A stretch of DNA of 64,000 bases, taken from positions 496,001 to 560,000 of the forward strand of contig QPGO01000003.1 in assembly GCA_008632985.1 (NCBI GenBank). The letters run 5' to 3'. How positions within the stretch are numbered: position 1 is the first letter of the stretch; each line of letters starts with the position of its first letter. This DNA is from Psammoneis japonica (taxonomy: Eukaryota). This document shows, in pieces, positions 1 through 64,000 of this stretch. A model generated the notes under the pieces. That model saw nothing but the letters and a program-made list of their open reading frames with translations. It had not been told where the DNA came from and did not search any database. Position numbers and translations under genes: made by a program.

Positions 1-2753
1 TCGCTGATGAGTTTGGATGGGGCACCACGCTCACGGATCTGATCCTCGAGTGTGTTGACAAACTCTTTGTCCGTCTTGGTGCCGCAGACGTCAGTGACGG
101 TAGACTCGGTGCCAACAAACAGTTGGGCGCTGGTGCAACCAGAGTCGATGGCCGGGGTGTCGGCACAAACGGTGTCAGTGGCGACAGGCTTGTTGCGGCG
201 GTGCACATTAAGGGCGGGGTTGGGGGATTTGCAGGCCTTCCTAAGGTGTGTGCCGGCGGGCATGCGGGCGTGCTGCGTGGTGCAGTCAAAAGTACGATGG
301 ACCGCATCGGCAGGTGGGAAGCCAAAGTGAGGCCGAAGAGACTCGAAGGGGGGGTCCTTGGGCTGTACAGTGCGCTCCGGGGGCGGAACGTCGTCGCCCT
401 TGGGGTCAATCGCGTGTAGATGACACTCACAGAACACGTCGTCGTTCGGAATGAGGTGATCATCGAGGGCGGACGCATGATCGGCAGACAAGGAAGCGGA
501 CATGATGGTCTCGTTGACAACGACACGATGACGGCAGTTGCCGCACTCGTCAAATGGGTTGGCAGTGGGATCGTCCTGCAGGTCAGAGATCGCGTCGTGC
601 CACTGGTCGTCATCAGTGACAGAGTGATCGAGGACGGAAGGGTCCCATGTGTCATCACCAGTGAGGATGACATGGGGCAGGGTGTCCCATTCGGCGTCAG
701 TGTAAGGTCGCATGGCAACATGAGGCAGGCCGGCCTTGATGTCAATGGGGATGACACAGCCATCAGGAGTGGCAATGCGTTGCAAGCCGTTGGGCACCTT
801 GACAGAGCGATCGTTGACATCCTGTTTGTGCCATTTGAGCTGGCCGCAGGAATGGATGGTCTTGCCCTTGCCCGTGCACGCGCATTGATGGAGGATGGCG
901 ATGACGGGACCACGCTGGGTCTCAATGACGGCACCAGCGGTGACAATGGGGATGTCCACCAATTGATGGTCGTCAATGCCCTGGACGTCGACTTGGCGAG
1001 AGGTGCGTGCAATGACGCGAACGTCGTCGCCAGCAATGCCGCCGTTGGCACCACGATCGACTAGAGCACCAGTGCGTGTGGAGCGATGAGCAGAGGCAGA
1101 GCAAATGACATTGTGGTTGTTGACGCGACGGCAAGTGCGGCCGTCAAGTTCCATGTCATCGGCAGAAGCTGGCGGGGCAGAGTGAGCGGCGGATGGCCCT
1201 GGTCGACCAGCATTGGGGGCTTGGTTGGGAGACAACAGACGTTGCAGATCACCGGGTGGCAGTGGCTTGCACTTGGTGAGGTGCGCCAGGATGGGATCAT
1301 CTGAAGTGGCACCCACATTTGGAGCGGGGTCACCAGAGTCAGCAGGAGTCGTGTTGGACAAGTTGACATCACCGTCACTCCCAAGGTGTTGATCGTGAAG
1401 GTTGGCTGCAACAGACTCATGGCAGTTGCTGGCTCGCGGGTTGTGGGGAGGCAGACGAGAATGCTCAAGGATGATCGCCTTGGAGGAATGGGGCAACGAA
1501 TCCCAGATCCGTTGGTGGTCGGGAGGGAGACGTTTCCATTGGTCACCGGTGAGGCTGGGACCGCGGGTGCAGGCAGCATTGGCCTGAAGGATGTCAATGT
1601 CGCTGTCAATGTCGCAGAACACATCGTCGGATGGTTCCTTGGAGCAGACGTCGTGTGCGCACATGGCGCGTCGGGGAGCTCGAGGTGTCGTCTTGGGTTG
1701 AAACGTGCTGTCGCATTGAGCTGCCGCGGAGAGGAGCAAGCCACAGCATTGATCGCATGTGAGGCTCTTGCCACTCTGCGTACGATGCTGATCAGCTTGG
1801 TTCTTGACAGCACGGAGTTCCTCAACAGGGTGTGCGGCATTCTCGAGCATGACGCGCTTCTGTCCTTCAGAGAAGTGGTCACTGGCCGGGATGAGTGCCT
1901 CGTGCTTGCGCAACTGATCTTGCCAATGAAGGATGAACCCGTGGGTCGGACCTTTCCAAGTGCCATCACCAAGACGTGCGGTGGTGGGGTGCGTTGGCAA
2001 GGTGGAGGACTCGACAGATGCGCGGGTGGAGGCAAGCGCGCACTCAGACAAGGCGCGGTGGACGGTCTGGGCATCGGAAGACCCCACATTTTCGCAGATG
2101 AGAGCCTTGCCCTTGTTGGTGAGAAGGATGCGTTCGAAGACGGTGAACATGTGCTTTTGCTGTTCAGCAAAGAGCCGTTTGTCTTCGGGGCTGGTCGGTT
2201 TGTACGACGAGTCTAGAATGCATTCGACGTCTTGGGCATGGGCTTGTGCCACAAGTGAGGTGTGCCAAGTGTGCCACTGCTTGTCGGATTTGAGAGCCGT
2301 GAAAGCGGTGGGATCACGCTTGATGCCTCGCTTGAAGTCCCGCACCGGGTCGCGTGCCTTGGTCGGGTTGGTGACATGCGGAGGTGCGAGGGGTGAGCTG
2401 CCGATGGACACAGAAGACATGCAGTCGGGGCTGAGGCGGCAGGCAAGGAACTCGTCATGCGTGAACAACGAGGAGTCATTGGCAACGTCAAGACCTTTGT
2501 GTGCTTTGACAATGTACAGACTAACTAGAGCTGCTAACATGTTCTTATAACCACGGGGCAAAGGGATCACATTAGTGCCGTTGTCGTGCTCAAGCGAGTC
2601 GATTTGGGACGGTGTGAACGTGAACAGTTCTTGATGCGAGTCCGTGCCGTCTTGGGCCAAAGCCAAACGAAGAGGGCTCCCAGCACCTTGGGCAAGCACG
2701 GTTCCAACAACGTGCTCGAAACCATCGGTTTGTTGCTGACGAGTGAGAACCAT
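1..2753 (-). mobile_element. Ty1/copia (CoDi-type) gag-protease-integrase reading frame, running off the left edge of the window
   Basis: Hand translation of the minus strand from ATG 2753 (absent from the ORF track, probably because it has no stop inside the window): MVLTRQQQTDGFEHVVGTVL...DFKRGIKRDPTAFTALKSDKQW (gag), ALVDRGANGGIAG (aspartic protease), RNKPVATDTVCADTPAID...FVNTLEDQIRERGAPSKLIS (integrase). The start and the window-edge segments are in the same frame. Many expected Tyr appear as Cys/His. Confidence 0.9.
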
Positions 2754-3173
2754 GGCAGACAAAAGTGGTGTCAGGACAAGCAATTCTTGTTGGGAAGCGA
2801 AGGTAGACTTGAAGCTTGGGTGAGAATGGACTTGACTTGAAATGGACTTGACTTGAAATCTTGAACTGCCTTAAAATCAGAAGTCGCCGGGCTTTGCCAT
2901 CCCGTTCGTTGTCAAGTGCTAAACTTCCTGTCCGGTCTGCAGAGTTGTGCCGGCACGTCCGAGCCCGCAGCTGGTGGCGCTTTGGGTTGCTTGCAAGCAG
3001 AGCAGCGGGTTGTAAACCCCTGCAGGCAAGCTGACTAGAGGTGGACAAGACCCCCGAACCATTCTTATTTTGTGTCGGTTGGATTTCCCGATCAGGCTGG
3101 CCAGTTGACGTAGGCATCAGGCGCTGTGGATGAACGAACAAACGCGGGAAAGCACCCTCGCCCCAACGCAGGC

Positions 3174-3624
3174 TGCAATCACGGCTGCTTGCTCTCACAG
3201 TCAGTCTCGTGGACCTGGCAGAACTGCAGAGCACCAGCAGTCCGGGGCAGATCCGGCACAATGGACTCGGTGTGCTTGTAGAGTGGTGGCAAAACCGCAT
3301 TCCGAAGAGTGGGTGCAGGTTCTTGGCCGTGAAGACATGCACACACACACATGTCCTCAGCGACGAAGATCCTTGAACATGTGGGGTTCTTGACCGTCAA
3401 CCGATGAATGGGTGTGTCAAGGGATGAGGATCAAGGACAGACTTGGATGTGACCGTTGAATGCATGTCTTCAGCGATCAAAGGTGGCGCAATCAATCCAG
3501 ATGTCCAGCGGTGAGGAGACTTGACGGTGACGTTAACTTCCTGCCAATGCCCTGGCATTGAATGCGCGCAGACTTGCCGATGCATGTAGAACACACATGC
3601 GGAGGTCCACGTAGAATTGAAACA
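3174..3624 (-). repeat. Probable 5' LTR of the left-edge copia element
   Basis: Non-coding segment upstream of gag, starting TGTTTCAATTC at 3624 on the minus strand; contains a (CA)n run near 3340-3351 that may be a converted TATA tract. The partner LTR lies outside the window, so the inner boundary is a guess. Confidence 0.35.
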
Positions 3625-3650
3625 GCGTCGTTGGCAAATCAACGACGACG

Positions 3651-5448
3651 ATGACAGTCTTGCTCATTGTCATCGCGAGGCGCCAAAAGAAGCTATTTTG
3701 CATGGCCAACCAAGCCAAGCTTCGCTCCTTCCGCACTGCACCTCGCTACAAGCATGGATGCGAAGTTCCCCGGAACTACAAACACGCCATGTCACTGGAC
3801 GAACGCAACGGCAACCGCAAATGGGGAGACGCAACTAATCTTGAGATGGACCAACTCGACGAATACGAAGTCTTCCATGACTGCGGGCCCTTCGAGTCTT
3901 CCACTCCTCCTGTGGGACACAAGAAGATCCGAGTGCACCCAGTGCACGACGTGAAACACGACGGTCGCCACAAGGCACGACTCGCAGCCGACGGGCACCT
4001 CACGGACGTACCTGTCAACAGTGTCCACTCCGGAGCAGTCTCCCTCTGTGGCCTTCGGCTGATGATTTTCCTGGCCGAACTCAACGAGTTGGAGACATGG
4101 GCCACCGACATTGGCAATGCCTGCCTTGAAGCCACCACCAAGGAGAAGCCCCACATTGCAGCCGGACCCGAATTTGGCAAACTCGAAGGACACATCCTTG
4201 TCATCCACAAGGCCCTGCATGGACTGCGCAGCTCCAGTCTCCGCTGGCACGAGCGCTTCGCCGACTGCCTGCGAGCTGAAGGCTTCTTCCCCTGCCGCGC
4301 CAAACCCGACATTTGGACGCGCAGGAACGGCGACCACTGTGAATGCATTGCCGTTTATGTGGGTGACCTTGCCATTGCCATGAAGGATCCTCAATCTTTC
4401 GTCGATGCTCTCACAGAAAAGTGCAAGTTCAAGCTCAAGGGTGCGGGACCCATTGAGTTCCATCTGGGTTGCGACTTTTCCCGGGATCCCGATGGAACCT
4501 TGTGCCTGTCTCCGCGCAAGCACATCGAGCGCATGGTCGACAGCTGCGCCCGACTGTTTGGGGAGAAACCTGCCACCAACGCCCTGTCACCTCTGGAGAA
4601 GGGTGGCCACCCCGAGCTGGACACTTCCGAGCTGCTGGGACCCGATGGCGTTCACAAGTTCCAGTCTCTTGTTGGTTCACTCCAATGGGCAGTGTCCCTT
4701 GGTCGAATTGACATTGCCACGGCCGTCATGTCACTCTCTGGCTTCCGAGCTGCGCCCCGTCAAGGCCACTTGGATCGTGCCAAACGCGTCTGTGGGCACC
4801 TCTCCAAGATGCGACACGGTGCTCTCCGCGTTCGCACAGAAGAGCCCGACCATTCGGATCTCCCTGCTCCTGCCCATGAATGGATGCATTCCGTGTGCGG
4901 CGAAGCAGAAGAGATGATCCCGAAGGACGCTCCACCGCCCCTTGGCAAGTTCGTCACTGCCACCCACTGCGTCGATGCAAACTTGTGCCATTGCATGCTC
5001 ACCGGACGCTCTGTCATGGGAATGCTCCACTTCCTCAACAAATTCCCGGCTGATTGGTTCTCTGAGAAGCAAGCCACCGTGGAGACTGCGACCTGCGGGT
5101 CGGAATTTGTTGCCGCAAGGACTTGTGTCGAGCAGATCATTGACCTGCGCATCACCCTGCGCCACCTTGGCGCCCCGATCCACAATGTCAGTTGCATGTT
5201 CGGTGACAACAAGTCGGTTGTAGACAGTGCCACCATCCCGCACTCCAAGTTACACAAGCGACACACCGCACTGTCGTTCCACCGTGTGCGTGAGGCAATT
5301 GCCTCTGGTTGCCTTGAGCTCCACTTCATCGAAGGCTCCCACAACCCTGCTGACATCCTCAGCAAGCATTGGGGTTGCTCCCAAATCTGGGACCTTCTCC
5401 GCCCCCTCATGTTCTGGAACTTCATTTCATCCAAAGTTGAATCTGTTT
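3651..5448 (+). pseudogene. Ty1/copia reverse transcriptase-RNase H fragment, 5'-truncated and mutated
   Basis: ORF 3651..5507 contains VHDVKHDGRHKARL, TDIGNACLEA, KALHGLRSS, AVYVGDL (degenerate YVDD), VDANL, ETATCGSEF, GDNKSV and NPADILSK. It is opposite in orientation to the upstream gag-pol, and its 3' end is interrupted by a TRIM. Confidence 0.92.
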
Positions 5449-5894
5449 TGCAATGTGCAGCTGCTGACAAGAGCCAATGTATCACGGCGACGTGTTGCAG
5501 TCTTTAAATGTCACAAAGGGCGTGACAAAAATAACCTTTTGTCTGCGTGCATGCTGCATTGTGAATTCACAGCGGAGTGGTGCATCGCAACCACTGGGCA
5601 GGAGGCCAGGGGTTCGAAACCCGAGTGGGAGTTGTCTGCAGCAACGTTGATCACTGTCGAAGGCGTAAAACTCTGTGCAGTTCTGCATGTTCCTTCGCAC
5701 GCACCCACACTGTTCTGCCAAAACCGTGCAGTGTCAGCACACGTTAGTAAAGAGCCGTGTGGACGCGTGATGCATGGGGAGGAGTGCAACACACAGCTGC
5801 CAACAAGAGCCAATGCATCACGGCGACGTGTTACAGTCTTTAAATGTCACAAAGGGTGTGACAAAAACAACCTTTTGTCTGCATGCATGCTGCA
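5449..5894 (+). mobile_element. TRIM-like non-autonomous LTR element, copy A
   Basis: 110-bp direct repeats 5449-5558 and 5785-5894 (TG...CA), PPT GGGGAGGAG before the second repeat, 4-bp TSD GTTT (5445-5448 and 5895-5898); homologous copies at 18657 and 48327. Confidence 0.92.
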
Positions 5895-5919
5895 GTTTCT
5901 GTGACTCCTCAAGCAAACT

Positions 5920-6130
5920 GGGGAGTGACAGGATTTGAACAGGATTCAGGTGCGCGCGAAATGTCACGCGCTGTTTAGTTCACCGCGCACAGTTTTGTGT
6001 GCTTTAGTTCCGCGCATTCACGCGAGACGCAGTTTGCTTTCGAGCCACAAGGCTCACAAGAATGACAACAGCAGCCCGATTGTGCCGACTCACACGTCTT
6101 TCGGCTCCTGTGACGGTCTCTGAGCGGAGA
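5920..6130 (+). repeat. Possible PPT (GGGGAG 5920-5925) and start of the 3' LTR of the + strand copia
   Basis: Purine tract followed by TGACAGG just after the RNase H coding end once the TRIM is removed. The LTR end is not identifiable. Confidence 0.35.
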
Positions 6131-6203
6131 CTCATCTGCCATTTAGACAGCAGCAAGGAGCTGTTGTTTGAATTCTTGCCACTTGCCTTCATTTTCTGTC
6201 AGT

Positions 6204-6822
6204 GTGTGGGAGCCAAGCTGCATGTGAGAAATCTGCTCAACAAGCAATGTGGATGCTGCACTGGCCATTGAGAGCTGGCATGCACACAAAAGAAGCTGAG
6301 AGCACTGGCATGCTTTGTGCCATGACTTGCCCAAGTGGCAGCCAGCATGATTTGACATTTGGCTCCTGACATGGTTTGAAGAATGGCTCTCTGTGTGGAG
6401 GATCTCACCATCATCTTGTTTGCTTTTGGACTTTCATCTCACTCTTTGGAATGAATCATTTGGTTTGTCATTTGGCATCAGCAGGTTCACCCTGCTGTTT
6501 TGCAAGTTTGTGGTTTGCCAAGATGCCTGTGCAACCCACAACCAATGCAGACTGCCAAGGCAAGCATGACGAGCATCACAGGAAGCCCATCAGGACTTCC
6601 TTTTGGTCGTGACATTGACTTGCTGGCTCAACAGCTCCGCAGCATGCCAACACAGTGCAGTGCTGCATGTGGCATGTGGGAGCCAAGCTGCATGTGAGAA
6701 ATCTGCTCAACAAGCAATGTGGACGCTGCGCTGGCCATTGAGAACTGGCATGCACACAAAAGAAGATGAGAGCACTGACATGCTTTGTGCCACAACTTGC
6801 CCAAGTGGCAGCCAGCATGATT
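6204..6822. repeat. ~148-bp direct repeat pair (6204-6351 and 6675-6822) in a degenerate repeat block
   Basis: Both copies read tgtgggagccaagctgcatgtgagaaatctgctcaacaagc...gcagccagcatgatt; differences are mostly CG/TG, CG/CA and TG/CA. Confidence 0.8.
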
Positions 6823-7668
6823 CAGGCAAACCACCATTTTGTCATCAGTGCGCTTCACACCGGCAAAGCAGAAGAGCACACACAAATGCAGCAAGTTGCA
6901 GCAGATGCCATGTCTCTGACAGCCACCATCATGCCTGACAGCATCCACCCTCAGATTTTAAGATCTTTTCAGTGATGAGCTCCTTGAGCTCACCATGGAT
7001 GCTGTTGTCATTCATTGTTGACACCGTGGATGCTGTTGTCATTCATTGTTGACACAACAGCTTCAGCATCGGGGGGTCTTCTTGGTGCCGACATTTCCCT
7101 GCTTGCCTCTGCCTTCTTCCTTTTCTGTGTCTGGGGGGCACATGGCTTCCTTCTTGCAATTGAAGGCCCTGCCTGTCAGTGCCACAAAAACACATGGTTG
7201 GCAAGCAAAAAGAGTTTTGATGTCCAGTTGCGAGTTGAGGCGTGTCGCAACCAAAGCCCCCCAAGGAAACCAGACAAATGTGTCAACCTCTTTGTGACAA
7301 TGGCAGAAAAAGACCCCTAATGAAAAATGAGTGATCCCACGATGCTTGCCATGTCGAGACGCATCAAAGTGCAACACGTCAATTTTGATGCCAGTCATTT
7401 GGAAACTTTTGGTCCCATCGACTTTGTCGCGCGTGCTTCACTGCGGCAAAATTTCAGCCACGGACGCCGGGAAAATGTGAGGCCGCGCCGGTAAGGTTAG
7501 TTCGCCAATGGAGATTTTTTTTTCGATGTTTGAGGCAAAATATTGTGGATACATTCTGTCCAATGAGTCTATTTGTCTATTTAGGTACTTGGCCTTTCTA
7601 TCTTGTCTTCTCAACCGGTGCAGAGGTCCATCTCGCTCCTTGTTTCAACTTCCAACACACCGTCTCAT

Positions 7669-9284
7669 TCATAGTGAATCCGTAACGGTTTCGACAAGTT
7701 GCTCTGAATCCTGGAGAGCAGCAAGAAAGCTCCCTGTAGTGAATGCGGTTGAGACAAGAGAGGTTGATTCGGGAGAATAGAGCTTGTCTGCAGTGTTCGA
7801 CTTGGGTATTGCCGTTTGAGACTCCTTTCTGAACCAGTCTTTTAGACTCATATTTGAAATGACACATCCAGAAAGAATGAGCGCAGCACCCATGGCAGCG
7901 TCCAAACCAAATTGCTCTCCCACTAACAAGGCCGCACAAGCAGCTCCCCAGAGTGGTTCGGTAGAGAAAAGCAGCGTCGTCTCTGCGGCAGAAAGAGTTT
8001 TCAATGCCAACGTTTCCATGTACACTGTCAAGGCTGTTGTGACTACACCGGTCCAAAAGAGCGCTCCCATGATTGCAGGATCCGTTAACCATTCCATCAT
8101 TTGTTGCGCATCCGGCCACGGTGTCCCCAATAATGGTGTTGTTGCACAGTACAAGGCAGAAGCCATGAATACCGCCAAGAGCTGTGCAGCCGTCAAACGA
8201 CCCGCCGAATCGGGATACGTGTGCATGGCTTTTTCCATTCGCCAAAAGCCAACGCCAAACGTAATTGGTTGTAACAACGAGGCAACATCTCCGCTTCCCA
8301 AGGTGCCGCCACTGAAAAACCCTTCGAGCAATGCAACTCCAGTCAGAGCCAAGACGGCTCCCACAATTTCACGAGGCAACATGCGCTTTCCAACAAAAAA
8401 GTCCAAAATGGGTACAGTCACAACCGCAAGGGAACAAATAAAGGCGCTCTGCGTGTGTCGACAACACAAAAACATACCGGTATAGTCCATGAGCGACGTC
8501 AAACAAAGGAATAAATCACACCAATTCCATTACTGGTCTCACCTTGCTCGCATCCATTGTCTCCAGCCCAATAGCTTGGGCAACATAACCAACCGAACTA
8601 GACCGCAGGCCGATACAAGCAAAGAAAACGTTAGAACAAAATGCTGTGGGTACGGCGTATCGTACGTAGCAAAACACACATTATGACTCACTTCCACATG
8701 CCAACCTCAAAGCCGGCCATTGTCGCCCCCAGAGTTATCGAAGCCCTCGTACTAGCACCACCATCATGCCGCTTGGTCGTTGCTTGCTCGTTTATTAAAA
8801 ATTCCAATGGCATGACAAGCCATGGTAGGGTTGCCATGGCAGCCATACCGAACCGAAGTGTCGAGCTCACTCCGACGGGCATGCTGTGATCCAAGATTTT
8901 GACAATGGAAAAGTTTGTACCATACAAAGCCGCAGCTCCTAAAAGCAGAAATCGAGCTTGCCAAACATCATTTGAAAGAATACAAATGGACTGCTTTGGC
9001 GTTGTTGACACGCTTCTGCTCGTGACTTGATGATGGCTTTCATCCGATAGTGCAGGCGTTCGCCTCAGTATTTGTTCTATTGTTTGGCGTCTCTCAAGCC
9101 CGTCATGATTTGAATACATTACGTCGGTTGTATTTACAAGAACTGCCGACAGTGGTGGAGCCGAATAATCAAGTCTTTTGGATAATGGCACCTTGTTTGC
9201 AGTTTGGCGAGCGGGTCTCACAACAAAGCACGCCGCAAACGGAACTGCTGCTGCCAGTACATATAATCGAACCCCGTTTCTCAT
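7669..9284 (-). CDS. EamA/DMT-family transporter, 3 exons (9284-8692, 8597-8543, 8448-7669), likely plastid-targeted
   Basis: ORFs 8688..9449 and 7669..8502 joined through GT-AG introns: LLGAAALYGTNF, LRFGMAA, QAIGLETMDASK|SAFICSLAVVTVP, ETTLLFSTEPLWG. The N-terminus MRNGVRLYVLAAAVPFAAC-FVV resembles a signal peptide plus ASAFAP motif. Confidence 0.85.
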
Positions 9285-9569
9285 TTTGAAAATATATTGT
9301 ATCCAACGCAACCAACCAACCAAAAAGGTGTGCTGTTTGCTCGATGCGTTGTGAATATGAAGTAGGATGACCGCTCTCTCTCCTTTTGTTTGATGTCCCC
9401 GAGTGATGTTTCGACTCCGAATGCCGATGAGAAGCGCGGAATCCATCACTTTGTACGTGAATCTCTCGTAGAAAAGCTGGTGTATCGTAAGTATCTTTTC
9501 CGCAGAAAAAGTGTGGCTGTGACGCGGTGTTGAAGTGATTCCAGTATGGTTCTACGCATTTCTACACCG

Positions 9570-12500
9570 TCCGTTGGATCGCGGTGTTGAAGCACGACTG
9601 CCGATGTGGTCCGCGATCACGACTGACGAAACCTGCGCATGCCAACGCGACGAGCTGCGCAGCCCACCACCGAGAAGAGCTCCTGTGGTCATGTTGTTTG
9701 TTCCCACAATGAGGGTTGCAACATTGCCAATGCCAAATGTGACAAGCAAAATCTGAAACAGTGACAACTCACGTGATGGAACAAACAAGAAAGAACAAGA
9801 GACAACGTGTCTCTTTGCATCAGTGGTGCCCCTTTTGCTTCAAAGAGCAGATGAAAGCAGCAGAGCAGCTGGAGACAGACAGTTGGGGCAAGCAACGATG
9901 CCAACAACAACAAAGAAAAAAGTTTGATCTGAGACAGAAAAAGGTCATTTTTAGCTGAAACTAAGCATTTGAGCACCAACTGTTGCTCATGACTGAGGGC
10001 AAAAGAGAGCCACAGCTCTGACCGGCACTCTGCATGAATGAGCACGCTCAAACTCTGGCAGCTCTCACCAACAAGGTTTTGCTTTGTCAGTGCAACCAGC
10101 ACTCTTGACTGAAAATTCAAGTTATCATCAACAACAAGGTGCACCTCCAACACAGCGCACCTTGCATGTTGAAGCTCATTTTGATGGCGCTCTCTTTCCA
10201 CAGCTCTGATGTTTTTGCTTGTGTTGCTGGTGAGATCACACAGTGTGGCAACTCAGGATGGGGCGCAGGGCTTCATAATGTGACAGCAACCACCAGGAGC
10301 AGCCCAAAAATGCTGTTCTCATGATGCCAACCCAAACATCATTGCATTGCATGTGTCTCAGGCCAGAGCAGTGATCAGAGAGTGTGCTGCGCGGCTGGCA
10401 AGGCAAATGCAAAAACAACTCCCCAAGAGGAGGGGGGGGCCATTCTTGCCATGCACCAACAACAAAACACAGCATGCTTCAGCATGTTGGCAATTCCTTG
10501 GCATTTGCCAAATTGCCACTCATGAGCACATTGAGATGTGCATTGCTTGCATTTGCCTCCCTGCCACTCGGCTCTGCCTCGCATGCTGATGTCAGGTTGC
10601 TCATGATGGCGACACAATGCTTTGACCACATTTTATTGGATCTGAGGGCAGCATGCACTGGGACAATTGGCACCCTTGATGTCACCACCACACACCATGC
10701 ACCAAGGCACCAGTTCAGCCATGGAAGCATCTCAGCTCACAGGGGCTTTTCTCTGTGAACCTTGAGGCTTTTTTTGAGGTTCGCAACAAACCTGGAGCAA
10801 CAAAAGAGAAGGTGTCATCTGCTGCAATCTTTGTGTTGGCAATGACAACAACAACTCCTGGGCAGTTCTCAATGTGCTGCAAAAAGAGTCTGACATTTGT
10901 CATGTTGTGTCAACTGTGCTGCCTTTGAATGACTTAGAGTGCTTTGAGCTTGCCAAAGAGCCCTCTTTGGCCTCATTTTAAAGACAAGGGCCACACTGTT
11001 TTCTTCTTGGCACTGGCAAAAACAGCTTGGGTGTTCTTCCCAGTTTCCACAACCCATTCTAAGAGTGACCCACATGTGATGCACTTGCCAAAAGCAGCAG
11101 GCATTTGAGATCAAAGCATTGGCAGCCTCTGCCATCACTCCTGATGCCCACAGAGAGAGTGTTGCTTGCACCAGTCATGGAACAATGTGCTTCTCTAAGT
11201 CCTAAATGTGCACTCCAATGTTGAAGCACTTGCTTGCAAGTGAGAGCTTTAAAAAGAGTGCGCTTGGTGGCTGAGCTTTTTCAGCTGCAGTTGAGTCCAA
11301 ACCATGGAAGGGAGCCATGTGGTGGCCCAATCATTGACCATGTGAGAGCCGGCCAGTGTGCACAACACAACATTCCCCCCCCCCTGTTGCTGACGTTGTC
11401 TCCACTGTGCTGCACCATGAGGCTGGGCTGAGACAATGAAGCTGCATGTTTCTGATGTGCTGCCATCAAAGTCAGTGGCCACACTTCTCAGTGATTGTCA
11501 TTTCAATGATTTGCAAAATCAATTGCAAGAAAAAACACTCTAAAGATGCCCCAATCTTGTGTGTGCAATCTGTGGCAAAAACATGCACAGACCTTTGAAG
11601 ATGCTGATTTCCACAAAAAGGCTAGCATCAGCACAGAATAGAGCCACCATTTGTCTCATCAGTGCAAAGCAACGTGCACTCATTAAAGAAGATGGCTGCA
11701 CTGTTCTTGAGCACCTCACAAAAGAGAAGCTCCAGGCCCAAAATGCACCTGCTGTCCAAGCGAGCACATTTGAAAACTGTGGGCTTCTTCCCAACTCTGT
11801 TGCGGCTGCACTTGCAAGCATCATGGTCTTGCCTGTGTGACAAAAACTGAACAAACAAACAAACAAACAAACAAGAGCTTCCAACAAGGCAAAAATGAGG
11901 AGGTTCGAACGCGGCTTGCACCCTCTGTGCTCTGTGCCGCTAAATCGCAAAAGACAGAAACGCGCTGCTCCAAATCTGCAAGAAGTCGTGTGGTGCTTCC
12001 AGCAGTGCTTGTGCTGCTTGCATGCTGCTTTTTCAAAATTTGTTTGATTCTGGGCTTCATTGAAGCTGCCCCAAAGCAGAGCTCAGGTGGCCTCGCTTGA
12101 AAACCCTGCCTCTGCCGGTGTGCTGACCTGCTGCTCTTGCATCTTAGCTGCTTCTTTTCAAAGGCCTTTGGCAAGCCCCAGTTTTTGAAAGATAGTCCGT
12201 CAAAGGCACCATGCTTGCTGGAAGAGAAGCAGCTACCCCTGGTCAACGTGAGTGACAGGGTTGCTTGACAGGGTTGCTTGACTTTGGCGCCCTGCACCTT
12301 GTGCCAAAATCTGGGACAGCACTCTGCCAGTGGGAGAAGTTTCTGGATTTTGGGCTCTCCCATGGTCACCTTGGATGTTGCCTGTTTGGCCATGATGTGC
12401 ATGCCAAGCTGCTCCTTCCTTGCTTCCAGCATCTTTCCACCGCCAGACCACGAACGTGTTGCAGGGGTGTTGTGTGTGCATCAAACAGCGCTTGTTGCTG
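9570..12500. mobile_element. Highly degenerate transposon-derived block, family not identified
   Basis: Very low TpA and CpG, TG/CA-rich, no credible ORF. A ~55-bp segment near 11300-11358 resembles 20652-20708. Confidence 0.5.
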
Positions 12501-12687
12501 ACGCCGCAAAACGTCTTACCCACGTAAAATTCGGCGCTGGTTTCTGGATGGATGATTCTTCAAGCGGCATTCTCCCAAACGAATGAAAATGGGTTTCACT
12601 GCCACGACAACTCGTCCGCAAGTCCGCAGGAGTGATTTCCCCCACTGTTCGCACCTCCTGCTCTTTTTGAGATGCGCCGCAAGGGCG

Positions 12688-15165
12688 ATGAACAGCGACA
12701 AACACAGTCAGAAAGACCATGGTGAAACATGTGGAAGGCCAGGTCAAGCATTGAACGAATCAAACAACCACGAGCAAAATGAGGGACAAAACGTCGAATC
12801 AAACAACACGAAACTCTCGACGAACTGTCACACGTCTAAGAACAAAAGAAAGAAGAAGAAACGCCAACCCGAAAACAAGCTAGCACAAGGGAGACAAATC
12901 GTAGAAGAGCACGTTGATCTGGATGTTTCTGGCGAACAACACTCGACGAACTGTCTCACTTCAAAGAACAACAGAAAGAAGAAGAAACGCCGACCCGAAA
13001 ACAAGCGAACCCAAGGGAGAGAAATCGAAGAAGAGCACGCTAATCCGAATGTTTCTTGCAATCCAAACAAAGCACCGACCAAGAAGGAACCACGAGCATC
13101 ACTCGCTGGGGCTTCTCCCGTCCGCCGACGCCAAGCAATTCGACATGATGTTCTTCGCGGAGACAAAGCGACACAAAGTGTATGCCTGAAAATCAATTCT
13201 CCACCAACACCTGTTCCTCCACCTCGAGATGAACGTTTCTTCGATGAACCGATTGAAGAAGACCAAACTGCTAAGGTGAACAAGGCAAAACGCCGTGATC
13301 GCCAGGATGCCTTGTTAAAACAAGAAGGCAAAAAGGAATTCAAAGTACAACGCGCTTTGAGCCAACAGGTTTCAACGAGAAAGAGAAGAAAAACGCGTCA
13401 GGCAAGTAGAGTGGAGAGAATAAGAGACGAAGAAAGTGCCGAAGAGCAAGTCGATCCATTTGATGCTGTTGTTGAAGGTAACTCCAGAACTGTACAATGT
13501 ACGGAGGAACCACCAGTGCCATCGGTTGGTGCTTTTGCGGTCCATCGAGGTCAAACGATTCGACGTGGTGCTCGTCACGAAGACAACACCGAGTCGCAAT
13601 GGTCGGATTTGGAAACCGCTCATTCGGACCTGTCGTTAATGGCGTCTGTTTCTCCTCACGATGTCGGCACACCAATTCTTTTGGAGGCGCAGCTCGCACG
13701 GCCGATTGAAGATCTTGAAGCTGAACTGTCGCGCCGACAATCGGAGCACGGAGAACAAATGCATCGGCTGCAGGAGGAGGTACAGGATCTTCGTCAGTCG
13801 CAGCCGCCGAATCTCCCACTCGTGCATGCAAAAGTAGCAAAAGGAAACAACAAAAGGGTGCGACTGGTGGTTGCTTTTGCGATAGTGCTACTTGTTGTTG
13901 GTGGAGTTGTCGTTGCAATATCAGCTTCAACTCAGCGACAGACTGGGTCGCCGACCACTGTTCCAACCACTGTCATACTGAATGGAACCTGGAGTCAGAT
14001 TGGTCAAGATTTGAGTGGGAACGCTACGGAAGATTATTTTGGCACTTCTGTCTCGATGTCGCGTAATGCAAGAGTTATGGCCGTGGGAGCAACTCAAAAG
14101 TATTCTAAAGGCGACACTCGTGGATACGCTTCTGTGTTTCAATTGGAAGAATCAACTCAATCATGGAAAATCATGGGCCAAATTCTGAGAGGAGAAGGAA
14201 TCCAAGCCGTGTACGGCAGATCGGTTGCATTGAACGACAATGGATTGAGACTAGCAGTCGGAGCTCTACAGAAGAGCGAAAGCGGTGGTACTTCTGATTC
14301 TGGTTATGTACGAGTCTACGAGTACAATGTTACCGCTCAAGAGTGGTTCCAACTTGGAACGGATGTGACAGGAGACATCGTGGGGGATGAATTTGGCATT
14401 TCAGTGGCATTATCCGATACGGGAGACACTCTCTTGGTTGGAGCCCGTAGGGGAGACACCGTGAATGGGCTCAATTCTGGATGGGTTCGTGCATTCCGAT
14501 ACGTCCGCGGTAGCTGGGTACAGATTGGACAGACACTTGACGGGCCATCCCAACATGATTTGTTTGGTGAATCGGTGTCCATGAACCGTGCTGGTACTAT
14601 TATTGCGGTTGGGGCGCGTTCCGTGGATGATGGCGGAAAGAACGCTGGGCAAGTGTCCATGTTTCGATATGATTCGACATTAGACTTGTGGGCACCAATG
14701 GGTGAACCACTCATTGGAGAAACTGGAGACTTGCTTGGAATTTCGGTTTCTCTTAATGATGATGGATTGATCGTTGCGGCGGGAGCATCCAAGGTGAGCG
14801 ATGAGAAGGTTTTTGTCTATGCCTACGACACTGCAGGAGAAGAATGGGTGCAACGCGGCCCAACCATTCATACTCGTCAACCCGGCGATGGCTTTGGTTA
14901 TTCAGTGGCATTGAATGGAGAAGGAGATAGGTTGGCTGTAGGAAGTCGTTTGTACAACGCGAGTGGACATGCTGTATTGCTAAAGTATGACACTAACAAG
15001 GGCGAGTGGTATCAATTGGGTGAGGGTGTATTTGGCAAAGCCGAATTCGATCGTCTCGGAAATGCAGTGACGATTTGTGGAAATGGGACCATTGGAATTG
15101 GTTCAACTGGGAGTGATCCCAATGGCGATAGCTCGGGATCGGCGTTTGTGTTCAGAGTTAATTAA
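12688..15165 (+). CDS. Single-pass membrane protein with C-terminal FG-GAP-like (beta-propeller) repeats, paralogue 1
   Basis: ORF 12583..15165, with a likely start at MNSDK (shared with paralogue 2): charged disordered N-terminus, TM helix LVVAFAIVLLVVGGVVVAI, then about 7 repeats of W-x-Q-x-G...D-x-FG-x-SVSL...LAVGA. Confidence 0.88.
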   Translation: MNSDKHSQKDHGETCGRPGQALNESNNHEQNEGQNVESNNTKLSTNCHTSKNKRKKKKRQPENKLAQGRQIVEEHVDLDVSGEQHSTNCLTSKNNRKKKKRRPENKRTQGREIEEEHANPNVSCNPNKAPTKKEPRASLAGASPVRRRQAIRHDVLRGDKATQSVCLKINSPPTPVPPPRDERFFDEPIEEDQTAKVNKAKRRDRQDALLKQEGKKEFKVQRALSQQVSTRKRRKTRQASRVERIRDEESAEEQVDPFDAVVEGNSRTVQCTEEPPVPSVGAFAVHRGQTIRRGARHEDNTESQWSDLETAHSDLSLMASVSPHDVGTPILLEAQLARPIEDLEAELSRRQSEHGEQMHRLQEEVQDLRQSQPPNLPLVHAKVAKGNNKRVRLVVAFAIVLLVVGGVVVAISASTQRQTGSPTTVPTTVILNGTWSQIGQDLSGNATEDYFGTSVSMSRNARVMAVGATQKYSKGDTRGYASVFQLEESTQSWKIMGQILRGEGIQAVYGRSVALNDNGLRLAVGALQKSESGGTSDSGYVRVYEYNVTAQEWFQLGTDVTGDIVGDEFGISVALSDTGDTLLVGARRGDTVNGLNSGWVRAFRYVRGSWVQIGQTLDGPSQHDLFGESVSMNRAGTIIAVGARSVDDGGKNAGQVSMFRYDSTLDLWAPMGEPLIGETGDLLGISVSLNDDGLIVAAGASKVSDEKVFVYAYDTAGEEWVQRGPTIHTRQPGDGFGYSVALNGEGDRLAVGSRLYNASGHAVLLKYDTNKGEWYQLGEGVFGKAEFDRLGNAVTICGNGTIGIGSTGSDPNGDSSGSAFVFRVN

Positions 15166-15249
15166 AGTAACTTGTGTGCAGTTGCGTAAAAAGCAGATTA
15201 CGAGTTAACTTGAATGGCAGGTTGCAAGCTTCCAATTCTTATGTGCTGG

Positions 15250-18200
15250 TACGGTGCTTTCTGGCTCGCGGCCATGTTTTGGGAAATGGTTTTGTGCGTT
15301 TGTTTTGCTCCTGTCCCTCGTGTCCCTTGCACTCTACATTGCCAACACAAAATCCCTGCCTTGCGCGGCTTTTCAGCATCATGGATGGTCCTGTCCACAG
15401 CCATCATTGTCTGGTCGGTGGTGCACATGGGCCAACAGCCCGAATGTCCATTTTCGAATGCACCAACCACCTTTCAACAGCTGCCTCCCAAGTCTGTTTG
15501 GTTGTCAAAGAGCTGGATGACAGGACAGTGTTGGATGCTGGATCTTTCTTTGAATGTAACAAGATCAAGGGCCAGCAGGTGCTTGCTGAGTTTGTCACAT
15601 GCCACCCATTGCATGTGCTGAGCAAGTGTCTGCAAAGCCACTGGAAGACCCCAGAAGCAGTGGAGTGGTCGGGTCCAATTGACAAATCAACCTTCTTTGA
15701 CACCTGCATGGAACCGGAACTTCTTGATGATGGAAGTGCTTCTTTGATGTGCTTGAGGACTCTAGCCCTAATTTCTTCTGGTTTGACAAGATCCACACAC
15801 CCCATCACCTCACAGATGCTGCTCGTTTTCATGATCCTGTTGCTCTGTTGGAAGAAGCACTTGTCAGACCAGTTGTCTGCAATGCACCCACCACTCAGTT
15901 GCTTGCCAGCATGCCCCAAGCTGAGATGCTGGTGTCAAATCAGCGGGCACTCGTTGGCCTGTCGGGCGAGTCCCTGGATGTTTTCACAATGCTGAGCAGC
16001 GCCAATGTCCAACTGGATGCCATGGAGCTTCCCAAATTGATTTGCTCATCCCCAATGAAAAAAAGAGTCAAAATCTAAAGGCAGGTCAAAAGCTTTTGTC
16101 AGAGATGCACACCCGTTTTGGTCATCTGAACTTTGGCCTTGTGGTGCAAGCCCTTTTTTGCACAGTCCCTTTTTTGTCAAATTGGCTCAACACAGCAGCA
16201 AAGCATGACCACCCAAGATGTGAAGTGTGCGAGCATGCCAAAGGACACAAACAATCTCTGGGCTCTGCCCAAAAGATGGCAGCCCCAGGGTGAGATGGGT
16301 CCCTTCAAGCTGACCATTTTTTGACCCTGTCAGAGGCTGTCAGTGTCAACCACTTTGAGTTGTGCCTGCTGGGCCAAACCTTCGACTCATGTGGCAAGGC
16401 CACATCCAAGCAATTCAAGGGAGAGCACATCTTGGCAGACCATGTCAGGACACCTTCATGCAGAACATTGGCCAAGCTTCTTTGCTGTGGAGATGGCTGG
16501 AGCAAAACAAGCATTTGAGGAACATGCTCTAGAGCTCAGGGGCATCAATCAAGAATTGATTGCCAACAGCGGCACACTCAAGGACAACTCTTTCATCCAG
16601 CACATGAGAGAGCATGGGCAATGTCTTAGATTCTGTTGTGCCAATGCCTGCCAGCCCCATCAGAGTGGAGCAGCCAAATGCAGTGTTTGACTGGTCTCCA
16701 GCATGGCAAGAGCAGTGCTGCTTTGTGCATCAATTTGTCAGAAGGGAGGGGATGACAGTTCACAGTGGCCCATGGCTGCATCTCATGCTGCGCACATCTG
16801 CAATCTGCAATGTCACCCTCAACATTCAAGGGTGTTGCTCAGTGGACATTTTCACCAGCTCCACAGTGCCTTGCTGCTGTCCAAGAGACATGTTCACACA
16901 TGGGGGTGTGTCTGGCACACATCCTTGACCCTGTTCTTACACCTGAGAAGAAGTCACCTTGATGGCAGCCTCACACTCACCATGGCCTTTTTGTCAGCTT
17001 GAGTGTGCCCCACTCAGGTGAGGCACCCCTTGCACTCAATCTTGAACTGGGAACATTGCTGCTCATCATTGTGTGGTTTTTGATGACCCACTTGCTGCTG
17101 CTGCATTGGCCAAGAGGGAGACAGATGCACATTGTTGCTGGGAGCAACTGTGTCTCAAGCAGTTGATTTGCATCCCTCTTGAGAAGGACCAGATGATGCA
17201 CCTGCAAGATGAGTGGCTTGCGCCTCCTGAGCACCAGTGCAAGGAGCAAGAAACAGCCAGAGAGACTCGCACTCACAACAGCTTCCAACAAATTCCATCA
17301 ACATCTGTGGTGAATCAACCTGCTCCTTGCAACAATGCAATGAATGGAGTCCATGCTCATGACTCTAGAGCCAACTCAAGTCCCGCCAATGACTCAAGAT
17401 GCTGCAGTTTCTGCAGAGTCTGCACTGGCTCAGCCACCTCCACCTCAAGAGGGTGACAAACTTCTGCCAAATGAAGCACCCCCCAAACCAACAGCACCTC
17501 CTCCAGCCAGAGCACCACCCACACCAAAATCAGAGGGAGAGTTGGGGCTGCAGTGGTCTTCAAGTTCAACCAGAGGTCAGCTTTGTTCTGCAAAGTTCAC
17601 AGGTGAAGTGTGCTTTGGCTCAGCTGAGGAAGAAGAGGTGCCAGTCAGACATGAAGCCCAGCCAGTGCATCTGGCCACTCTCAAGACCAATTTGGACAAT
17701 GACGCACGCAATGTTGGCAACCCCAGGGCCCACATGACAAGTGAAAGAAGTCCAGGAACCCCAACATGCCTTTGTTGTGCAATGCTCTGAAGAGTCAAGA
17801 TGTGGAAGAGTGGGACAAGGTGATGAAAACCAAAGTCAATGCACTCATCTTGTGACAAGCAAGCCCAGAAGCTGGTCAAACACACACTGAAGATGAGTGT
17901 GCTCCCTTGCATGTGGGCTTTCAAACTCAAATGGCTGCCAGATGGAATGTTGCCAAAGCACGCAAGGCCTGGCTCTGCTTCCACGGTGATTTACAGAAAG
18001 AGGGGGTGATTGTTTTGAGACCTGAGCACTGCTGGCAGTGCAGCGGCCCAGCATTTGAACAATGCTTGCTGCTGTGTTGAAAGAAGGATGGGCTGTGCAT
18101 CACAAGCATGCCTCAACTCAGCCTTTTGTCAAGAAGTCTGTGCGTCAACTCAACATGGTCCTCAAGCTTTTGAAAGGACCACACATGGCCTCAAGCAGTC

Positions 18201-18656
18201 TCCCAAGTGCTTTCATGAGAAACTGCAAGCCAGCTCACTTGAACGTGGGTGGGTGCCTTCAGCTGCAGACCCAAGTCTGTGCTTCAAGGAAGACAAGATG
18301 ATGTGTGTCATGCACATTGCAGCATTTGCTGGTGCATCAGCAGAAGCCCTTGAAGAGGAGATTCACAAGCCAGGAGTCTCTGACAATGAGCATCGCCATG
18401 CACTCCAACTCAGGGGCCACAGATGGATGTGCTCCACACAGGCCAGCTGGAAAGGCTCTGACGGGCTGGTGATTAAGCTCTCTTGGTTCTTGAGAGGGAG
18501 AGTCATGAATGAAGTGTCATTTTGGCCCCAGAACAATGGCCAATCTGTTTGCACATTCAAGACCCAAGTCTGCATTTTTATCTCACCATTGAAGTTGCAA
18601 TTTCCAGAATCACAGTGACTTCTGCCACAATTTCCAGAACAAGACTTGCTTCAATG
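15250..18656 (+). mobile_element. Old degenerate Ty1/copia pol relic
   Basis: Fragmented motifs in copia order: MHTRFGHLNF...RCEVCEHAK (pre-integrase zinc finger), VSVNHFE (integrase), VLPCMWAFKLKWLPDG and THGLKQSPKCFHEKL (RT). Many stops and frameshifts; depleted of both CpG and TpA. Confidence 0.75.
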
Positions 18657-19102
18657 TGCAGTGCACAGCCACTTGTGAGAGTCAATGCATCACGGCGACG
18701 TGTTGCAGCTTAAATGTCACAAAGGTTGTGACAAAAACAACCTTTTGTCTGCATGCACACTGCGTTGTGAATTCACAGCGGAGTGGTTCATTGCGCAACC
18801 ATTGGGCAGAAGGCCAGGGGTTCAAAATCCTGAGTGGGAGTTGTCTGCAGCAACGTTGATCACTTTTGAACGCATGAAAACTCTGCACAAGTTCTGCATG
18901 TTCCTTTGCATGTACCCACACTGTTCCGCCAAACACGCTCAATGTTGTGTCATGCCAGTGAGAGCTGCAAGGCTGCGTGACACATGGGGAGGAGTGCAAT
19001 GTGCAGCTGCTTGTAAGAGCCAATGCATCACGGCAACGTGTCACAGTTTAAATGTCACAAAGGTCATGACAAAAACAACATTTTGTCTGCACGCACACTG
19101 CA
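18657..19102 (+). mobile_element. TRIM-like element, copy B
   Basis: Homologous to copy A with two ~110-bp terminal repeats, PPT GGGGAGGAG and 4-bp TSD AATG (18653-18656 and 19103-19106). Confidence 0.9.
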
Positions 19103-19106
19103 AATG

Positions 19107-22100
19107 TCTGCTCACCTTTGTTGCTGTTGCTTGTGCCACCATTGTGCTCTCTGTCACATGACAGGGCTGTCTCTTGACTCATGTGGGATGTTGACAGTGC
19201 CCTGGTGGGGTTGATGTGTTGGCTTTCTCATTTCTCGTTGCAGCTGTTTTCAGAGTTGTTGAGCCCCCGTGGACCTTGATGTCCTTGGCATCTCTGTCTT
19301 TTGGTCTGCCAGTTTTTCTCATGCTTGCAAACCACTCCTCCAAATCTTGCTGTGCATTTCAACAAATGCATGGATCAGGTTGGCAAATCTCTTGGGACTT
19401 CTCTTCTGAATTTGCAAAGCTTTGGCAACCTCATCTGCACCTCATCAAACTTGCTGATGGCACCATCAATCTCAGCATCCCTTGGCTCATGATGGCCAGA
19501 TTGATTTGATGAAAACTGTTGCAACCTTTGATGCCACCAGGCCCAGAAAAAAGTGAAATCACATCATGCCATCAAAGTGCCTCAGGCTTGTAGTTGTGTC
19601 TGCCACCTTGGAAAAAAGGAACAGGTTTTTGGAGATTTGCTCTCTTTGGACAAGAAGAGGACCATGCAAGACATTCAAAACCTCAAGACTGAGCTGCTGA
19701 AAAGCATCTGTGATGGCATCAATGATGTGCATCCCTGCTCAAATGTGACCTGCAGATTCATTTTGAATTGCTGTCAATTGGTGATGTTGGGTCTTCACTC
19801 AACTCATCAACCAAAACATTGATCACGTCCTTGGTGCTGCAAATGTGCTCCTCCTGCCTGGTCATCATTTGCTGCTTGACCAGGTTCACCTGATTTTTGT
19901 GCAATGCAGGCCACCTGAATTTTTTGATTTCTTTGGCACACTTTCTTTTCTGGAAGTGCGCTCACTTTGGTGTGACAGTGGCACTCAGAGAACTGCCTCA
20001 CAAACAAACAACAGAGTGATGCAGCAGCCAATGTCACTTCTCAGGTGGCTGCATTGTGGTGGGCCATCACTCAAAATCAGCTCACAGAAGTGCAGTGACT
20101 GATGCTGGCTTTGCTGCCTGCTCAAGGAGGAGCTTTCACATTGATTTGATGACATTTTGGGTTGAAAAAAGTGGGCCGTCATCGTCCCTGAAAGCCATGG
20201 CCATTTTCACTGCAAGCTGGCTTGCATTTGTTTTGTTCATTTTGCTTCAAAGCCATGAATGTGGTCAGTCTTTAACAAAATGTTCACAATGTTGAACAAA
20301 GCACAAAACATTTGTTTTTGTGCAAGAAGGGGCATGTGCATGCCACCTGACTTTGTGGAGCAAGTTGCAAGAAGAATGTGACCACAAGGTTCTCTGTGAA
20401 AAGGTGCCAGTCATTCTCACCATGTGACCAAAATGGTCAATTCCAGTTTGTTTGTGGCTCCTTGGCAAAGTGCCAAGGTGGCCTCTGCTGCTGTGGTTTT
20501 TCCTGCTCTGACAGGCCCACAAAGAGCGTGCTTTTGTGCTGGTCATGGAATGATGGGTTCTTCCAAATCCCCAAGATGCAAAAATCACAGTGTTTTGGCT
20601 TTGTGAGTGCTTCAAAGAGAGTCCACAATGGCTGGGCGTGCTCTGCACAAAACCATGGGTGGGATCCACATGTGGTGGTCCAGCCCATCATGTGAGAGCT
20701 GGCCAGTGGCTCTTGCTGCCCACTGGGGGGGCTGCATGCACAAGATTCTCCTTTCCAACAATGTGTCTCCCACAAATGCACTGCAACTCACATTCATCAA
20801 AGACAAGACAGTTGTGCTGTTCTTGCGCACCTCACAAAAGGGAGACTCTGGGATCGAACATGCCCCCTGTCCAAGCAAGGCTGTTTGGCAGCCACGGCCC
20901 ATCTTCTTTTTTCTGCCCAACTCTGTGACACACCACTGCATTTGCAAGCATGGCCTTTCCCATGCAATGGGAGCCAAACAAATGAGGCACCAATGAGGTG
21001 TGCAGTGTGCATCACCTGTGCTCAACAGCTGCCTCAAAAAAGCCTTTCCAAGCCCATGACAAGGAGTCTTGATGCTTCAACTGGTGCTTGCAGTGCTGCT
21101 CACACAAACCACCTTTTCAAAACTCATTGCCACACTGCAAACTTTGTTTTTGGTTTGAGAGTCAAGCACATCATTGCCCAAATGCACAGAAGTTCAGCAA
21201 GAACCACCCCTTGTCAGCTCGTCACTTTTCACTGAGAAAGCTGGCTGCTCCAAAGTGGGGCTCAAGTTGGCCTCACATGGAGCATGTCCCCCATCTGTTG
21301 GCGCTGCTTTGACTGACACTTCTGCCTCCAGTGATGCAAAAGAGTGCAAAGTTGAGTCACTGCTTCATGACCACTTTTTTCTCACAGGCCTGCAACACAA
21401 ATGCACTGGCTTTTCTTGAAGTGCAGCAAACTCCATTGAAGCCATCAGGCTGGCTGCAAGAGCAGCCGCCCCAAGGCAACATGAGTGGCAAGATTGACTT
21501 TGGTGAAACAATCTAAGACATTCTGCCAATGAGAATGGTTTCTGGATTTTGCCCCTCTCCCCAAAACGCAGTGGCTCTTGGATGTTGCCTGTGCATGAGG
21601 CCACGGGCCAATTTTGCTGTGTGTCATGTGTTGTCACAAGCTGCTGCTCCTTCCTTGCTCCTGAAATTTGCCACCAATTCTCTGTTGCAGCATGCCAGAG
21701 ATTGCAGCATTGAAGTTCCACCATCAGACCACGTGTGTTTTGCAGCAGAGTGGCCTTGCCGAGTCACACGACTTGTTCTCATGCAACTTCGGAGAAACTC
21801 TTGATTCATCCAGCTGGCAGGCAAGCTCCCATGCGTGATTTTGCCGATCACACGACTTGCGAGCCGATTTTCAGCTCTTGAAGTCGTGTGGTGTCGGAAC
21901 ATCTGTGGCATGTCTTCTGCGCAATCTTCGCATGAGGTGCTCGCACGACTTGTTCAAGAACCCTCACCTCCAACTTGCCTCCAAAGAACAAAAGCACACA
22001 AAAACACACACCGGCATCGATGGGCCATGAGACAACACCAGCACCATGGCAGAGAAAAAAACAACCTGCGACTTCGAAAGTGCTCTTGATGCTCTGATGC

Positions 22101-22880
22101 ATCCAGATGAACTTGGTGTTGGAGATGAAAACTCTCCACCAACTGGGCATGCCACTGGAGAGGGAGATTGCACTGATGGGGATGTGACGATTGTTGGGGT
22201 GAAGCCCTCTGCGTGCAACAACATTGCTGACAGAGAACCTTTGTTGGAGGCTCCAAACATCCCAAAGGAGGCTGACATCGAGGAAATGGAAGGAAAGAGG
22301 CGCCTGCCAAACCTGACAAAAGAGGTCAATCAAGAGCTCTGTTGGGATCTCTTGACGTTAATTAGCACGCGAAATGCCCACTTGCCAATGCCAGCGGGTG
22401 AGAGCGATCCAAAATGGGAGGAGATTTTCCACTTGTTCCATGATCCTGTTAAAGGACCAGCGAGAGGCCATTCTCCACCAGAGGCACCAAGCAAAATTCA
22501 CAATTGGCGCAAAGCAAATCTCAAAAGAATTCGTGTTTTGGCCGCGAAGTGTGATGCAAAGGCGGGGAAAGGATCTGAGAAGGATGCGACGGGATGTGAG
22601 GTTCTGGCAAAGACTCTCAACGAAGCAAGGCTTTCAGCACAGGCAGCAAAGAAAGATGAGACTCAAGAGGAACGCAACAAAGCAGCAGCGAGAAAAGCGA
22701 CAAACGAGAGCTGTGAGTCGGAGCTTGGCCTCACACCTCCAGCTCCATTCAATGGAGGCAAGCACTCAACCTGGAGCCATGACGTTGAGCCAACCGACAG
22801 GGTCAGCTGCTTCTCAAGTACGCTTCGTAAGACACGCACGCTTTTTCCTTGCACATTGCAAAACGTCTTCTCCACGTAAA
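19107..22880. mobile_element. Degenerate transposon block, including a possible DNA-transposon end and accessory ORF (22046-22879)
   Basis: TpA/CpG-depleted. Repeated CACACGACTT motifs in both orientations at ~21765-21950. ORF 22046..22879 has protein-like composition but no Tyr in 277 aa. Confidence 0.45.
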
Positions 22881-23054
22881 ATGCACGTACGAACCATGCT
22901 GGTTTTCTGATTCTTCAAGAAGGCATTCATCCAAACGTCGGAAAGCGGGTTGCACTGCATCATGCCGCGACCCGTCCGCAAGAGTGTTTGTGTGTTGCCC
23001 ACTTTTTGCACCTCATGCTCTTCTGTGATGCGCCTCCCGAAAAAGCAAGGACGA

Positions 23055-25429
23055 TGAACAGCGACAACGACAGCCAGAAAGACCATGGCGAAACATGTGG
23101 AAGAAGGCCTGGTCGAACATTGAATAAACCAAACATCCACGAGCAAAATGAGGGACAAAACGTTGGATCAACCAACAAACAACGCTCCACGAACCATCAC
23201 ACTTCTAAGAACGAAAGGAAGAAGAAGAAACGCCGACCAGAAAACAAGCGAACCCAAGAGAGAGGAATCGAAGAAGAGCACGTTCATCCGGATATTTCGG
23301 ACAATCCAGACAAAGCACCGACCAAGAAGGAACCACGAGCATCACCCGCTGGGGCTTCTCCCGTCCGCCGACGCCAAGCAATTCGACGTGATGTTCTTCG
23401 CGGAGACAGAGCGACACAAAGTGTATGCCTGAAAATCAATTCTCCATCAACGCCTGTTCTGCCACCTCGAGATGAACGTTTCTTCGATGAACCGATTGAA
23501 GAAGACCAAACTGCTAAGGAGAAGAAGGCAAAACGCCGTGGTCGCCAGGATGTCTTGTTAAAACAAGAAGGCAAAAAGGAATTCAAAGTACAACGCGCTT
23601 TGAGCCAACAGGTTTCAATGAGAAAGACGAGAAAAAAGCGTGAGGCAAGTAGAGAGGAGAAAAAAAGAGACGAAGAAAGTGCTGAAGAGCAAGTCGATCC
23701 ATTTGATGCTGTTGTTGAAGGTAACTCCAGAACTGTACAATGTACGGAGGAACCACTTGTGCCATCGGTTGGTGCTTTTGCGGTCCATCGAGGTCAAACG
23801 ATTCGACGTGGTGCTCGTCACGAAGACAACACCGAGTCGCAATGGTCGGATTTGGAAACCGCCTGTTCGGATCTGTCGTTAATGGCATCTGTTTCTCCTC
23901 ACGATGTCGGCACACCAATTCTTTTGGAGGCGCAACTCGCACGGCCGATTGAAGATCTTGAAGCTGAACTGTCGCGCCGACAAGCGGAGCACGGAGAACA
24001 AATGCATCGGCTGCAGGAGGAGGTACAGGATCTTCGTCAGTCGCAGCCGCCGAATCTCCCACTCGTGCATGCACAAGCGGCAAAAGGAAACCACAATAGG
24101 AAGCAACTGGTGGTTGCTTTTGCGGTAGCACTACTAGCTGTTGTCGGTGTTGTCGTAGCAATAGTAGCTTCAACTCAGCGGCAGACGGAATCGCCGACCA
24201 GCGTACCAACCACTGTCATGTTGAATGGAACCTGGACTCAGATTGGACAAGATTTGAATGGGAACGCTACGGAAGATTATTTTGGCACTTCTGTCTCGAT
24301 GTCGCGTGATGCAAGAGTCATGGCTGTGGGAGCAGCTCAAAAGTATTCTAAAGGCGACACTCGTGGATACGCTTCCGTGTTTCAATTGGAAGAATCAACT
24401 CAATCGTGGAGAAGCATGGGCCAAGTCTTGGTGGGAGAATCTAGTCATGCCGTTTTTGGAAGATCTGTGTCCTTAAACAGTGACGGGACGATTCTGGCTG
24501 TTGGAGCACTACTCAAAAGCGATGCTCGATCTGATGCTGGTTATGTACAGGTCTACAAATACAACACCGTCACAGAAAAGTGGGTGCAACTCGGCAGTGA
24601 CGTTAGAGGAGATACGGGAGGGGACGAATTTGGTATTTCTGTGGCGCTGTCTGACACGGGAGACATGCTAGTGGTGGGAGCACGGAGAGCCGACATCAGC
24701 AATAGGACAAATACTGGATTGGTTCGTGCATATCGATACAACCGTGGCATCTCATCATGGGTGCAACTTGGCCAGGTGCTTTCCGGTCAAGCAGCATATG
24801 ATCTTTTTGGTGAATCTGTGTGCTTGAGTAGTTCCGGTTCTATTCTTGCGGTTGGGGCACGTTCAAATGATTTCGGAGGGAAAAATGCTGGTCAGGTCTC
24901 CATTTACCAATACAACTCGACGTCGTCATTATGGGGGCGAATGGGTTCACCCATAAACGGAAATCTCGGTGGTTTGCTGGGAAGTTCTGTTTCTCTTAGC
25001 GACAATGGTATGATTGTTGCCGCAGGTGCACCGGGAGTAACTGAAGAGATGGTTCTAATTTATGCCTATGACAGTGAAACTTCAGCATGGATACAAAGAG
25101 GCCAAACCCTGAAGACTCAACAGCCGGGAGATGGATTCGGTTACTCTGTGTCATTGAATGGAAAAGGAAGCATGTTGGCCGTAGGAAGCCGTTTACACAA
25201 TGCCAGTGGATTAACAGATTCTGGTCAAGTTATCATGCTAAAGTATGACATAAAAACGGATGAATGGCAGCAGTTGGGTGAAGGCTTGAGTGGTGATGCC
25301 GCAGAAGATCGGCTAGGAAATTCAGTTTCGCTCGCTAGAAATGGAGCCATTGTAGGAATTGGTTCAACTGGGAGTGATCCCAATGGTGACAGATCGGGAT
25401 CGGCATATATATTCAAAATGATTCAGTAG
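23055..25429 (+). CDS. Single-pass membrane protein with FG-GAP-like repeats, paralogue 2
   Basis: ORF 22988..25429, colinear with paralogue 1; near-identical over much of the N-terminal half and more diverged in the propeller. Confidence 0.88.
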
Positions 25430-25913
25430 GTAGAGAGCCACTAGAGACGCCGCGCCGAAAGCAGACACGTGTGGAGTGTCGAAAGTGCCCTAAAGATGTA
25501 AATGTTAGCTTTCTCATTCCTCTAGAGGTGCTACTGTTTCAAAGTGTTTGAAGTCGTCCTTATGTAACATCCAAATTCTGAGCGACTTTTTTCTAAAACC
25601 ACGATGCCCTAGAGAGTTGAGAGCATTAGGAAACCACTACTCTAGCTAGAGCGCCGACTGAATTGAAATTACGAACAATGTACTCGCACTGGTACATGAA
25701 AAAGCGGCTCTCTATAAGACCTCTTGCGCGAGACCAGATAAATGTATTTTTTCCAATCTGTCCGCCCTTGTTTCAAAGCAAGCCATTGCCCACCCACCAC
25801 AATTAGACTATACGAAGCTCTTCTGATTGTCACTGCAACACCATTGTTATTGACGTCGAGTCGTTTGCTTTTCAATTCCACAGTCGTTCCGTGTTCGACA
25901 TTCTGTGAAATTT

Positions 25914-26456
25914 TCACCAACTCTTCTTGTTCTTCCTCGGCATGCTCGTGTGTTTTGCCTTGCTTTCCAAGACACTGACGCACGAGTGTCGTGCCGATCC
26001 CACCAAGACAACGAATGTTCCAGCTCCATTGAGTGTCGAGATTTGTGTTTGAAACATTGTTGTTGAAATCAAAATCATCAAAACTTGCTTGACATTGGCC
26101 GCAATGCATGATGTTAGTGGAGAAGTCAGTTTGTTGGCTTGGAGAGAACAAACATTGAGGGAAAACGAAAGCAATTCACTTGATGAAACCAACAACAATG
26201 TGGGGTGCAGTGTCAAATCTGTTCTTGCCAGAGTGGATGACACTTCACCTGTCATTGCACTCAGCAGCAAACATTGCACCATGGCAAGTGGCGTCATGTG
26301 TCCCAACAAATCCATGGGATGCAATTGAAAGGGACCTGTTAACAACTCACCCGATGCCACGGTTTTTGCACGATGGCCAGCTGTGCCATGATTTGATTGT
26401 GTGAAGCTCCTGTGGCCTCTTCCAGGGCTTGTGCTGGGAGTTGCATTTTCCAACAT
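25914..26456 (-). pseudogene. Triose-phosphate/nucleotide-sugar transporter (TPT family) gene relic, C-terminal part
   Basis: LHPMDLLGHMTPLAMVQCLL...FSLNVCSLQANKLTSPLTSCIAANVKQVLMILIST..F...ISTLNGAG...VLVGSARHSCVS matches TPT-family helices, with expected Tyr replaced by His/Cys. No intact N-terminus found. Confidence 0.7.
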
Positions 26457-27952
26457 GTGCTTCTGTCAGATCAGCTTCAGCTGTCAACAGCCTGCACACA
26501 CAGGAAAGCAGCATCACTGGCGGCTGCTGCAGGGATGCCTGCTGTGCTGGCGCTGTTGTCGGTGCTTGTGGTGGCAGGCAACTTGTCCCACAAACAGGCT
26601 CACAGCAAGATTGTTTGCCAGCATGGCTTTCTGCCACAGCCAAGCAGTTGCTGAGACAGCCAGCAAATTTCTCAACCTGGTTCATTCTTCTGACACTCTC
26701 TCACCCCTTGACTGCCACATTTGCACTGAAGGTTTCATGGATCTCAGAACATCTGTGGGGTGTTAAAAGCCAAAGTCTCTTTGCTGCTTGCAACAACCGT
26801 GTCAAACATGGTTTTGCCATGCCAACTTGGTCAACAAGAGAGCTGTGCTTGAGCTCAGACTCTTTCAAGCTGCACGCCGCCAATGCAGCCCATTGTGTTG
26901 AGCTGCCAGCTGTTTGTTGTTGGCCAAGAAACAGCAGAAATGCCAGGGTGAAGAAGTGCGGTCAAAACTTGCAAGTCAATTGCAGGATCGGGGATGGAAC
27001 ATTTCATTGCAACAACCTCGCCCTTGTTCAGTGTCTGTTGTAAGCTGGCAGAGCAGCCAGCTTTTTTTTCATGCAGGTTCTTGCTGGCACTCTGAGGCAC
27101 TTGTTTGGCCTTTCTTCCAACTCTTGCTGCCCAACCTCGTCAACCATGTCCATGTGCAAGACAGAAGAAGCTTGTGAAATGGAGTTGTTGGTTTGCAATC
27201 TGGGACAAGAGCTCTTCCAAGAATGTTGGTTAGCTGCATGTTTTTGGTGCACACCCATGCACTCCAAGCTTTCATGTGCTGCTGCTGTGCAACAGCGCAA
27301 GCCAAACTTGTTGAGAGCGAGACTCTCACATTTTGATGTGGGCGATGTGAACATTGCTGTTCAGCATTCTTTGCCAACTGCAATGACACAATCAATCACC
27401 ATCAAGAGGTGCAATGGTGCCCCCACTTGCAAGGCCTTTTTTCAAGCCAGCAGCTGCCCCCAAGCTGGCAAAAAGAGTCTCTCTGTTGTGTGGGCTCTTC
27501 CTCTCTCCTCTCCCCCTCATCCAATCTCTTGGAGCTTGAGTCGTTCTTCCTTCCATCTCATTCATCTTGCAGTCACCACAAATGGTGAATTGCAATGCCG
27601 TAAGATGGATGTTTTGAGTTTGGCATGAGGAGCAAAAAGGGATTGATCAAGGTTCGGATGTTCGAGGACGTCATGACAATGTTGTGTTGTGGTGCAAGCA
27701 ACTCGTGACCAACTGAGGCTCGTGACTCGTGACGACGGCTGCCCCTTGCCCCTGTTTGGATGTTATGTTGTCTGGGTCGATCTTCGATCTTTGATCTTTC
27801 GCGTCTTTGGTTCACTTTTCACTCTTTCACTCCATCAGCCTCAGCTTCACTCTTCACTGGACCAAGCATCGGTGTTTAGTGTGAAAGTTGAATGCGCATT
27901 TTCTTTCCTCGCTCGCTGGGGTCTTACCATTCTCTGTACAGAGATTCACAAA

Positions 27953-28884
27953 ATGGTGCGCACAGCTGAACAAATACGAGCGCGTTGAGAATTGTGGAAA
28001 ACTCGCCTGCCGCTCACTTGTGCTCTTCAGTTTATCACTTTTGACGCATTGAACGACTTGAAAGAAGAGATCGGACGTCTCACATTGGCCAATTGCTGGT
28101 TTACGTGGACCATTCTTCCATGCATTGCTGCCAATATCGGATTCTGGTCCACCTCCTTCATTCTCGAAATGGCCAGTCGCCCGGGTCTCTGTGACAACTC
28201 TGTGACAAGGTGGCATGCGGCCGGAGATGTCGGTCTTCCCTTTTGGCGGAATTTCGAGAGTCCACGAACATCACAGCCTCGTCACAACTGAAGCAATCTC
28301 TCTGGACTATACCATGTCCTCCTGTGATTGTCGGTGTCTTGATGGGTCGGGTTGCCTTGGGACAGCTCCTTCCGGCTCCGACTCAACCCTTTCCTCCTCT
28401 TACGAGATTTGTGACCGAATTACTCTTGCTGTTGCTTGGGTATGATTTCTTTCTCTATGTCACACATCGTGTGGCACACCAGATTGACTGGCTCTGGCCG
28501 TCTCACAAATTTCATCACGAAATTACAGCATCGAATCCATTGACATTTACCCATGTTGAATTTGTGGACGGAGTCCTGAGTGCAGCGACACCCGTTTGGG
28601 TGTCCGTCATGCTAGTACAGCCTACAGCCCCATCCTGTTTCCTATGCAATGTCGGTAAACACAGTGGTCTGGAAAGCTTCTACTGGAATCTCATTACGCT
28701 TCGATTCTTGCCAGGACGCGCTTCGGTCGCCCACCACGACCATCATCACCGTTATTCTCATTATATGGGAAACGCCAAGAATTTTGGTCATTTGTTGTGG
28801 GTATGGGACTGGGCGTTTGGGACCATGGCGACAACTACGACTCGCCAGCAACTGGATGACACGATTGACGCCAAGGACATGTAA
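27953..28884 (+). pseudogene. Fatty acid hydroxylase / sterol desaturase family gene, disrupted
   Basis: His boxes HRVAH, HKFHH, HHDHHH and the NFG..LWVWDWAFGT motif. The frame from ATG 27953 has an in-frame TGA at 27986-27988 and a frameshift near 28240-28290. Confidence 0.75.
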
Positions 28885-29776
28885 AGGGAGTATTTTCTTT
28901 GTTTCGCGACGTTTTGCAGTTTCCGGCGAACAGCCTCGAATCAAGAATGAATTTCCGATCTTTGTGATTAACGAACTCAATCCAATTGATTTTACTGACA
29001 ATGACTAGCAAGACGGAACCGATTACATCCCTCTACCAGTTGAAAACAAAACAAAATGGGACCCTTCTACAACTTTCTCGTGCCCTCACTGGCCTGGCGC
29101 TTTGCCAAATGGTGTACTCAAAAATCGACGAGGGTGACAAGTCAACGCTAACGCCATGTACGAAAATATGCCACGCTGGAAATGGGTCGGGCGAGCTTAC
29201 GGCAGGGCTTTGATTGAAATACTCGTAAAGACGAGAAGATGCGCCTTTTGAAAAATCTGTACGAGCCGGATGGATTTCAAACAAGCCTTGAGAAACGGAG
29301 GGACGAGGATATAGTTGATCGCGTATCATGGATATTGCCGTTGACGAATGCATTCATGAAGCCAACATTCGTTCCATGTGCGATAGCATGCTGGAAAAAG
29401 TGAACGCGACATAGTTTTAGTGCAAAACAGAATGCAGCAAAGTGGTGCCGGTCTAGGTGTTATTTTGATGGCACTTGCGGTATGCCCATACTATGGTGGT
29501 TACACTCTAGAGCGCGTGTGAAAACAATAGTGCGTTTGACAATCTGGAAACGACTTGGTCCTGCTCTTTTTGTACCTTTGTCATCCAAGGCTTTTTTGAC
29601 TCGAATGCTAAACACGACATCTTGAGAGAGACTGACAAAATACAAAGGATAGAGAAATACTTTGTGACAACGGAATGTGTCTTCATGTGTACACAACTAG
29701 GCTTGTTTTAGTCCTTAGTTGACTCTATACTCAAATTGTTGACGAAACATATTTGAAGAATGTTGTTGTTGCATGC

Positions 29777-30865
29777 TTAGGCACGACGGAGCTGCTGGTT
29801 GTTTGCGGCATGCTCGTCATCGACAAGCTCCCGAGATCCGTGAGCATAAAGGTCGTCGTTCATGTTGTCGGCCTGTGCCCTCATGTCCTTGCACATTTTG
29901 TCAAAACTTGAGGCAGAAATGAGGTGGCACTTACGGTCAACCTGCCAGGTGATGGGAGTAAAGGGGGAGCAAATCTCATTGTTACGGGCTGTACCAGTGG
30001 TGGAACCAGTGTACTTAGCAATGTCTGTTCCCATCTCGCCATCGACAATCATACCACGGAAGAGGTCTGGGTAGTAGTAGTCCTCATCGTTGACAATAGT
30101 AAAGACTTGGGACTGGACACCAATCTGCTGAGCAGTGTCGGTGATAACGCCGTCGCGGCAAAAGACACCATCGTAAAAGGGAGTCTGGTATTGGAAGGGA
30201 GTACCGCAGGCACCGGCAGCAGAGTGAGGCCAGTGAACTTCATAGGTTTGGCCAACCATCATACCAATGCAGTGCTGCCAGTTGAAAGGAGTGTTAAACT
30301 TGGGGTCGTTCTCGTCGTAGTACCTGCACTGGAATCCCTGACGGCCTTCGTGGAAATCGAGGGGACCGGTGCCGATCTCGTCAAACTCGCCAGCGGAGTA
30401 GTGCTCGGCACCAAGATGCCAGTGAACATTGACGGGGCACAAACCGGCCTCAAAGTAAGAAGTAGTGATTGGCTCGGCATCGGTTTCCCTGTCTCCATTG
30501 TAGCCCTTGGTGACATTCGCTCCGGATTGTTCTCCCGTTTGGGTCATTTCGTCAATGACACACGCAACGTTGGGCAAATCGGGACGCTTGCCCTGGCAGG
30601 GGTTGGGTCCTTGTACTGTAGAGACCTCGACCTCCTTGTTCTTGTTCTTTTCACTGTCACGGTCAACAGCGAGGTAGATGGTAGAGACGAGGAGTCCGAT
30701 GGTACAGGCTCCGAGGAAAGCCATGAGAAGTTTCATCCTCTTGAGAGCAACATTGGGCATGACCGTGACAGCTGAAGAAGCACGGCTACTAGCGGCGGTG
30801 GCATCGTCTTGGGGAGTCTTGTCGACAGGGGCGCCGGTTTCAATTTCGGTGGTTTCCTTGCACAT
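29777..30865 (-). CDS. Delta-class carbonic anhydrase with an N-terminal transmembrane anchor
   Basis: LCPVNVHWHLGAEHYS, GQTYEVHWPHSAAGAC, YTGSTTG, CSPFTPITWQVDRKCH and SASSFDKMC are TWCA1-type motifs. Likely start MCKETT at 30865. Confidence 0.92.
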   Translation of the reverse strand: MCKETTEIETGAPVDKTPQDDATAASSRASSAVTVMPNVALKRMKLLMAFLGACTIGLLVSTIYLAVDRDSEKNKNKEVEVSTVQGPNPCQGKRPDLPNVACVIDEMTQTGEQSGANVTKGYNGDRETDAEPITTSYFEAGLCPVNVHWHLGAEHYSAGEFDEIGTGPLDFHEGRQGFQCRYYDENDPKFNTPFNWQHCIGMMVGQTYEVHWPHSAAGACGTPFQYQTPFYDGVFCRDGVITDTAQQIGVQSQVFTIVNDEDYYYPDLFRGMIVDGEMGTDIAKYTGSTTGTARNNEICSPFTPITWQVDRKCHLISASSFDKMCKDMRAQADNMNDDLYAHGSRELVDDEHAANNQQLRRA

Positions 30866-30958
30866 TGTGTGTTTTGCTGTTGTTGTTCTTGCAGACGAAC
30901 TGAAAATTGTGAGAGAAGAGTTGAATGAATGAACAGAAGTTGCGATGATGAGACAAGG

Positions 30959-31185
30959 TGACGTGAGAAGGGCCACTTTCATGATGCCACGCACCATTTG
31001 CCACCTCATCTCATGACGACCAACGTCAAAAATGATTTAGGGAGGAGTTGAAGTAAAACCCATGCATGTTTCACAGGAAAAGACACATCATGACCAATTA
31101 CAACGTCACGATTACGTCAAACATGCACCATTGTTTAACGAAGAGAGTGAACTTCCTTTTGACCGACGTGTCTGGAATGTGACGT
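30959..31185. promoter_or_regulatory. Cluster of five TGACGT/ACGTCA (CCRE-like, bZIP-type) motifs upstream of delta-CA
   Basis: Motifs at 30959-30964, 31023-31028, 31103-31108, 31114-31119 and 31180-31185. Confidence 0.65.
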
Positions 31186-31589
31186 TTGGCTCACGTCGTT
31201 GCGCCGCCTGCCGCAACGCAAGCACTGCAGATGTGCAACGTGCGACGCACGCACGAGTTTGCCAATTGCCCGAGCGAGGGTGTTGGTGTGCAGAAATTCG
31301 ATGGGTGAAGCATCAAGAACCACAACACAAAGTTCTTGATCTTTTTTGTGTCCATTTGACTCAACAGATGTGGATTTTTTAATCAGACCAGTCGGGAAAA
31401 AAACCTTCCATTCACAACTTTCTTCCCTTCAGCAGCAAGCAGCGTGTCTTGAGTGCGGCGCGGCACTTCTTTGACCATGTTGTGCAGTGTGCGTGCACGT
31501 GTCACATGTTGTTCCATCCAGCTGCCACTGCTGCTGCTCTGGCAGCAGAGAGCACACTTCCAACTGAGAGGCCAGTTGGCTGTGCAGAC

Positions 31590-31849
31590 GGCCTGTTCCA
31601 GCTCCAGGTGCTCCGCTCGGGCTCGATTCCCATCATTTGGCAATTTGTGCATTTGGCGCAATTGACTTTTTCCAAATCCATTTTTTGCCAAATCGAAGGG
31701 CAAGTGTGCACTTTACATGTGTTTTTGGGTGCACACTCACCTTTCGATTTTCGAAACGATCAAAATTGAAGGAGCCAATTGCTTTGAACTGCACAGAAAA
31801 TCGGCCTCTCTCGCGATGAAAAGCAGATCACCTGGAGCTGGAACAGGCC
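31590..31849. mobile_element. 260-bp MITE with 21-bp TIRs and 4-bp TSD
   Basis: GGCCTGTTCCAGCTCCAGGTG (31590-31610) and its exact reverse complement (31829-31849); AGAC on both sides; internal imperfect palindrome at ~31690-31750. Confidence 0.8.
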
Positions 31850-31859
31850 AGACAGCGAT

Positions 31860-33420
31860 GCTTCACTTGGGGCTCTCTTGTTGTTGACTCAGGATGCCTG
31901 CCCCCACCTTGACAATTTGATGGCAAACCAATGAACAGCAACTTTGTTCTGCACAACAATCCTGTGAGGGAAACACTTTTTTGTGCAAGAAAAAAGCCAT
32001 GGTGTCTGTTTTCCGTGAGTCAGCTTTTTCATGGCAGATGTGCGGGGGTTGCCTTTGCTGCCAACAAGCTGCAGAGGCTTTGGCTGCTGCAAAGTCTCTC
32101 TCTCCCACAAGCACTCTCAGCATCTTTTGAGCTTGCAGCTCACAAAATCATGTGCAAATCTGGGTGTGCCATGCCATGGCAGAAGAAAGATTCTTTTGTG
32201 AACAACAGGAGCAAGAGGGAGCTTGAAATGCACAACACTCCTTGGCTGCAGCCACGGCTCAGCTCAAGTTTGCAAAAAGTTGTGTCTGTTGTGTCCAAGG
32301 ATCATGGACATGCCAGATCCTCTCAAGCTTTTTGCTGCAAAGTTGATCTTGCCTCCACCTTGCTCATTCCCACACCCAGCCACAGGAGCTTGCAAATGAC
32401 CACTTCCAGCACATTTTGCCACTTGCTGAGTGCTGTGCCCCAAGCATTGTTTCTGTGGTCTGCAATGGTTTTTCATTGGGCAAGCTCTGCAAGTGTTTCA
32501 TCAGAAACTGGCTGGTGTTTTGCTCTTCTCAAATGGCAAAAAACAGTGGAGAGCAGTGCAGCCAAAATGACAGCGGCGCCACCACCACACTGCAATGGCA
32601 GCCTGTGTTGCACTTGAGAAAATGAACAAACAAATGGGGGTGTGTTTTAAATTGTGGACTGCAACTTTGCCACTTTCTCTCACTTCAGGAGCAGGGTTGG
32701 GGCCAGGACATGCAAGTGGCAAAGACTGTGCAATTGACCCTGCAAAATTGTCAATGCCATGAACACCCCAAAGCAAGAGCAGGGAAAACAAAGAAAACAA
32801 TGGGGCCATGCAGCAGCTGTGCACCAACAAGAAAAATGAAGGGGTGCCAGGAGCAAGTCACTGCCAGCCAGAGCAGCGGTGTTGGCACATGCCAGAAAAA
32901 TTGGCATTGGCTTGATTGGTCATTTGCTGAAAACAAATTGTGCCAAAACAGAGCCAGCTTGTTGTTGAAAACATGGCATCATGTGATCAAAGCAAAGAAG
33001 GGTCTTGATCTCCAGGTTGAGCAAGACTTGGGCAAAATGCCCAGCACATCTGGATGACTGCACAAGCAGGATTTTTGCTGTTTGGAGCATCAAATGGATG
33101 AGACAGCTCAATTGAAACATTGGGCCCTGACAATGGCAATCACTCATGATGTCAGCTCCAATGGCAAATGGCCCCACACCACCTTCTGAGCCACCAAGCA
33201 CCCTTGCACAGCTTGACCAAAGGGGATCACCCAGCTGAACAAAGTGAGAGCCACTCAAAAAAGACTTTGACAAGGTCAGACATTGCAAGCCAGTCAAAAA
33301 ACAGCTGGAAAGCCCTCTTCACCACCTGTGGCAGGCCAAGATTCCAAGATTGCTGTCAAGCAGACGACCTTGGTGACATCAAACAGGACACACAAAAAGA
33401 AGCACTGGAGAATGCTTCTA
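31860..33420. mobile_element. Degenerate TG/CA-rich repeat block, family not identified
   Basis: TpA and CpG nearly absent; no credible ORF. Confidence 0.45.
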
Positions 33421-33747
33421 GCTGGTTTGACTAAACAACACCATATTACGACAAAAGAACTTAAAGCATGCGTTGTCAAACTGTCGACACTTCATCTGAC
33501 GATTTTTAACCCATTGATTAATTACAGCGGCACTACACTCTACATGCAGCGACACAACCACAAACAGAGTCTAGGTCACGACTCTCGCCATCAATGGCAT
33601 GCTTTTATGCAATGCTAACATTTCCGCGTCACATCCTGAAAAGGTGAAATGAATGAAACGGTGCAATTCATCTTGTACCCATTGCATTCCTTTCCATCAA
33701 ACACAGATAATCTTCTATGAATAAGAGTGGCTAAGAGACACCAACAT

Positions 33748-35575
33748 CTAATGGGTGGCTCCTGAGCTCAATCTACTGTCGGAGGAAGATCCACTGGAGC
33801 CAGTGCTAGGGGACGGCGGTACTCCAGCGCTAGATGCAGACGATGGGATTCCACTAGATCCAGGGTGAGACGGTGGTGCTCCAGCGCTAGATGCAGGCGA
33901 TGGGCTTCCACTAGATCCCGGCGAGGACGGCGGCACTCCAGTGCTAGAGTCGGAAGATGGGCTTCCACTAGATCCCGGCGGGGACGGTGGTACTCCAGCA
34001 CTAGATCCAGATGAAGGGCTTCCACTAGATCCAGACGGGGACGGTGGTGCTCCAGTGCTAGATCCAGACGATGGGCTTCCACTGGATCCAGGCGGGGACG
34101 GTGGTGAGGGCGCTGGTGGCTTAGGTGAGGGTCCGGGAGGAGGTGGTGTCGGGGGTGGTGCTACTCCCTCGCAATAGTTGGCAATAATAGCGCGACAGGC
34201 CTCATCTTCTTCGTCAGTGATGCCTCTGTCACGTCCAATGTCGACGTTGTCTCCAACAACAAAGAAGCACTCAACCGTATCACGTGCGCCACACCTGGGC
34301 CCGGTGCACACATCTGAAATGATTTTGCCGTCATCATTGATAAACTCGATTACAGAGCCTCGTTCGAATATCTGACAGTCAGGTTCACCTTGCAGCAGAC
34401 TAACTTGATTCTCGGTGAAACAAGGACAGGTAGCCGGGCATGATGGAGGTGGTCCAGTTGGGGGTGGCGGTGTCGGTGGTTCCGGCTTTGTAGGTGGCTT
34501 AGGAGAAGGCGATGGCGGCTTCGGTGAGGGACTAGGCGACGGGGGCTTTGGCGAGGGACCAGACGACGGGGGCTTAGGCGAAGGTCCAGGAGAAGGAGGC
34601 TTGGGTGAGGGGGCAGGAGGTTGTGGTCGAGTCGGAGCAGGAGTGGGAGCAGGAGTTGGATCAGGAGTAGGAGCAGGGGTTGGAGCCGGTGTTGCGGGAG
34701 GCTTTGGTGACGGAGACGGAGGCTTCGGTGATGGTCCCGAGGATGGAGGTTTCGGTGATGGAGCTGGTGGCTTCGGCGGAGTCGGGGGTGGCGATGGCTT
34801 TGGAGGTTTCGTTGGCCGCCCCGTCCTAATAGGGGTCGGCCGCGCCGTCGGATTAGGGGTAGTTGGCTTTGTTGGACGCTCCGTCCTATCAGGAGTCGGT
34901 CGTGGAGTCGGCTTATCGGTCGGTCGCCTTGTCCTTTCAGGAGTCGGTCGTGGAGTCGGCTTATCGGTCGGTCGCCTGGTCCTATCAGGAGTCGGTCGCG
35001 GAGTCGGCTTATGGGTCGTCGCCTTGTCCTATCAGGAGTCGGTCGAGGAGTCGGATTAGGGGTCGGTCGCCTTGTCCTGGCGGGAGTCGGTCGAGGAGTC
35101 GGATTAGGAGTCGGCCGAGGAGTCGGCTTATGGGTCGGTCGCCTTGTCCTATCAGGAGTTGGTCGAGGAGTCGGCTTAGGAGTCGGTCGGGGAGTCGGCT
35201 TAAGAGTCGGCTTCGGGGGCTTGCCACCCTTGCTCTTGCTTTTGCTCTTGCTTTTGCTTTTGCTGCTGCTTCCCTTCTTTCCGCCCTTGCTTTTGCTGCT
35301 GCTGCCCTTCTTTCCGCCTTTACTTTTGCTGCTACTTCCCTTCTTGCCGCCCTTGCTCTTGCTGCTGCTTGTATACCATGCATTCCTCCTTTTCCACATC
35401 CGCTGCAATCACAATCACAAACGCCTCCCGATCCCATGTAGCCATGGCAGATGCAATCAACGCAGCAACTCAGAATCCTACTCTTGAGCATACGAGTCCG
35501 CTGTCGCGGCTCTTCCGAAGCAGCACAAAGAGTGCTAAGAAGCACGGCGGCGATCGCAACAACAAACACTTTCAT
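33748..35575 (-). CDS. Secreted modular low-complexity protein (Cys cluster, [11 protein letters not shown] repeats, PTPRPT repeats, Pro-rich linker, Cys domain, [13 protein letters not shown] repeats) with two apparent frameshifts
   Basis: Signal peptide [19 protein letters not shown] from 35575. Frames switch near 35375 and near 35017, where one repeat unit is 1 bp shorter than its neighbours. The last frame stays open to TAG at 33748. Confidence 0.7.
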
Positions 35576-36510
35576 TGCTCGATTTCCAAGTAACGTATTC
35601 ACTTATACGATTGAGTCAGTACTCGAGCCTACTCGAAACACTCGATCCAGAATGGGGTGCCTCCAAACCTGGGCAAAACAAAAACAAAGATCAAAATATG
35701 CACGTGAGCCATTGTCCAAGGCATCAGTGGAACAAACAAACAAACAAACCGCGACACAACTACGCTGTGCTTCGAACACCGCAACAAGCTTATATCGGCA
35801 AGCCATTGCTCTGCCCTATCTTTCGATTGTTTCTCAGGATTCTTCTTACCTTGGTGATTCACAACGCTTGTCGATTGAACCAAGGTTGAAAAAGTGAGAG
35901 GCTTCTGGAGAGAAAATGATTTCCCACTTTCTGCGACTCAAAAGTTCTGAGCGTACCATTGGTACAAAATCTACGTGAAGGCCACTTGTATGTGAATCGC
36001 AATATTTAAAAAAATGGTTGTCCTTCGCCACTGATATCAACATTTATATGCGGGTTTTTATTGTTCATAATATTCAGACTTCCATGTTGTACATGTTCAT
36101 ACAATCTGTAAGTAAATTTCAAAAAAATTAATGTTATTATAGAATACTTAATATATATATTCATATCCAACGATTAAAAAAATCAACACTATCAAAGTTT
36201 CTGAGGTGATTCCCGTTCATTCGCATGTCTAGAGATCCAACGGAAATCACATCTTTCCGTTCACACGTGTCAGTTGAAGCGGGATCTGGGATTGAACGCA
36301 GACAATGCAACATTGTTGAGGCGCCAAGCACGGGGACGGCAAGCACACTCTGCAAGACACAGGTGCGCACCCAGAGGCCTTCTCAGCGATGTGTAGAAAT
36401 CTACACGATTTCGGTACAAATAAAGCCGCACAAACCAGAAAGGCGAAGTAAAGGAGCAACAGCAATAGTCACTCTTATTTGCCTTATCCAACCCCAAGCA
36501 GCGTTTTATC

Positions 36511-37416
36511 ATGTCTAGTCCATCGTTTGAAGAGTCTGATTCAACGGTTCGTACCGAAAACACAGCTAGCGACAGAGTCGTTGTTGTTGATTCTCGTTTT
36601 AGCTGCAACATTTGCTTTGAAGCCGTAAATGAACCCGTCGTGACGCAGTGCGGTCACTTGTATTGCTGGTCGTGTCTGTACAAATGGCTCGAGCCTGGTA
36701 TTTATCCCAGTGAACGGCAAATGCTTGGCGGTGGAATTGCAGCCTCCATGAGCACCGTCAATGAAAGCCGCCGTTGCTGTCCGGTGTGCAAAACGAATTG
36801 TTCTATTCCCACGATTGTTCCGATTTATGTTCGAAACGAACCACCGACTCCTGAACAGCAGCGTAAGCAACGAGGCGAACAACAACAACAGCAGCAGCAG
36901 CGCAGTACGGGTGCAGATAGAGAAGATCAAGAACGAACCAACCGGGCTGATGAGCTTGACATAGATGACACGGCTGAACCCGAGAATAACATTCGGGAGG
37001 AGAATCCTGGTGACGAGGATGATATTTATGGTCCTCCACCTGAACAAGAGGAGGAGAATACTACTACAGGCTTGCGACGCCGTTTGCGATTTCGCAGCCA
37101 CGATAGTGAAATTTCCGATGTCCCGTCTCGTCCGGGTCCAACGACGCCTCCTCGTCAATACAACAACAACAACCCTGCACGATCACCACCACCACCCGTA
37201 CACTATCATCGTCCACCCCTGTCGCACGGATTGGCTCACTCGCTGTGGCAGTCTCTAGCGACATCCACCACGGGCGACCAACCCATTCCGTCTCTGCATT
37301 ATCGACAACCAGTTCCGCAGCAACAACAAGCAGTGGACGATGATGCGAGTGAGTTCTTATGGAGACTCTTGCTCATGCTGGGATCCTTTGTCGTCTTGTG
37401 CTTGTTGATTTTTTAA
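36511..37416 (+). CDS. RING-HC E3 ubiquitin ligase, RNF5/RNF185/RMA1-like, tail-anchored
   Basis: FSCNICFEAVNEPVVTQCGHLYCWSCLYKWL...CPVCK...VPIYVR, a VPSRP motif and a C-terminal TM helix LLLMLGSFVVLCLLIF. Confidence 0.9.
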   Translation: MSSPSFEESDSTVRTENTASDRVVVVDSRFSCNICFEAVNEPVVTQCGHLYCWSCLYKWLEPGIYPSERQMLGGGIAASMSTVNESRRCCPVCKTNCSIPTIVPIYVRNEPPTPEQQRKQRGEQQQQQQQRSTGADREDQERTNRADELDIDDTAEPENNIREENPGDEDDIYGPPPEQEEENTTTGLRRRLRFRSHDSEISDVPSRPGPTTPPRQYNNNNPARSPPPPVHYHRPPLSHGLAHSLWQSLATSTTGDQPIPSLHYRQPVPQQQQAVDDDASEFLWRLLLMLGSFVVLCLLIF

Positions 37417-37575
37417 AAGAGTAAAGAGGTTAAGAGTCCTTTTTTGTATTGAGTTGCAATTGACGCAACGAAATGAAGCAAAAGAAAATACCACAATGGT
37501 CATTAAAACAAATAACATCTAGAGAGATTACACATGCATATCACAAGCGAATATACAACGCGGAGTGCAGCCTCT

Positions 37576-37915
37576 TTAGTAATCACCGTCATTATCGTCC
37601 CCAAACATACTCGGCATACCATCATCTAGGTCGATCTCTTGGTCCTCTTCAACAACGTTTTCTTCTTGTTCATCTTGTTGATCTTTTTGCGTGATTTGCG
37701 CTTTATTGTCCTGTACACTCCAAACTTGGCAAGCATTTCAGATCCTGATTCCATCAAATCCGACACGTTTTTCCCTTGTAATTCAACAGGAATGTCGCGA
37801 GACGTTCTTGGTCCGGCTCGATACCCACCGCGGACAGGGCCTTGGTCACATCGTCTGCCGACGGACTGTCGTTGCCTCCAAGAATCAACATGAGATACAC
37901 CGCGAGTTCCTTCAT
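37576..37915 (-). CDS. RPLP2: 60S acidic ribosomal protein P2-like, with two apparent 1-bp frameshifts (pseudogene or assembly indels)
   Basis: MKELAVYLMLILGGNDSPSADDVTKALSAVGIEPDQERLATFL / ELQGKNVSDLMESGSEMLAKFG / acidic tail EEDQEIDLDDGMPSMFGDDNDGDY* lie in three successive frames. Confidence 0.75.
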
Positions 37916-38399
37916 TTTGGTTGTAGTGTTTCTCCTCTCTAGTGCACAAGGTAGAAATAATGACACTAGTATAAAATGAAATACATGTCGAGACGTGAAT
38001 GAGACGTGAGCTTATTGTGTTCCAGTCATGCTCACCTATGCCAAGTTTTCGGGTAAAAAGATCAAGACAGAAAAAAATGATCAAGACAAAAGCAGTCGAG
38101 TTGATCAATTCGTTGTTTCCCAGCGTGAAGCTCGCCCGCCTAAAAGTCAGTAGGTAAAGTAACAGCAACTAGAGCAAAAGGCACCGATAACGCCGACAAT
38201 GTCAACAAGCGTTCCAGCTACTCATAAGATCTACTAGCTAGCCGAGATATTATCTACGTTGCGGCTTATGAAAGCTTTGCTAGCCGGACTTCTCGTTGCT
38301 GCGAATATCAGAAGCTGAAAGTGACCATAGCGCACAGTTGAAAGAAAAAAAATCATGAAGAGCAAAACGAAGCAGATCTGCACGACGTGCAACACTTGC

Positions 38400-40844
38400 A
38401 TGCCTCGGATCTTTATCATAGTTGAATTCTTCCTCTTGCTATTGTCACCAAGTGTAGGATTCGTGACAGCTCCATACAAAAGAGCACGTTCAACAAGTTC
38501 CCCTATTGTCAATACACGTTTTGCTCTTCAAAAGTCCGTTCCAATAACGCTCCTCCACCCAAACGCTCAAGACGCAAACAAGGAACTCGATCGCTTGGTT
38601 CAACAACACGACAACACAACTGTCGTTTCATTACAAGGCTACGTTAGTAAAAGACGCGCATTGGGGTCCTCTCTGGTATTTTATGATGTTGTCGTTGCGG
38701 GAAGCAACGAGACAGCAGACGACCCGGTCCAAGCACTGCTTCGACGAGACTATTTCCATGCACAAGAATCCTTTGCCGCATACTCAAAAGCGATACAGCC
38801 AGGAACACGTGTTGTTATGGTTGGACTTGCTGGACCTAGTCGTAATCCGGGTGAATCGCTCCTATTTATTCACGAGGCAGAGTTTCTTGTTCCCAATCGC
38901 AATCCACAACATTTGAGGAATATTCTTGGCAATCTAGAGCGAGGTTTATTGCCACTCGAGGTGTTTTCCAAAGCACTCCGGCTCGATTCAAATATGTTAA
39001 TGAATCAGATATGCACACGGGATCACTTTGAGTTGGCCAAGGAAATTCTAGCAGACGGCTTTTCTCCAAAGGAACTCTTGGACCCGGCAGCGCTCATGGG
39101 TTCAAGCAACAATGCAAAGATTGGTTTGCTTCCTCCCGTACCAGCAGAGCTTGCATCTCCACCGGCTTGGTTGAGAAGTGCCATTGACAAACACGGTGAT
39201 GCTACGCCGGCTTTGGAAGAACCAGTTTCTGTTGAAAGTGTGCTGGAAAAAACTCCATCCTCCACAACACCCGTCACGGTGCTGGCTTGGGTCCGAAACC
39301 GTCGCCGATTTCAAAATGGCACCACAGTATTGGAGGTTGTGGACGACTTTAAACCCATATTGGGAAAGGGAACTGACGAGTTTGCTACAGACTGGAAACG
39401 GCTCAAGTGCATTCTTCATCCCAGCGTCATGAGTGTACAACCCAACGAGCGTACCAGTATCGCCAAGCCGATTGACATTTATGGCACTCTGTTGTGCGCA
39501 GGTGCCAGGGTATTATTGCGTGGGTTTGTAGTAGACAAGGATCAGAGAGAGGCATCATGTGCAATCCTGTGGGTGACTTGTGCTGAAATGGTCAGGTCGA
39601 GTTGGCGACCCAAAGTGATTCGTCACATGCTTGAGCTACTAACGTCTGGGCACATGGATTTGTCAGAAGCGGCACAGGCCCTTGAACTAGCAGGTGGGTA
39701 CCAAGAAGCGGAGCATGTTGTCCGAACCTTGTCCTTGACCGAACGACAATGGAAGGCTGCTGAAATTAGTCAGAGACTACAGGACTCCAACAGTCTTGTA
39801 GGAGAGCTTACGCCAGATATGGAGCGCATGCTGAAAGCTTCAAAAGTTTGGAGGGACGCCTTTCCGATTGAGCGGGTGGAATGCGGTCAAAGTTGCAGCA
39901 AAGACACTACTATATCACCTCTCAAATATTCCTCCCCTGGATCCAAATGGGAACGTGCTAAATTACCACAGTTGGAATGGATGCTAGAACAGATCAGGGT
40001 GGTGATTGACACTCATCCGGGAAAGCGTCCGCTGGAAGTTGTAGATATTGGAGGAGGGAAAGGGGTGAGTCTTGTCCTATTTCACGATTATGCTTTAGTT
40101 GTTAGTATTCTCAAACACGTTCTTTTTGCTTTCCAAATACTCGCAGAATCTTGCGACTTTTATTGCAGAGGAGTTCGGAAGTGACGTCCACGTACGTGTT
40201 GTAGACATTTCTGCTCGTTCTCTCAACAATGGCATGATGAGATCAAGAAGACGAAACTTGAAAAATGTTCGGTTTGATGAAGGTGACGCATCGAGAATGA
40301 ACATGCAGGGAGTCGATGTAGTTGTGGCGCTTCATGCTTGCGGGGTGTTGAGCGATGTTGCAATTGGACACGCTGTGTCACAAGGGGCCGCATTCATCGT
40401 ATGCCCGTGCTGCTTTCGATCAAACCAATCTCTCATGGTGACAAAGCACATTCCGTCAATGACATCCGAAAAAGAAACCAAGCTGGTTACGGACTCAGAG
40501 TGGCTTGGGATAGAGCAAAGTGAGTATGATAGCTTGACTCTTGCGGCCGAGCGACAAGGCGACATCAATGTTGTTGGGAAGGCAATCCATGCTGTTGTAA
40601 GTTGAATTCTGTCCAGCTTCACTATTCTATGAAGATTAGGATTGTGTCTGACTTGATTCTCTCTTTGTTCTATATGGGAGAGTAGTCCGCACTCCGTGCT
40701 CGGGCCGCCACACATCACTTCCGCAAAATGAATCACAGGTTGCAGCTGCATGTTTGCATTAAAGCGTTTCCTGTGGGCCTTTCGACTCGAAACCTGTGCA
40801 TCATTGGCAGCATTCATGCAGAGCAACTTAGAAACATCAAGTAA
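38400..40844 (+). CDS. Likely plastid-targeted protein with two OB-fold-like segments and a C-terminal SAM-dependent methyltransferase domain; introns at ~40065-40146 and ~40597-40686
   Basis: Signal-like MPRIFIIVEFFLLLLSPSVG-FVT; VSLQGYVSKRRALGSSLVFYDV and VTVLAWVRNRRRF (OB-like); VVDIGGGKG, VDIS, ALHACGVLSD and CPCCF (Methyltransf_32-like). Confidence 0.75.
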
Positions 40845-40899
40845 TGGATGATGAAAAGGTGCTCCTCCTCCTCTTTTCTAGGTTGCATTAAGTGGTTAC

Positions 40900-43800
40900 C
40901 TACAAAAATCCACAAACACCCATGGGAAATGAGACTTTCAACATAAAATCAAGAGTCACTGATTGCCTGTGCTGCTGTGCATTCCATTCTAAAGAACAAC
41001 CTTTCCTTGACTCTCTTGTTCCAGTGCTGGATGTCAGCCAGCTAAGAGCATCTCCACCAGGGCCAGAATGGCAACTGAAACCAGTGAATTCAATTGGCTG
41101 GATTTTTGTCCGATGCCATCCCACCCTTGTGGGTCAAGTCTCTGTTGACACCTCCCATTGCAAGAGGTAAATTAACAGCACTTTCACAATCACAGAAAAC
41201 TCTTGCCAAAGTAAAATCTTTTCAGTTCCTCACACAAAGCAAGCTCTCTGCAGCACACTGTTTCAGGCACAGCTGTTGTCACAGACTCAGCATGCTGATG
41301 GATGGGTTCCTCCTGCTGAAGTGGCGCATGGCCACCCATCAGTTGTTTGAATGGCATCTGCCACTCATCAACGTGCTTGCTTGCTGGCTAACTTGCTTGC
41401 CTTGGATGCTGTGGACTTGCTAAAAAGAAGGCTTCAGCTTGGGCATGCCACTTGCACCCACCACGGGCACAGACTGTGGCATCAAAGGACAAATCCATTT
41501 GAGCACATTTTTGTCAGATGATGATTTGTGCTTTGCTTGCTTGTTGTTTGCACACCAACAGAGCTGATGTGGGCTTGTGCCAGCAGGTCCATCCTGATGT
41601 GGTGTGCTGCCCATTGTTTCTTGGAGCAATCTGTTCTCATCAATGGGCTTGTCAGTTGATCAATTTGCCACCTCAGATGCCACAGACTTGCTTGAAAAAA
41701 GCCCCAGCTTTGGCGCCAATTGCAGCCATTGTTGGGCTTCAAACCACATCCTCTTCAATGTCTGCAATGCCTCACAAAAGGCTGTGCCCACCAAGGCATC
41801 TGCTGCCTGTGCATCTGGCAAATTTCCAGCTTTTTGTCCAAAGAGTGGGCATGCATCTGCTGTCAAAGGTGGCATTGCCAGCTTCTTTGATGGTGCCATG
41901 GGTGCTTTGCTTTTAATTCACACAAAACATGAACTTTGTCATCTGGGTGCATGACTCGACTCAGACAAAAAAGCAAAACAACCTGTGCATCATTTTCAAT
42001 GACAGCATCAAAACGTTTGTCAACTGGCAGTTGTCATCATGTCAAGCAGCCAGCCTTTGCAATGGCTCTCTCTTCAGCACCTCCCTTGCCCCTGAGAGAT
42101 TGAGCACCAACTGCACAAGACAAAACAAGTGGCAGCCACAAGACTTCCTTTTTGCTCCACTTTTTGCAGCCCTGTCTGACAGCAGTGCTGTGCAAAACTC
42201 AGAAAAGGCAAGGTGTTCAACAGAACAAAGTGCTTTTGAGACTCATTTTCTGTTCTGACTGCATGGATGCAGGAGTTGCACAAAGTCATCAAGTGACAAG
42301 ACTGGCGCTGCAATGACAGCCAACAAAAATTCAGTTGTCTTGACACACTTGGAAAAGTGCTTGTGAGCAAAAGTTGTGTTGAGCAATTGCACAAGCACTC
42401 CAACCTGTTAAAAGGAGTTGCCAAGTGACCAGACTTTTGCCTCAATGTGGGTCAGATTGTCCCACATTTTTTGTCCTGGCTCATCTTGCCAGCAACAGTG
42501 GGAAGAGACAATGGCCAGATCCACCCTGTTGCAAAGAGGCGCACAAAGTTTTGCTTTCAAGCCAGTGGCAGCTGTGCTGCCAGACTGCCAGAGAAGCAGA
42601 GACATGGTGCCAGCAGCAAACACAAAAGGAGCTGTGTGCAGAGCAAGCAACTCACACAAATGAAAGCATGCTGGGTTTGCTCTGCACTGCCAACACCTTT
42701 GACTGTGTGGGCTGGCATGGGCTGCACCTTTGGCGGAAGAAATGTGGGAGCTTTTTTGAGGCCTTGTTTGGTTGCAGTGGGTGCTTGGCTGGAACACCTC
42801 ACTGCAGCGTGTGTTTGAAGCAGCGCGCATGCTTGCAGTCCACTGACTTCTTTTCAAAGTGCAGCAGCTTTCAGAGAATGTGACAGCAAGCATTTGGAGC
42901 AATGCTTGCAGCAGCTCTCTCAAGCAAAAATTGTCACACAAGCCAAACAAAGAGTCTGCGCAGCAAAGCTTGTTGCAAAGGACAGCTGTTGGGGCTTGGC
43001 GCATGAGCAACCACTCAAACACACTGCTCAAAGATGGTGCGTGCACTTGACCACACCACACTTGGCCCAGCTGGTTGGAGTGCTTGGGGCCAACAGTTTG
43101 AAGCTTGTGAGGTTTTTCAAGTGTTTTTGCACAAGCAGTTTGATGCCCCTGGGCTGCTCCCTGACAGCACCTTTGTGTGTGTGTGTGTGTGTGTGCATGT
43201 GTGTGCATGTGTGTGCATGTGGCAATGGCTGCTGCTGGCAACTCCAAACTGCATGTTGTCATCACATGGATCCCTGCTGCTGCTGCTTGCCTCCTGCACC
43301 ACATTGGCATGACACATCTGCTGAGCAAAACANNNNNNNNNNNNNNNNNNNNNNNNNNNNNNNNNNNNNNNNNNNNNNNNNNNNNNNNNNNNNNNNNNNN
43401 NNNNNNNNNNNNNNNNNNNNNNNTGTGTGTGTGTGTGTGTGTGCATGTGTGTGCATGTGGCAATGGCCACTGCTGGCAACTCCAAACTGCATGTTGTCAT
43501 CACATGGATCCCTGCTGCTGTTGCTTGCCTCCTGCACCACATTGGCATGACACATCTGCTGAACAAAACACACACAACAAAAAAGTGCAGTGTCTGCCAG
43601 AGTCCTTGCTGCAGCACCCAGAAGCACAGTCAAGAGACAGCCCACACCAACACTCTGTGGCAGCTTTGAACTCAACCACATGCAGAGCCAGAGGGGGACA
43701 AAGTGACTGACTGACACACGAGAGCTGCTGCTCTGTCAAGTGGGCACCAAGAAGCAGCGCCACGTGTGCATCATTTTGGAGAGAAAAGAAAGCCTGTCAT

Positions 43801-44380
43801 GTGTGCAGAGCTTGAGAGAGCAGTTTGTGGGACCCGGCAAAGGGTGCTGCTGCTCTCTGAAAGAACCTGCTGCTGCTCCTCTTGGGGTGCATGGATCTTG
43901 GGAGGGTTGAGATTTTCAGCTGCTTGCTCTTGTCTTGGCTGCTTCCCTGCAAGAGCCATCTCCTGCCACACAGAGTGACAGAGTCTTTGGCGTTTGTTGT
44001 CATCATGTCAGCTGGCTGATGTGGGTCTGTCAGAGCACTGCGTGAGACTCTCACACAACAGGCAACGTGTGGGGTGCGCAGCACTTCAACAGCCTCCCAG
44101 TGAGTGGTGTGGACCCACAGCCAGCACAGCTTCTGCTGCCTCTGCAAAAAGAGGTCCAGGGGGAGTGCTTTTTCAATCAAAGCCAGAAATGAGACATCAT
44201 TTTGCAGTGTTCCTGTGTGCACACTTGCAGAGACAACAAGCCCCTTGCCAGCTGGCTTGGTGTGGCGCTGACGACAGAACACAGTGCCCTGCTTGCAATT
44301 TTTTAGTTGCGGCACACTGCATGTTGGTGGGGCTCTTTAGAGTGGAAGCAGCCTCCACTCTCTGCTGCCAGCTGGTGGCC
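40900..44380. mobile_element. Degenerate TG/CA-rich repeat block containing an assembly gap (N 43333-43423) flanked by a ~150-bp tandem duplication
   Basis: TpA/CpG-depleted with (TG)n runs; the segments either side of the gap are nearly identical. Confidence 0.5.
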
Positions 44381-44685
44381 ACTCTCTACGGCACTCTAGC
44401 TCTAGCAGCAGCAGCTCTGCCAGCCACTGCTAGCTAGAGAGTAGAGCTTAGCTAGACCTCCGGAGTAGAGAGCAGGGCCCTGCTGTGCGGTAGCTAGCAG
44501 TGGCCGGCAGTGGCAGCAGCTACAATAAGTAGAGTGCACACAGACACACTCACACACGCAACCGACTTCGACTTTCGCGACTCGTCGCGACCCAACAATA
44601 AGAAAGGCCAAAAGCCACAGGCCACATTCAACATTGGAACATGGTGGTCACTCACAGAATACTGTAGATCATTCAGTCATCCTAC

Positions 44686-46602
44686 ATGGACTCTACTAAT
44701 ACAGCAGCACCGCACAACCGGGAGGAGGAGGAGGAATCATCTCCAGATGACTCGAATACCGTTGTCGAGTTGGCCACTCTCGCTTTACCGTCGGCAGCTG
44801 CTGCTGCGGGCCTGGAGAGTGGTGATGGCACCCAACTCGTCTTGGAATGCCGCACGGAGACGGTTGAACAGCTACAAACCAACATTGACAGTACGCAAAT
44901 TTCTGGTGTCGTGGATTTGGAACGGCTTAGTGAATTGGTGGGAGCTTCAGAGCAAGAGTTCATTGCTGGATTGCACATGGATGCTGCAGACACGTATGAT
45001 GTCGACGACGACGCATCAGAAGGTGATGCCAATGAAGAAACTCCCCTACTGGCATCTGATTTGGAAAAACAACAGGGAGAAAATTTTATCTCATCGGCCA
45101 CCGAGCAGATCAAATTACCAGCAGATCCCTTTATTGAATCGCTGGCCGAAGTGCTGCCCACACTAGACGAGGACACGGTTTATGACGCTCCCACTGAAGC
45201 AGCGGCATACGCGACTGATCACGAACATCACTTTGCTCACGACGCCTTTTTGATCAATGTTCCATCGACAACGAATCTACAAGATTCCCACTTTGTCTTG
45301 GCTCTACCCGAGATTCATGTCGAACCGAGCGTGCAAACGGAAACGTCAGAGTTGTCCGACACGAGTTGGCATTTGGAACGAGCCATGTCCATTTTGCCCA
45401 CCAGCAAACTGCCTACAGACATTCAGAATGTACAAATTCAAGCGACAGATGATGAGCAGCACCAATTACGACTCGATGTGGTTGTGGAACGCAAGGTACC
45501 GGTGATTGGATATGTTATTTTGTTTTCTGGATTGGTGGCCCTCTCCTCGGTGGGTGCAGCGCTAGATTTACAACAAGGAGGTGTATCGTCAGTCATGAAA
45601 ACCCTGTGGCGACAAACCGCCACGGCAATCGTAATAATACCCATGGTTCTCAAGTCCATTTACTGGGATGGCATGCCGCATGTATCAGCCGCGGACTACA
45701 TTCTATTTCTCGTGAGTGCCGCAGCGTACGCATACATGACCTTGGCGTTTGTATGGGCACTGGAAATGACAACCATGGCCAATGCCTTTGTGTTGTCGAA
45801 CATGACCTCCTTGGTGATTATTGCTGGCCGAGTCGTACTCGGTCTTCCCGTGTTGTTGGGTGAAGGGGGCGGCGCCGCAATTGGATTTGTCGGCGCGGCG
45901 ATTTGTGCCAATGATAAGCATCCTTCCGTTTCTCAGACAACGGAGCAATCAGCCACGCTCGGGAATTTGGTTGCCTTTAGTGCGAGCTTTGGCATGGCTG
46001 CCTATTTGCTCGTTGCCAAACGACTTCGACCCAAAATGGATCTGTTCGTTTTCATGTTTGGTATCATGTCACATGCTTCGATATTTCATGGGATTTTCTT
46101 GACCATTTCCGGTCAGAAACTATCGCTTGACATGGACCCTACCCATGGCCTTTTTGGATGGTTTATTCCGCGGTTTGATCGTCTTTGGCTCGAATTATAC
46201 TTGGCGATTGTTTGTAACTGTCTCGGAATGACAGGCTATATTGCAGTAATGAAGTATTTTGACCCTGTTGTTCCAGCTACAGTCATGTTGCTGGAACCGG
46301 TCGTGGGAGCCTTGCTTGGGACACTCGCCGGTACAGCGCCACTCCCTGATCTCCAAACGTGGTTGGGAGACCTTGTTGTGGCAGGGGGGACGCTGCTGGT
46401 CATCCAAGCCGGAGCCCAGACAAAGGAAAGCATCGATGCAACCGACGCATTACGGACTCGTCTCGGTACAAATGATAGTGTGAAGCCTCTGGACAGCAGT
46501 CCAATGATGATTCATAGTCCTCGGATGAAACGACAGCATCATGATTCCCACGATGAGTCGTCAAGTGTCAAAGTGATCTGGGACACGAAAAGTGTGAGCT
46601 AG
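44686..46602 (+). CDS. EamA/DMT-family transporter with a long acidic N-terminal extension
   Basis: 638-aa ORF with about 10 hydrophobic helices after residue ~270; ALEMTTMANAFVLSN, YLLVAKRLR and LLEPVVG motifs. Confidence 0.88.
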   Translation: MDSTNTAAPHNREEEEESSPDDSNTVVELATLALPSAAAAAGLESGDGTQLVLECRTETVEQLQTNIDSTQISGVVDLERLSELVGASEQEFIAGLHMDAADTYDVDDDASEGDANEETPLLASDLEKQQGENFISSATEQIKLPADPFIESLAEVLPTLDEDTVYDAPTEAAAYATDHEHHFAHDAFLINVPSTTNLQDSHFVLALPEIHVEPSVQTETSELSDTSWHLERAMSILPTSKLPTDIQNVQIQATDDEQHQLRLDVVVERKVPVIGYVILFSGLVALSSVGAALDLQQGGVSSVMKTLWRQTATAIVIIPMVLKSIYWDGMPHVSAADYILFLVSAAAYAYMTLAFVWALEMTTMANAFVLSNMTSLVIIAGRVVLGLPVLLGEGGGAAIGFVGAAICANDKHPSVSQTTEQSATLGNLVAFSASFGMAAYLLVAKRLRPKMDLFVFMFGIMSHASIFHGIFLTISGQKLSLDMDPTHGLFGWFIPRFDRLWLELYLAIVCNCLGMTGYIAVMKYFDPVVPATVMLLEPVVGALLGTLAGTAPLPDLQTWLGDLVVAGGTLLVIQAGAQTKESIDATDALRTRLGTNDSVKPLDSSPMMIHSPRMKRQHHDSHDESSSVKVIWDTKSVS

Positions 46603-47069
46603 TCGCTACAAGCTTATTACGCGCGCTTGTGGCTCAGAGTAGGCCTACGTAGGTTTTCTAGGGCCCTACTGGGATTAACTCGACTAACCTGGCTCTTGAC
46701 GCCAAAGCACGACAAAACAACACGTGAATCCTTTGCCGTCGTTTATTTGTCAACCACCAAGAATTACCAAGCCAATGAGACATATATGATCCGCAAGTAC
46801 CTCATTGATATAGCTGTACCCAAATGGCTTGGTAACTATTCCGGGTGGGCCCGAACTCGTTCGACGGAACGTGTCATCGTGGTGGTGTCGCGTGCCAAAA
46901 ATCGGTGGTTGTTGGTTGTCAATTCGTAATGATATATTAATGACTAAATAAATAGTTAAAAATTCTGGTATGTAACGTAGAATGATGCTGGGGTCGGTAC
47001 GAAAAGCAGTAAGCTTGTAGCTAGCTAGCTACTTGCAGCAATAAATCGTTTTGAGCATTGACGTTGCAT

Positions 47070-47471
47070 TGTGGGCACACGGTAGTTTACGCCGTAGAGA
47101 TAGAAATAGCAACAATGGGCAACTTAGGAGGTACGAATTGACCAGTCGCTAAATTGTGAGAACAAAAACTGCTCCACTCGACAACCAACAAGAGCCTGCA
47201 AAGAACGAGAAGTGACTCACATTTGCACCGAACTCAACTCAGATGAGCGCAGTGAAAAGACTTGGCAGGAACGAGAAGTTCTTGATTGCACAAAAGAAAA
47301 GAAGAAGTGAGGCTCAGTTCTTGATTTGAACCCAAGACCTCCGACCTCATTCGTTTCTCGAGCTGTGGTTGGGTGAGTCGTTGATGGTGGTTGATGGCGG
47401 TTTCTGAGCGGCCATTGTCACACGTGGGACTTGATGGTGTGCTGATGCATGAACACATGTGTGTTCTCACA
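47070..47471 (-). repeat. 3' LTR
   Basis: Ungapped match to 53601-54002 with 36 mismatches in 402 bp (manual count). Confidence 0.95.
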
Positions 47472-47498
47472 CTCCCTCATGCCGAAATGTCCGAGTTG

Positions 47499-50400
47499 TT
47501 GCCATCCCTGAACCGAAAGACAGTGGCGAATGAACGTCGCCAGGTCCGGCATTTTCGTCAGGAAGCCAGCTTGTTGGAGTTTGGCCCCAATGGCTTCAAT
47601 CAGGAGACGTCCGTTGGCGACCTCAGAGCGGAAGTGGTGACAGATGTTGTTGACATGACGCGTTCTTGGGTGCATCTTGGGCACCTTTGCAATCTCAAGT
47701 GCTGCCGAGTTGCACTCGAACAATTTGCAGCAAAATGTTGGCGTGGTCGCCACAGGGCAAAACTTCTCGTTCACCTCCTCAAGGAGATGCGTGGATGCTT
47801 TTGCATGCCTGGCAGCAGCCGACAAAGCCAAACATTCACTCTCACTGCTGCTGAGAGCAAACTGAGTTTGTGGTTTTGATGACCAGCAGAGAGGAGCCCC
47901 TCCACACTTGACGACACAGCCGCTGTGAGACTTTGCCGTGTTGGGGTCCTCCGCCGCGATTGTTTTGTCCCAGTTGCCACAGAAGTCAGCGTCCATGCAG
48001 CACTCAAAGCTCTTGGTGCCATCTGGAGGAACCTGAGTGCAGCGACCCTTGTCTCGAGTCAACGGCAGGTGCCGACCGAGGTGCTTGAGGGCCACGCCAT
48101 GGGATTTCTTTGGATTGGCGGTGAAGCGAGCCAGTTGGTGAGTGGTGCATGCGACATCCGGGCGAGCAGACTTCTCGAGGAAGTTGACCTTGCCCACAAC
48201 CAATCGACAGTCGAGGTTGCAGTCAAAAGGTTTGCCGTCAAAGTCAGGCCCAATGAGCCTGGCAGAGAGGGCTGGAAGTTCCCTGGTGGTCACCACTTTC
48301 TTTGGTGTTCCATCCTCATTGACAAGTGCAATGTGCAGCTGCTGATAAGAGTCAATGTATCACGGCGATGTGTTGCAGCCTTTAAGTGTCACAAAGGGCG
48401 TGACAAAAATGACCTTTTGTCTGCATGCACACTGCACCATGAATTCACAGCGGAGTGGTTCATCGTGTGGCCATTGGGCAGGAGGCCAGGGGTTCGAAAC
48501 CCGAGTGGGAGTTGTCTGCAGCAACGTTGATCACTGTCGAACGCGTAAAACTCTGTGCAGTTCTGCACGTTCCTTCGCACGTGCCCACACTGTTCCGCCA
48601 AAACCGTGCAGTGTCAGTGCACGTTAGTAAAGAGCCGCATGGACGCGTGACACATGGGGAGGAGTGCAACACACAGCTGCCAATGAGAGTTAATGTGTCA
48701 CGGCGACGTGCCACAGCCTTCAAATGTCACAAAGGGCGTGACAAAAACAACCTTTTGTCTGCGTGCATGCTGCACAAGTCCGAGATCAATGAGAACACTG
48801 TTGACAAGGTGAGGTTGGGCCAAGTGATGTCGGCCCTTCTCCCTCTGAATCTTGACTCCAAGGTGTTCGTCAATGGTTCCTTCGTCCTCCACATCGAGTG
48901 TGGTTTGCATCAACTTGATGACCTCGTCAATGTTTGCCGCAGACTCTTCATCAAAGACAAGACAATCATCTGTGCAGACCAGGAGGACTGTGGTTCCTCC
49001 ACAGAAGATGCATTCATCAAACTCAGATGGAACAAAACCGAGTTGCAATGAACCGGCGTGGAGATGTTTGCACCAGGTTCGTCCACTGTCATGTCCACCG
49101 TGTGTGTTCTTCTCATTGCGGAGACAGAATTTGTTGCGATCAATGCCAGGAAACGTCACTCCCTTGGGCAGCTCCATGAAGGTCGGTCGTGGAATGTCCG
49201 CTTGTGGACACGCGAGGACGAAATCAACTTGTCTTGAATGCCACCCATGCACAACACACAGATGCAGAAACAGACGGATCATTGTCCAGGACAGAGCTGG
49301 TGCACAAGTCTGGTCACAGCACTTTCTGGGAGTCTGCTTGTGCCCACCAAGATTGAGTCGACTCTTCCACTTGTAGACTTCTCATGAGTGAATTCGGCGC
49401 TTGCGCTTCATTGGCCACACTGCTGGTGGGATCGTCTCATCGTCGGGTGCATCGGACTTCTCGCACAGTTCCCAGTGGTCACGAGTGGCATGGTCTTGAA
49501 TTTCCTTCACCATGGCCTCTTTGAACTGCTCAGCATCTGGCTGCTTCATAGCTTCGTGCATGTACATGGCATCAGGATCAGCAGAGGCCTTCAAGGAGCA
49601 AGCAACAGGATCGTCAAGATCTGCCTGAAAATCTTGTTCTGAGCACACATCTTGATCCAGCACTTCGAAGTCAGCTCGACATGAGACAACATTGGCCTGC
49701 CATTGCAGTTCCGACTCGATCATGTGCTGTGTTGGCTGAACAGTGCGTCCAGACCGTGTCGTTCGCACTGCTGGTGGAGGCTCTGGTTCGGGCACTTCGG
49801 ATTCTGGCAGTGATTCTGGGGTCTCAGAGGCTCCCTCATTTGTTGTGTTTGGCGTCTCTTCTTCGTCTTCCACTGATTCATCCGGCGCGGCTGCCTCCAT
49901 GGGCATTTCAGCGGGTTCGGCACCATGGTGTGCATTTGACGTGGTTCGCGTGGTCTTGATGCGTGCCGCCGTTCCGGTCTTTTCTGCGACTCGTGGTTGA
50001 AGTTTTGAGTCTTGGAGAAAGTGGCAGATCTGTTGCCAGCGGGACTCAGTCGCGCGTTGGGATTTGAGTGTTTCGAACAAATTGTCAAACCTCACGTGAC
50101 ATTGTGGTGAGACCATCCCCGTGGCGAGATTTAAAACCAAAGCAACTGAACGAGAGTGTCTTGGTGATGGTCCAAGGCACAGACCGACTCAAGAGCGAGG
50201 GCCCCACTTGGGTGTGGTGTTGTTGGCTTGCAATTTGCTGTTCAAAATGTAGACTGGACAGGCAAACGGATGAAAGTGCCAAATTTTGGGTTTCACTGGT
50301 GCCTTTGAGAAAAGTTTGATTGGCAACACTTGTTGACCAGTTCTCGACACACAGTTGCGCACAGCATTCACGCATCGAATGGTGCAGGGCCACAGAGCCA

Positions 50401-52174
50401 CCTCTGCTGCTGCTGGCCATCGATGCTTGGCATGCGTGAGTTGTGTGCGAGCTGAATCTTGAAGGTCGCGGATTCTTTTCTCGCAGATGCCGTTTTGAAA
50501 GTGTGCGTTGACTCCACAGAAGGACATTGTTTGGTTTGCATCCTTTGCTGCCTCAAGGTGTGCATTGTCTGCGAAACGGCCATTGTCGGCATGGTGGTGA
50601 CGAATGTGAACTCCGAGTGATCGGGAGCATGCTTCAAATGTGCGCTTTGCTGCTGCCATCTCAGTTCCAGTCAAGGTTGTTTGTAAACAGACAAAAGAGA
50701 AGTCACTGCAGTGGTCAACGAATGCAGCAGCATGTCTGTGGCGTTTTGTTGTTGCCCAGCCTTTCAATTGGCCCATTGGACCTGGTGTTGTCGCGTCGAG
50801 TTGATCCACCAACACGCACTGACCGGGCTCAGTGGCTTTGAATGTTTTGTTTTGTTTGTTGTCCCCTTTGACTTTCCAAGGTGCTTTTGTCGCTTTTCCA
50901 AATCGACAGGCAGCACATTGAGGGATGTGGCACGTTGACAGACGATGAGGTGGGTCTCCATTGCGAGCCACAGCTTGCATGCGCGAAAATGGGAGATGAC
51001 CGAGTCGACAGTGCCAAAGTAATGACTCGTGAGACGGATTCGCAGGTGTGATGATTTCTTCATTTTCGACAAATTGTTCACCCTCTGAACCATCCTCTGA
51101 TGGGTTGAATTCGACTGTGTTCGGGTTGGACGGAGGTGTTGATTGATCCGCATGGATGGCTTCCTCGTTCGGGCTGGTTGTGTCGTTGGGCACTTCGTCA
51201 GCCGGAATGTGAGTCGGAACAGTTGGTTGCTTGGCATGATCTGAGACCCCGTCGGGCGGAGGAGCATGATTGTGAGCAACAGCAGCGTCGGGTGCATCGT
51301 CATCGGGCGGAATGAGGTGTGCTCGGAATGCACAAAAATTTTCGTCACGACGACAGTCGCATGTTTCGCATGACGCCTGAAGGGACGTAAAAGAAGGGGC
51401 GGAGCGAAAGACACCGACATTGCTTGTGTTGAGGGGGACCGACCGCGTGCATTTTCGGTCCATGCACTCTAAAATCATGCGGTTGCTCGTGGTTGTAGCA
51501 CGAGTCCCTTCTGGGGTGCGCTCTTGTGGCTTGAGAGCTTGAGCCAGGTGTTGCGGAGACAGGAGCCAAATCGGAAGGTCGGGCACACAGTAGACGCCGG
51601 GTGTGTTCAAGTCATGTGTGCGTCCAAGGTTGTCTTGGATGGGCCAACATGCAGTTCCTTTGCACGAGGTTGATGCATTGCCGGGTGTGCCCTTGACGTT
51701 GACATTGACCTTTGTTGGTGTCCGGATGAAGTCTGACATTGAGTTGGTTAGACAGCAGGAGGCGTGGTCATCGATGCCAATGAGGAATGAGTTGGCATCG
51801 CAGCTGTGGTCATTGTGGGTTGAGTGTCGTTCCGCATCGGTGGTGGAGGAACATCCGACAACTGGTTCATGGGTCACGTGGACCTCGACGACCTTGTGCA
51901 TGACACATGCGCCACGTTTGCATCGGACATGTCGTCGGCGGCAAGCAGAGCCTCGCTTGCACCGACTTTGAGGTCTTCGGACTCTGGGCTTGGGATTTAT
52001 GTTGAAGTGGAAGGGCTTGGCTAAGTCAGATGAGGAGCACAACAGATCACATGCACTGCCAATCACGTTGGCTGCGATGGGAATTACTTTCATCAGAATG
52101 GTGTCCACAATTTCATCGGTGCAAGCCAGGATCGCGAATGGTGCAACAAGCAGTGCAGCACAGATCATCTCCAA
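47499..52174 (-). pseudogene. copia pol (protease, integrase, RT, RNase H), broken by stops/frameshifts and a TRIM insertion
   Basis: IGIDDHASCC (PR); WHCRLGHLPF...CAACRFGK, HHHADNGRF, QNGICEKRIRDL (INT); QVDFVLACPQA, LVCTDDC (RT); CMDADF, SESECLALS, RTRHVN (RH). Confidence 0.93.
48327..48774 (+). mobile_element. TRIM-like element, copy C, nested in the copia RT
   Basis: 110-bp repeats 48327-48436 and 48665-48774; 4-bp TSD CAAG. Removing the element plus one TSD restores the host frame ...LIDLGL-VNEDGTPKKVVTTRELPA. Confidence 0.95.
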
Positions 52175-52189
52175 ACCTGACCGCCACCT

Positions 52190-53512
52190 TCATTCGCCTT
52201 GGGCCTGTCCAGTCACGTCGTTGACACCGACATTCGCCATGGAAGCGGTGAGAGCATCGGACGTTGGCTGGTTTGGGTTGCCGGAGTTCCGGTTGTCTGC
52301 TTTCTGTTTGGCATGACAGCCCTTGCTCAAGTGCTGTCCCCAGCACTTGTGGAAGTCGCAACACTTCCATTCTTCTCCCTCAAAGGTCTTCACTTTGGGT
52401 TCTCCGGGCTGAGGTTCGACGCCGCGCCAAGTCCATTTTCCTTCAAATTTCAGTTTTTCGCCTTTCTTGCGTTTGGTGGCGTTTGAGGACTTCTTGGCCT
52501 GGCTGGCGTTGGAAGGTTTCTGGCCCGATGACCGTTGGGGTGACCTGCGTGAGCGTTGGTTCCGGAGGTCGTTCACTTTGGCGTGAAGAGCGATGATTTG
52601 CGCTTGTTCCTCGGTTGGTTCGTTCCACTTTTCGTTGAGGACAAGGGCTTGGTGCTTCTTCTCGGCGCGAATCATGAGCTGCTCATGGGTGATGTCGACT
52701 CCATCGTCGCAGTCGTCGTTGATTTTCTCCATGCACTTGGTGAAATTCTTGTCCGTGCATGCTGCATGTCCCTTGAACAGGTTCGTGATGAGATCGTTGG
52801 ACGTCTCTCCTCGGCTTGACAGGGATTTGATCCGGTCCCTCACATGCTCGTTAAATGCCTTGATGTTGTGGTTGGCTGTGTCAACCATGTGCTTGTCCAA
52901 GGATGCCAGCTCGGAACAGATGTGGGAGGCTGCAGCGCGAGTGTCGATCTCGGCCTTCGAGAGTGGAATTTTGAGGTGCAACACCCCGCAATCCGTGTCT
53001 CCGATGCGACATTGCTCAGATTCATTGGCCACAACTTGCTTGGCAGCTTCATCCACCAAGTTGTGAAGGCACAGGCATGGCTGGCAGTTGTTCTGGGTCT
53101 CGCGATTCTGCCCGTTTGTGCAGGCAGCGGACACCGTGCAGATCTGTTCCGGTGTGATGTTTCCGTGGGATGTGAGCATGTTCCGGTTCTCAGCGGCGGT
53201 GCCAGCTGCTCCCTCATTGACGTTAATCGTGAGGATGTCGTTCCAACCAAAAGCTTCAGACCTTGTACGAAGTTCATCGAGCAATGCGCGGATGTTGGGC
53301 TTCTGGGTGTTGAACGTGGTCGGTGGAGGTTCAGTGGATGTCTTGAATGCGTCGGCATCGCCTCGGCGACTGCAGTCAAGTGGTGCATCATGGGCTAAGG
53401 CTGGTGAGCGAGCGAAGTTGCCAGCTGGAGGGTTGTTCTGGGCGTCGACAAGAGGTTGGATGGCAGCCGGAATGGCTGCAGCAATCGCGGCTGCGATCTG
53501 CCCGGCGTTCAT
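52190..53512 (-). CDS. copia gag
   Basis: 440-aa ORF FARSPALA...FGWNDIL...LFKGH..CTDKNF...WKCCDFHKCWGQH (CCHC-like), located between the 5' LTR and pol; it contains no Tyr. Confidence 0.88.
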   Translation of the reverse strand: MNAGQIAAAIAAAIPAAIQPLVDAQNNPPAGNFARSPALAHDAPLDCSRRGDADAFKTSTEPPPTTFNTQKPNIRALLDELRTRSEAFGWNDILTINVNEGAAGTAAENRNMLTSHGNITPEQICTVSAACTNGQNRETQNNCQPCLCLHNLVDEAAKQVVANESEQCRIGDTDCGVLHLKIPLSKAEIDTRAAASHICSELASLDKHMVDTANHNIKAFNEHVRDRIKSLSSRGETSNDLITNLFKGHAACTDKNFTKCMEKINDDCDDGVDITHEQLMIRAEKKHQALVLNEKWNEPTEEQAQIIALHAKVNDLRNQRSRRSPQRSSGQKPSNASQAKKSSNATKRKKGEKLKFEGKWTWRGVEPQPGEPKVKTFEGEEWKCCDFHKCWGQHLSKGCHAKQKADNRNSGNPNQPTSDALTASMANVGVNDVTGQAQGE

Positions 53513-53584
53513 GATGTCGTCGTTTCGGCATCCACGACGTTGGGCTCTGGTTTCTGCAACAATTTTGAACTAAGTCAGTCTCTA

Positions 53585-53600
53585 TGGCGCAGAGGAAGCG
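53585..53600 (-). other. Primer-binding site complementary to the D-arm of initiator tRNA-Met
   Basis: The + strand TGGCGCAGAGGAAGCG abuts the LTR and matches the conserved tRNAi-Met segment TGGCGCAGCGGAAGCG at 15/16 positions. Confidence 0.65.
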
Positions 53601-54002
53601 TGTGGGTGTGCGGTAGTTTACGCCGTAGAGATAGAAATAGTAACAACAGGCAACTTGGGAGGTGCGAATTGACCAGTCGCTAAATTGTGAGAACAAAAAC
53701 TGCTCTGCTCGACAACCAACAAGAATTTGTAAAGAACGAGAAGTGACTCATATTTGTGCCGAACTCAACACAGATGAACGTAGTGAACAGACTTAGCAGG
53801 AACGAGAAGTTCTTGATTGCATATAAGAAAAGAAGAAGTGAGGCTCAGTTCTCGATTTGAACCCAAGACCTCCGACCTCATTCGTTTCTCGAGCTGTGAT
53901 TGGGTGAGTCGTTGATGGTGGTTGATGGCGGTTTCTGAGCGGTCATTGTCACACGTAGGACTTGATGGTATACTGATACATGAATATATGTATATTCTCA
54001 CA
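53601..54002 (-). repeat. 5' LTR
   Basis: Partner of 47070-47471; retains most TpA sites. Confidence 0.95.
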
Positions 54003-54735
54003 TGCATGTAAAAAGATTTTGAATCTGAGATGGTCTCAAAAAGTTGCTAGCTAGTCTTGTTTTCAGCCCTGAACACTTCACATATATAAACTCCGCGGCA
54101 AGATGTCACGGTCGACCGCTTTTGCTAGGATCGGCCTGTCAAGCAATATAGAAGCATGTCGTGATAATGCTGTGACCACGGCCATAAACCAAAATGCTAT
54201 TTCTAACACGCGACAAATTGCGTGCTGGTTGAATCATTTCATCAACATGTACAATGGAAAAGATCTTGGAAGGTTTCTTGCACTAATAGAGAGCTAATTG
54301 CTTTTCTTTTCTTTGACAGGAACAGCACTCAGAATTCGTATCGATTTCGTGCGTGTCCGGACAAATAGCTACTCAGTAGCAAATACATTCCCAGGAGCGG
54401 CGGTCAATGCAGAAATGAGACCGCGGCAAGAAAGCGATAAGCATAGTCCCTCATCATGCGATGATGTCATCAAATTGAACACAGACACAAAAAGCGGAAA
54501 CTAGTTTATATCATTTTGAAATACAATAGAATCACTGGCGTGGCTTGCTGCGTTCGCAAATGCAATGACAACGCTGCAGGTATACGCTGCTCGCCAGAAA
54601 TATACTTGATGATTCGGTCGTACTGAGAAAGTAAAGTATTACAAAGCTTGTAGCTCTGCCGATTTTTCTGAAACGGCTGATAGAACAGAGAAAAACACCT
54701 TGGCACCTTCCAAAAGGTGCGTCGTGCCTGAGGCA

Positions 54736-57168
54736 TCAGAAACGCCAGTCCCAGTCGACAGAGTTCGCCTTCGAGCGGCTAGCCTTTTTGGCCTTCGCGA
54801 TGCCAACTTGAACAGCTTCCTCCAATTCTTCCCGGTGCTTTGCGTTCGTAGTTTCACGGAGCGGCGTTGCGCGATGACAAATTCCCTTCCTTTGCTCATA
54901 CTTGCACGGTACATTGCCCGGCACATCTTTTGTTCCACTGACATCATGGTACCAAAAACGATGGACTTTGTCCTCTCGACCGGTTCGAAACTGATTCACG
55001 TCTCTATTTTGATGACTTTCCGTCAAAAGCACTGGCCGCGAATCCAAAATTATCTCATCCTGGTCGAATGTATTCACAACGCTTGTCTGTTGCGCTTCGT
55101 GCCCCGTCACCTTCTCAGCCGGTGCCGACCGCGCTTCCATCATCGCTAGTAATTCATCTTCAGTCCACCGCGTTTCTCCAGAAGTCTGAACTTTCTCCGC
55201 GTCAGCGCTATCGTCTACTACTACATTCTGAGTGCCCCTGGCACATTTCTTGACTTGCTTCTGACTAGCGACGCAAACCTTGTCGAGAGCCGCACGTTGG
55301 CAACAACATGCATTCACCAAATGGTGCTTTCTCTTTTTCAGAGGTACTCTTTGGTCGATATTTGTCCATCGTGGTTCGATCTCTTCGGATTCCACGGCTC
55401 CCAAGGCGCCGTCGACCACGGTTGCCTCTGATTGAATGAGTACAGCGCCCCAAGCAGTGTTGATGTCGCCATCTCTAACAGCTGCTACAGATGTGGGTAA
55501 GAATCGACTATCTGAGCCATCAGAATGAGCCGTCAACAAAGAGTCGACATCGGCTTCAGTTTGAGCATTCCGTAGCAGGCTTCTCCGAACACAATTCCAA
55601 TGATTTCTGGCTTGTCTCTCCGATCTATTGGGAAGCCGGCCGGCGATCGCGACCCAATTATCACCCAACTCCTCTTGGGCCTCAAACAAATATTTAGTTT
55701 CTTCGCCGGTCCATGGTGCAATCGACAAGGATGGAAGTTGGGCGATGCCAGGAAATTGCATCCCGCTTTCCGTGTTTTCCTCGGGTGTACTATCGCCTAA
55801 ATGTACGGTCTCGATACCTTGAACTGGCGCAACGTCCGAAGCAGTCTTGCTACTATCTCCAACATCCGCTGATGCATCGGCACTGCCAACGGACCCCGAT
55901 TGATCCGTCCACGATGCAACGGCATTCGCTTTAGTGTGAGCGTTCCTCGGCATGGTTCTTTGAAGACATTTCCAACGATGTCTGACTTGGCGTTTCGATC
56001 TTCCCGGCAAATGCTTGGCAATTAGGGTCCACTTCTTTCCTAGCTTCTTCTTTTTCCGAATGAGAATCCTGTCTTCCTCTTGCGTCCACGGGCTTTTCGT
56101 CAACGACGGATCCAAGACGCCTTCCCATCGCTCCCGTAAGCGTGCAGGCCGTCTCCCAGGAAGAAGCTCGGAAATGTCTTTGAATTGCATGCCTTGTGCG
56201 ACCGCCTTCACGAGCGTCTCGTCCTCCTCGATTGTAAAAGGGCCATTCTTTATACCGGGTTTGAGGTGCTAGATATGAATGACGGACAAAAAAGATCAGT
56301 GAGACGAGAACACGCAATAATTTCGTTACAACGCCCAGGAAAATAGATTCACCTCATACCACCGGGTCTGGCATTGAGAGGTTGTACGCAGACCCTTGAA
56401 ATGTTTTTCGGATATTACTTTCCAACTACGCGTCCCTTCTGCTGCCACCGCATCGCGGAGAAGTTTGTCTTCCGATTGCGACCAGAGCACTCCTGCATTG
56501 ATAGCGCCTTCTTTCTCGGCCTCACCAACGCTTCTCCTTAGTTTCTATTGATGGATCATCACGGGGTAATGAAGAGTGAGAGTACGAGGGAGACACGACG
56601 GAAAACAAACGAGCCGAAGTATCACTTACATCACTCCATCGCTTCCGGCATTGCTCTCCATTACGCACACCAGCAAAACATTTCTCGGCGATAATTTCCC
56701 ATTCTTCACCTTCCATTGCCACGGCGTTTCGAAGTAATGTGTCTTCCTTGTCGGTCCAATTCTTGGCACGGGTACGAGAAACCGTGAGCGATTCTGTTTC
56801 CTCGAATTCAGAGTCTGAGTTGTCCTCGTAAACGACTGTTGTTGTGCACTGTATCGCACAATTGTTACCAAGACAAAAGGAATCACATTAGGAGGACATG
56901 GGTGTGAAACGGAGCATCACGTAGAAAACGAAACGAAACACGATGGAATCCTGGAGCATCGACCAAAGCAACTCACCTTCCGCTTCAGACGCTCACGCCC
57001 TGGTACCTCACTGTTTCTATTTGCGCCCAACGTATTTGACATGGCGTTTGTCACCGCCAATGATGTGCTCGCCGCGCCATTGCTCCACCCGGGACTGATT
57101 TCGAGGCCGGTCAAAGATGCGTCGTCCGTGTTGTTGCGCAACGATTCTCGAGGTAGCGTTCCGCTCAT
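54736..57168 (-). CDS. Multi-repeat MYB/SANT protein, paralogue 1 (several introns; boundaries approximate)
   Basis: Repeats such as WEIIAEKCFAGVRNGEQCRKRW, LLPGRRPARLRERW, WTQEEDRIL...KWTLIAKHLPGRSKRQVRHRW and WTGEETKYL...NWVAIAGRLPNRSERQARNHW; GT donors at 56976 and 56629. Confidence 0.8.
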
Positions 57169-58949
57169 TGTCGCTGTCGTCAATTGCTCTACAGTAATAC
57201 AGGGAGCATCTGCCACTCTCAAAAGGACTCACTCCAATGCTCTTTGTCAATCCACCTGCGAGATCTGAGCGTTGCGTTGTCTCAAGCTGGAAGCGCTCCG
57301 TTCAAACAGATTCAAACCGTTGGCACGCATGGAATCGTCGGTAGAAATCCACGTGCAACACCAGCAGCAGTAGAATCTGTACCAGCCGCTACAGCATCCG
57401 CGCCCGCAAATGTCGACGCTGTTCTTCCCCAACCCGCCTTACTAAAAGTTGCAAATGGTTTCAGTTCCTCTTACTTTCTGTGTCTGCTCCAATGCAAGAC
57501 CTTTCTTGTAACGAGAATCGCAACCCAGTCTTCAGCGCGCATTGCGGCTGTGAACAATCCCATCGTTTGCGGCAGCAATTGTTGATCAAAATGGTTCCGC
57601 TTCTGTCTTCGTCACAATTCCGTCTCGCAGCGATTGATGCTTGCGCACCAACTAAATCCGTGAGAGTTGATGGCCAAGCTTCCCGCGGACAAGCACCATT
57701 CAAATACAATCATCGACATTTTTTTCCATCAGTTCACAGCTCCACAAGAATCATTTCTTCACTTGCAGGGGCTTGCAGAAACATGTGCGCTTTTCATTCC
57801 CATCAATCTTAAAAATCCAATGTGTGCTTTGCATGCAATAAAACACATTTTGGACGATCCATGCTTTGCCTTGTTTATTCATGCTGGAATCGCGCGCTCT
57901 TTCTCTGCCTAGAACTCATCCTTATTTTCCCACATGCAATTTCAATCAACAAGTCGCGGTCTTGAATGAGCAGGGGGGCATCTTTGTCCCAATGTTGTTT
58001 TTGCTGAAGCATGTCCAATCGGAATAGCTTGCGCGAGATGCTGGAGAAGAATCGCATCACCTCGTTTGCCAATTTTTTCCAAAATCTCTTTACTCCCCTG
58101 TCGCATCGCTTGAGAGCGTGAAATCCAGTCCATGAATGGAACTGAATTGTCGGATTATGTTCTTTATTCTTTCATCGCATGTAGAGGCCTGCTAGCTCGA
58201 ACCAAAGAACGACGGTGACGGATAAAACCACACAACAATAAATCATCGATCATCGCAGAGTTGGAGTTTCATCAAGTTTCAAGTTGCAAAAATCAAATCT
58301 TGATTGATGATTTACTTCATCATCATGCGTGCGTCCAGGCCAGGCAGCGCGCAGCAGGCTCACAGTTTTCGTAAGAGCACAAAGCACTGAGTGGGATAGC
58401 TCATGATTTACCGGAACCCGCCTTTCTCTCTCTTTCCTACTCTCTAGCTAGAGTAGGGCCCTCTAGCTACTGCTACTCTAGAGCTACTCTACTACAGTAG
58501 AGAGTAGACTATTCTTCACTCCCAAACGGGAAAACTCCAAAACTGACCAAAAGAAGATCTGGACAAATGATTGGATGACAGGGAGGCTGCTCTCTAGAGG
58601 GTCTGGCGAGTTCAGGTTTCCCGTTGATGGGGTCATAAAAAAAAAGTACAAGTGAGAAGCTGGCAAGTGGCAAGCAAGACCAACAAGCATCACCGCATCA
58701 CGCAACATTGTCATCAAAGTCAAACACACGAGAGACGAGTGGGGTGCAATTTTTTCTAGAATGTGGGTTCAATGCTGCGGATGGCTGCGGTCGCCAATCC
58801 AACTGCGCTTTGTGGGTGTAAGCAGCACAAGCTGGAAATCTTTGAAACCGTTTGTAAGTGAGAAAATGAATTGTTGCATGTAGCGAGAAAGCTTGAAGAA
58901 CATTTTGGAAAGGTTGACAATGAAATCTTGAGCCCCTTCCTCCAAAGGG

Positions 58950-61888
58950 TCACCAGAAGCACAAGTCCCAGTCAACTGAGTTCGCATCCAGGGAGACAGG
59001 TTGCTTGGCATTGCTGGCACCGAGCGGGCGCATTAGCAATTTCATGGAGCGCGGGTACGCTGCCACAATTCTCCGTCCTTTGCGCATCTGGCGAAACTCC
59101 CAACATGTCTGTGGTGCCGTTGACAACATGGCGCCAACAGCCCCGGTTCTCCTCTTGACTGTTTGAAACTGGCTCACGTCTCTATTTTGATGGCTTGCCT
59201 TCAACAACGTTGGTCGTGATTCCAGAAGTGCTTGTAGTTCATCTTCGGTCCAAGGGACTTCCACCAAAGTCTGATCCTGTTCGAATGTGTTCACAACGCT
59301 TGTCTGTTGTGCTTGGGGCCCCGTCACCACCTCAGTCGGTGCCGGCCGCGCTGCCATCATCGTTCGTACTTCATCTTCAGTCCACGGCATTTCGCCCAAC
59401 GTCTGATCGAGATAGAACACATCTTGACCGCTAGAGCGCTGCGCTTCGGACCCTGTGATTTCCGAATCCTGGGAAACAACATCCAGCTCATGCAAATCGG
59501 CATCATCATCATCCAAGCATGCTCCTGCATGCAGGGGATTGACTTTTGCACGTTTCTCGACGTGCTTCTGACCATTGATGCAGAGCCTCTCGGCATGCGC
59601 ATGACAATGGACATCCGCATCCACCCAAAGTGCTTTCTCTTTTTCAGAGGAACTCTTCGATCGTTTTCCGTCCATCGTGGTCTTGTCTTCTGAAGATCTG
59701 TGGCTCTTGGGGCGCAGTCGATCTTTGCTGCCTCCTCCGATTCACCGCACCCAGCAACCCAGGAGGTGTTCATGTGGTTGTCGCTAGTCTCTTCCACCCA
59801 CTTGCTTTGCAGCAAGGCATCATCTGAGTCTTTAGTGCGGGCCGCCGACAAAGGATCCGTCCATGGCGATGTCGACAAGGATGGATTGAGCACGAGTGTA
59901 GTGCGCCCGCGCCCTTTTACTTGCTCGAGTTGTCGTCCAGGCTGCAGTTGAGCGATCTCACAAAATTGCATCCCGTCTTCCACAGCTTCGATCGTATCTT
60001 CCCGGGGTGTCCATTGTCGTTCTTCACGGCCGGTTTAAGATGCTAAAATTTACCCAAATTGAACTCGTACAAGTCAGCAGGCAGTTGAAAAAAGAACGAG
60101 AACGCCAAGGGCACACACAGCAGACAATCAATGCTTTACCTTCTGCCATCGGCTTTGGCACGAAAACGCAGTGCGCTCACCGTTAAAGTGCCTTTTTGAA
60201 ATCACTCCCCAATGATGTCGTTCAAAACCTTCCGCTTCAACCGCTCCACAAAGAATTGCGTCTTCAGACTTCGACCACCTCCGGTGACGAATTGGCAAGT
60301 GCGATTCTTTGTCCTCTGCATCTTTTGCATCTCCCCGCTCACGACATTGTGCACGCTGCCAAAAATTTATTGCTTGCGACACAGACCTTCCAGGCAACCG
60401 ATCAGCGACAGCATTCCAGTCCTCATGACCCAGTTCTTCGACAGCCTTGAAGAGAATGGCACTTTCCTTGTCCGTCCAACGGAGCCCTTTCCTTTCTCCA
60501 TTGCTCCTTTGCCGGTTTCTTCCTTGTCTTTTTTGCCGCCAACGGTTTTTGACATCGTTTGCCGACCTTCCCGGCAAATGCTTGGCAATCAAGGTCCACC
60601 GATTCCCCAACTTCTCTCGTTCCGTCATGAGAATTTTTTCTTCCTCTTGCGTCCAATTGCTTTTCTTCAACGACTGATTGCTTCTTTGTGTGCTGTTCCA
60701 ACGGTTTTTGACATCGTTTGCCGACCTTCCCGGTAGCTGCTTGACAATCAAGGTCCACCGATTCCCTGACTTCTCTCGTTCCATCATGAGAATTCTGTCT
60801 TCCTCTTGCGTCCAAGGGCTTTTCTTCAATGACGGATCCAAGATGCCTTCCCATCGCTCCTTTAAGCGTGTGGGCCGTCTCCCAGGAAGAAGCTGAGCAA
60901 TGTCTTTGAATTGCATGCCGTGTGCGATTGCCTTGACAAGCGTCTCATCCTCCTCGATTGTGAAAGGGCCACCATCTAGACCGGGTTGGAGGTGCTACAT
61001 TTGAATCACGGACATAAAAGATCAGTGAGACGAGAACATGCAATGACGACGTTACAGTGCACAAGAAAATAGATTCACCCATGCCACCGGGCCCTGCATT
61101 GAGACATTGTGCGCAGACCCTTGAAATGTCTTTCGGATGTTGCCTCCCAACTGCTCGTTCCTTCTGCCGCCACAGCATCGCGGAGAAGCTTGTCTTCCGA
61201 TTGTGACCAAAGCACCCTGCCATTGACATTTACTTCTTTGTCGGCCTCGCCAATGCATCTCTTTCGCTTCCAATTTCCAATCATCACGGGACAACGACGA
61301 GAGTGAGGGTGCGAGCCCGCTGCGACCGAAAGCAAAGGAGAAGAACTTTGCTCACAAAAATCCAATGCTGCCGGCATTGCTTTCCCGTGCGCACACCAGC
61401 AAAGCATTTCTCAGCGACAACTTCCCATTCTTCACCTTCCATCACAACGGCGTTTCGAAGCAGAGTGTCTTCCTCTATGGTCCAATTCTTGGCATGGCTC
61501 CGAAAAGTTGTGTGCGGTTCCGTTGCCGCAATTTCTTTGTCCGGGTTGTTCTCGCATGCGACTGTCTCTGTGCACTGCATTGCAAAATTTTACAAACAAA
61601 GGAATCTCGTGAGGAGACGGATGGAAAAGGAAGTGTCACGGTAGAAACGAACATGATGGAATCCTGCGAGACCTCTTGGCAAAGACAACTCACCGCTTTC
61701 TTTAGATGCTCACGGCCCGATTCGTCACTGCTTTGATTCGATTCCAACGTATTCGACATGTCACTTGTTGCCGCCAATGATGCGGTCGCTGCACCTTTGC
61801 TCCACCCGGGACTGAGAAAGAGGTCGGTCAAGGATGATGCTTCGTCGGTGTGAAGCAACAACGGGTCTGGGTCTTTTGTTTCACTCAT
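58950..61888 (-). CDS. Multi-repeat MYB/SANT protein, paralogue 2, with extra repeats; probably decaying
   Basis: ORFs 61284..61580, 61075..61407, 60128..60916 and 58950..59983 are homologous to paralogue 1 including introns; frame changes occur in the 3' part. Confidence 0.72.
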
Positions 61889-63280
61889 TGTCGTCAATGC
61901 CAATCGATCCTTGTGTTAGAAACAACAACCGCCAACACGTTGACATCAACGGCGAGATTTGGATTCGGGGACTCTGTTCGCAACGGTCGGTTGGAGCTGG
62001 AGTGTTGTTTTCTGTAGAAATCTGCCGTCTGACCCGCAGCACTCGCGCAGAACTTGTGCGAGTCGCTGCGGCAAATCCACGGAATTCAAATTGCAACGGC
62101 GCCGTTTCAAAAACGCGACCAAAGTGCAGTGACCCATGAAATCAAAATGTGCCGGTACGTGCATGACGAGGAGCAGCAACTCTTCATTTCTTCTCCAAAT
62201 GACGATTCACCTCTTGCTTTGGACGATCCAACGACGAGGCTCTCTCGCTGATTTGTGGGAGGCTTCCAAACAAGATGCACCTTGAATCGGCATCGAGAAT
62301 GCATGGCATTCGGGGATTTGCCAATGGGCTGCAAACATTCGTGTGCACTTCCACGGCGCAAGTTCCACATGTTCAAAACTTCTCTGATTCCAGTGAGGCG
62401 ACTCAAGAAATCTCTTCCATCTCGGTCTGTGGATCGTTTTCCTCCGATGAAGCGCAAATGGTGGCATCGCCGAAAGCATGGCATGTCAGAGGGGTGGCAC
62501 TTCAACCAACGGTTGAGTTGGTCGATTGTAGTTTGAACAAGAATCGTCGCTTCTTCTCGCACACAATTTAAAGAAAACCCCGTTCACAAACGTGACACAG
62601 ACGGAACAAGACGATTTGAGGCTGTCATTTGCAATGCAATTCTCTCTTTTGCCTTGGTGCTTCCTCCACTGATTGTGCTTCGTGTCACTTTTGTGCACAA
62701 CAGTGGCTTTTGAACTCCGACCGGACAGCACCGCAGCAACAAAATGCTTTTTCCGCCATGCAGAAAAGAATCGCCAAACACATCAGAGCCATCATTGCTC
62801 AGATGCCAAGACAACCACCCTCTCTCCATGCAATGTGGGTTAGAAATTGCCTCATCACAAAAGATTCACAACTGCGAACTATTCACATTCTCGTCAGCAG
62901 GGTTTTTCACTCCCTGCTCGAATTGATGCAATGCGGTTTTCATGTTTCAGCGAGCCAATGGATGCAACACAGCTGCTGCAAAGCCAGCCAGCAAAAGGAC
63001 CACACATCCACGCAAGAGATTTGACAAAAGCGCGTGACGTTTGTTGTTTCAATGCACTTTTTCGCAGCACACGTTTCACTTTGAATGCTTTTCCATGACG
63101 TTGCTTCTTTCCATGAACAGCAACCTATGGTTCAAGGGATTGTCTGCACAATGACATGCTCCAGCGGTCGTTTTGTTGCCCTGTGCCGCCAGCGATGGTG
63201 GCACCATTGTGTTGCGCTTTCCAACAGACTCCAAGATAAGACATGTCCTTGTGTCTTGTGTCTTGTGCGTTCCGCTGTTC

Positions 63281-63488
63281 TGGGGGAAGTCTCCAGCCAG
63301 CTGCTGGCTGAAAAAAGTCTGCTCGTCAGTGCGTTTGGGGGTTTTGCAAGTACAATTTTTACGTGCGCTAAAGAAAACGAGTCTGTCCAGCGTTCACCAA
63401 AACCCCTTAACGCACAGATCGACAGACTCTTTCAGTACAAATCCTACATAAAATTCTTCAGCCAGCAGCTGGCTGGAGACTTCCCCCA
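63281..63488. mobile_element. 208-bp MITE with perfect 32-bp TIRs (TG...CA) and 4-bp TSD
   Basis: TGGGGGAAGTCTCCAGCCAGCTGCTGGCTGAA (63281-63312) and its exact reverse complement (63457-63488); GTTC on both sides (63277-63280 and 63489-63492). Confidence 0.88.
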
Positions 63489-64000
63489 GTTCCCTGTTCC
63501 TCGTCTCGAAAGGCGGGTGTTCGGCAACCACGAACACCGAATTTTCAAAAAAAAAGATTGCCTCGCCTGCTCGCCGCCCGCCCGTTGACAGGCACCATCG
63601 TGACCGCCATTTTTTGTTCCCGGTTTCTACTTCTAGTAGGGCCCTACTGCTCTAGAGTAGAGAGTAGCTACTGTACTACTCTAGAGACTGTCTAGAGAGG
63701 TGCTGTTTACCCTAACCAGAAAGCTGCAGCAAAGAAAGGGGGGTAATCCTTGTTGAAAGTGATGATCATTGTCGAACAGGGAAAGAGACGCTGTTCTTCT
63801 CACAAGGAATCGTCAAACAATTATTAATTGAAATTCCGTTGCCGGATCGTCCAAACCATTCTGAATCAAACGCATAGGATGCACCTCTGAGCGTGACAAG
63901 CCAATCGAACGTTTTTGAAAATTGATCCTTGACAGAAAGGGTCGAGACATGAAAAAGATTCGTGTACACTCAATGGAAACACACTGAATTTTTTAAGAAC

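Follow-up and report, generated by a model that had tools for sequence, protein, structure and literature searches.

What has removed the dinucleotide TA from long blocks of this 64-kb stretch of DNA (the window), while the genes between them have kept it? Over all 64 kb the observed/expected ratio (o/e) was 0.30 for TA, 1.44 for TG and 1.45 for CA, and TA was very unevenly spread among the 64 one-kb windows (chi2 = 680, df 63, p = 2.5e-104), with an o/e below 0.15 in 26, from 0.15 to 0.4 in 14, and at least 0.4 in 24.

TA-poor blocks and their content

A two-state segmentation on TA density returned eight TA-poor blocks with sharp edges, 38.7 kb in total (1-7491, 9564-13271, 15251-24096, 25849-27876, 30791-33418, 41213-44303, 47151-53570, and 58882-63350), which confirms, at almost the same coordinates, the TA-poor and TG/CA-rich blocks of the original prediction. 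The extensions to 13271 and 24096 were rejected, as they are naturally TA-poor 5' parts of FG-GAP genes and not mutated DNA. The pooled blocks and the rest of the window had o/e values of 0.09 and 0.57 for TA (circular, as the blocks were segmented on TA density; the structurally defined copia element, the Tyr content, and the conserved-Tyr columns described below are the non-circular checks), 0.59 and 0.93 for CG, 1.60 and 1.19 for TG, 1.61 and 1.22 for CA, and 1.25 and 1.15 for AA. The gain of TG and CA balances the loss of TA, with -15.5 TA and +15.0 TG per kb in the CpG-normal blocks.

Copia domains were recognised in three of the eight blocks. Block 1 (1..7491, TA o/e 0.14, CG 0.77) holds a copia RT/RNase H ORF (3621-5507, plus strand) and a 450-bp high-copy element (5449-5894), block 3 (15251..22850, CpG-poor) holds a degenerate copia with integrase similarity (16066-17031, plus strand) and another 450-bp element (18656-19108), and the seventh block lies within a complete copia element. 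Two blocks carry host-gene remnants, namely block 4 (25849..27876, TA o/e 0.05) with an ORF remnant of a triose-phosphate-transporter-family (TPT) gene (25917-26465, minus strand) and block 8 (58882..63350, CpG-normal) with a Myb paralog. Blocks 2 (9564..12500), 5 (30791..33418, TA o/e 0.05), and 6 (41213..44303, TA o/e 0.02, 4 TA in 3.1 kb, with (TG)n tracts) are CpG-poor and have no recognisable content, so their status as silent DNA is assumed. A repeat origin is thus shown for the three copia blocks only, out of the eight that were described as repeat-derived. The sole gap of the window, 91 N at 43333-43423, lies in block 6.

The younger, still CpG-rich elements of the original prediction proved to be a real class, with CG o/e of 0.77-0.92 in 1-5900, 47151-53570, and 58882-63350 against 0.13-0.48 in the CpG-poor blocks. 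TA o/e was even lower in the CpG-poor, older blocks (0.02-0.07) than in the CpG-normal ones (0.07-0.15), which fits a continuing process, and a burst and a sustained high rate cannot be told apart by these data.

Direction and timing of the change

The copia-type LTR retrotransposon at 47070..54002 (minus strand, 6933 bp) has two ungapped LTRs of 402 bp each (5' LTR 53601-54002, 3' LTR 47070-47471) and an intact 5-bp target site duplication, TGCAT, at 47065-47069 and 54003-54007. Its TA-depleted tract spans 47151-53570. Defined by structure (47065-54002), it has a TA o/e of 0.147, with 28 TA in the 6.1-kb interior, and CpG o/e in the TA-depleted DNA is still 0.80. Tyr makes up 0.3% of its protein, compared with 2.3-5.1% in 26 homologs (26 of 27 matches were aligned, the weakest being left out), and the 13 conserved-Tyr columns read Y2, H4, C3, F3, and E1. 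The copia ORF at 3621-5507 has 0.6% Tyr compared with 2.5-7.1% in 120 homologs and reads Y3, C8, H6, and F1 at 18 conserved-Tyr columns, with the remaining conserved columns intact in 286 of 323 cases. All five motif readings reported earlier were found in the translations, including HHHADNG, for which the consensus of the 26 homologs is HYHADNG. His or Cys is not native to these families, since all 146 aligned homologs have normal Tyr (2.3-7.1%). Tyr columns reading His or Cys in both elements bear out the predicted A>G change at TpA on either strand, and the alignments show that its direction is TA>TG/CA. TA was lost in every codon phase of the mutated element (4/9/6 in 4.9 kb), compared with 13-15/21-25/21-23 in host ORFs (about 1.9 kb, two of the four controls), so the loss is at the DNA level and not at the codon level.

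At LTR positions 1-272, TA was kept at 14 of 15 TA-family sites in the 5' LTR and at none in the 3' LTR, which has 7 CA, 7 TG, and 1 TT instead. Conversion was partial in both LTRs at positions 296-402, with different products (CA versus TG) at five sites. Transitions account for 33 of the 36 LTR differences, and six of the nine outside the TA family run from A/T to G/C in the mutated copy. Three transversions and one CpG change over the 402 bp put the background divergence at about 1%. As the two LTRs of a single insertion differ for the most part at TA sites, with changes on both strands, the process acts on chromosomal DNA after integration.

The gag-pol frame is open except for TGA stops (13 of 13 in-frame stops outside the LTR), and the pol frame aligned with homolog P0001 as a single 1098-aa segment with no indels over 3.3 kb. 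In one read-contig 47064 is joined directly to 54003, an empty-site allele, and the insertion appears hemizygous. These three features suggest a young element. As TA>TG/CA never makes stop codons, dead elements retain long open frames with TGA stops only; protein function is lost through missense changes (Tyr>His/Cys, Val>Ala, Ile>Met/Thr), and GC content goes up.

Targets and sequence context

Within the window, Myb gene A together with the DNA upstream of it (54739..57131, minus strand) has normal TA and served as the unmutated reference for paralog B (ORFs 58953-61410, minus strand), a DNA-level duplicate that has retained the intron position. Where copy A has TA, copy B reads TG at 10 sites, CA at 9, and TA at 6; the reverse comparison gave 0 and 2. 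The TPT remnant has no Tyr in 183 aa. Since the intron-bearing Myb B and the TPT remnant are both mutated, the process is not specific to retroelements. FG-GAP genes 1 (12556..15165, plus strand) and 2 (22880..25429, plus strand) are tandem paralogs 10 kb apart with 93-95% identity over about 1.2 kb, and as unmutated duplicate controls they kept their TAs, with 6 of 7 in common in one 300-bp window.

A 450-bp element with 113-bp terminal direct repeats (48324..48775, plus strand) is nested in the complete copia and interrupts its pol frame. Its family has about 1000 genomic copies, with transitions in 32 of 35 variable columns, and at two sites where the window copy has TG, read-contigs with TA made up 64% and 55% of the depth. 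As most of the family's depth retains TA, the domain and not the family would be what counts. A multi-copy, polymorphic, TA-rich 411-bp piece adjoining the copia (46607..47017), used as a control, is not TA-depleted, and the flanks just outside the mutated tract are normal (14-17 TA per 200 bp). The targeting is read from a single window and a single intact pair of LTRs.

Compared with TAs in genes, the surviving TAs were enriched in TTAA (4.7x) and CTAA (2.5x) and depleted in ATAT (0.08x) and ATAC (0.26x; chi2 = 105, df 9, p = 1e-18), and non-TA A:T pairs changed about 20-fold less often than TA. The selectivity is enzyme-like, with ATAT and ATAC erased and TTAA and CTAA largely spared. AA/TT was not depleted in the TA-poor blocks, which disfavours the earlier candidate of Pol-eta-type WA>WG repair. 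TG and CA did not form strand-coordinated runs (same-type neighbour fraction 0.46-0.50 in the blocks and 0.45-0.53 elsewhere), which counts against a processive single-strand deaminase, expected to leave such runs. On the sense strand of two elements TG exceeded CA (1.67 vs 1.39 and 1.54 vs 1.28), compared with a TG-CA difference of -0.03 +/- 0.11 in 41 normal loci.

Candidate process, alternatives and known systems

The process is probably one that converts TA to TG/CA in double-stranded DNA of the chromosome once that DNA has been inserted or duplicated, recruited to domains and not triggered by homology, and we infer a base-modifying enzyme as its agent. Either base pair of the palindromic 5'-TA-3' step undergoes an A:T>G:C transition, nearly to saturation within sharply bounded non-genic domains, and adjacent genes are unaffected. 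Its targets are dead copia elements, the nested small repeat, and gene remnants. The enzyme would be recruited by the domain, of chromatin or of a transcription unit, and not via sequence homology; CpG decay would then be distinct and slower, acting on the same stretches. The TA-erasing pattern points to a DNA-editing activity, for which the simplest candidate, and our favourite, would be a DNA adenine deaminase that turns A into hypoxanthine, which is read as G. Such chemistry would resemble that of the evolved TadA in laboratory adenine base editors and of the TadA/ADAT tRNA deaminases; in the natural substrate of TadA a U precedes the target A, and a TadA-like enzyme is our guess. To our knowledge, deamination of adenine in double-stranded chromosomal DNA has not been described for any natural enzyme. 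No such gene was found here: deaminase, TET/JBP, DNMT, and Y-family polymerase domains were absent from 119 scanned translations (of 164 ORFs of at least 110 aa), in agreement with the earlier statement that the window holds no visible mutator gene.

The likeness to RIP of Neurospora and other ascomycetes and to TCG-type hypermutation of Pucciniomycotina is close, as these systems are also dense, almost purely transitional, dinucleotide-specific, chromosomal, sharply bordered, confined to mobile or duplicated DNA, and permanently inactivating. RIP, however, changes C:G>T:A at CpA and lowers GC, whereas here A:T>G:C occurs at TpA, GC rises, and stop codons cannot arise. The same chemistry could be triggered by duplication, with repeats above some length or identity sensed by homology ("reverse RIP"). 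The three copia blocks are multi-copy DNA (the copia region has about 6-10x unique depth), Myb B is a duplicate, the spared outer LTR parts could reflect an edge of homology, and the unmutated 411-bp and 450-bp pieces could lie under a length threshold; an excerpt of PMC9998398 also places RID-related DNMT4 genes of unknown function in diatoms. We nevertheless regard this trigger as unlikely and as unsupported here. The FG-GAP pair and most of the 450-bp family depth retain TA, and U3 copies identical at insertion met opposite fates. RIP normally mutates both copies of a duplicate, and Myb A is untouched. The blocks, the direction, the exclusion of RIP and CpG decay, and the lack of a visible mutator in the original prediction stand; its repeat- or homology-directed targeting is not supported.

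No more probable is that there is no dedicated system and that silent or late-replicating chromatin slowly and passively accumulates strongly context-dependent TpA mutations, either because repair is error-prone or because a modified base (6mA, or an oxidised thymine such as 5hmU/5fU) miscodes. The lowest TA in the older blocks, the tapering of conversion within LTRs, the off-target A:T>G:C changes, and the absent strand coordination are in its favour. Against it, TA loss was nearly saturated at about 1% background LTR divergence with CpG still at 0.80, so the TpA rate is far above the CpG rate on the same DNA, the frames have no indels, the insertion appears hemizygous, and the Pol-eta WA motif is not matched. 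Deamination of 5-methylcytosine at CpG also yields TG/CA and is visible in the older blocks, but it cannot remove TA, and the CpG-normal blocks are TA-depleted already; as originally argued, neither it nor RIP (CpA>TpA, the opposite direction) explains the pattern.

Editing before integration, of retroelement RNA (ADAR-type A>I) or of cDNA during retrotransposition, would suit LTR retrotransposons as the best examples, a tract that stops inside the element, and the sense-strand excess of TG, but is already largely refuted and very improbable. APOBEC3 turns C into U on the minus strand of retroviral and LTR-retrotransposon cDNA before it integrates (G>A), hence strand-specifically, and leaves a similar deaminase-type, dinucleotide-context footprint fossilised in LTR elements. 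ADAR hyper-editing of dsRNA is likewise A>G with a preferred 5' U/T neighbour; AA contexts are also edited, with 3' G preferred, and only the sense strand is marked, after retro-copying of the RNA. Here, by contrast, the change is strictly at TpA with AA untouched, both strands of DNA are changed (Y>H and Y>C, CA and TG interleaved), the LTRs of one insertion are unlike, and non-retro DNA is affected.

An artefact of assembly, polishing, or base calling is just as improbable. Modified bases do cause systematic long-read errors, the window has a gap, and run X1, the only run containing the window, may be the assembly's own data and hence not independent. At about 37-55x word depth, its contigs match the mixed TG/CA sequence with zero differences, for example at 49259-49517; the 5' LTR retains its TAs. 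An unrelated copia in a microbial-mat metagenome assembly (L051) also has the signature, which argues against an artefact, with TA o/e 0.16, CG 0.98, four stops in 4773 nt of sense frame (all TGA), a 620-aa ORF without Tyr, and Y 3%, H 17%, and C 24% at reference Tyr positions (C 0-1% in typical loci). Its 37 surviving TAs follow the same context trend, so the rule is valid in both data sets. Native composition, with families that had no TA to begin with or had adapted towards few UpA, for which UpA-poor RNA viruses and some transposons are precedents, was rejected as hardly conceivable from the Tyr of the 146 homologs and the LTR pair, with catalytic or conserved Tyr replaced (YxDD>CTDD, HYHADNG>HHHADNG), TA retained in the 5' LTR as well as in copies elsewhere in the genome, and host-gene remnants also changed.

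A literature search found no description of TA>TG/CA hypermutation, and this pattern of dead transposons and pseudogenes in a diatom-like genome, the reverse of fungal RIP, seems undescribed. The clear signature occurred in only one of 79 metagenome copia loci (L051), and four further loci with TA o/e of 0.21-0.31 were CpG-poor and showed Y>H without Y>C.

TA-depleted blocks and the direction of change

The window is nuclear DNA of a eukaryotic alga. Its host ORFs encode a delta carbonic anhydrase, two tandem FG-GAP proteins, EamA transporters, a RING protein, a fatty-acid hydroxylase, a Methyltransf_32 protein and Myb proteins, and the named relatives among the best 120 matches of the carbonic anhydrase are diatoms (Seminavis 61%, Thalassiosira exigua 57% and one MMETSP entry) and Pinguiococcus, which marks the genome as diatom-like. 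Over the whole window, the observed/expected (o/e) ratios were 0.30 for TA, 1.44 for TG and 1.45 for CA. The TA o/e was below 0.15 in 26 of the 64 1-kb windows and at least 0.4 in 24 of the 64 (chi2 = 680, df 63), a highly uneven distribution. Two-state segmentation yielded eight TA-depleted blocks, in near base-for-base agreement with the TA-poor blocks between normal-TA genes listed in the original prediction. Pooled blocks and the DNA outside them had o/e ratios of 0.09 vs 0.57 for TA, 0.59 vs 0.93 for CG and 1.6 vs 1.2 for TG/CA, respectively, and the borders were confined to about 200 bp. In the three CpG-normal (young) blocks, 15.5 TA sites per kb were lost and a nearly equal 15.0 per kb of TG/CA were gained, with a GC content of 51–55% in young blocks vs 47–50% in genes. 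The description of the blocks as repeat-derived holds for three, which contain copia domains; one contains a remnant of the triose-phosphate-transporter (TPT) family, one a Myb duplicate, and three have no recognisable content. A 91-N gap (43333-43423) in the most TA-depleted block is flanked by (TG)n tracts and by a direct repeat of 149 bp with 96% identity (43184-43570).

To establish direction, homologous proteins were aligned with the copia elements. The integrase ORF of the element at 47070-54002 (minus strand) contains 0.3% Tyr, 5.3% His and 5.3% Cys, vs 2.3–5.1%, 2.7–4.9% and 1.0–2.7%, respectively, in 26 homologs (26 of 27 matches, with the weakest left out). The homologs share Tyr at 13 columns, and there this element has Tyr at two, His at four, Cys at three, Phe at three and Glu at one. 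The second element, at 3621-5507 (plus strand), has 0.6% Tyr vs 2.5–7.1% across 120 homologs; its 18 conserved-Tyr columns read Cys eight times, His six times, Tyr three times and Phe once, while 286 of all 323 other conserved columns were kept and the remaining changes were mostly A:T>G:C too (V>A, D>G, I>V/M, L>P and K>E). None of the 146 homologs was Tyr-poor. All five motif readings behind the original prediction were found, and both the observation and its direction, TA>TG/CA, are confirmed, the latter by the Tyr>His/Cys changes at conserved Tyr columns of the two elements. TA was lost from all three codon phases, indicating that the process reads DNA and not codons.

The copia insertion, its LTRs and a Myb duplicate

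The element at 47070-54002 shows the features of Ty1/copia: direct LTRs with TG..CA ends, a target duplication of 5 bp, and gag followed by integrase and then RT. Domain matches were obtained to gag_pre-integrs (E 1e-08) and RVT_2 (E 8e-21), and the element is collinear with its homolog P0001, the pol frame forming one aligned segment of 1098 residues. Its two 402-bp LTRs (5′ LTR, 53601-54002; 3′ LTR, 47070-47471) align without gaps, have TG..CA ends and are flanked by the duplication TGCAT, which indicates a single insertion, at which both LTRs started out identical. Today 36 positions differ between them, and the process thus acts on the chromosome, after insertion and on both strands. Within LTR positions 1-272, the 5′ LTR retains TA at 14 of 15 TA-family sites and the 3′ LTR at none of them (seven CA, seven TG and one TT), and within positions 296-402 both LTRs are partially converted, at six and five of 13 sites. 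At five sites in this latter part, CA in one LTR stands opposite TG in the other, for which two independent strikes on an ancestral TA would be the simplest reading, an ancestral CG being the alternative. The nine non-TA differences comprise six with A/T in the 5′ LTR and G/C in the heavily mutated 3′ LTR, one CpG>CpA and two transversions; background divergence is thus about 1%, vs about 90% conversion of TA sites.

The converted tract extends from the inner 5′ LTR through the interior to the entire U3-like part of the 3′ LTR, and conversion fades about 40–100 bp short of the element's end. The LTR has a TATA-like TTATATG around positions 176-184, and conversion in the 5′ LTR begins only at position 245. 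This tract resembles the transcribed unit of an LTR element; it also fits an element-centred chromatin domain or an edge-of-homology effect, all on the evidence of one element. A search with purine/pyrimidine-collapsed seeds gave no further LTR pair in the window. On the sense strand, TG exceeded CA in both window elements (1.67 vs 1.39 and 1.54 vs 1.28), compared with a TG-CA difference of -0.03 +/- 0.11 in 41 unmutated copia loci, a modest bias to A>G on the non-template strand; the TA-poor metagenome locus L051 lacked a TG bias. Adjacent TA pairs (TATA) in the LTRs were concordant in 5/5 cases (CACA or TGTG, never CATG or TGCA), a small sample expected about 1 in 16 times by chance, and there was no strand coordination at a larger scale.

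Contigs of X1, a read run containing the window DNA, also carry other copies of this family. In the 40 listed of 441 variant rows, positions 50595/50596 and 48828/48829 read TG in the window and CA elsewhere, and position 53167 reads TG in the window and TA in other copies. Since these copies carry TA or the alternative product, they were hit independently. A single X1 contig joins 47064 to 54003 exactly at the target duplication (TG..CA ends, five shared letters, shorter side 30 letters). This contig represents an empty-site allele, so the insertion appears hemizygous or polymorphic in spite of 9% LTR divergence.

Two Myb genes were also compared. Myb B (58953-61851, block 8) is collinear with Myb A (54739-57131) in the CDS and over 860 bp upstream of it, with an 84-nt intron at the same position, and is therefore a DNA-level duplicate. 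In the best-aligned 1.17 kb, TA occurs 35 times in A and 12 times in B; at the TA sites of A, B has TG at ten, CA at nine, TA at six and other dinucleotides at ten, while at the TA sites of B, A has TG at none and CA at two. In block 4, the 183 residues of the TPT remnant do not include a single Tyr, and a PDB sequence search with this ORF gave no match. As Myb B and the TPT remnant show, the process goes beyond retroelements.

Context selectivity, targeting and independent loci

The 179 TAs surviving in the blocks have non-random contexts relative to 954 genic TAs (chi2 = 105, df 9, p = 1e-18). TTAA (4.7-fold), CTAA (2.5-fold) and GTAA (1.4-fold) were enriched among survivors, and ATAT (0.08), ATAC (0.26) and ATAG (0.44) were depleted. 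A T 5′ of TA or an A 3′ of TA is protective, and the reverse arrangement is sensitising. Given an overall TA survival of about 16%, these ratios imply that most TTAA sites persist and almost no ATAT sites do. Of the non-TA A:T pairs, a few per cent were mutated. As to which flank decides the edited strand, 53 polarised events and a tetranucleotide excess table, which are underpowered or confounded by native composition, gave a weak excess of A followed by C. No strand-coordinated runs of TG or CA were found overall, and a hand count in the 3′ LTR gave eight runs against about ten expected, which is not significant.

The original prediction had raised homology as a possible trigger, and several observations speak against it. 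The tandem FG-GAP genes (12556-15165 and 22880-25429) keep their TAs at 93–95% identity over about 1.2 kb, and Myb A is untouched while Myb B is mutated. A 411-bp piece (46607-47017) at about 17x depth, which directly adjoins the copia element, is TA-rich. In a ~450-bp element of about 1000x depth, two sites read TA in 64% (15,803/24,744) and 55% (25,975/47,065) of contig depth, and the copy embedded in the copia element has TG at both of these sites, where most family depth reads TA. A simple homology trigger is therefore not supported in this one window, where recent gene conversion could hide an effect. These observations indicate that position, and not family membership, decides. The FG-GAP paralogs are 93–95% identical over the first ~1.2–1.5 kb aligned and 63–70% identical in the 3′ half, a pattern suggestive of gene conversion along one tract or of a mosaic duplication. 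Leakage of mutation into their low-TA 5′ parts was rejected, as this composition is common to both paralogs.

To look for the pattern in independent data, metagenome contigs were scanned with the integrase alignment; 79 loci out of 411 relatives were retained. Most of these loci had a TA o/e of 0.45–0.8. Locus L051 comes from a microbial-mat assembly, and its protein shares only 37% identity with that of the window element. Its TA o/e was 0.16 and its CG o/e 0.98; over 4773 nt the sense frame is interrupted by four stops, each of them TGA, and it includes an ORF of 620 residues with no Tyr. At reference Tyr positions, Tyr, His and Cys made up 3%, 17% and 24% in L051 and 10%, 20% and 29% in the window element, vs 35–60%, 4–12% and 0–1% in typical loci. 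The 37 surviving TAs of L051 follow the same context trend as the window. X1 contigs, perhaps the assembly's own data, match the mixed TG/CA sequence exactly. In view of L051 and these contigs, an assembly or base-calling artefact of a single genome is unlikely. A second, RNA-like run (X2) contains one intron-like joint (56268>56353) and, with zero copia cover, is uninformative on expression. Four further loci (L043, L044, L073 and L079) combine a TA o/e of 0.21–0.31 with a CpG o/e of 0.15–0.24, and have 13–15% His and 0–1% Cys at Tyr positions; L043 has two copies, 84.5% identical. With CpG depleted as well, and with Y>H changes in the near absence of Y>C, these loci may reflect a strand-asymmetric or different process.

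Candidate mechanisms and implications

The data demonstrate an A:T>G:C process on chromosomal DNA with specificity for TpA and selectivity for its context, which is active on both strands, is limited to domains and outpaces CpG decay and indels within the same DNA. We infer that it is enzymatic. In the simplest chemistry, adenine would be hydrolytically deaminated to hypoxanthine, which pairs with C; as TA is self-complementary, either strand would offer the same target and a single event would destroy the site, which accounts for TG or CA as products. The main chemical alternative is thymine oxidation (5hmU/5fU, TET/JBP-type) miscoding as C, and an event at A and one at the paired T give the same sequence outcome in these data. 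A processive single-strand deaminase is not favoured, given that strand-coordinated runs are missing. As the original prediction stated, no mutator gene is visible in the window; among 119 ORF translations scanned, none had a deaminase, TET/JBP, DNMT or Y-family polymerase domain. A tentative, rather doubtful proposal is that diatoms, and perhaps algae of other groups, carry a dedicated editor for genome defence (an adenine deaminase or other A:T recoder) acting on non-TTAA TpA in double-stranded chromosomal DNA. It would be recruited by position, possibly coupled to transcription, to transposons and pseudogenes soon after their silencing, and its missense changes would inactivate them irreversibly, without stops.

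The pattern lacks the defining features of several known processes. Mutagenesis by polymerase eta at WA motifs, as in phase 2 of somatic hypermutation and as put forward in the original prediction, mutates both TA and AA; AA/TT o/e was not lowered in the blocks (1.25/1.23 vs 1.15/1.14 elsewhere), and this candidate fails accordingly. Decay of 5mC removes CpG, adds TG/CA and leaves TA unaffected, whereas blocks with a CG o/e of 0.77–0.92 already have a TA o/e of 0.07–0.15; CpG decay is, as predicted, no explanation and is an additional process in older blocks. Retro-copied ADAR hyper-editing would change A>G on the sense strand only, at both AA and UA, but Y>H (T>C on the sense strand) and Y>C both occur and AA is not depleted. 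APOBEC-type editing is strand-specific, precedes integration and acts only on reverse-transcribed DNA. Here CA and TG are interleaved, the LTRs differ from each other, and the intron-bearing Myb B and the TPT remnant were hit, all of which argues against pre-integration RNA or cDNA editing.

The process resembles RIP in its dense, dinucleotide-specific transitions, bounded to mobile or duplicated DNA, and in permanent inactivation. However, RIP changes C:G to T:A (mainly CpA>TpA) and leaves TpA excess and AT-rich DNA, while the blocks have low TA, Tyr>His/Cys changes and raised GC, so this direction is excluded, as had been predicted. RIP is triggered by duplications of roughly >0.4–1 kb and >80% identity and mutates both copies, unlike the FG-GAP pair, Myb A/B and the ~1000-copy element in this one window. 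RIP also creates nonsense codons, whereas A>G and T>C never make a stop from a sense codon; accordingly, all 13 stops of the copia gag-pol frame outside the LTR are TGA, as are 4/4 in L051, with one TAA within the LTR. The label 'reverse RIP' is therefore apt for the chemistry and not for the trigger. RIP is also premeiotic and depends on RID or DIM-2. According to PMC9998398, diatoms have DNMT4 genes that are related to RID, with no known function; a cytosine enzyme of this kind would not yield the TA>TG/CA outcome. No report of TpA>TpG/CpA hypermutation was found in full-text searches of the literature outside subscription journals and supplements, and no mention of such a pattern was found in PMC2806351, on diatom copia elements, or in a preprint of 2025 on diatom TEs.

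To our knowledge, all targeted hypermutation described for mobile DNA is C>T (RIP and APOBEC). If true, a TpA-specific counterpart with A:T>G:C changes would add a new branch to genome defence in a major phytoplankton group, and a dedicated editor would be the first natural A:T>G:C DNA base editor, a chemical mirror image of RIP. A DNA-modifying activity is implied, and a natural adenine editor of double-stranded DNA would be of interest to base-editing research. Ages of diatom elements estimated from LTR divergence would come out too high, as at least 27 of the 36 LTR differences here are hypermutation. With TAA and TAG gone, dead elements have long ORFs that will be mis-called as genes, and Tyr-free, Cys/His-rich database 'proteins' become recognisable as products of a TA-erasing process. 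TA o/e could serve as a cheap, sequence-only marker of silenced domains.

Several smaller features were also recorded. Copies of the ~450-bp element lie at 5449-5894, 18656-19108 and 48324-48775, with 113-bp terminal direct repeats and TG..CA ends. The core contains a tRNA-T-arm-like GGTTCGAAACC, at a contig depth of ~1000x unique depth; ARAGORN and Rfam gave no match anywhere in the window, this element included. Nearly all differences between the copies are transitions (82–91% nucleotide identity, with a purine/pyrimidine identity of 1.00), and other copies of the host copia lack the element (joint 48327>48798). The 113-bp repeats were rejected as an LTR clock because the copies at 5449 and 48324 share inter-repeat differences. 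The 411-bp piece at 46607-47017 lies between perfect 12-nt inverted repeats (GCTACAAGCTTA / TAAGCTTGTAGC), is not TA-depleted and has bins of ~17–20x depth; one contig lacks it (joint 46606>47018), and a MITE-like insertion is a possible identity. The host gene at 38331-40602 (plus strand), which adjoins block 6, encodes a Methyltransf_32 domain at the C terminus, preceded by a long region that belongs to no known family, and nothing ties it to the mutation process. At 33751-35408 (minus strand), overlapping long ORFs with Pro/Ser/Thr/Lys-rich repeats (PTPRPTP.., SPKPP..) lie in a 60% GC stretch and may encode a secreted or cell-wall protein.
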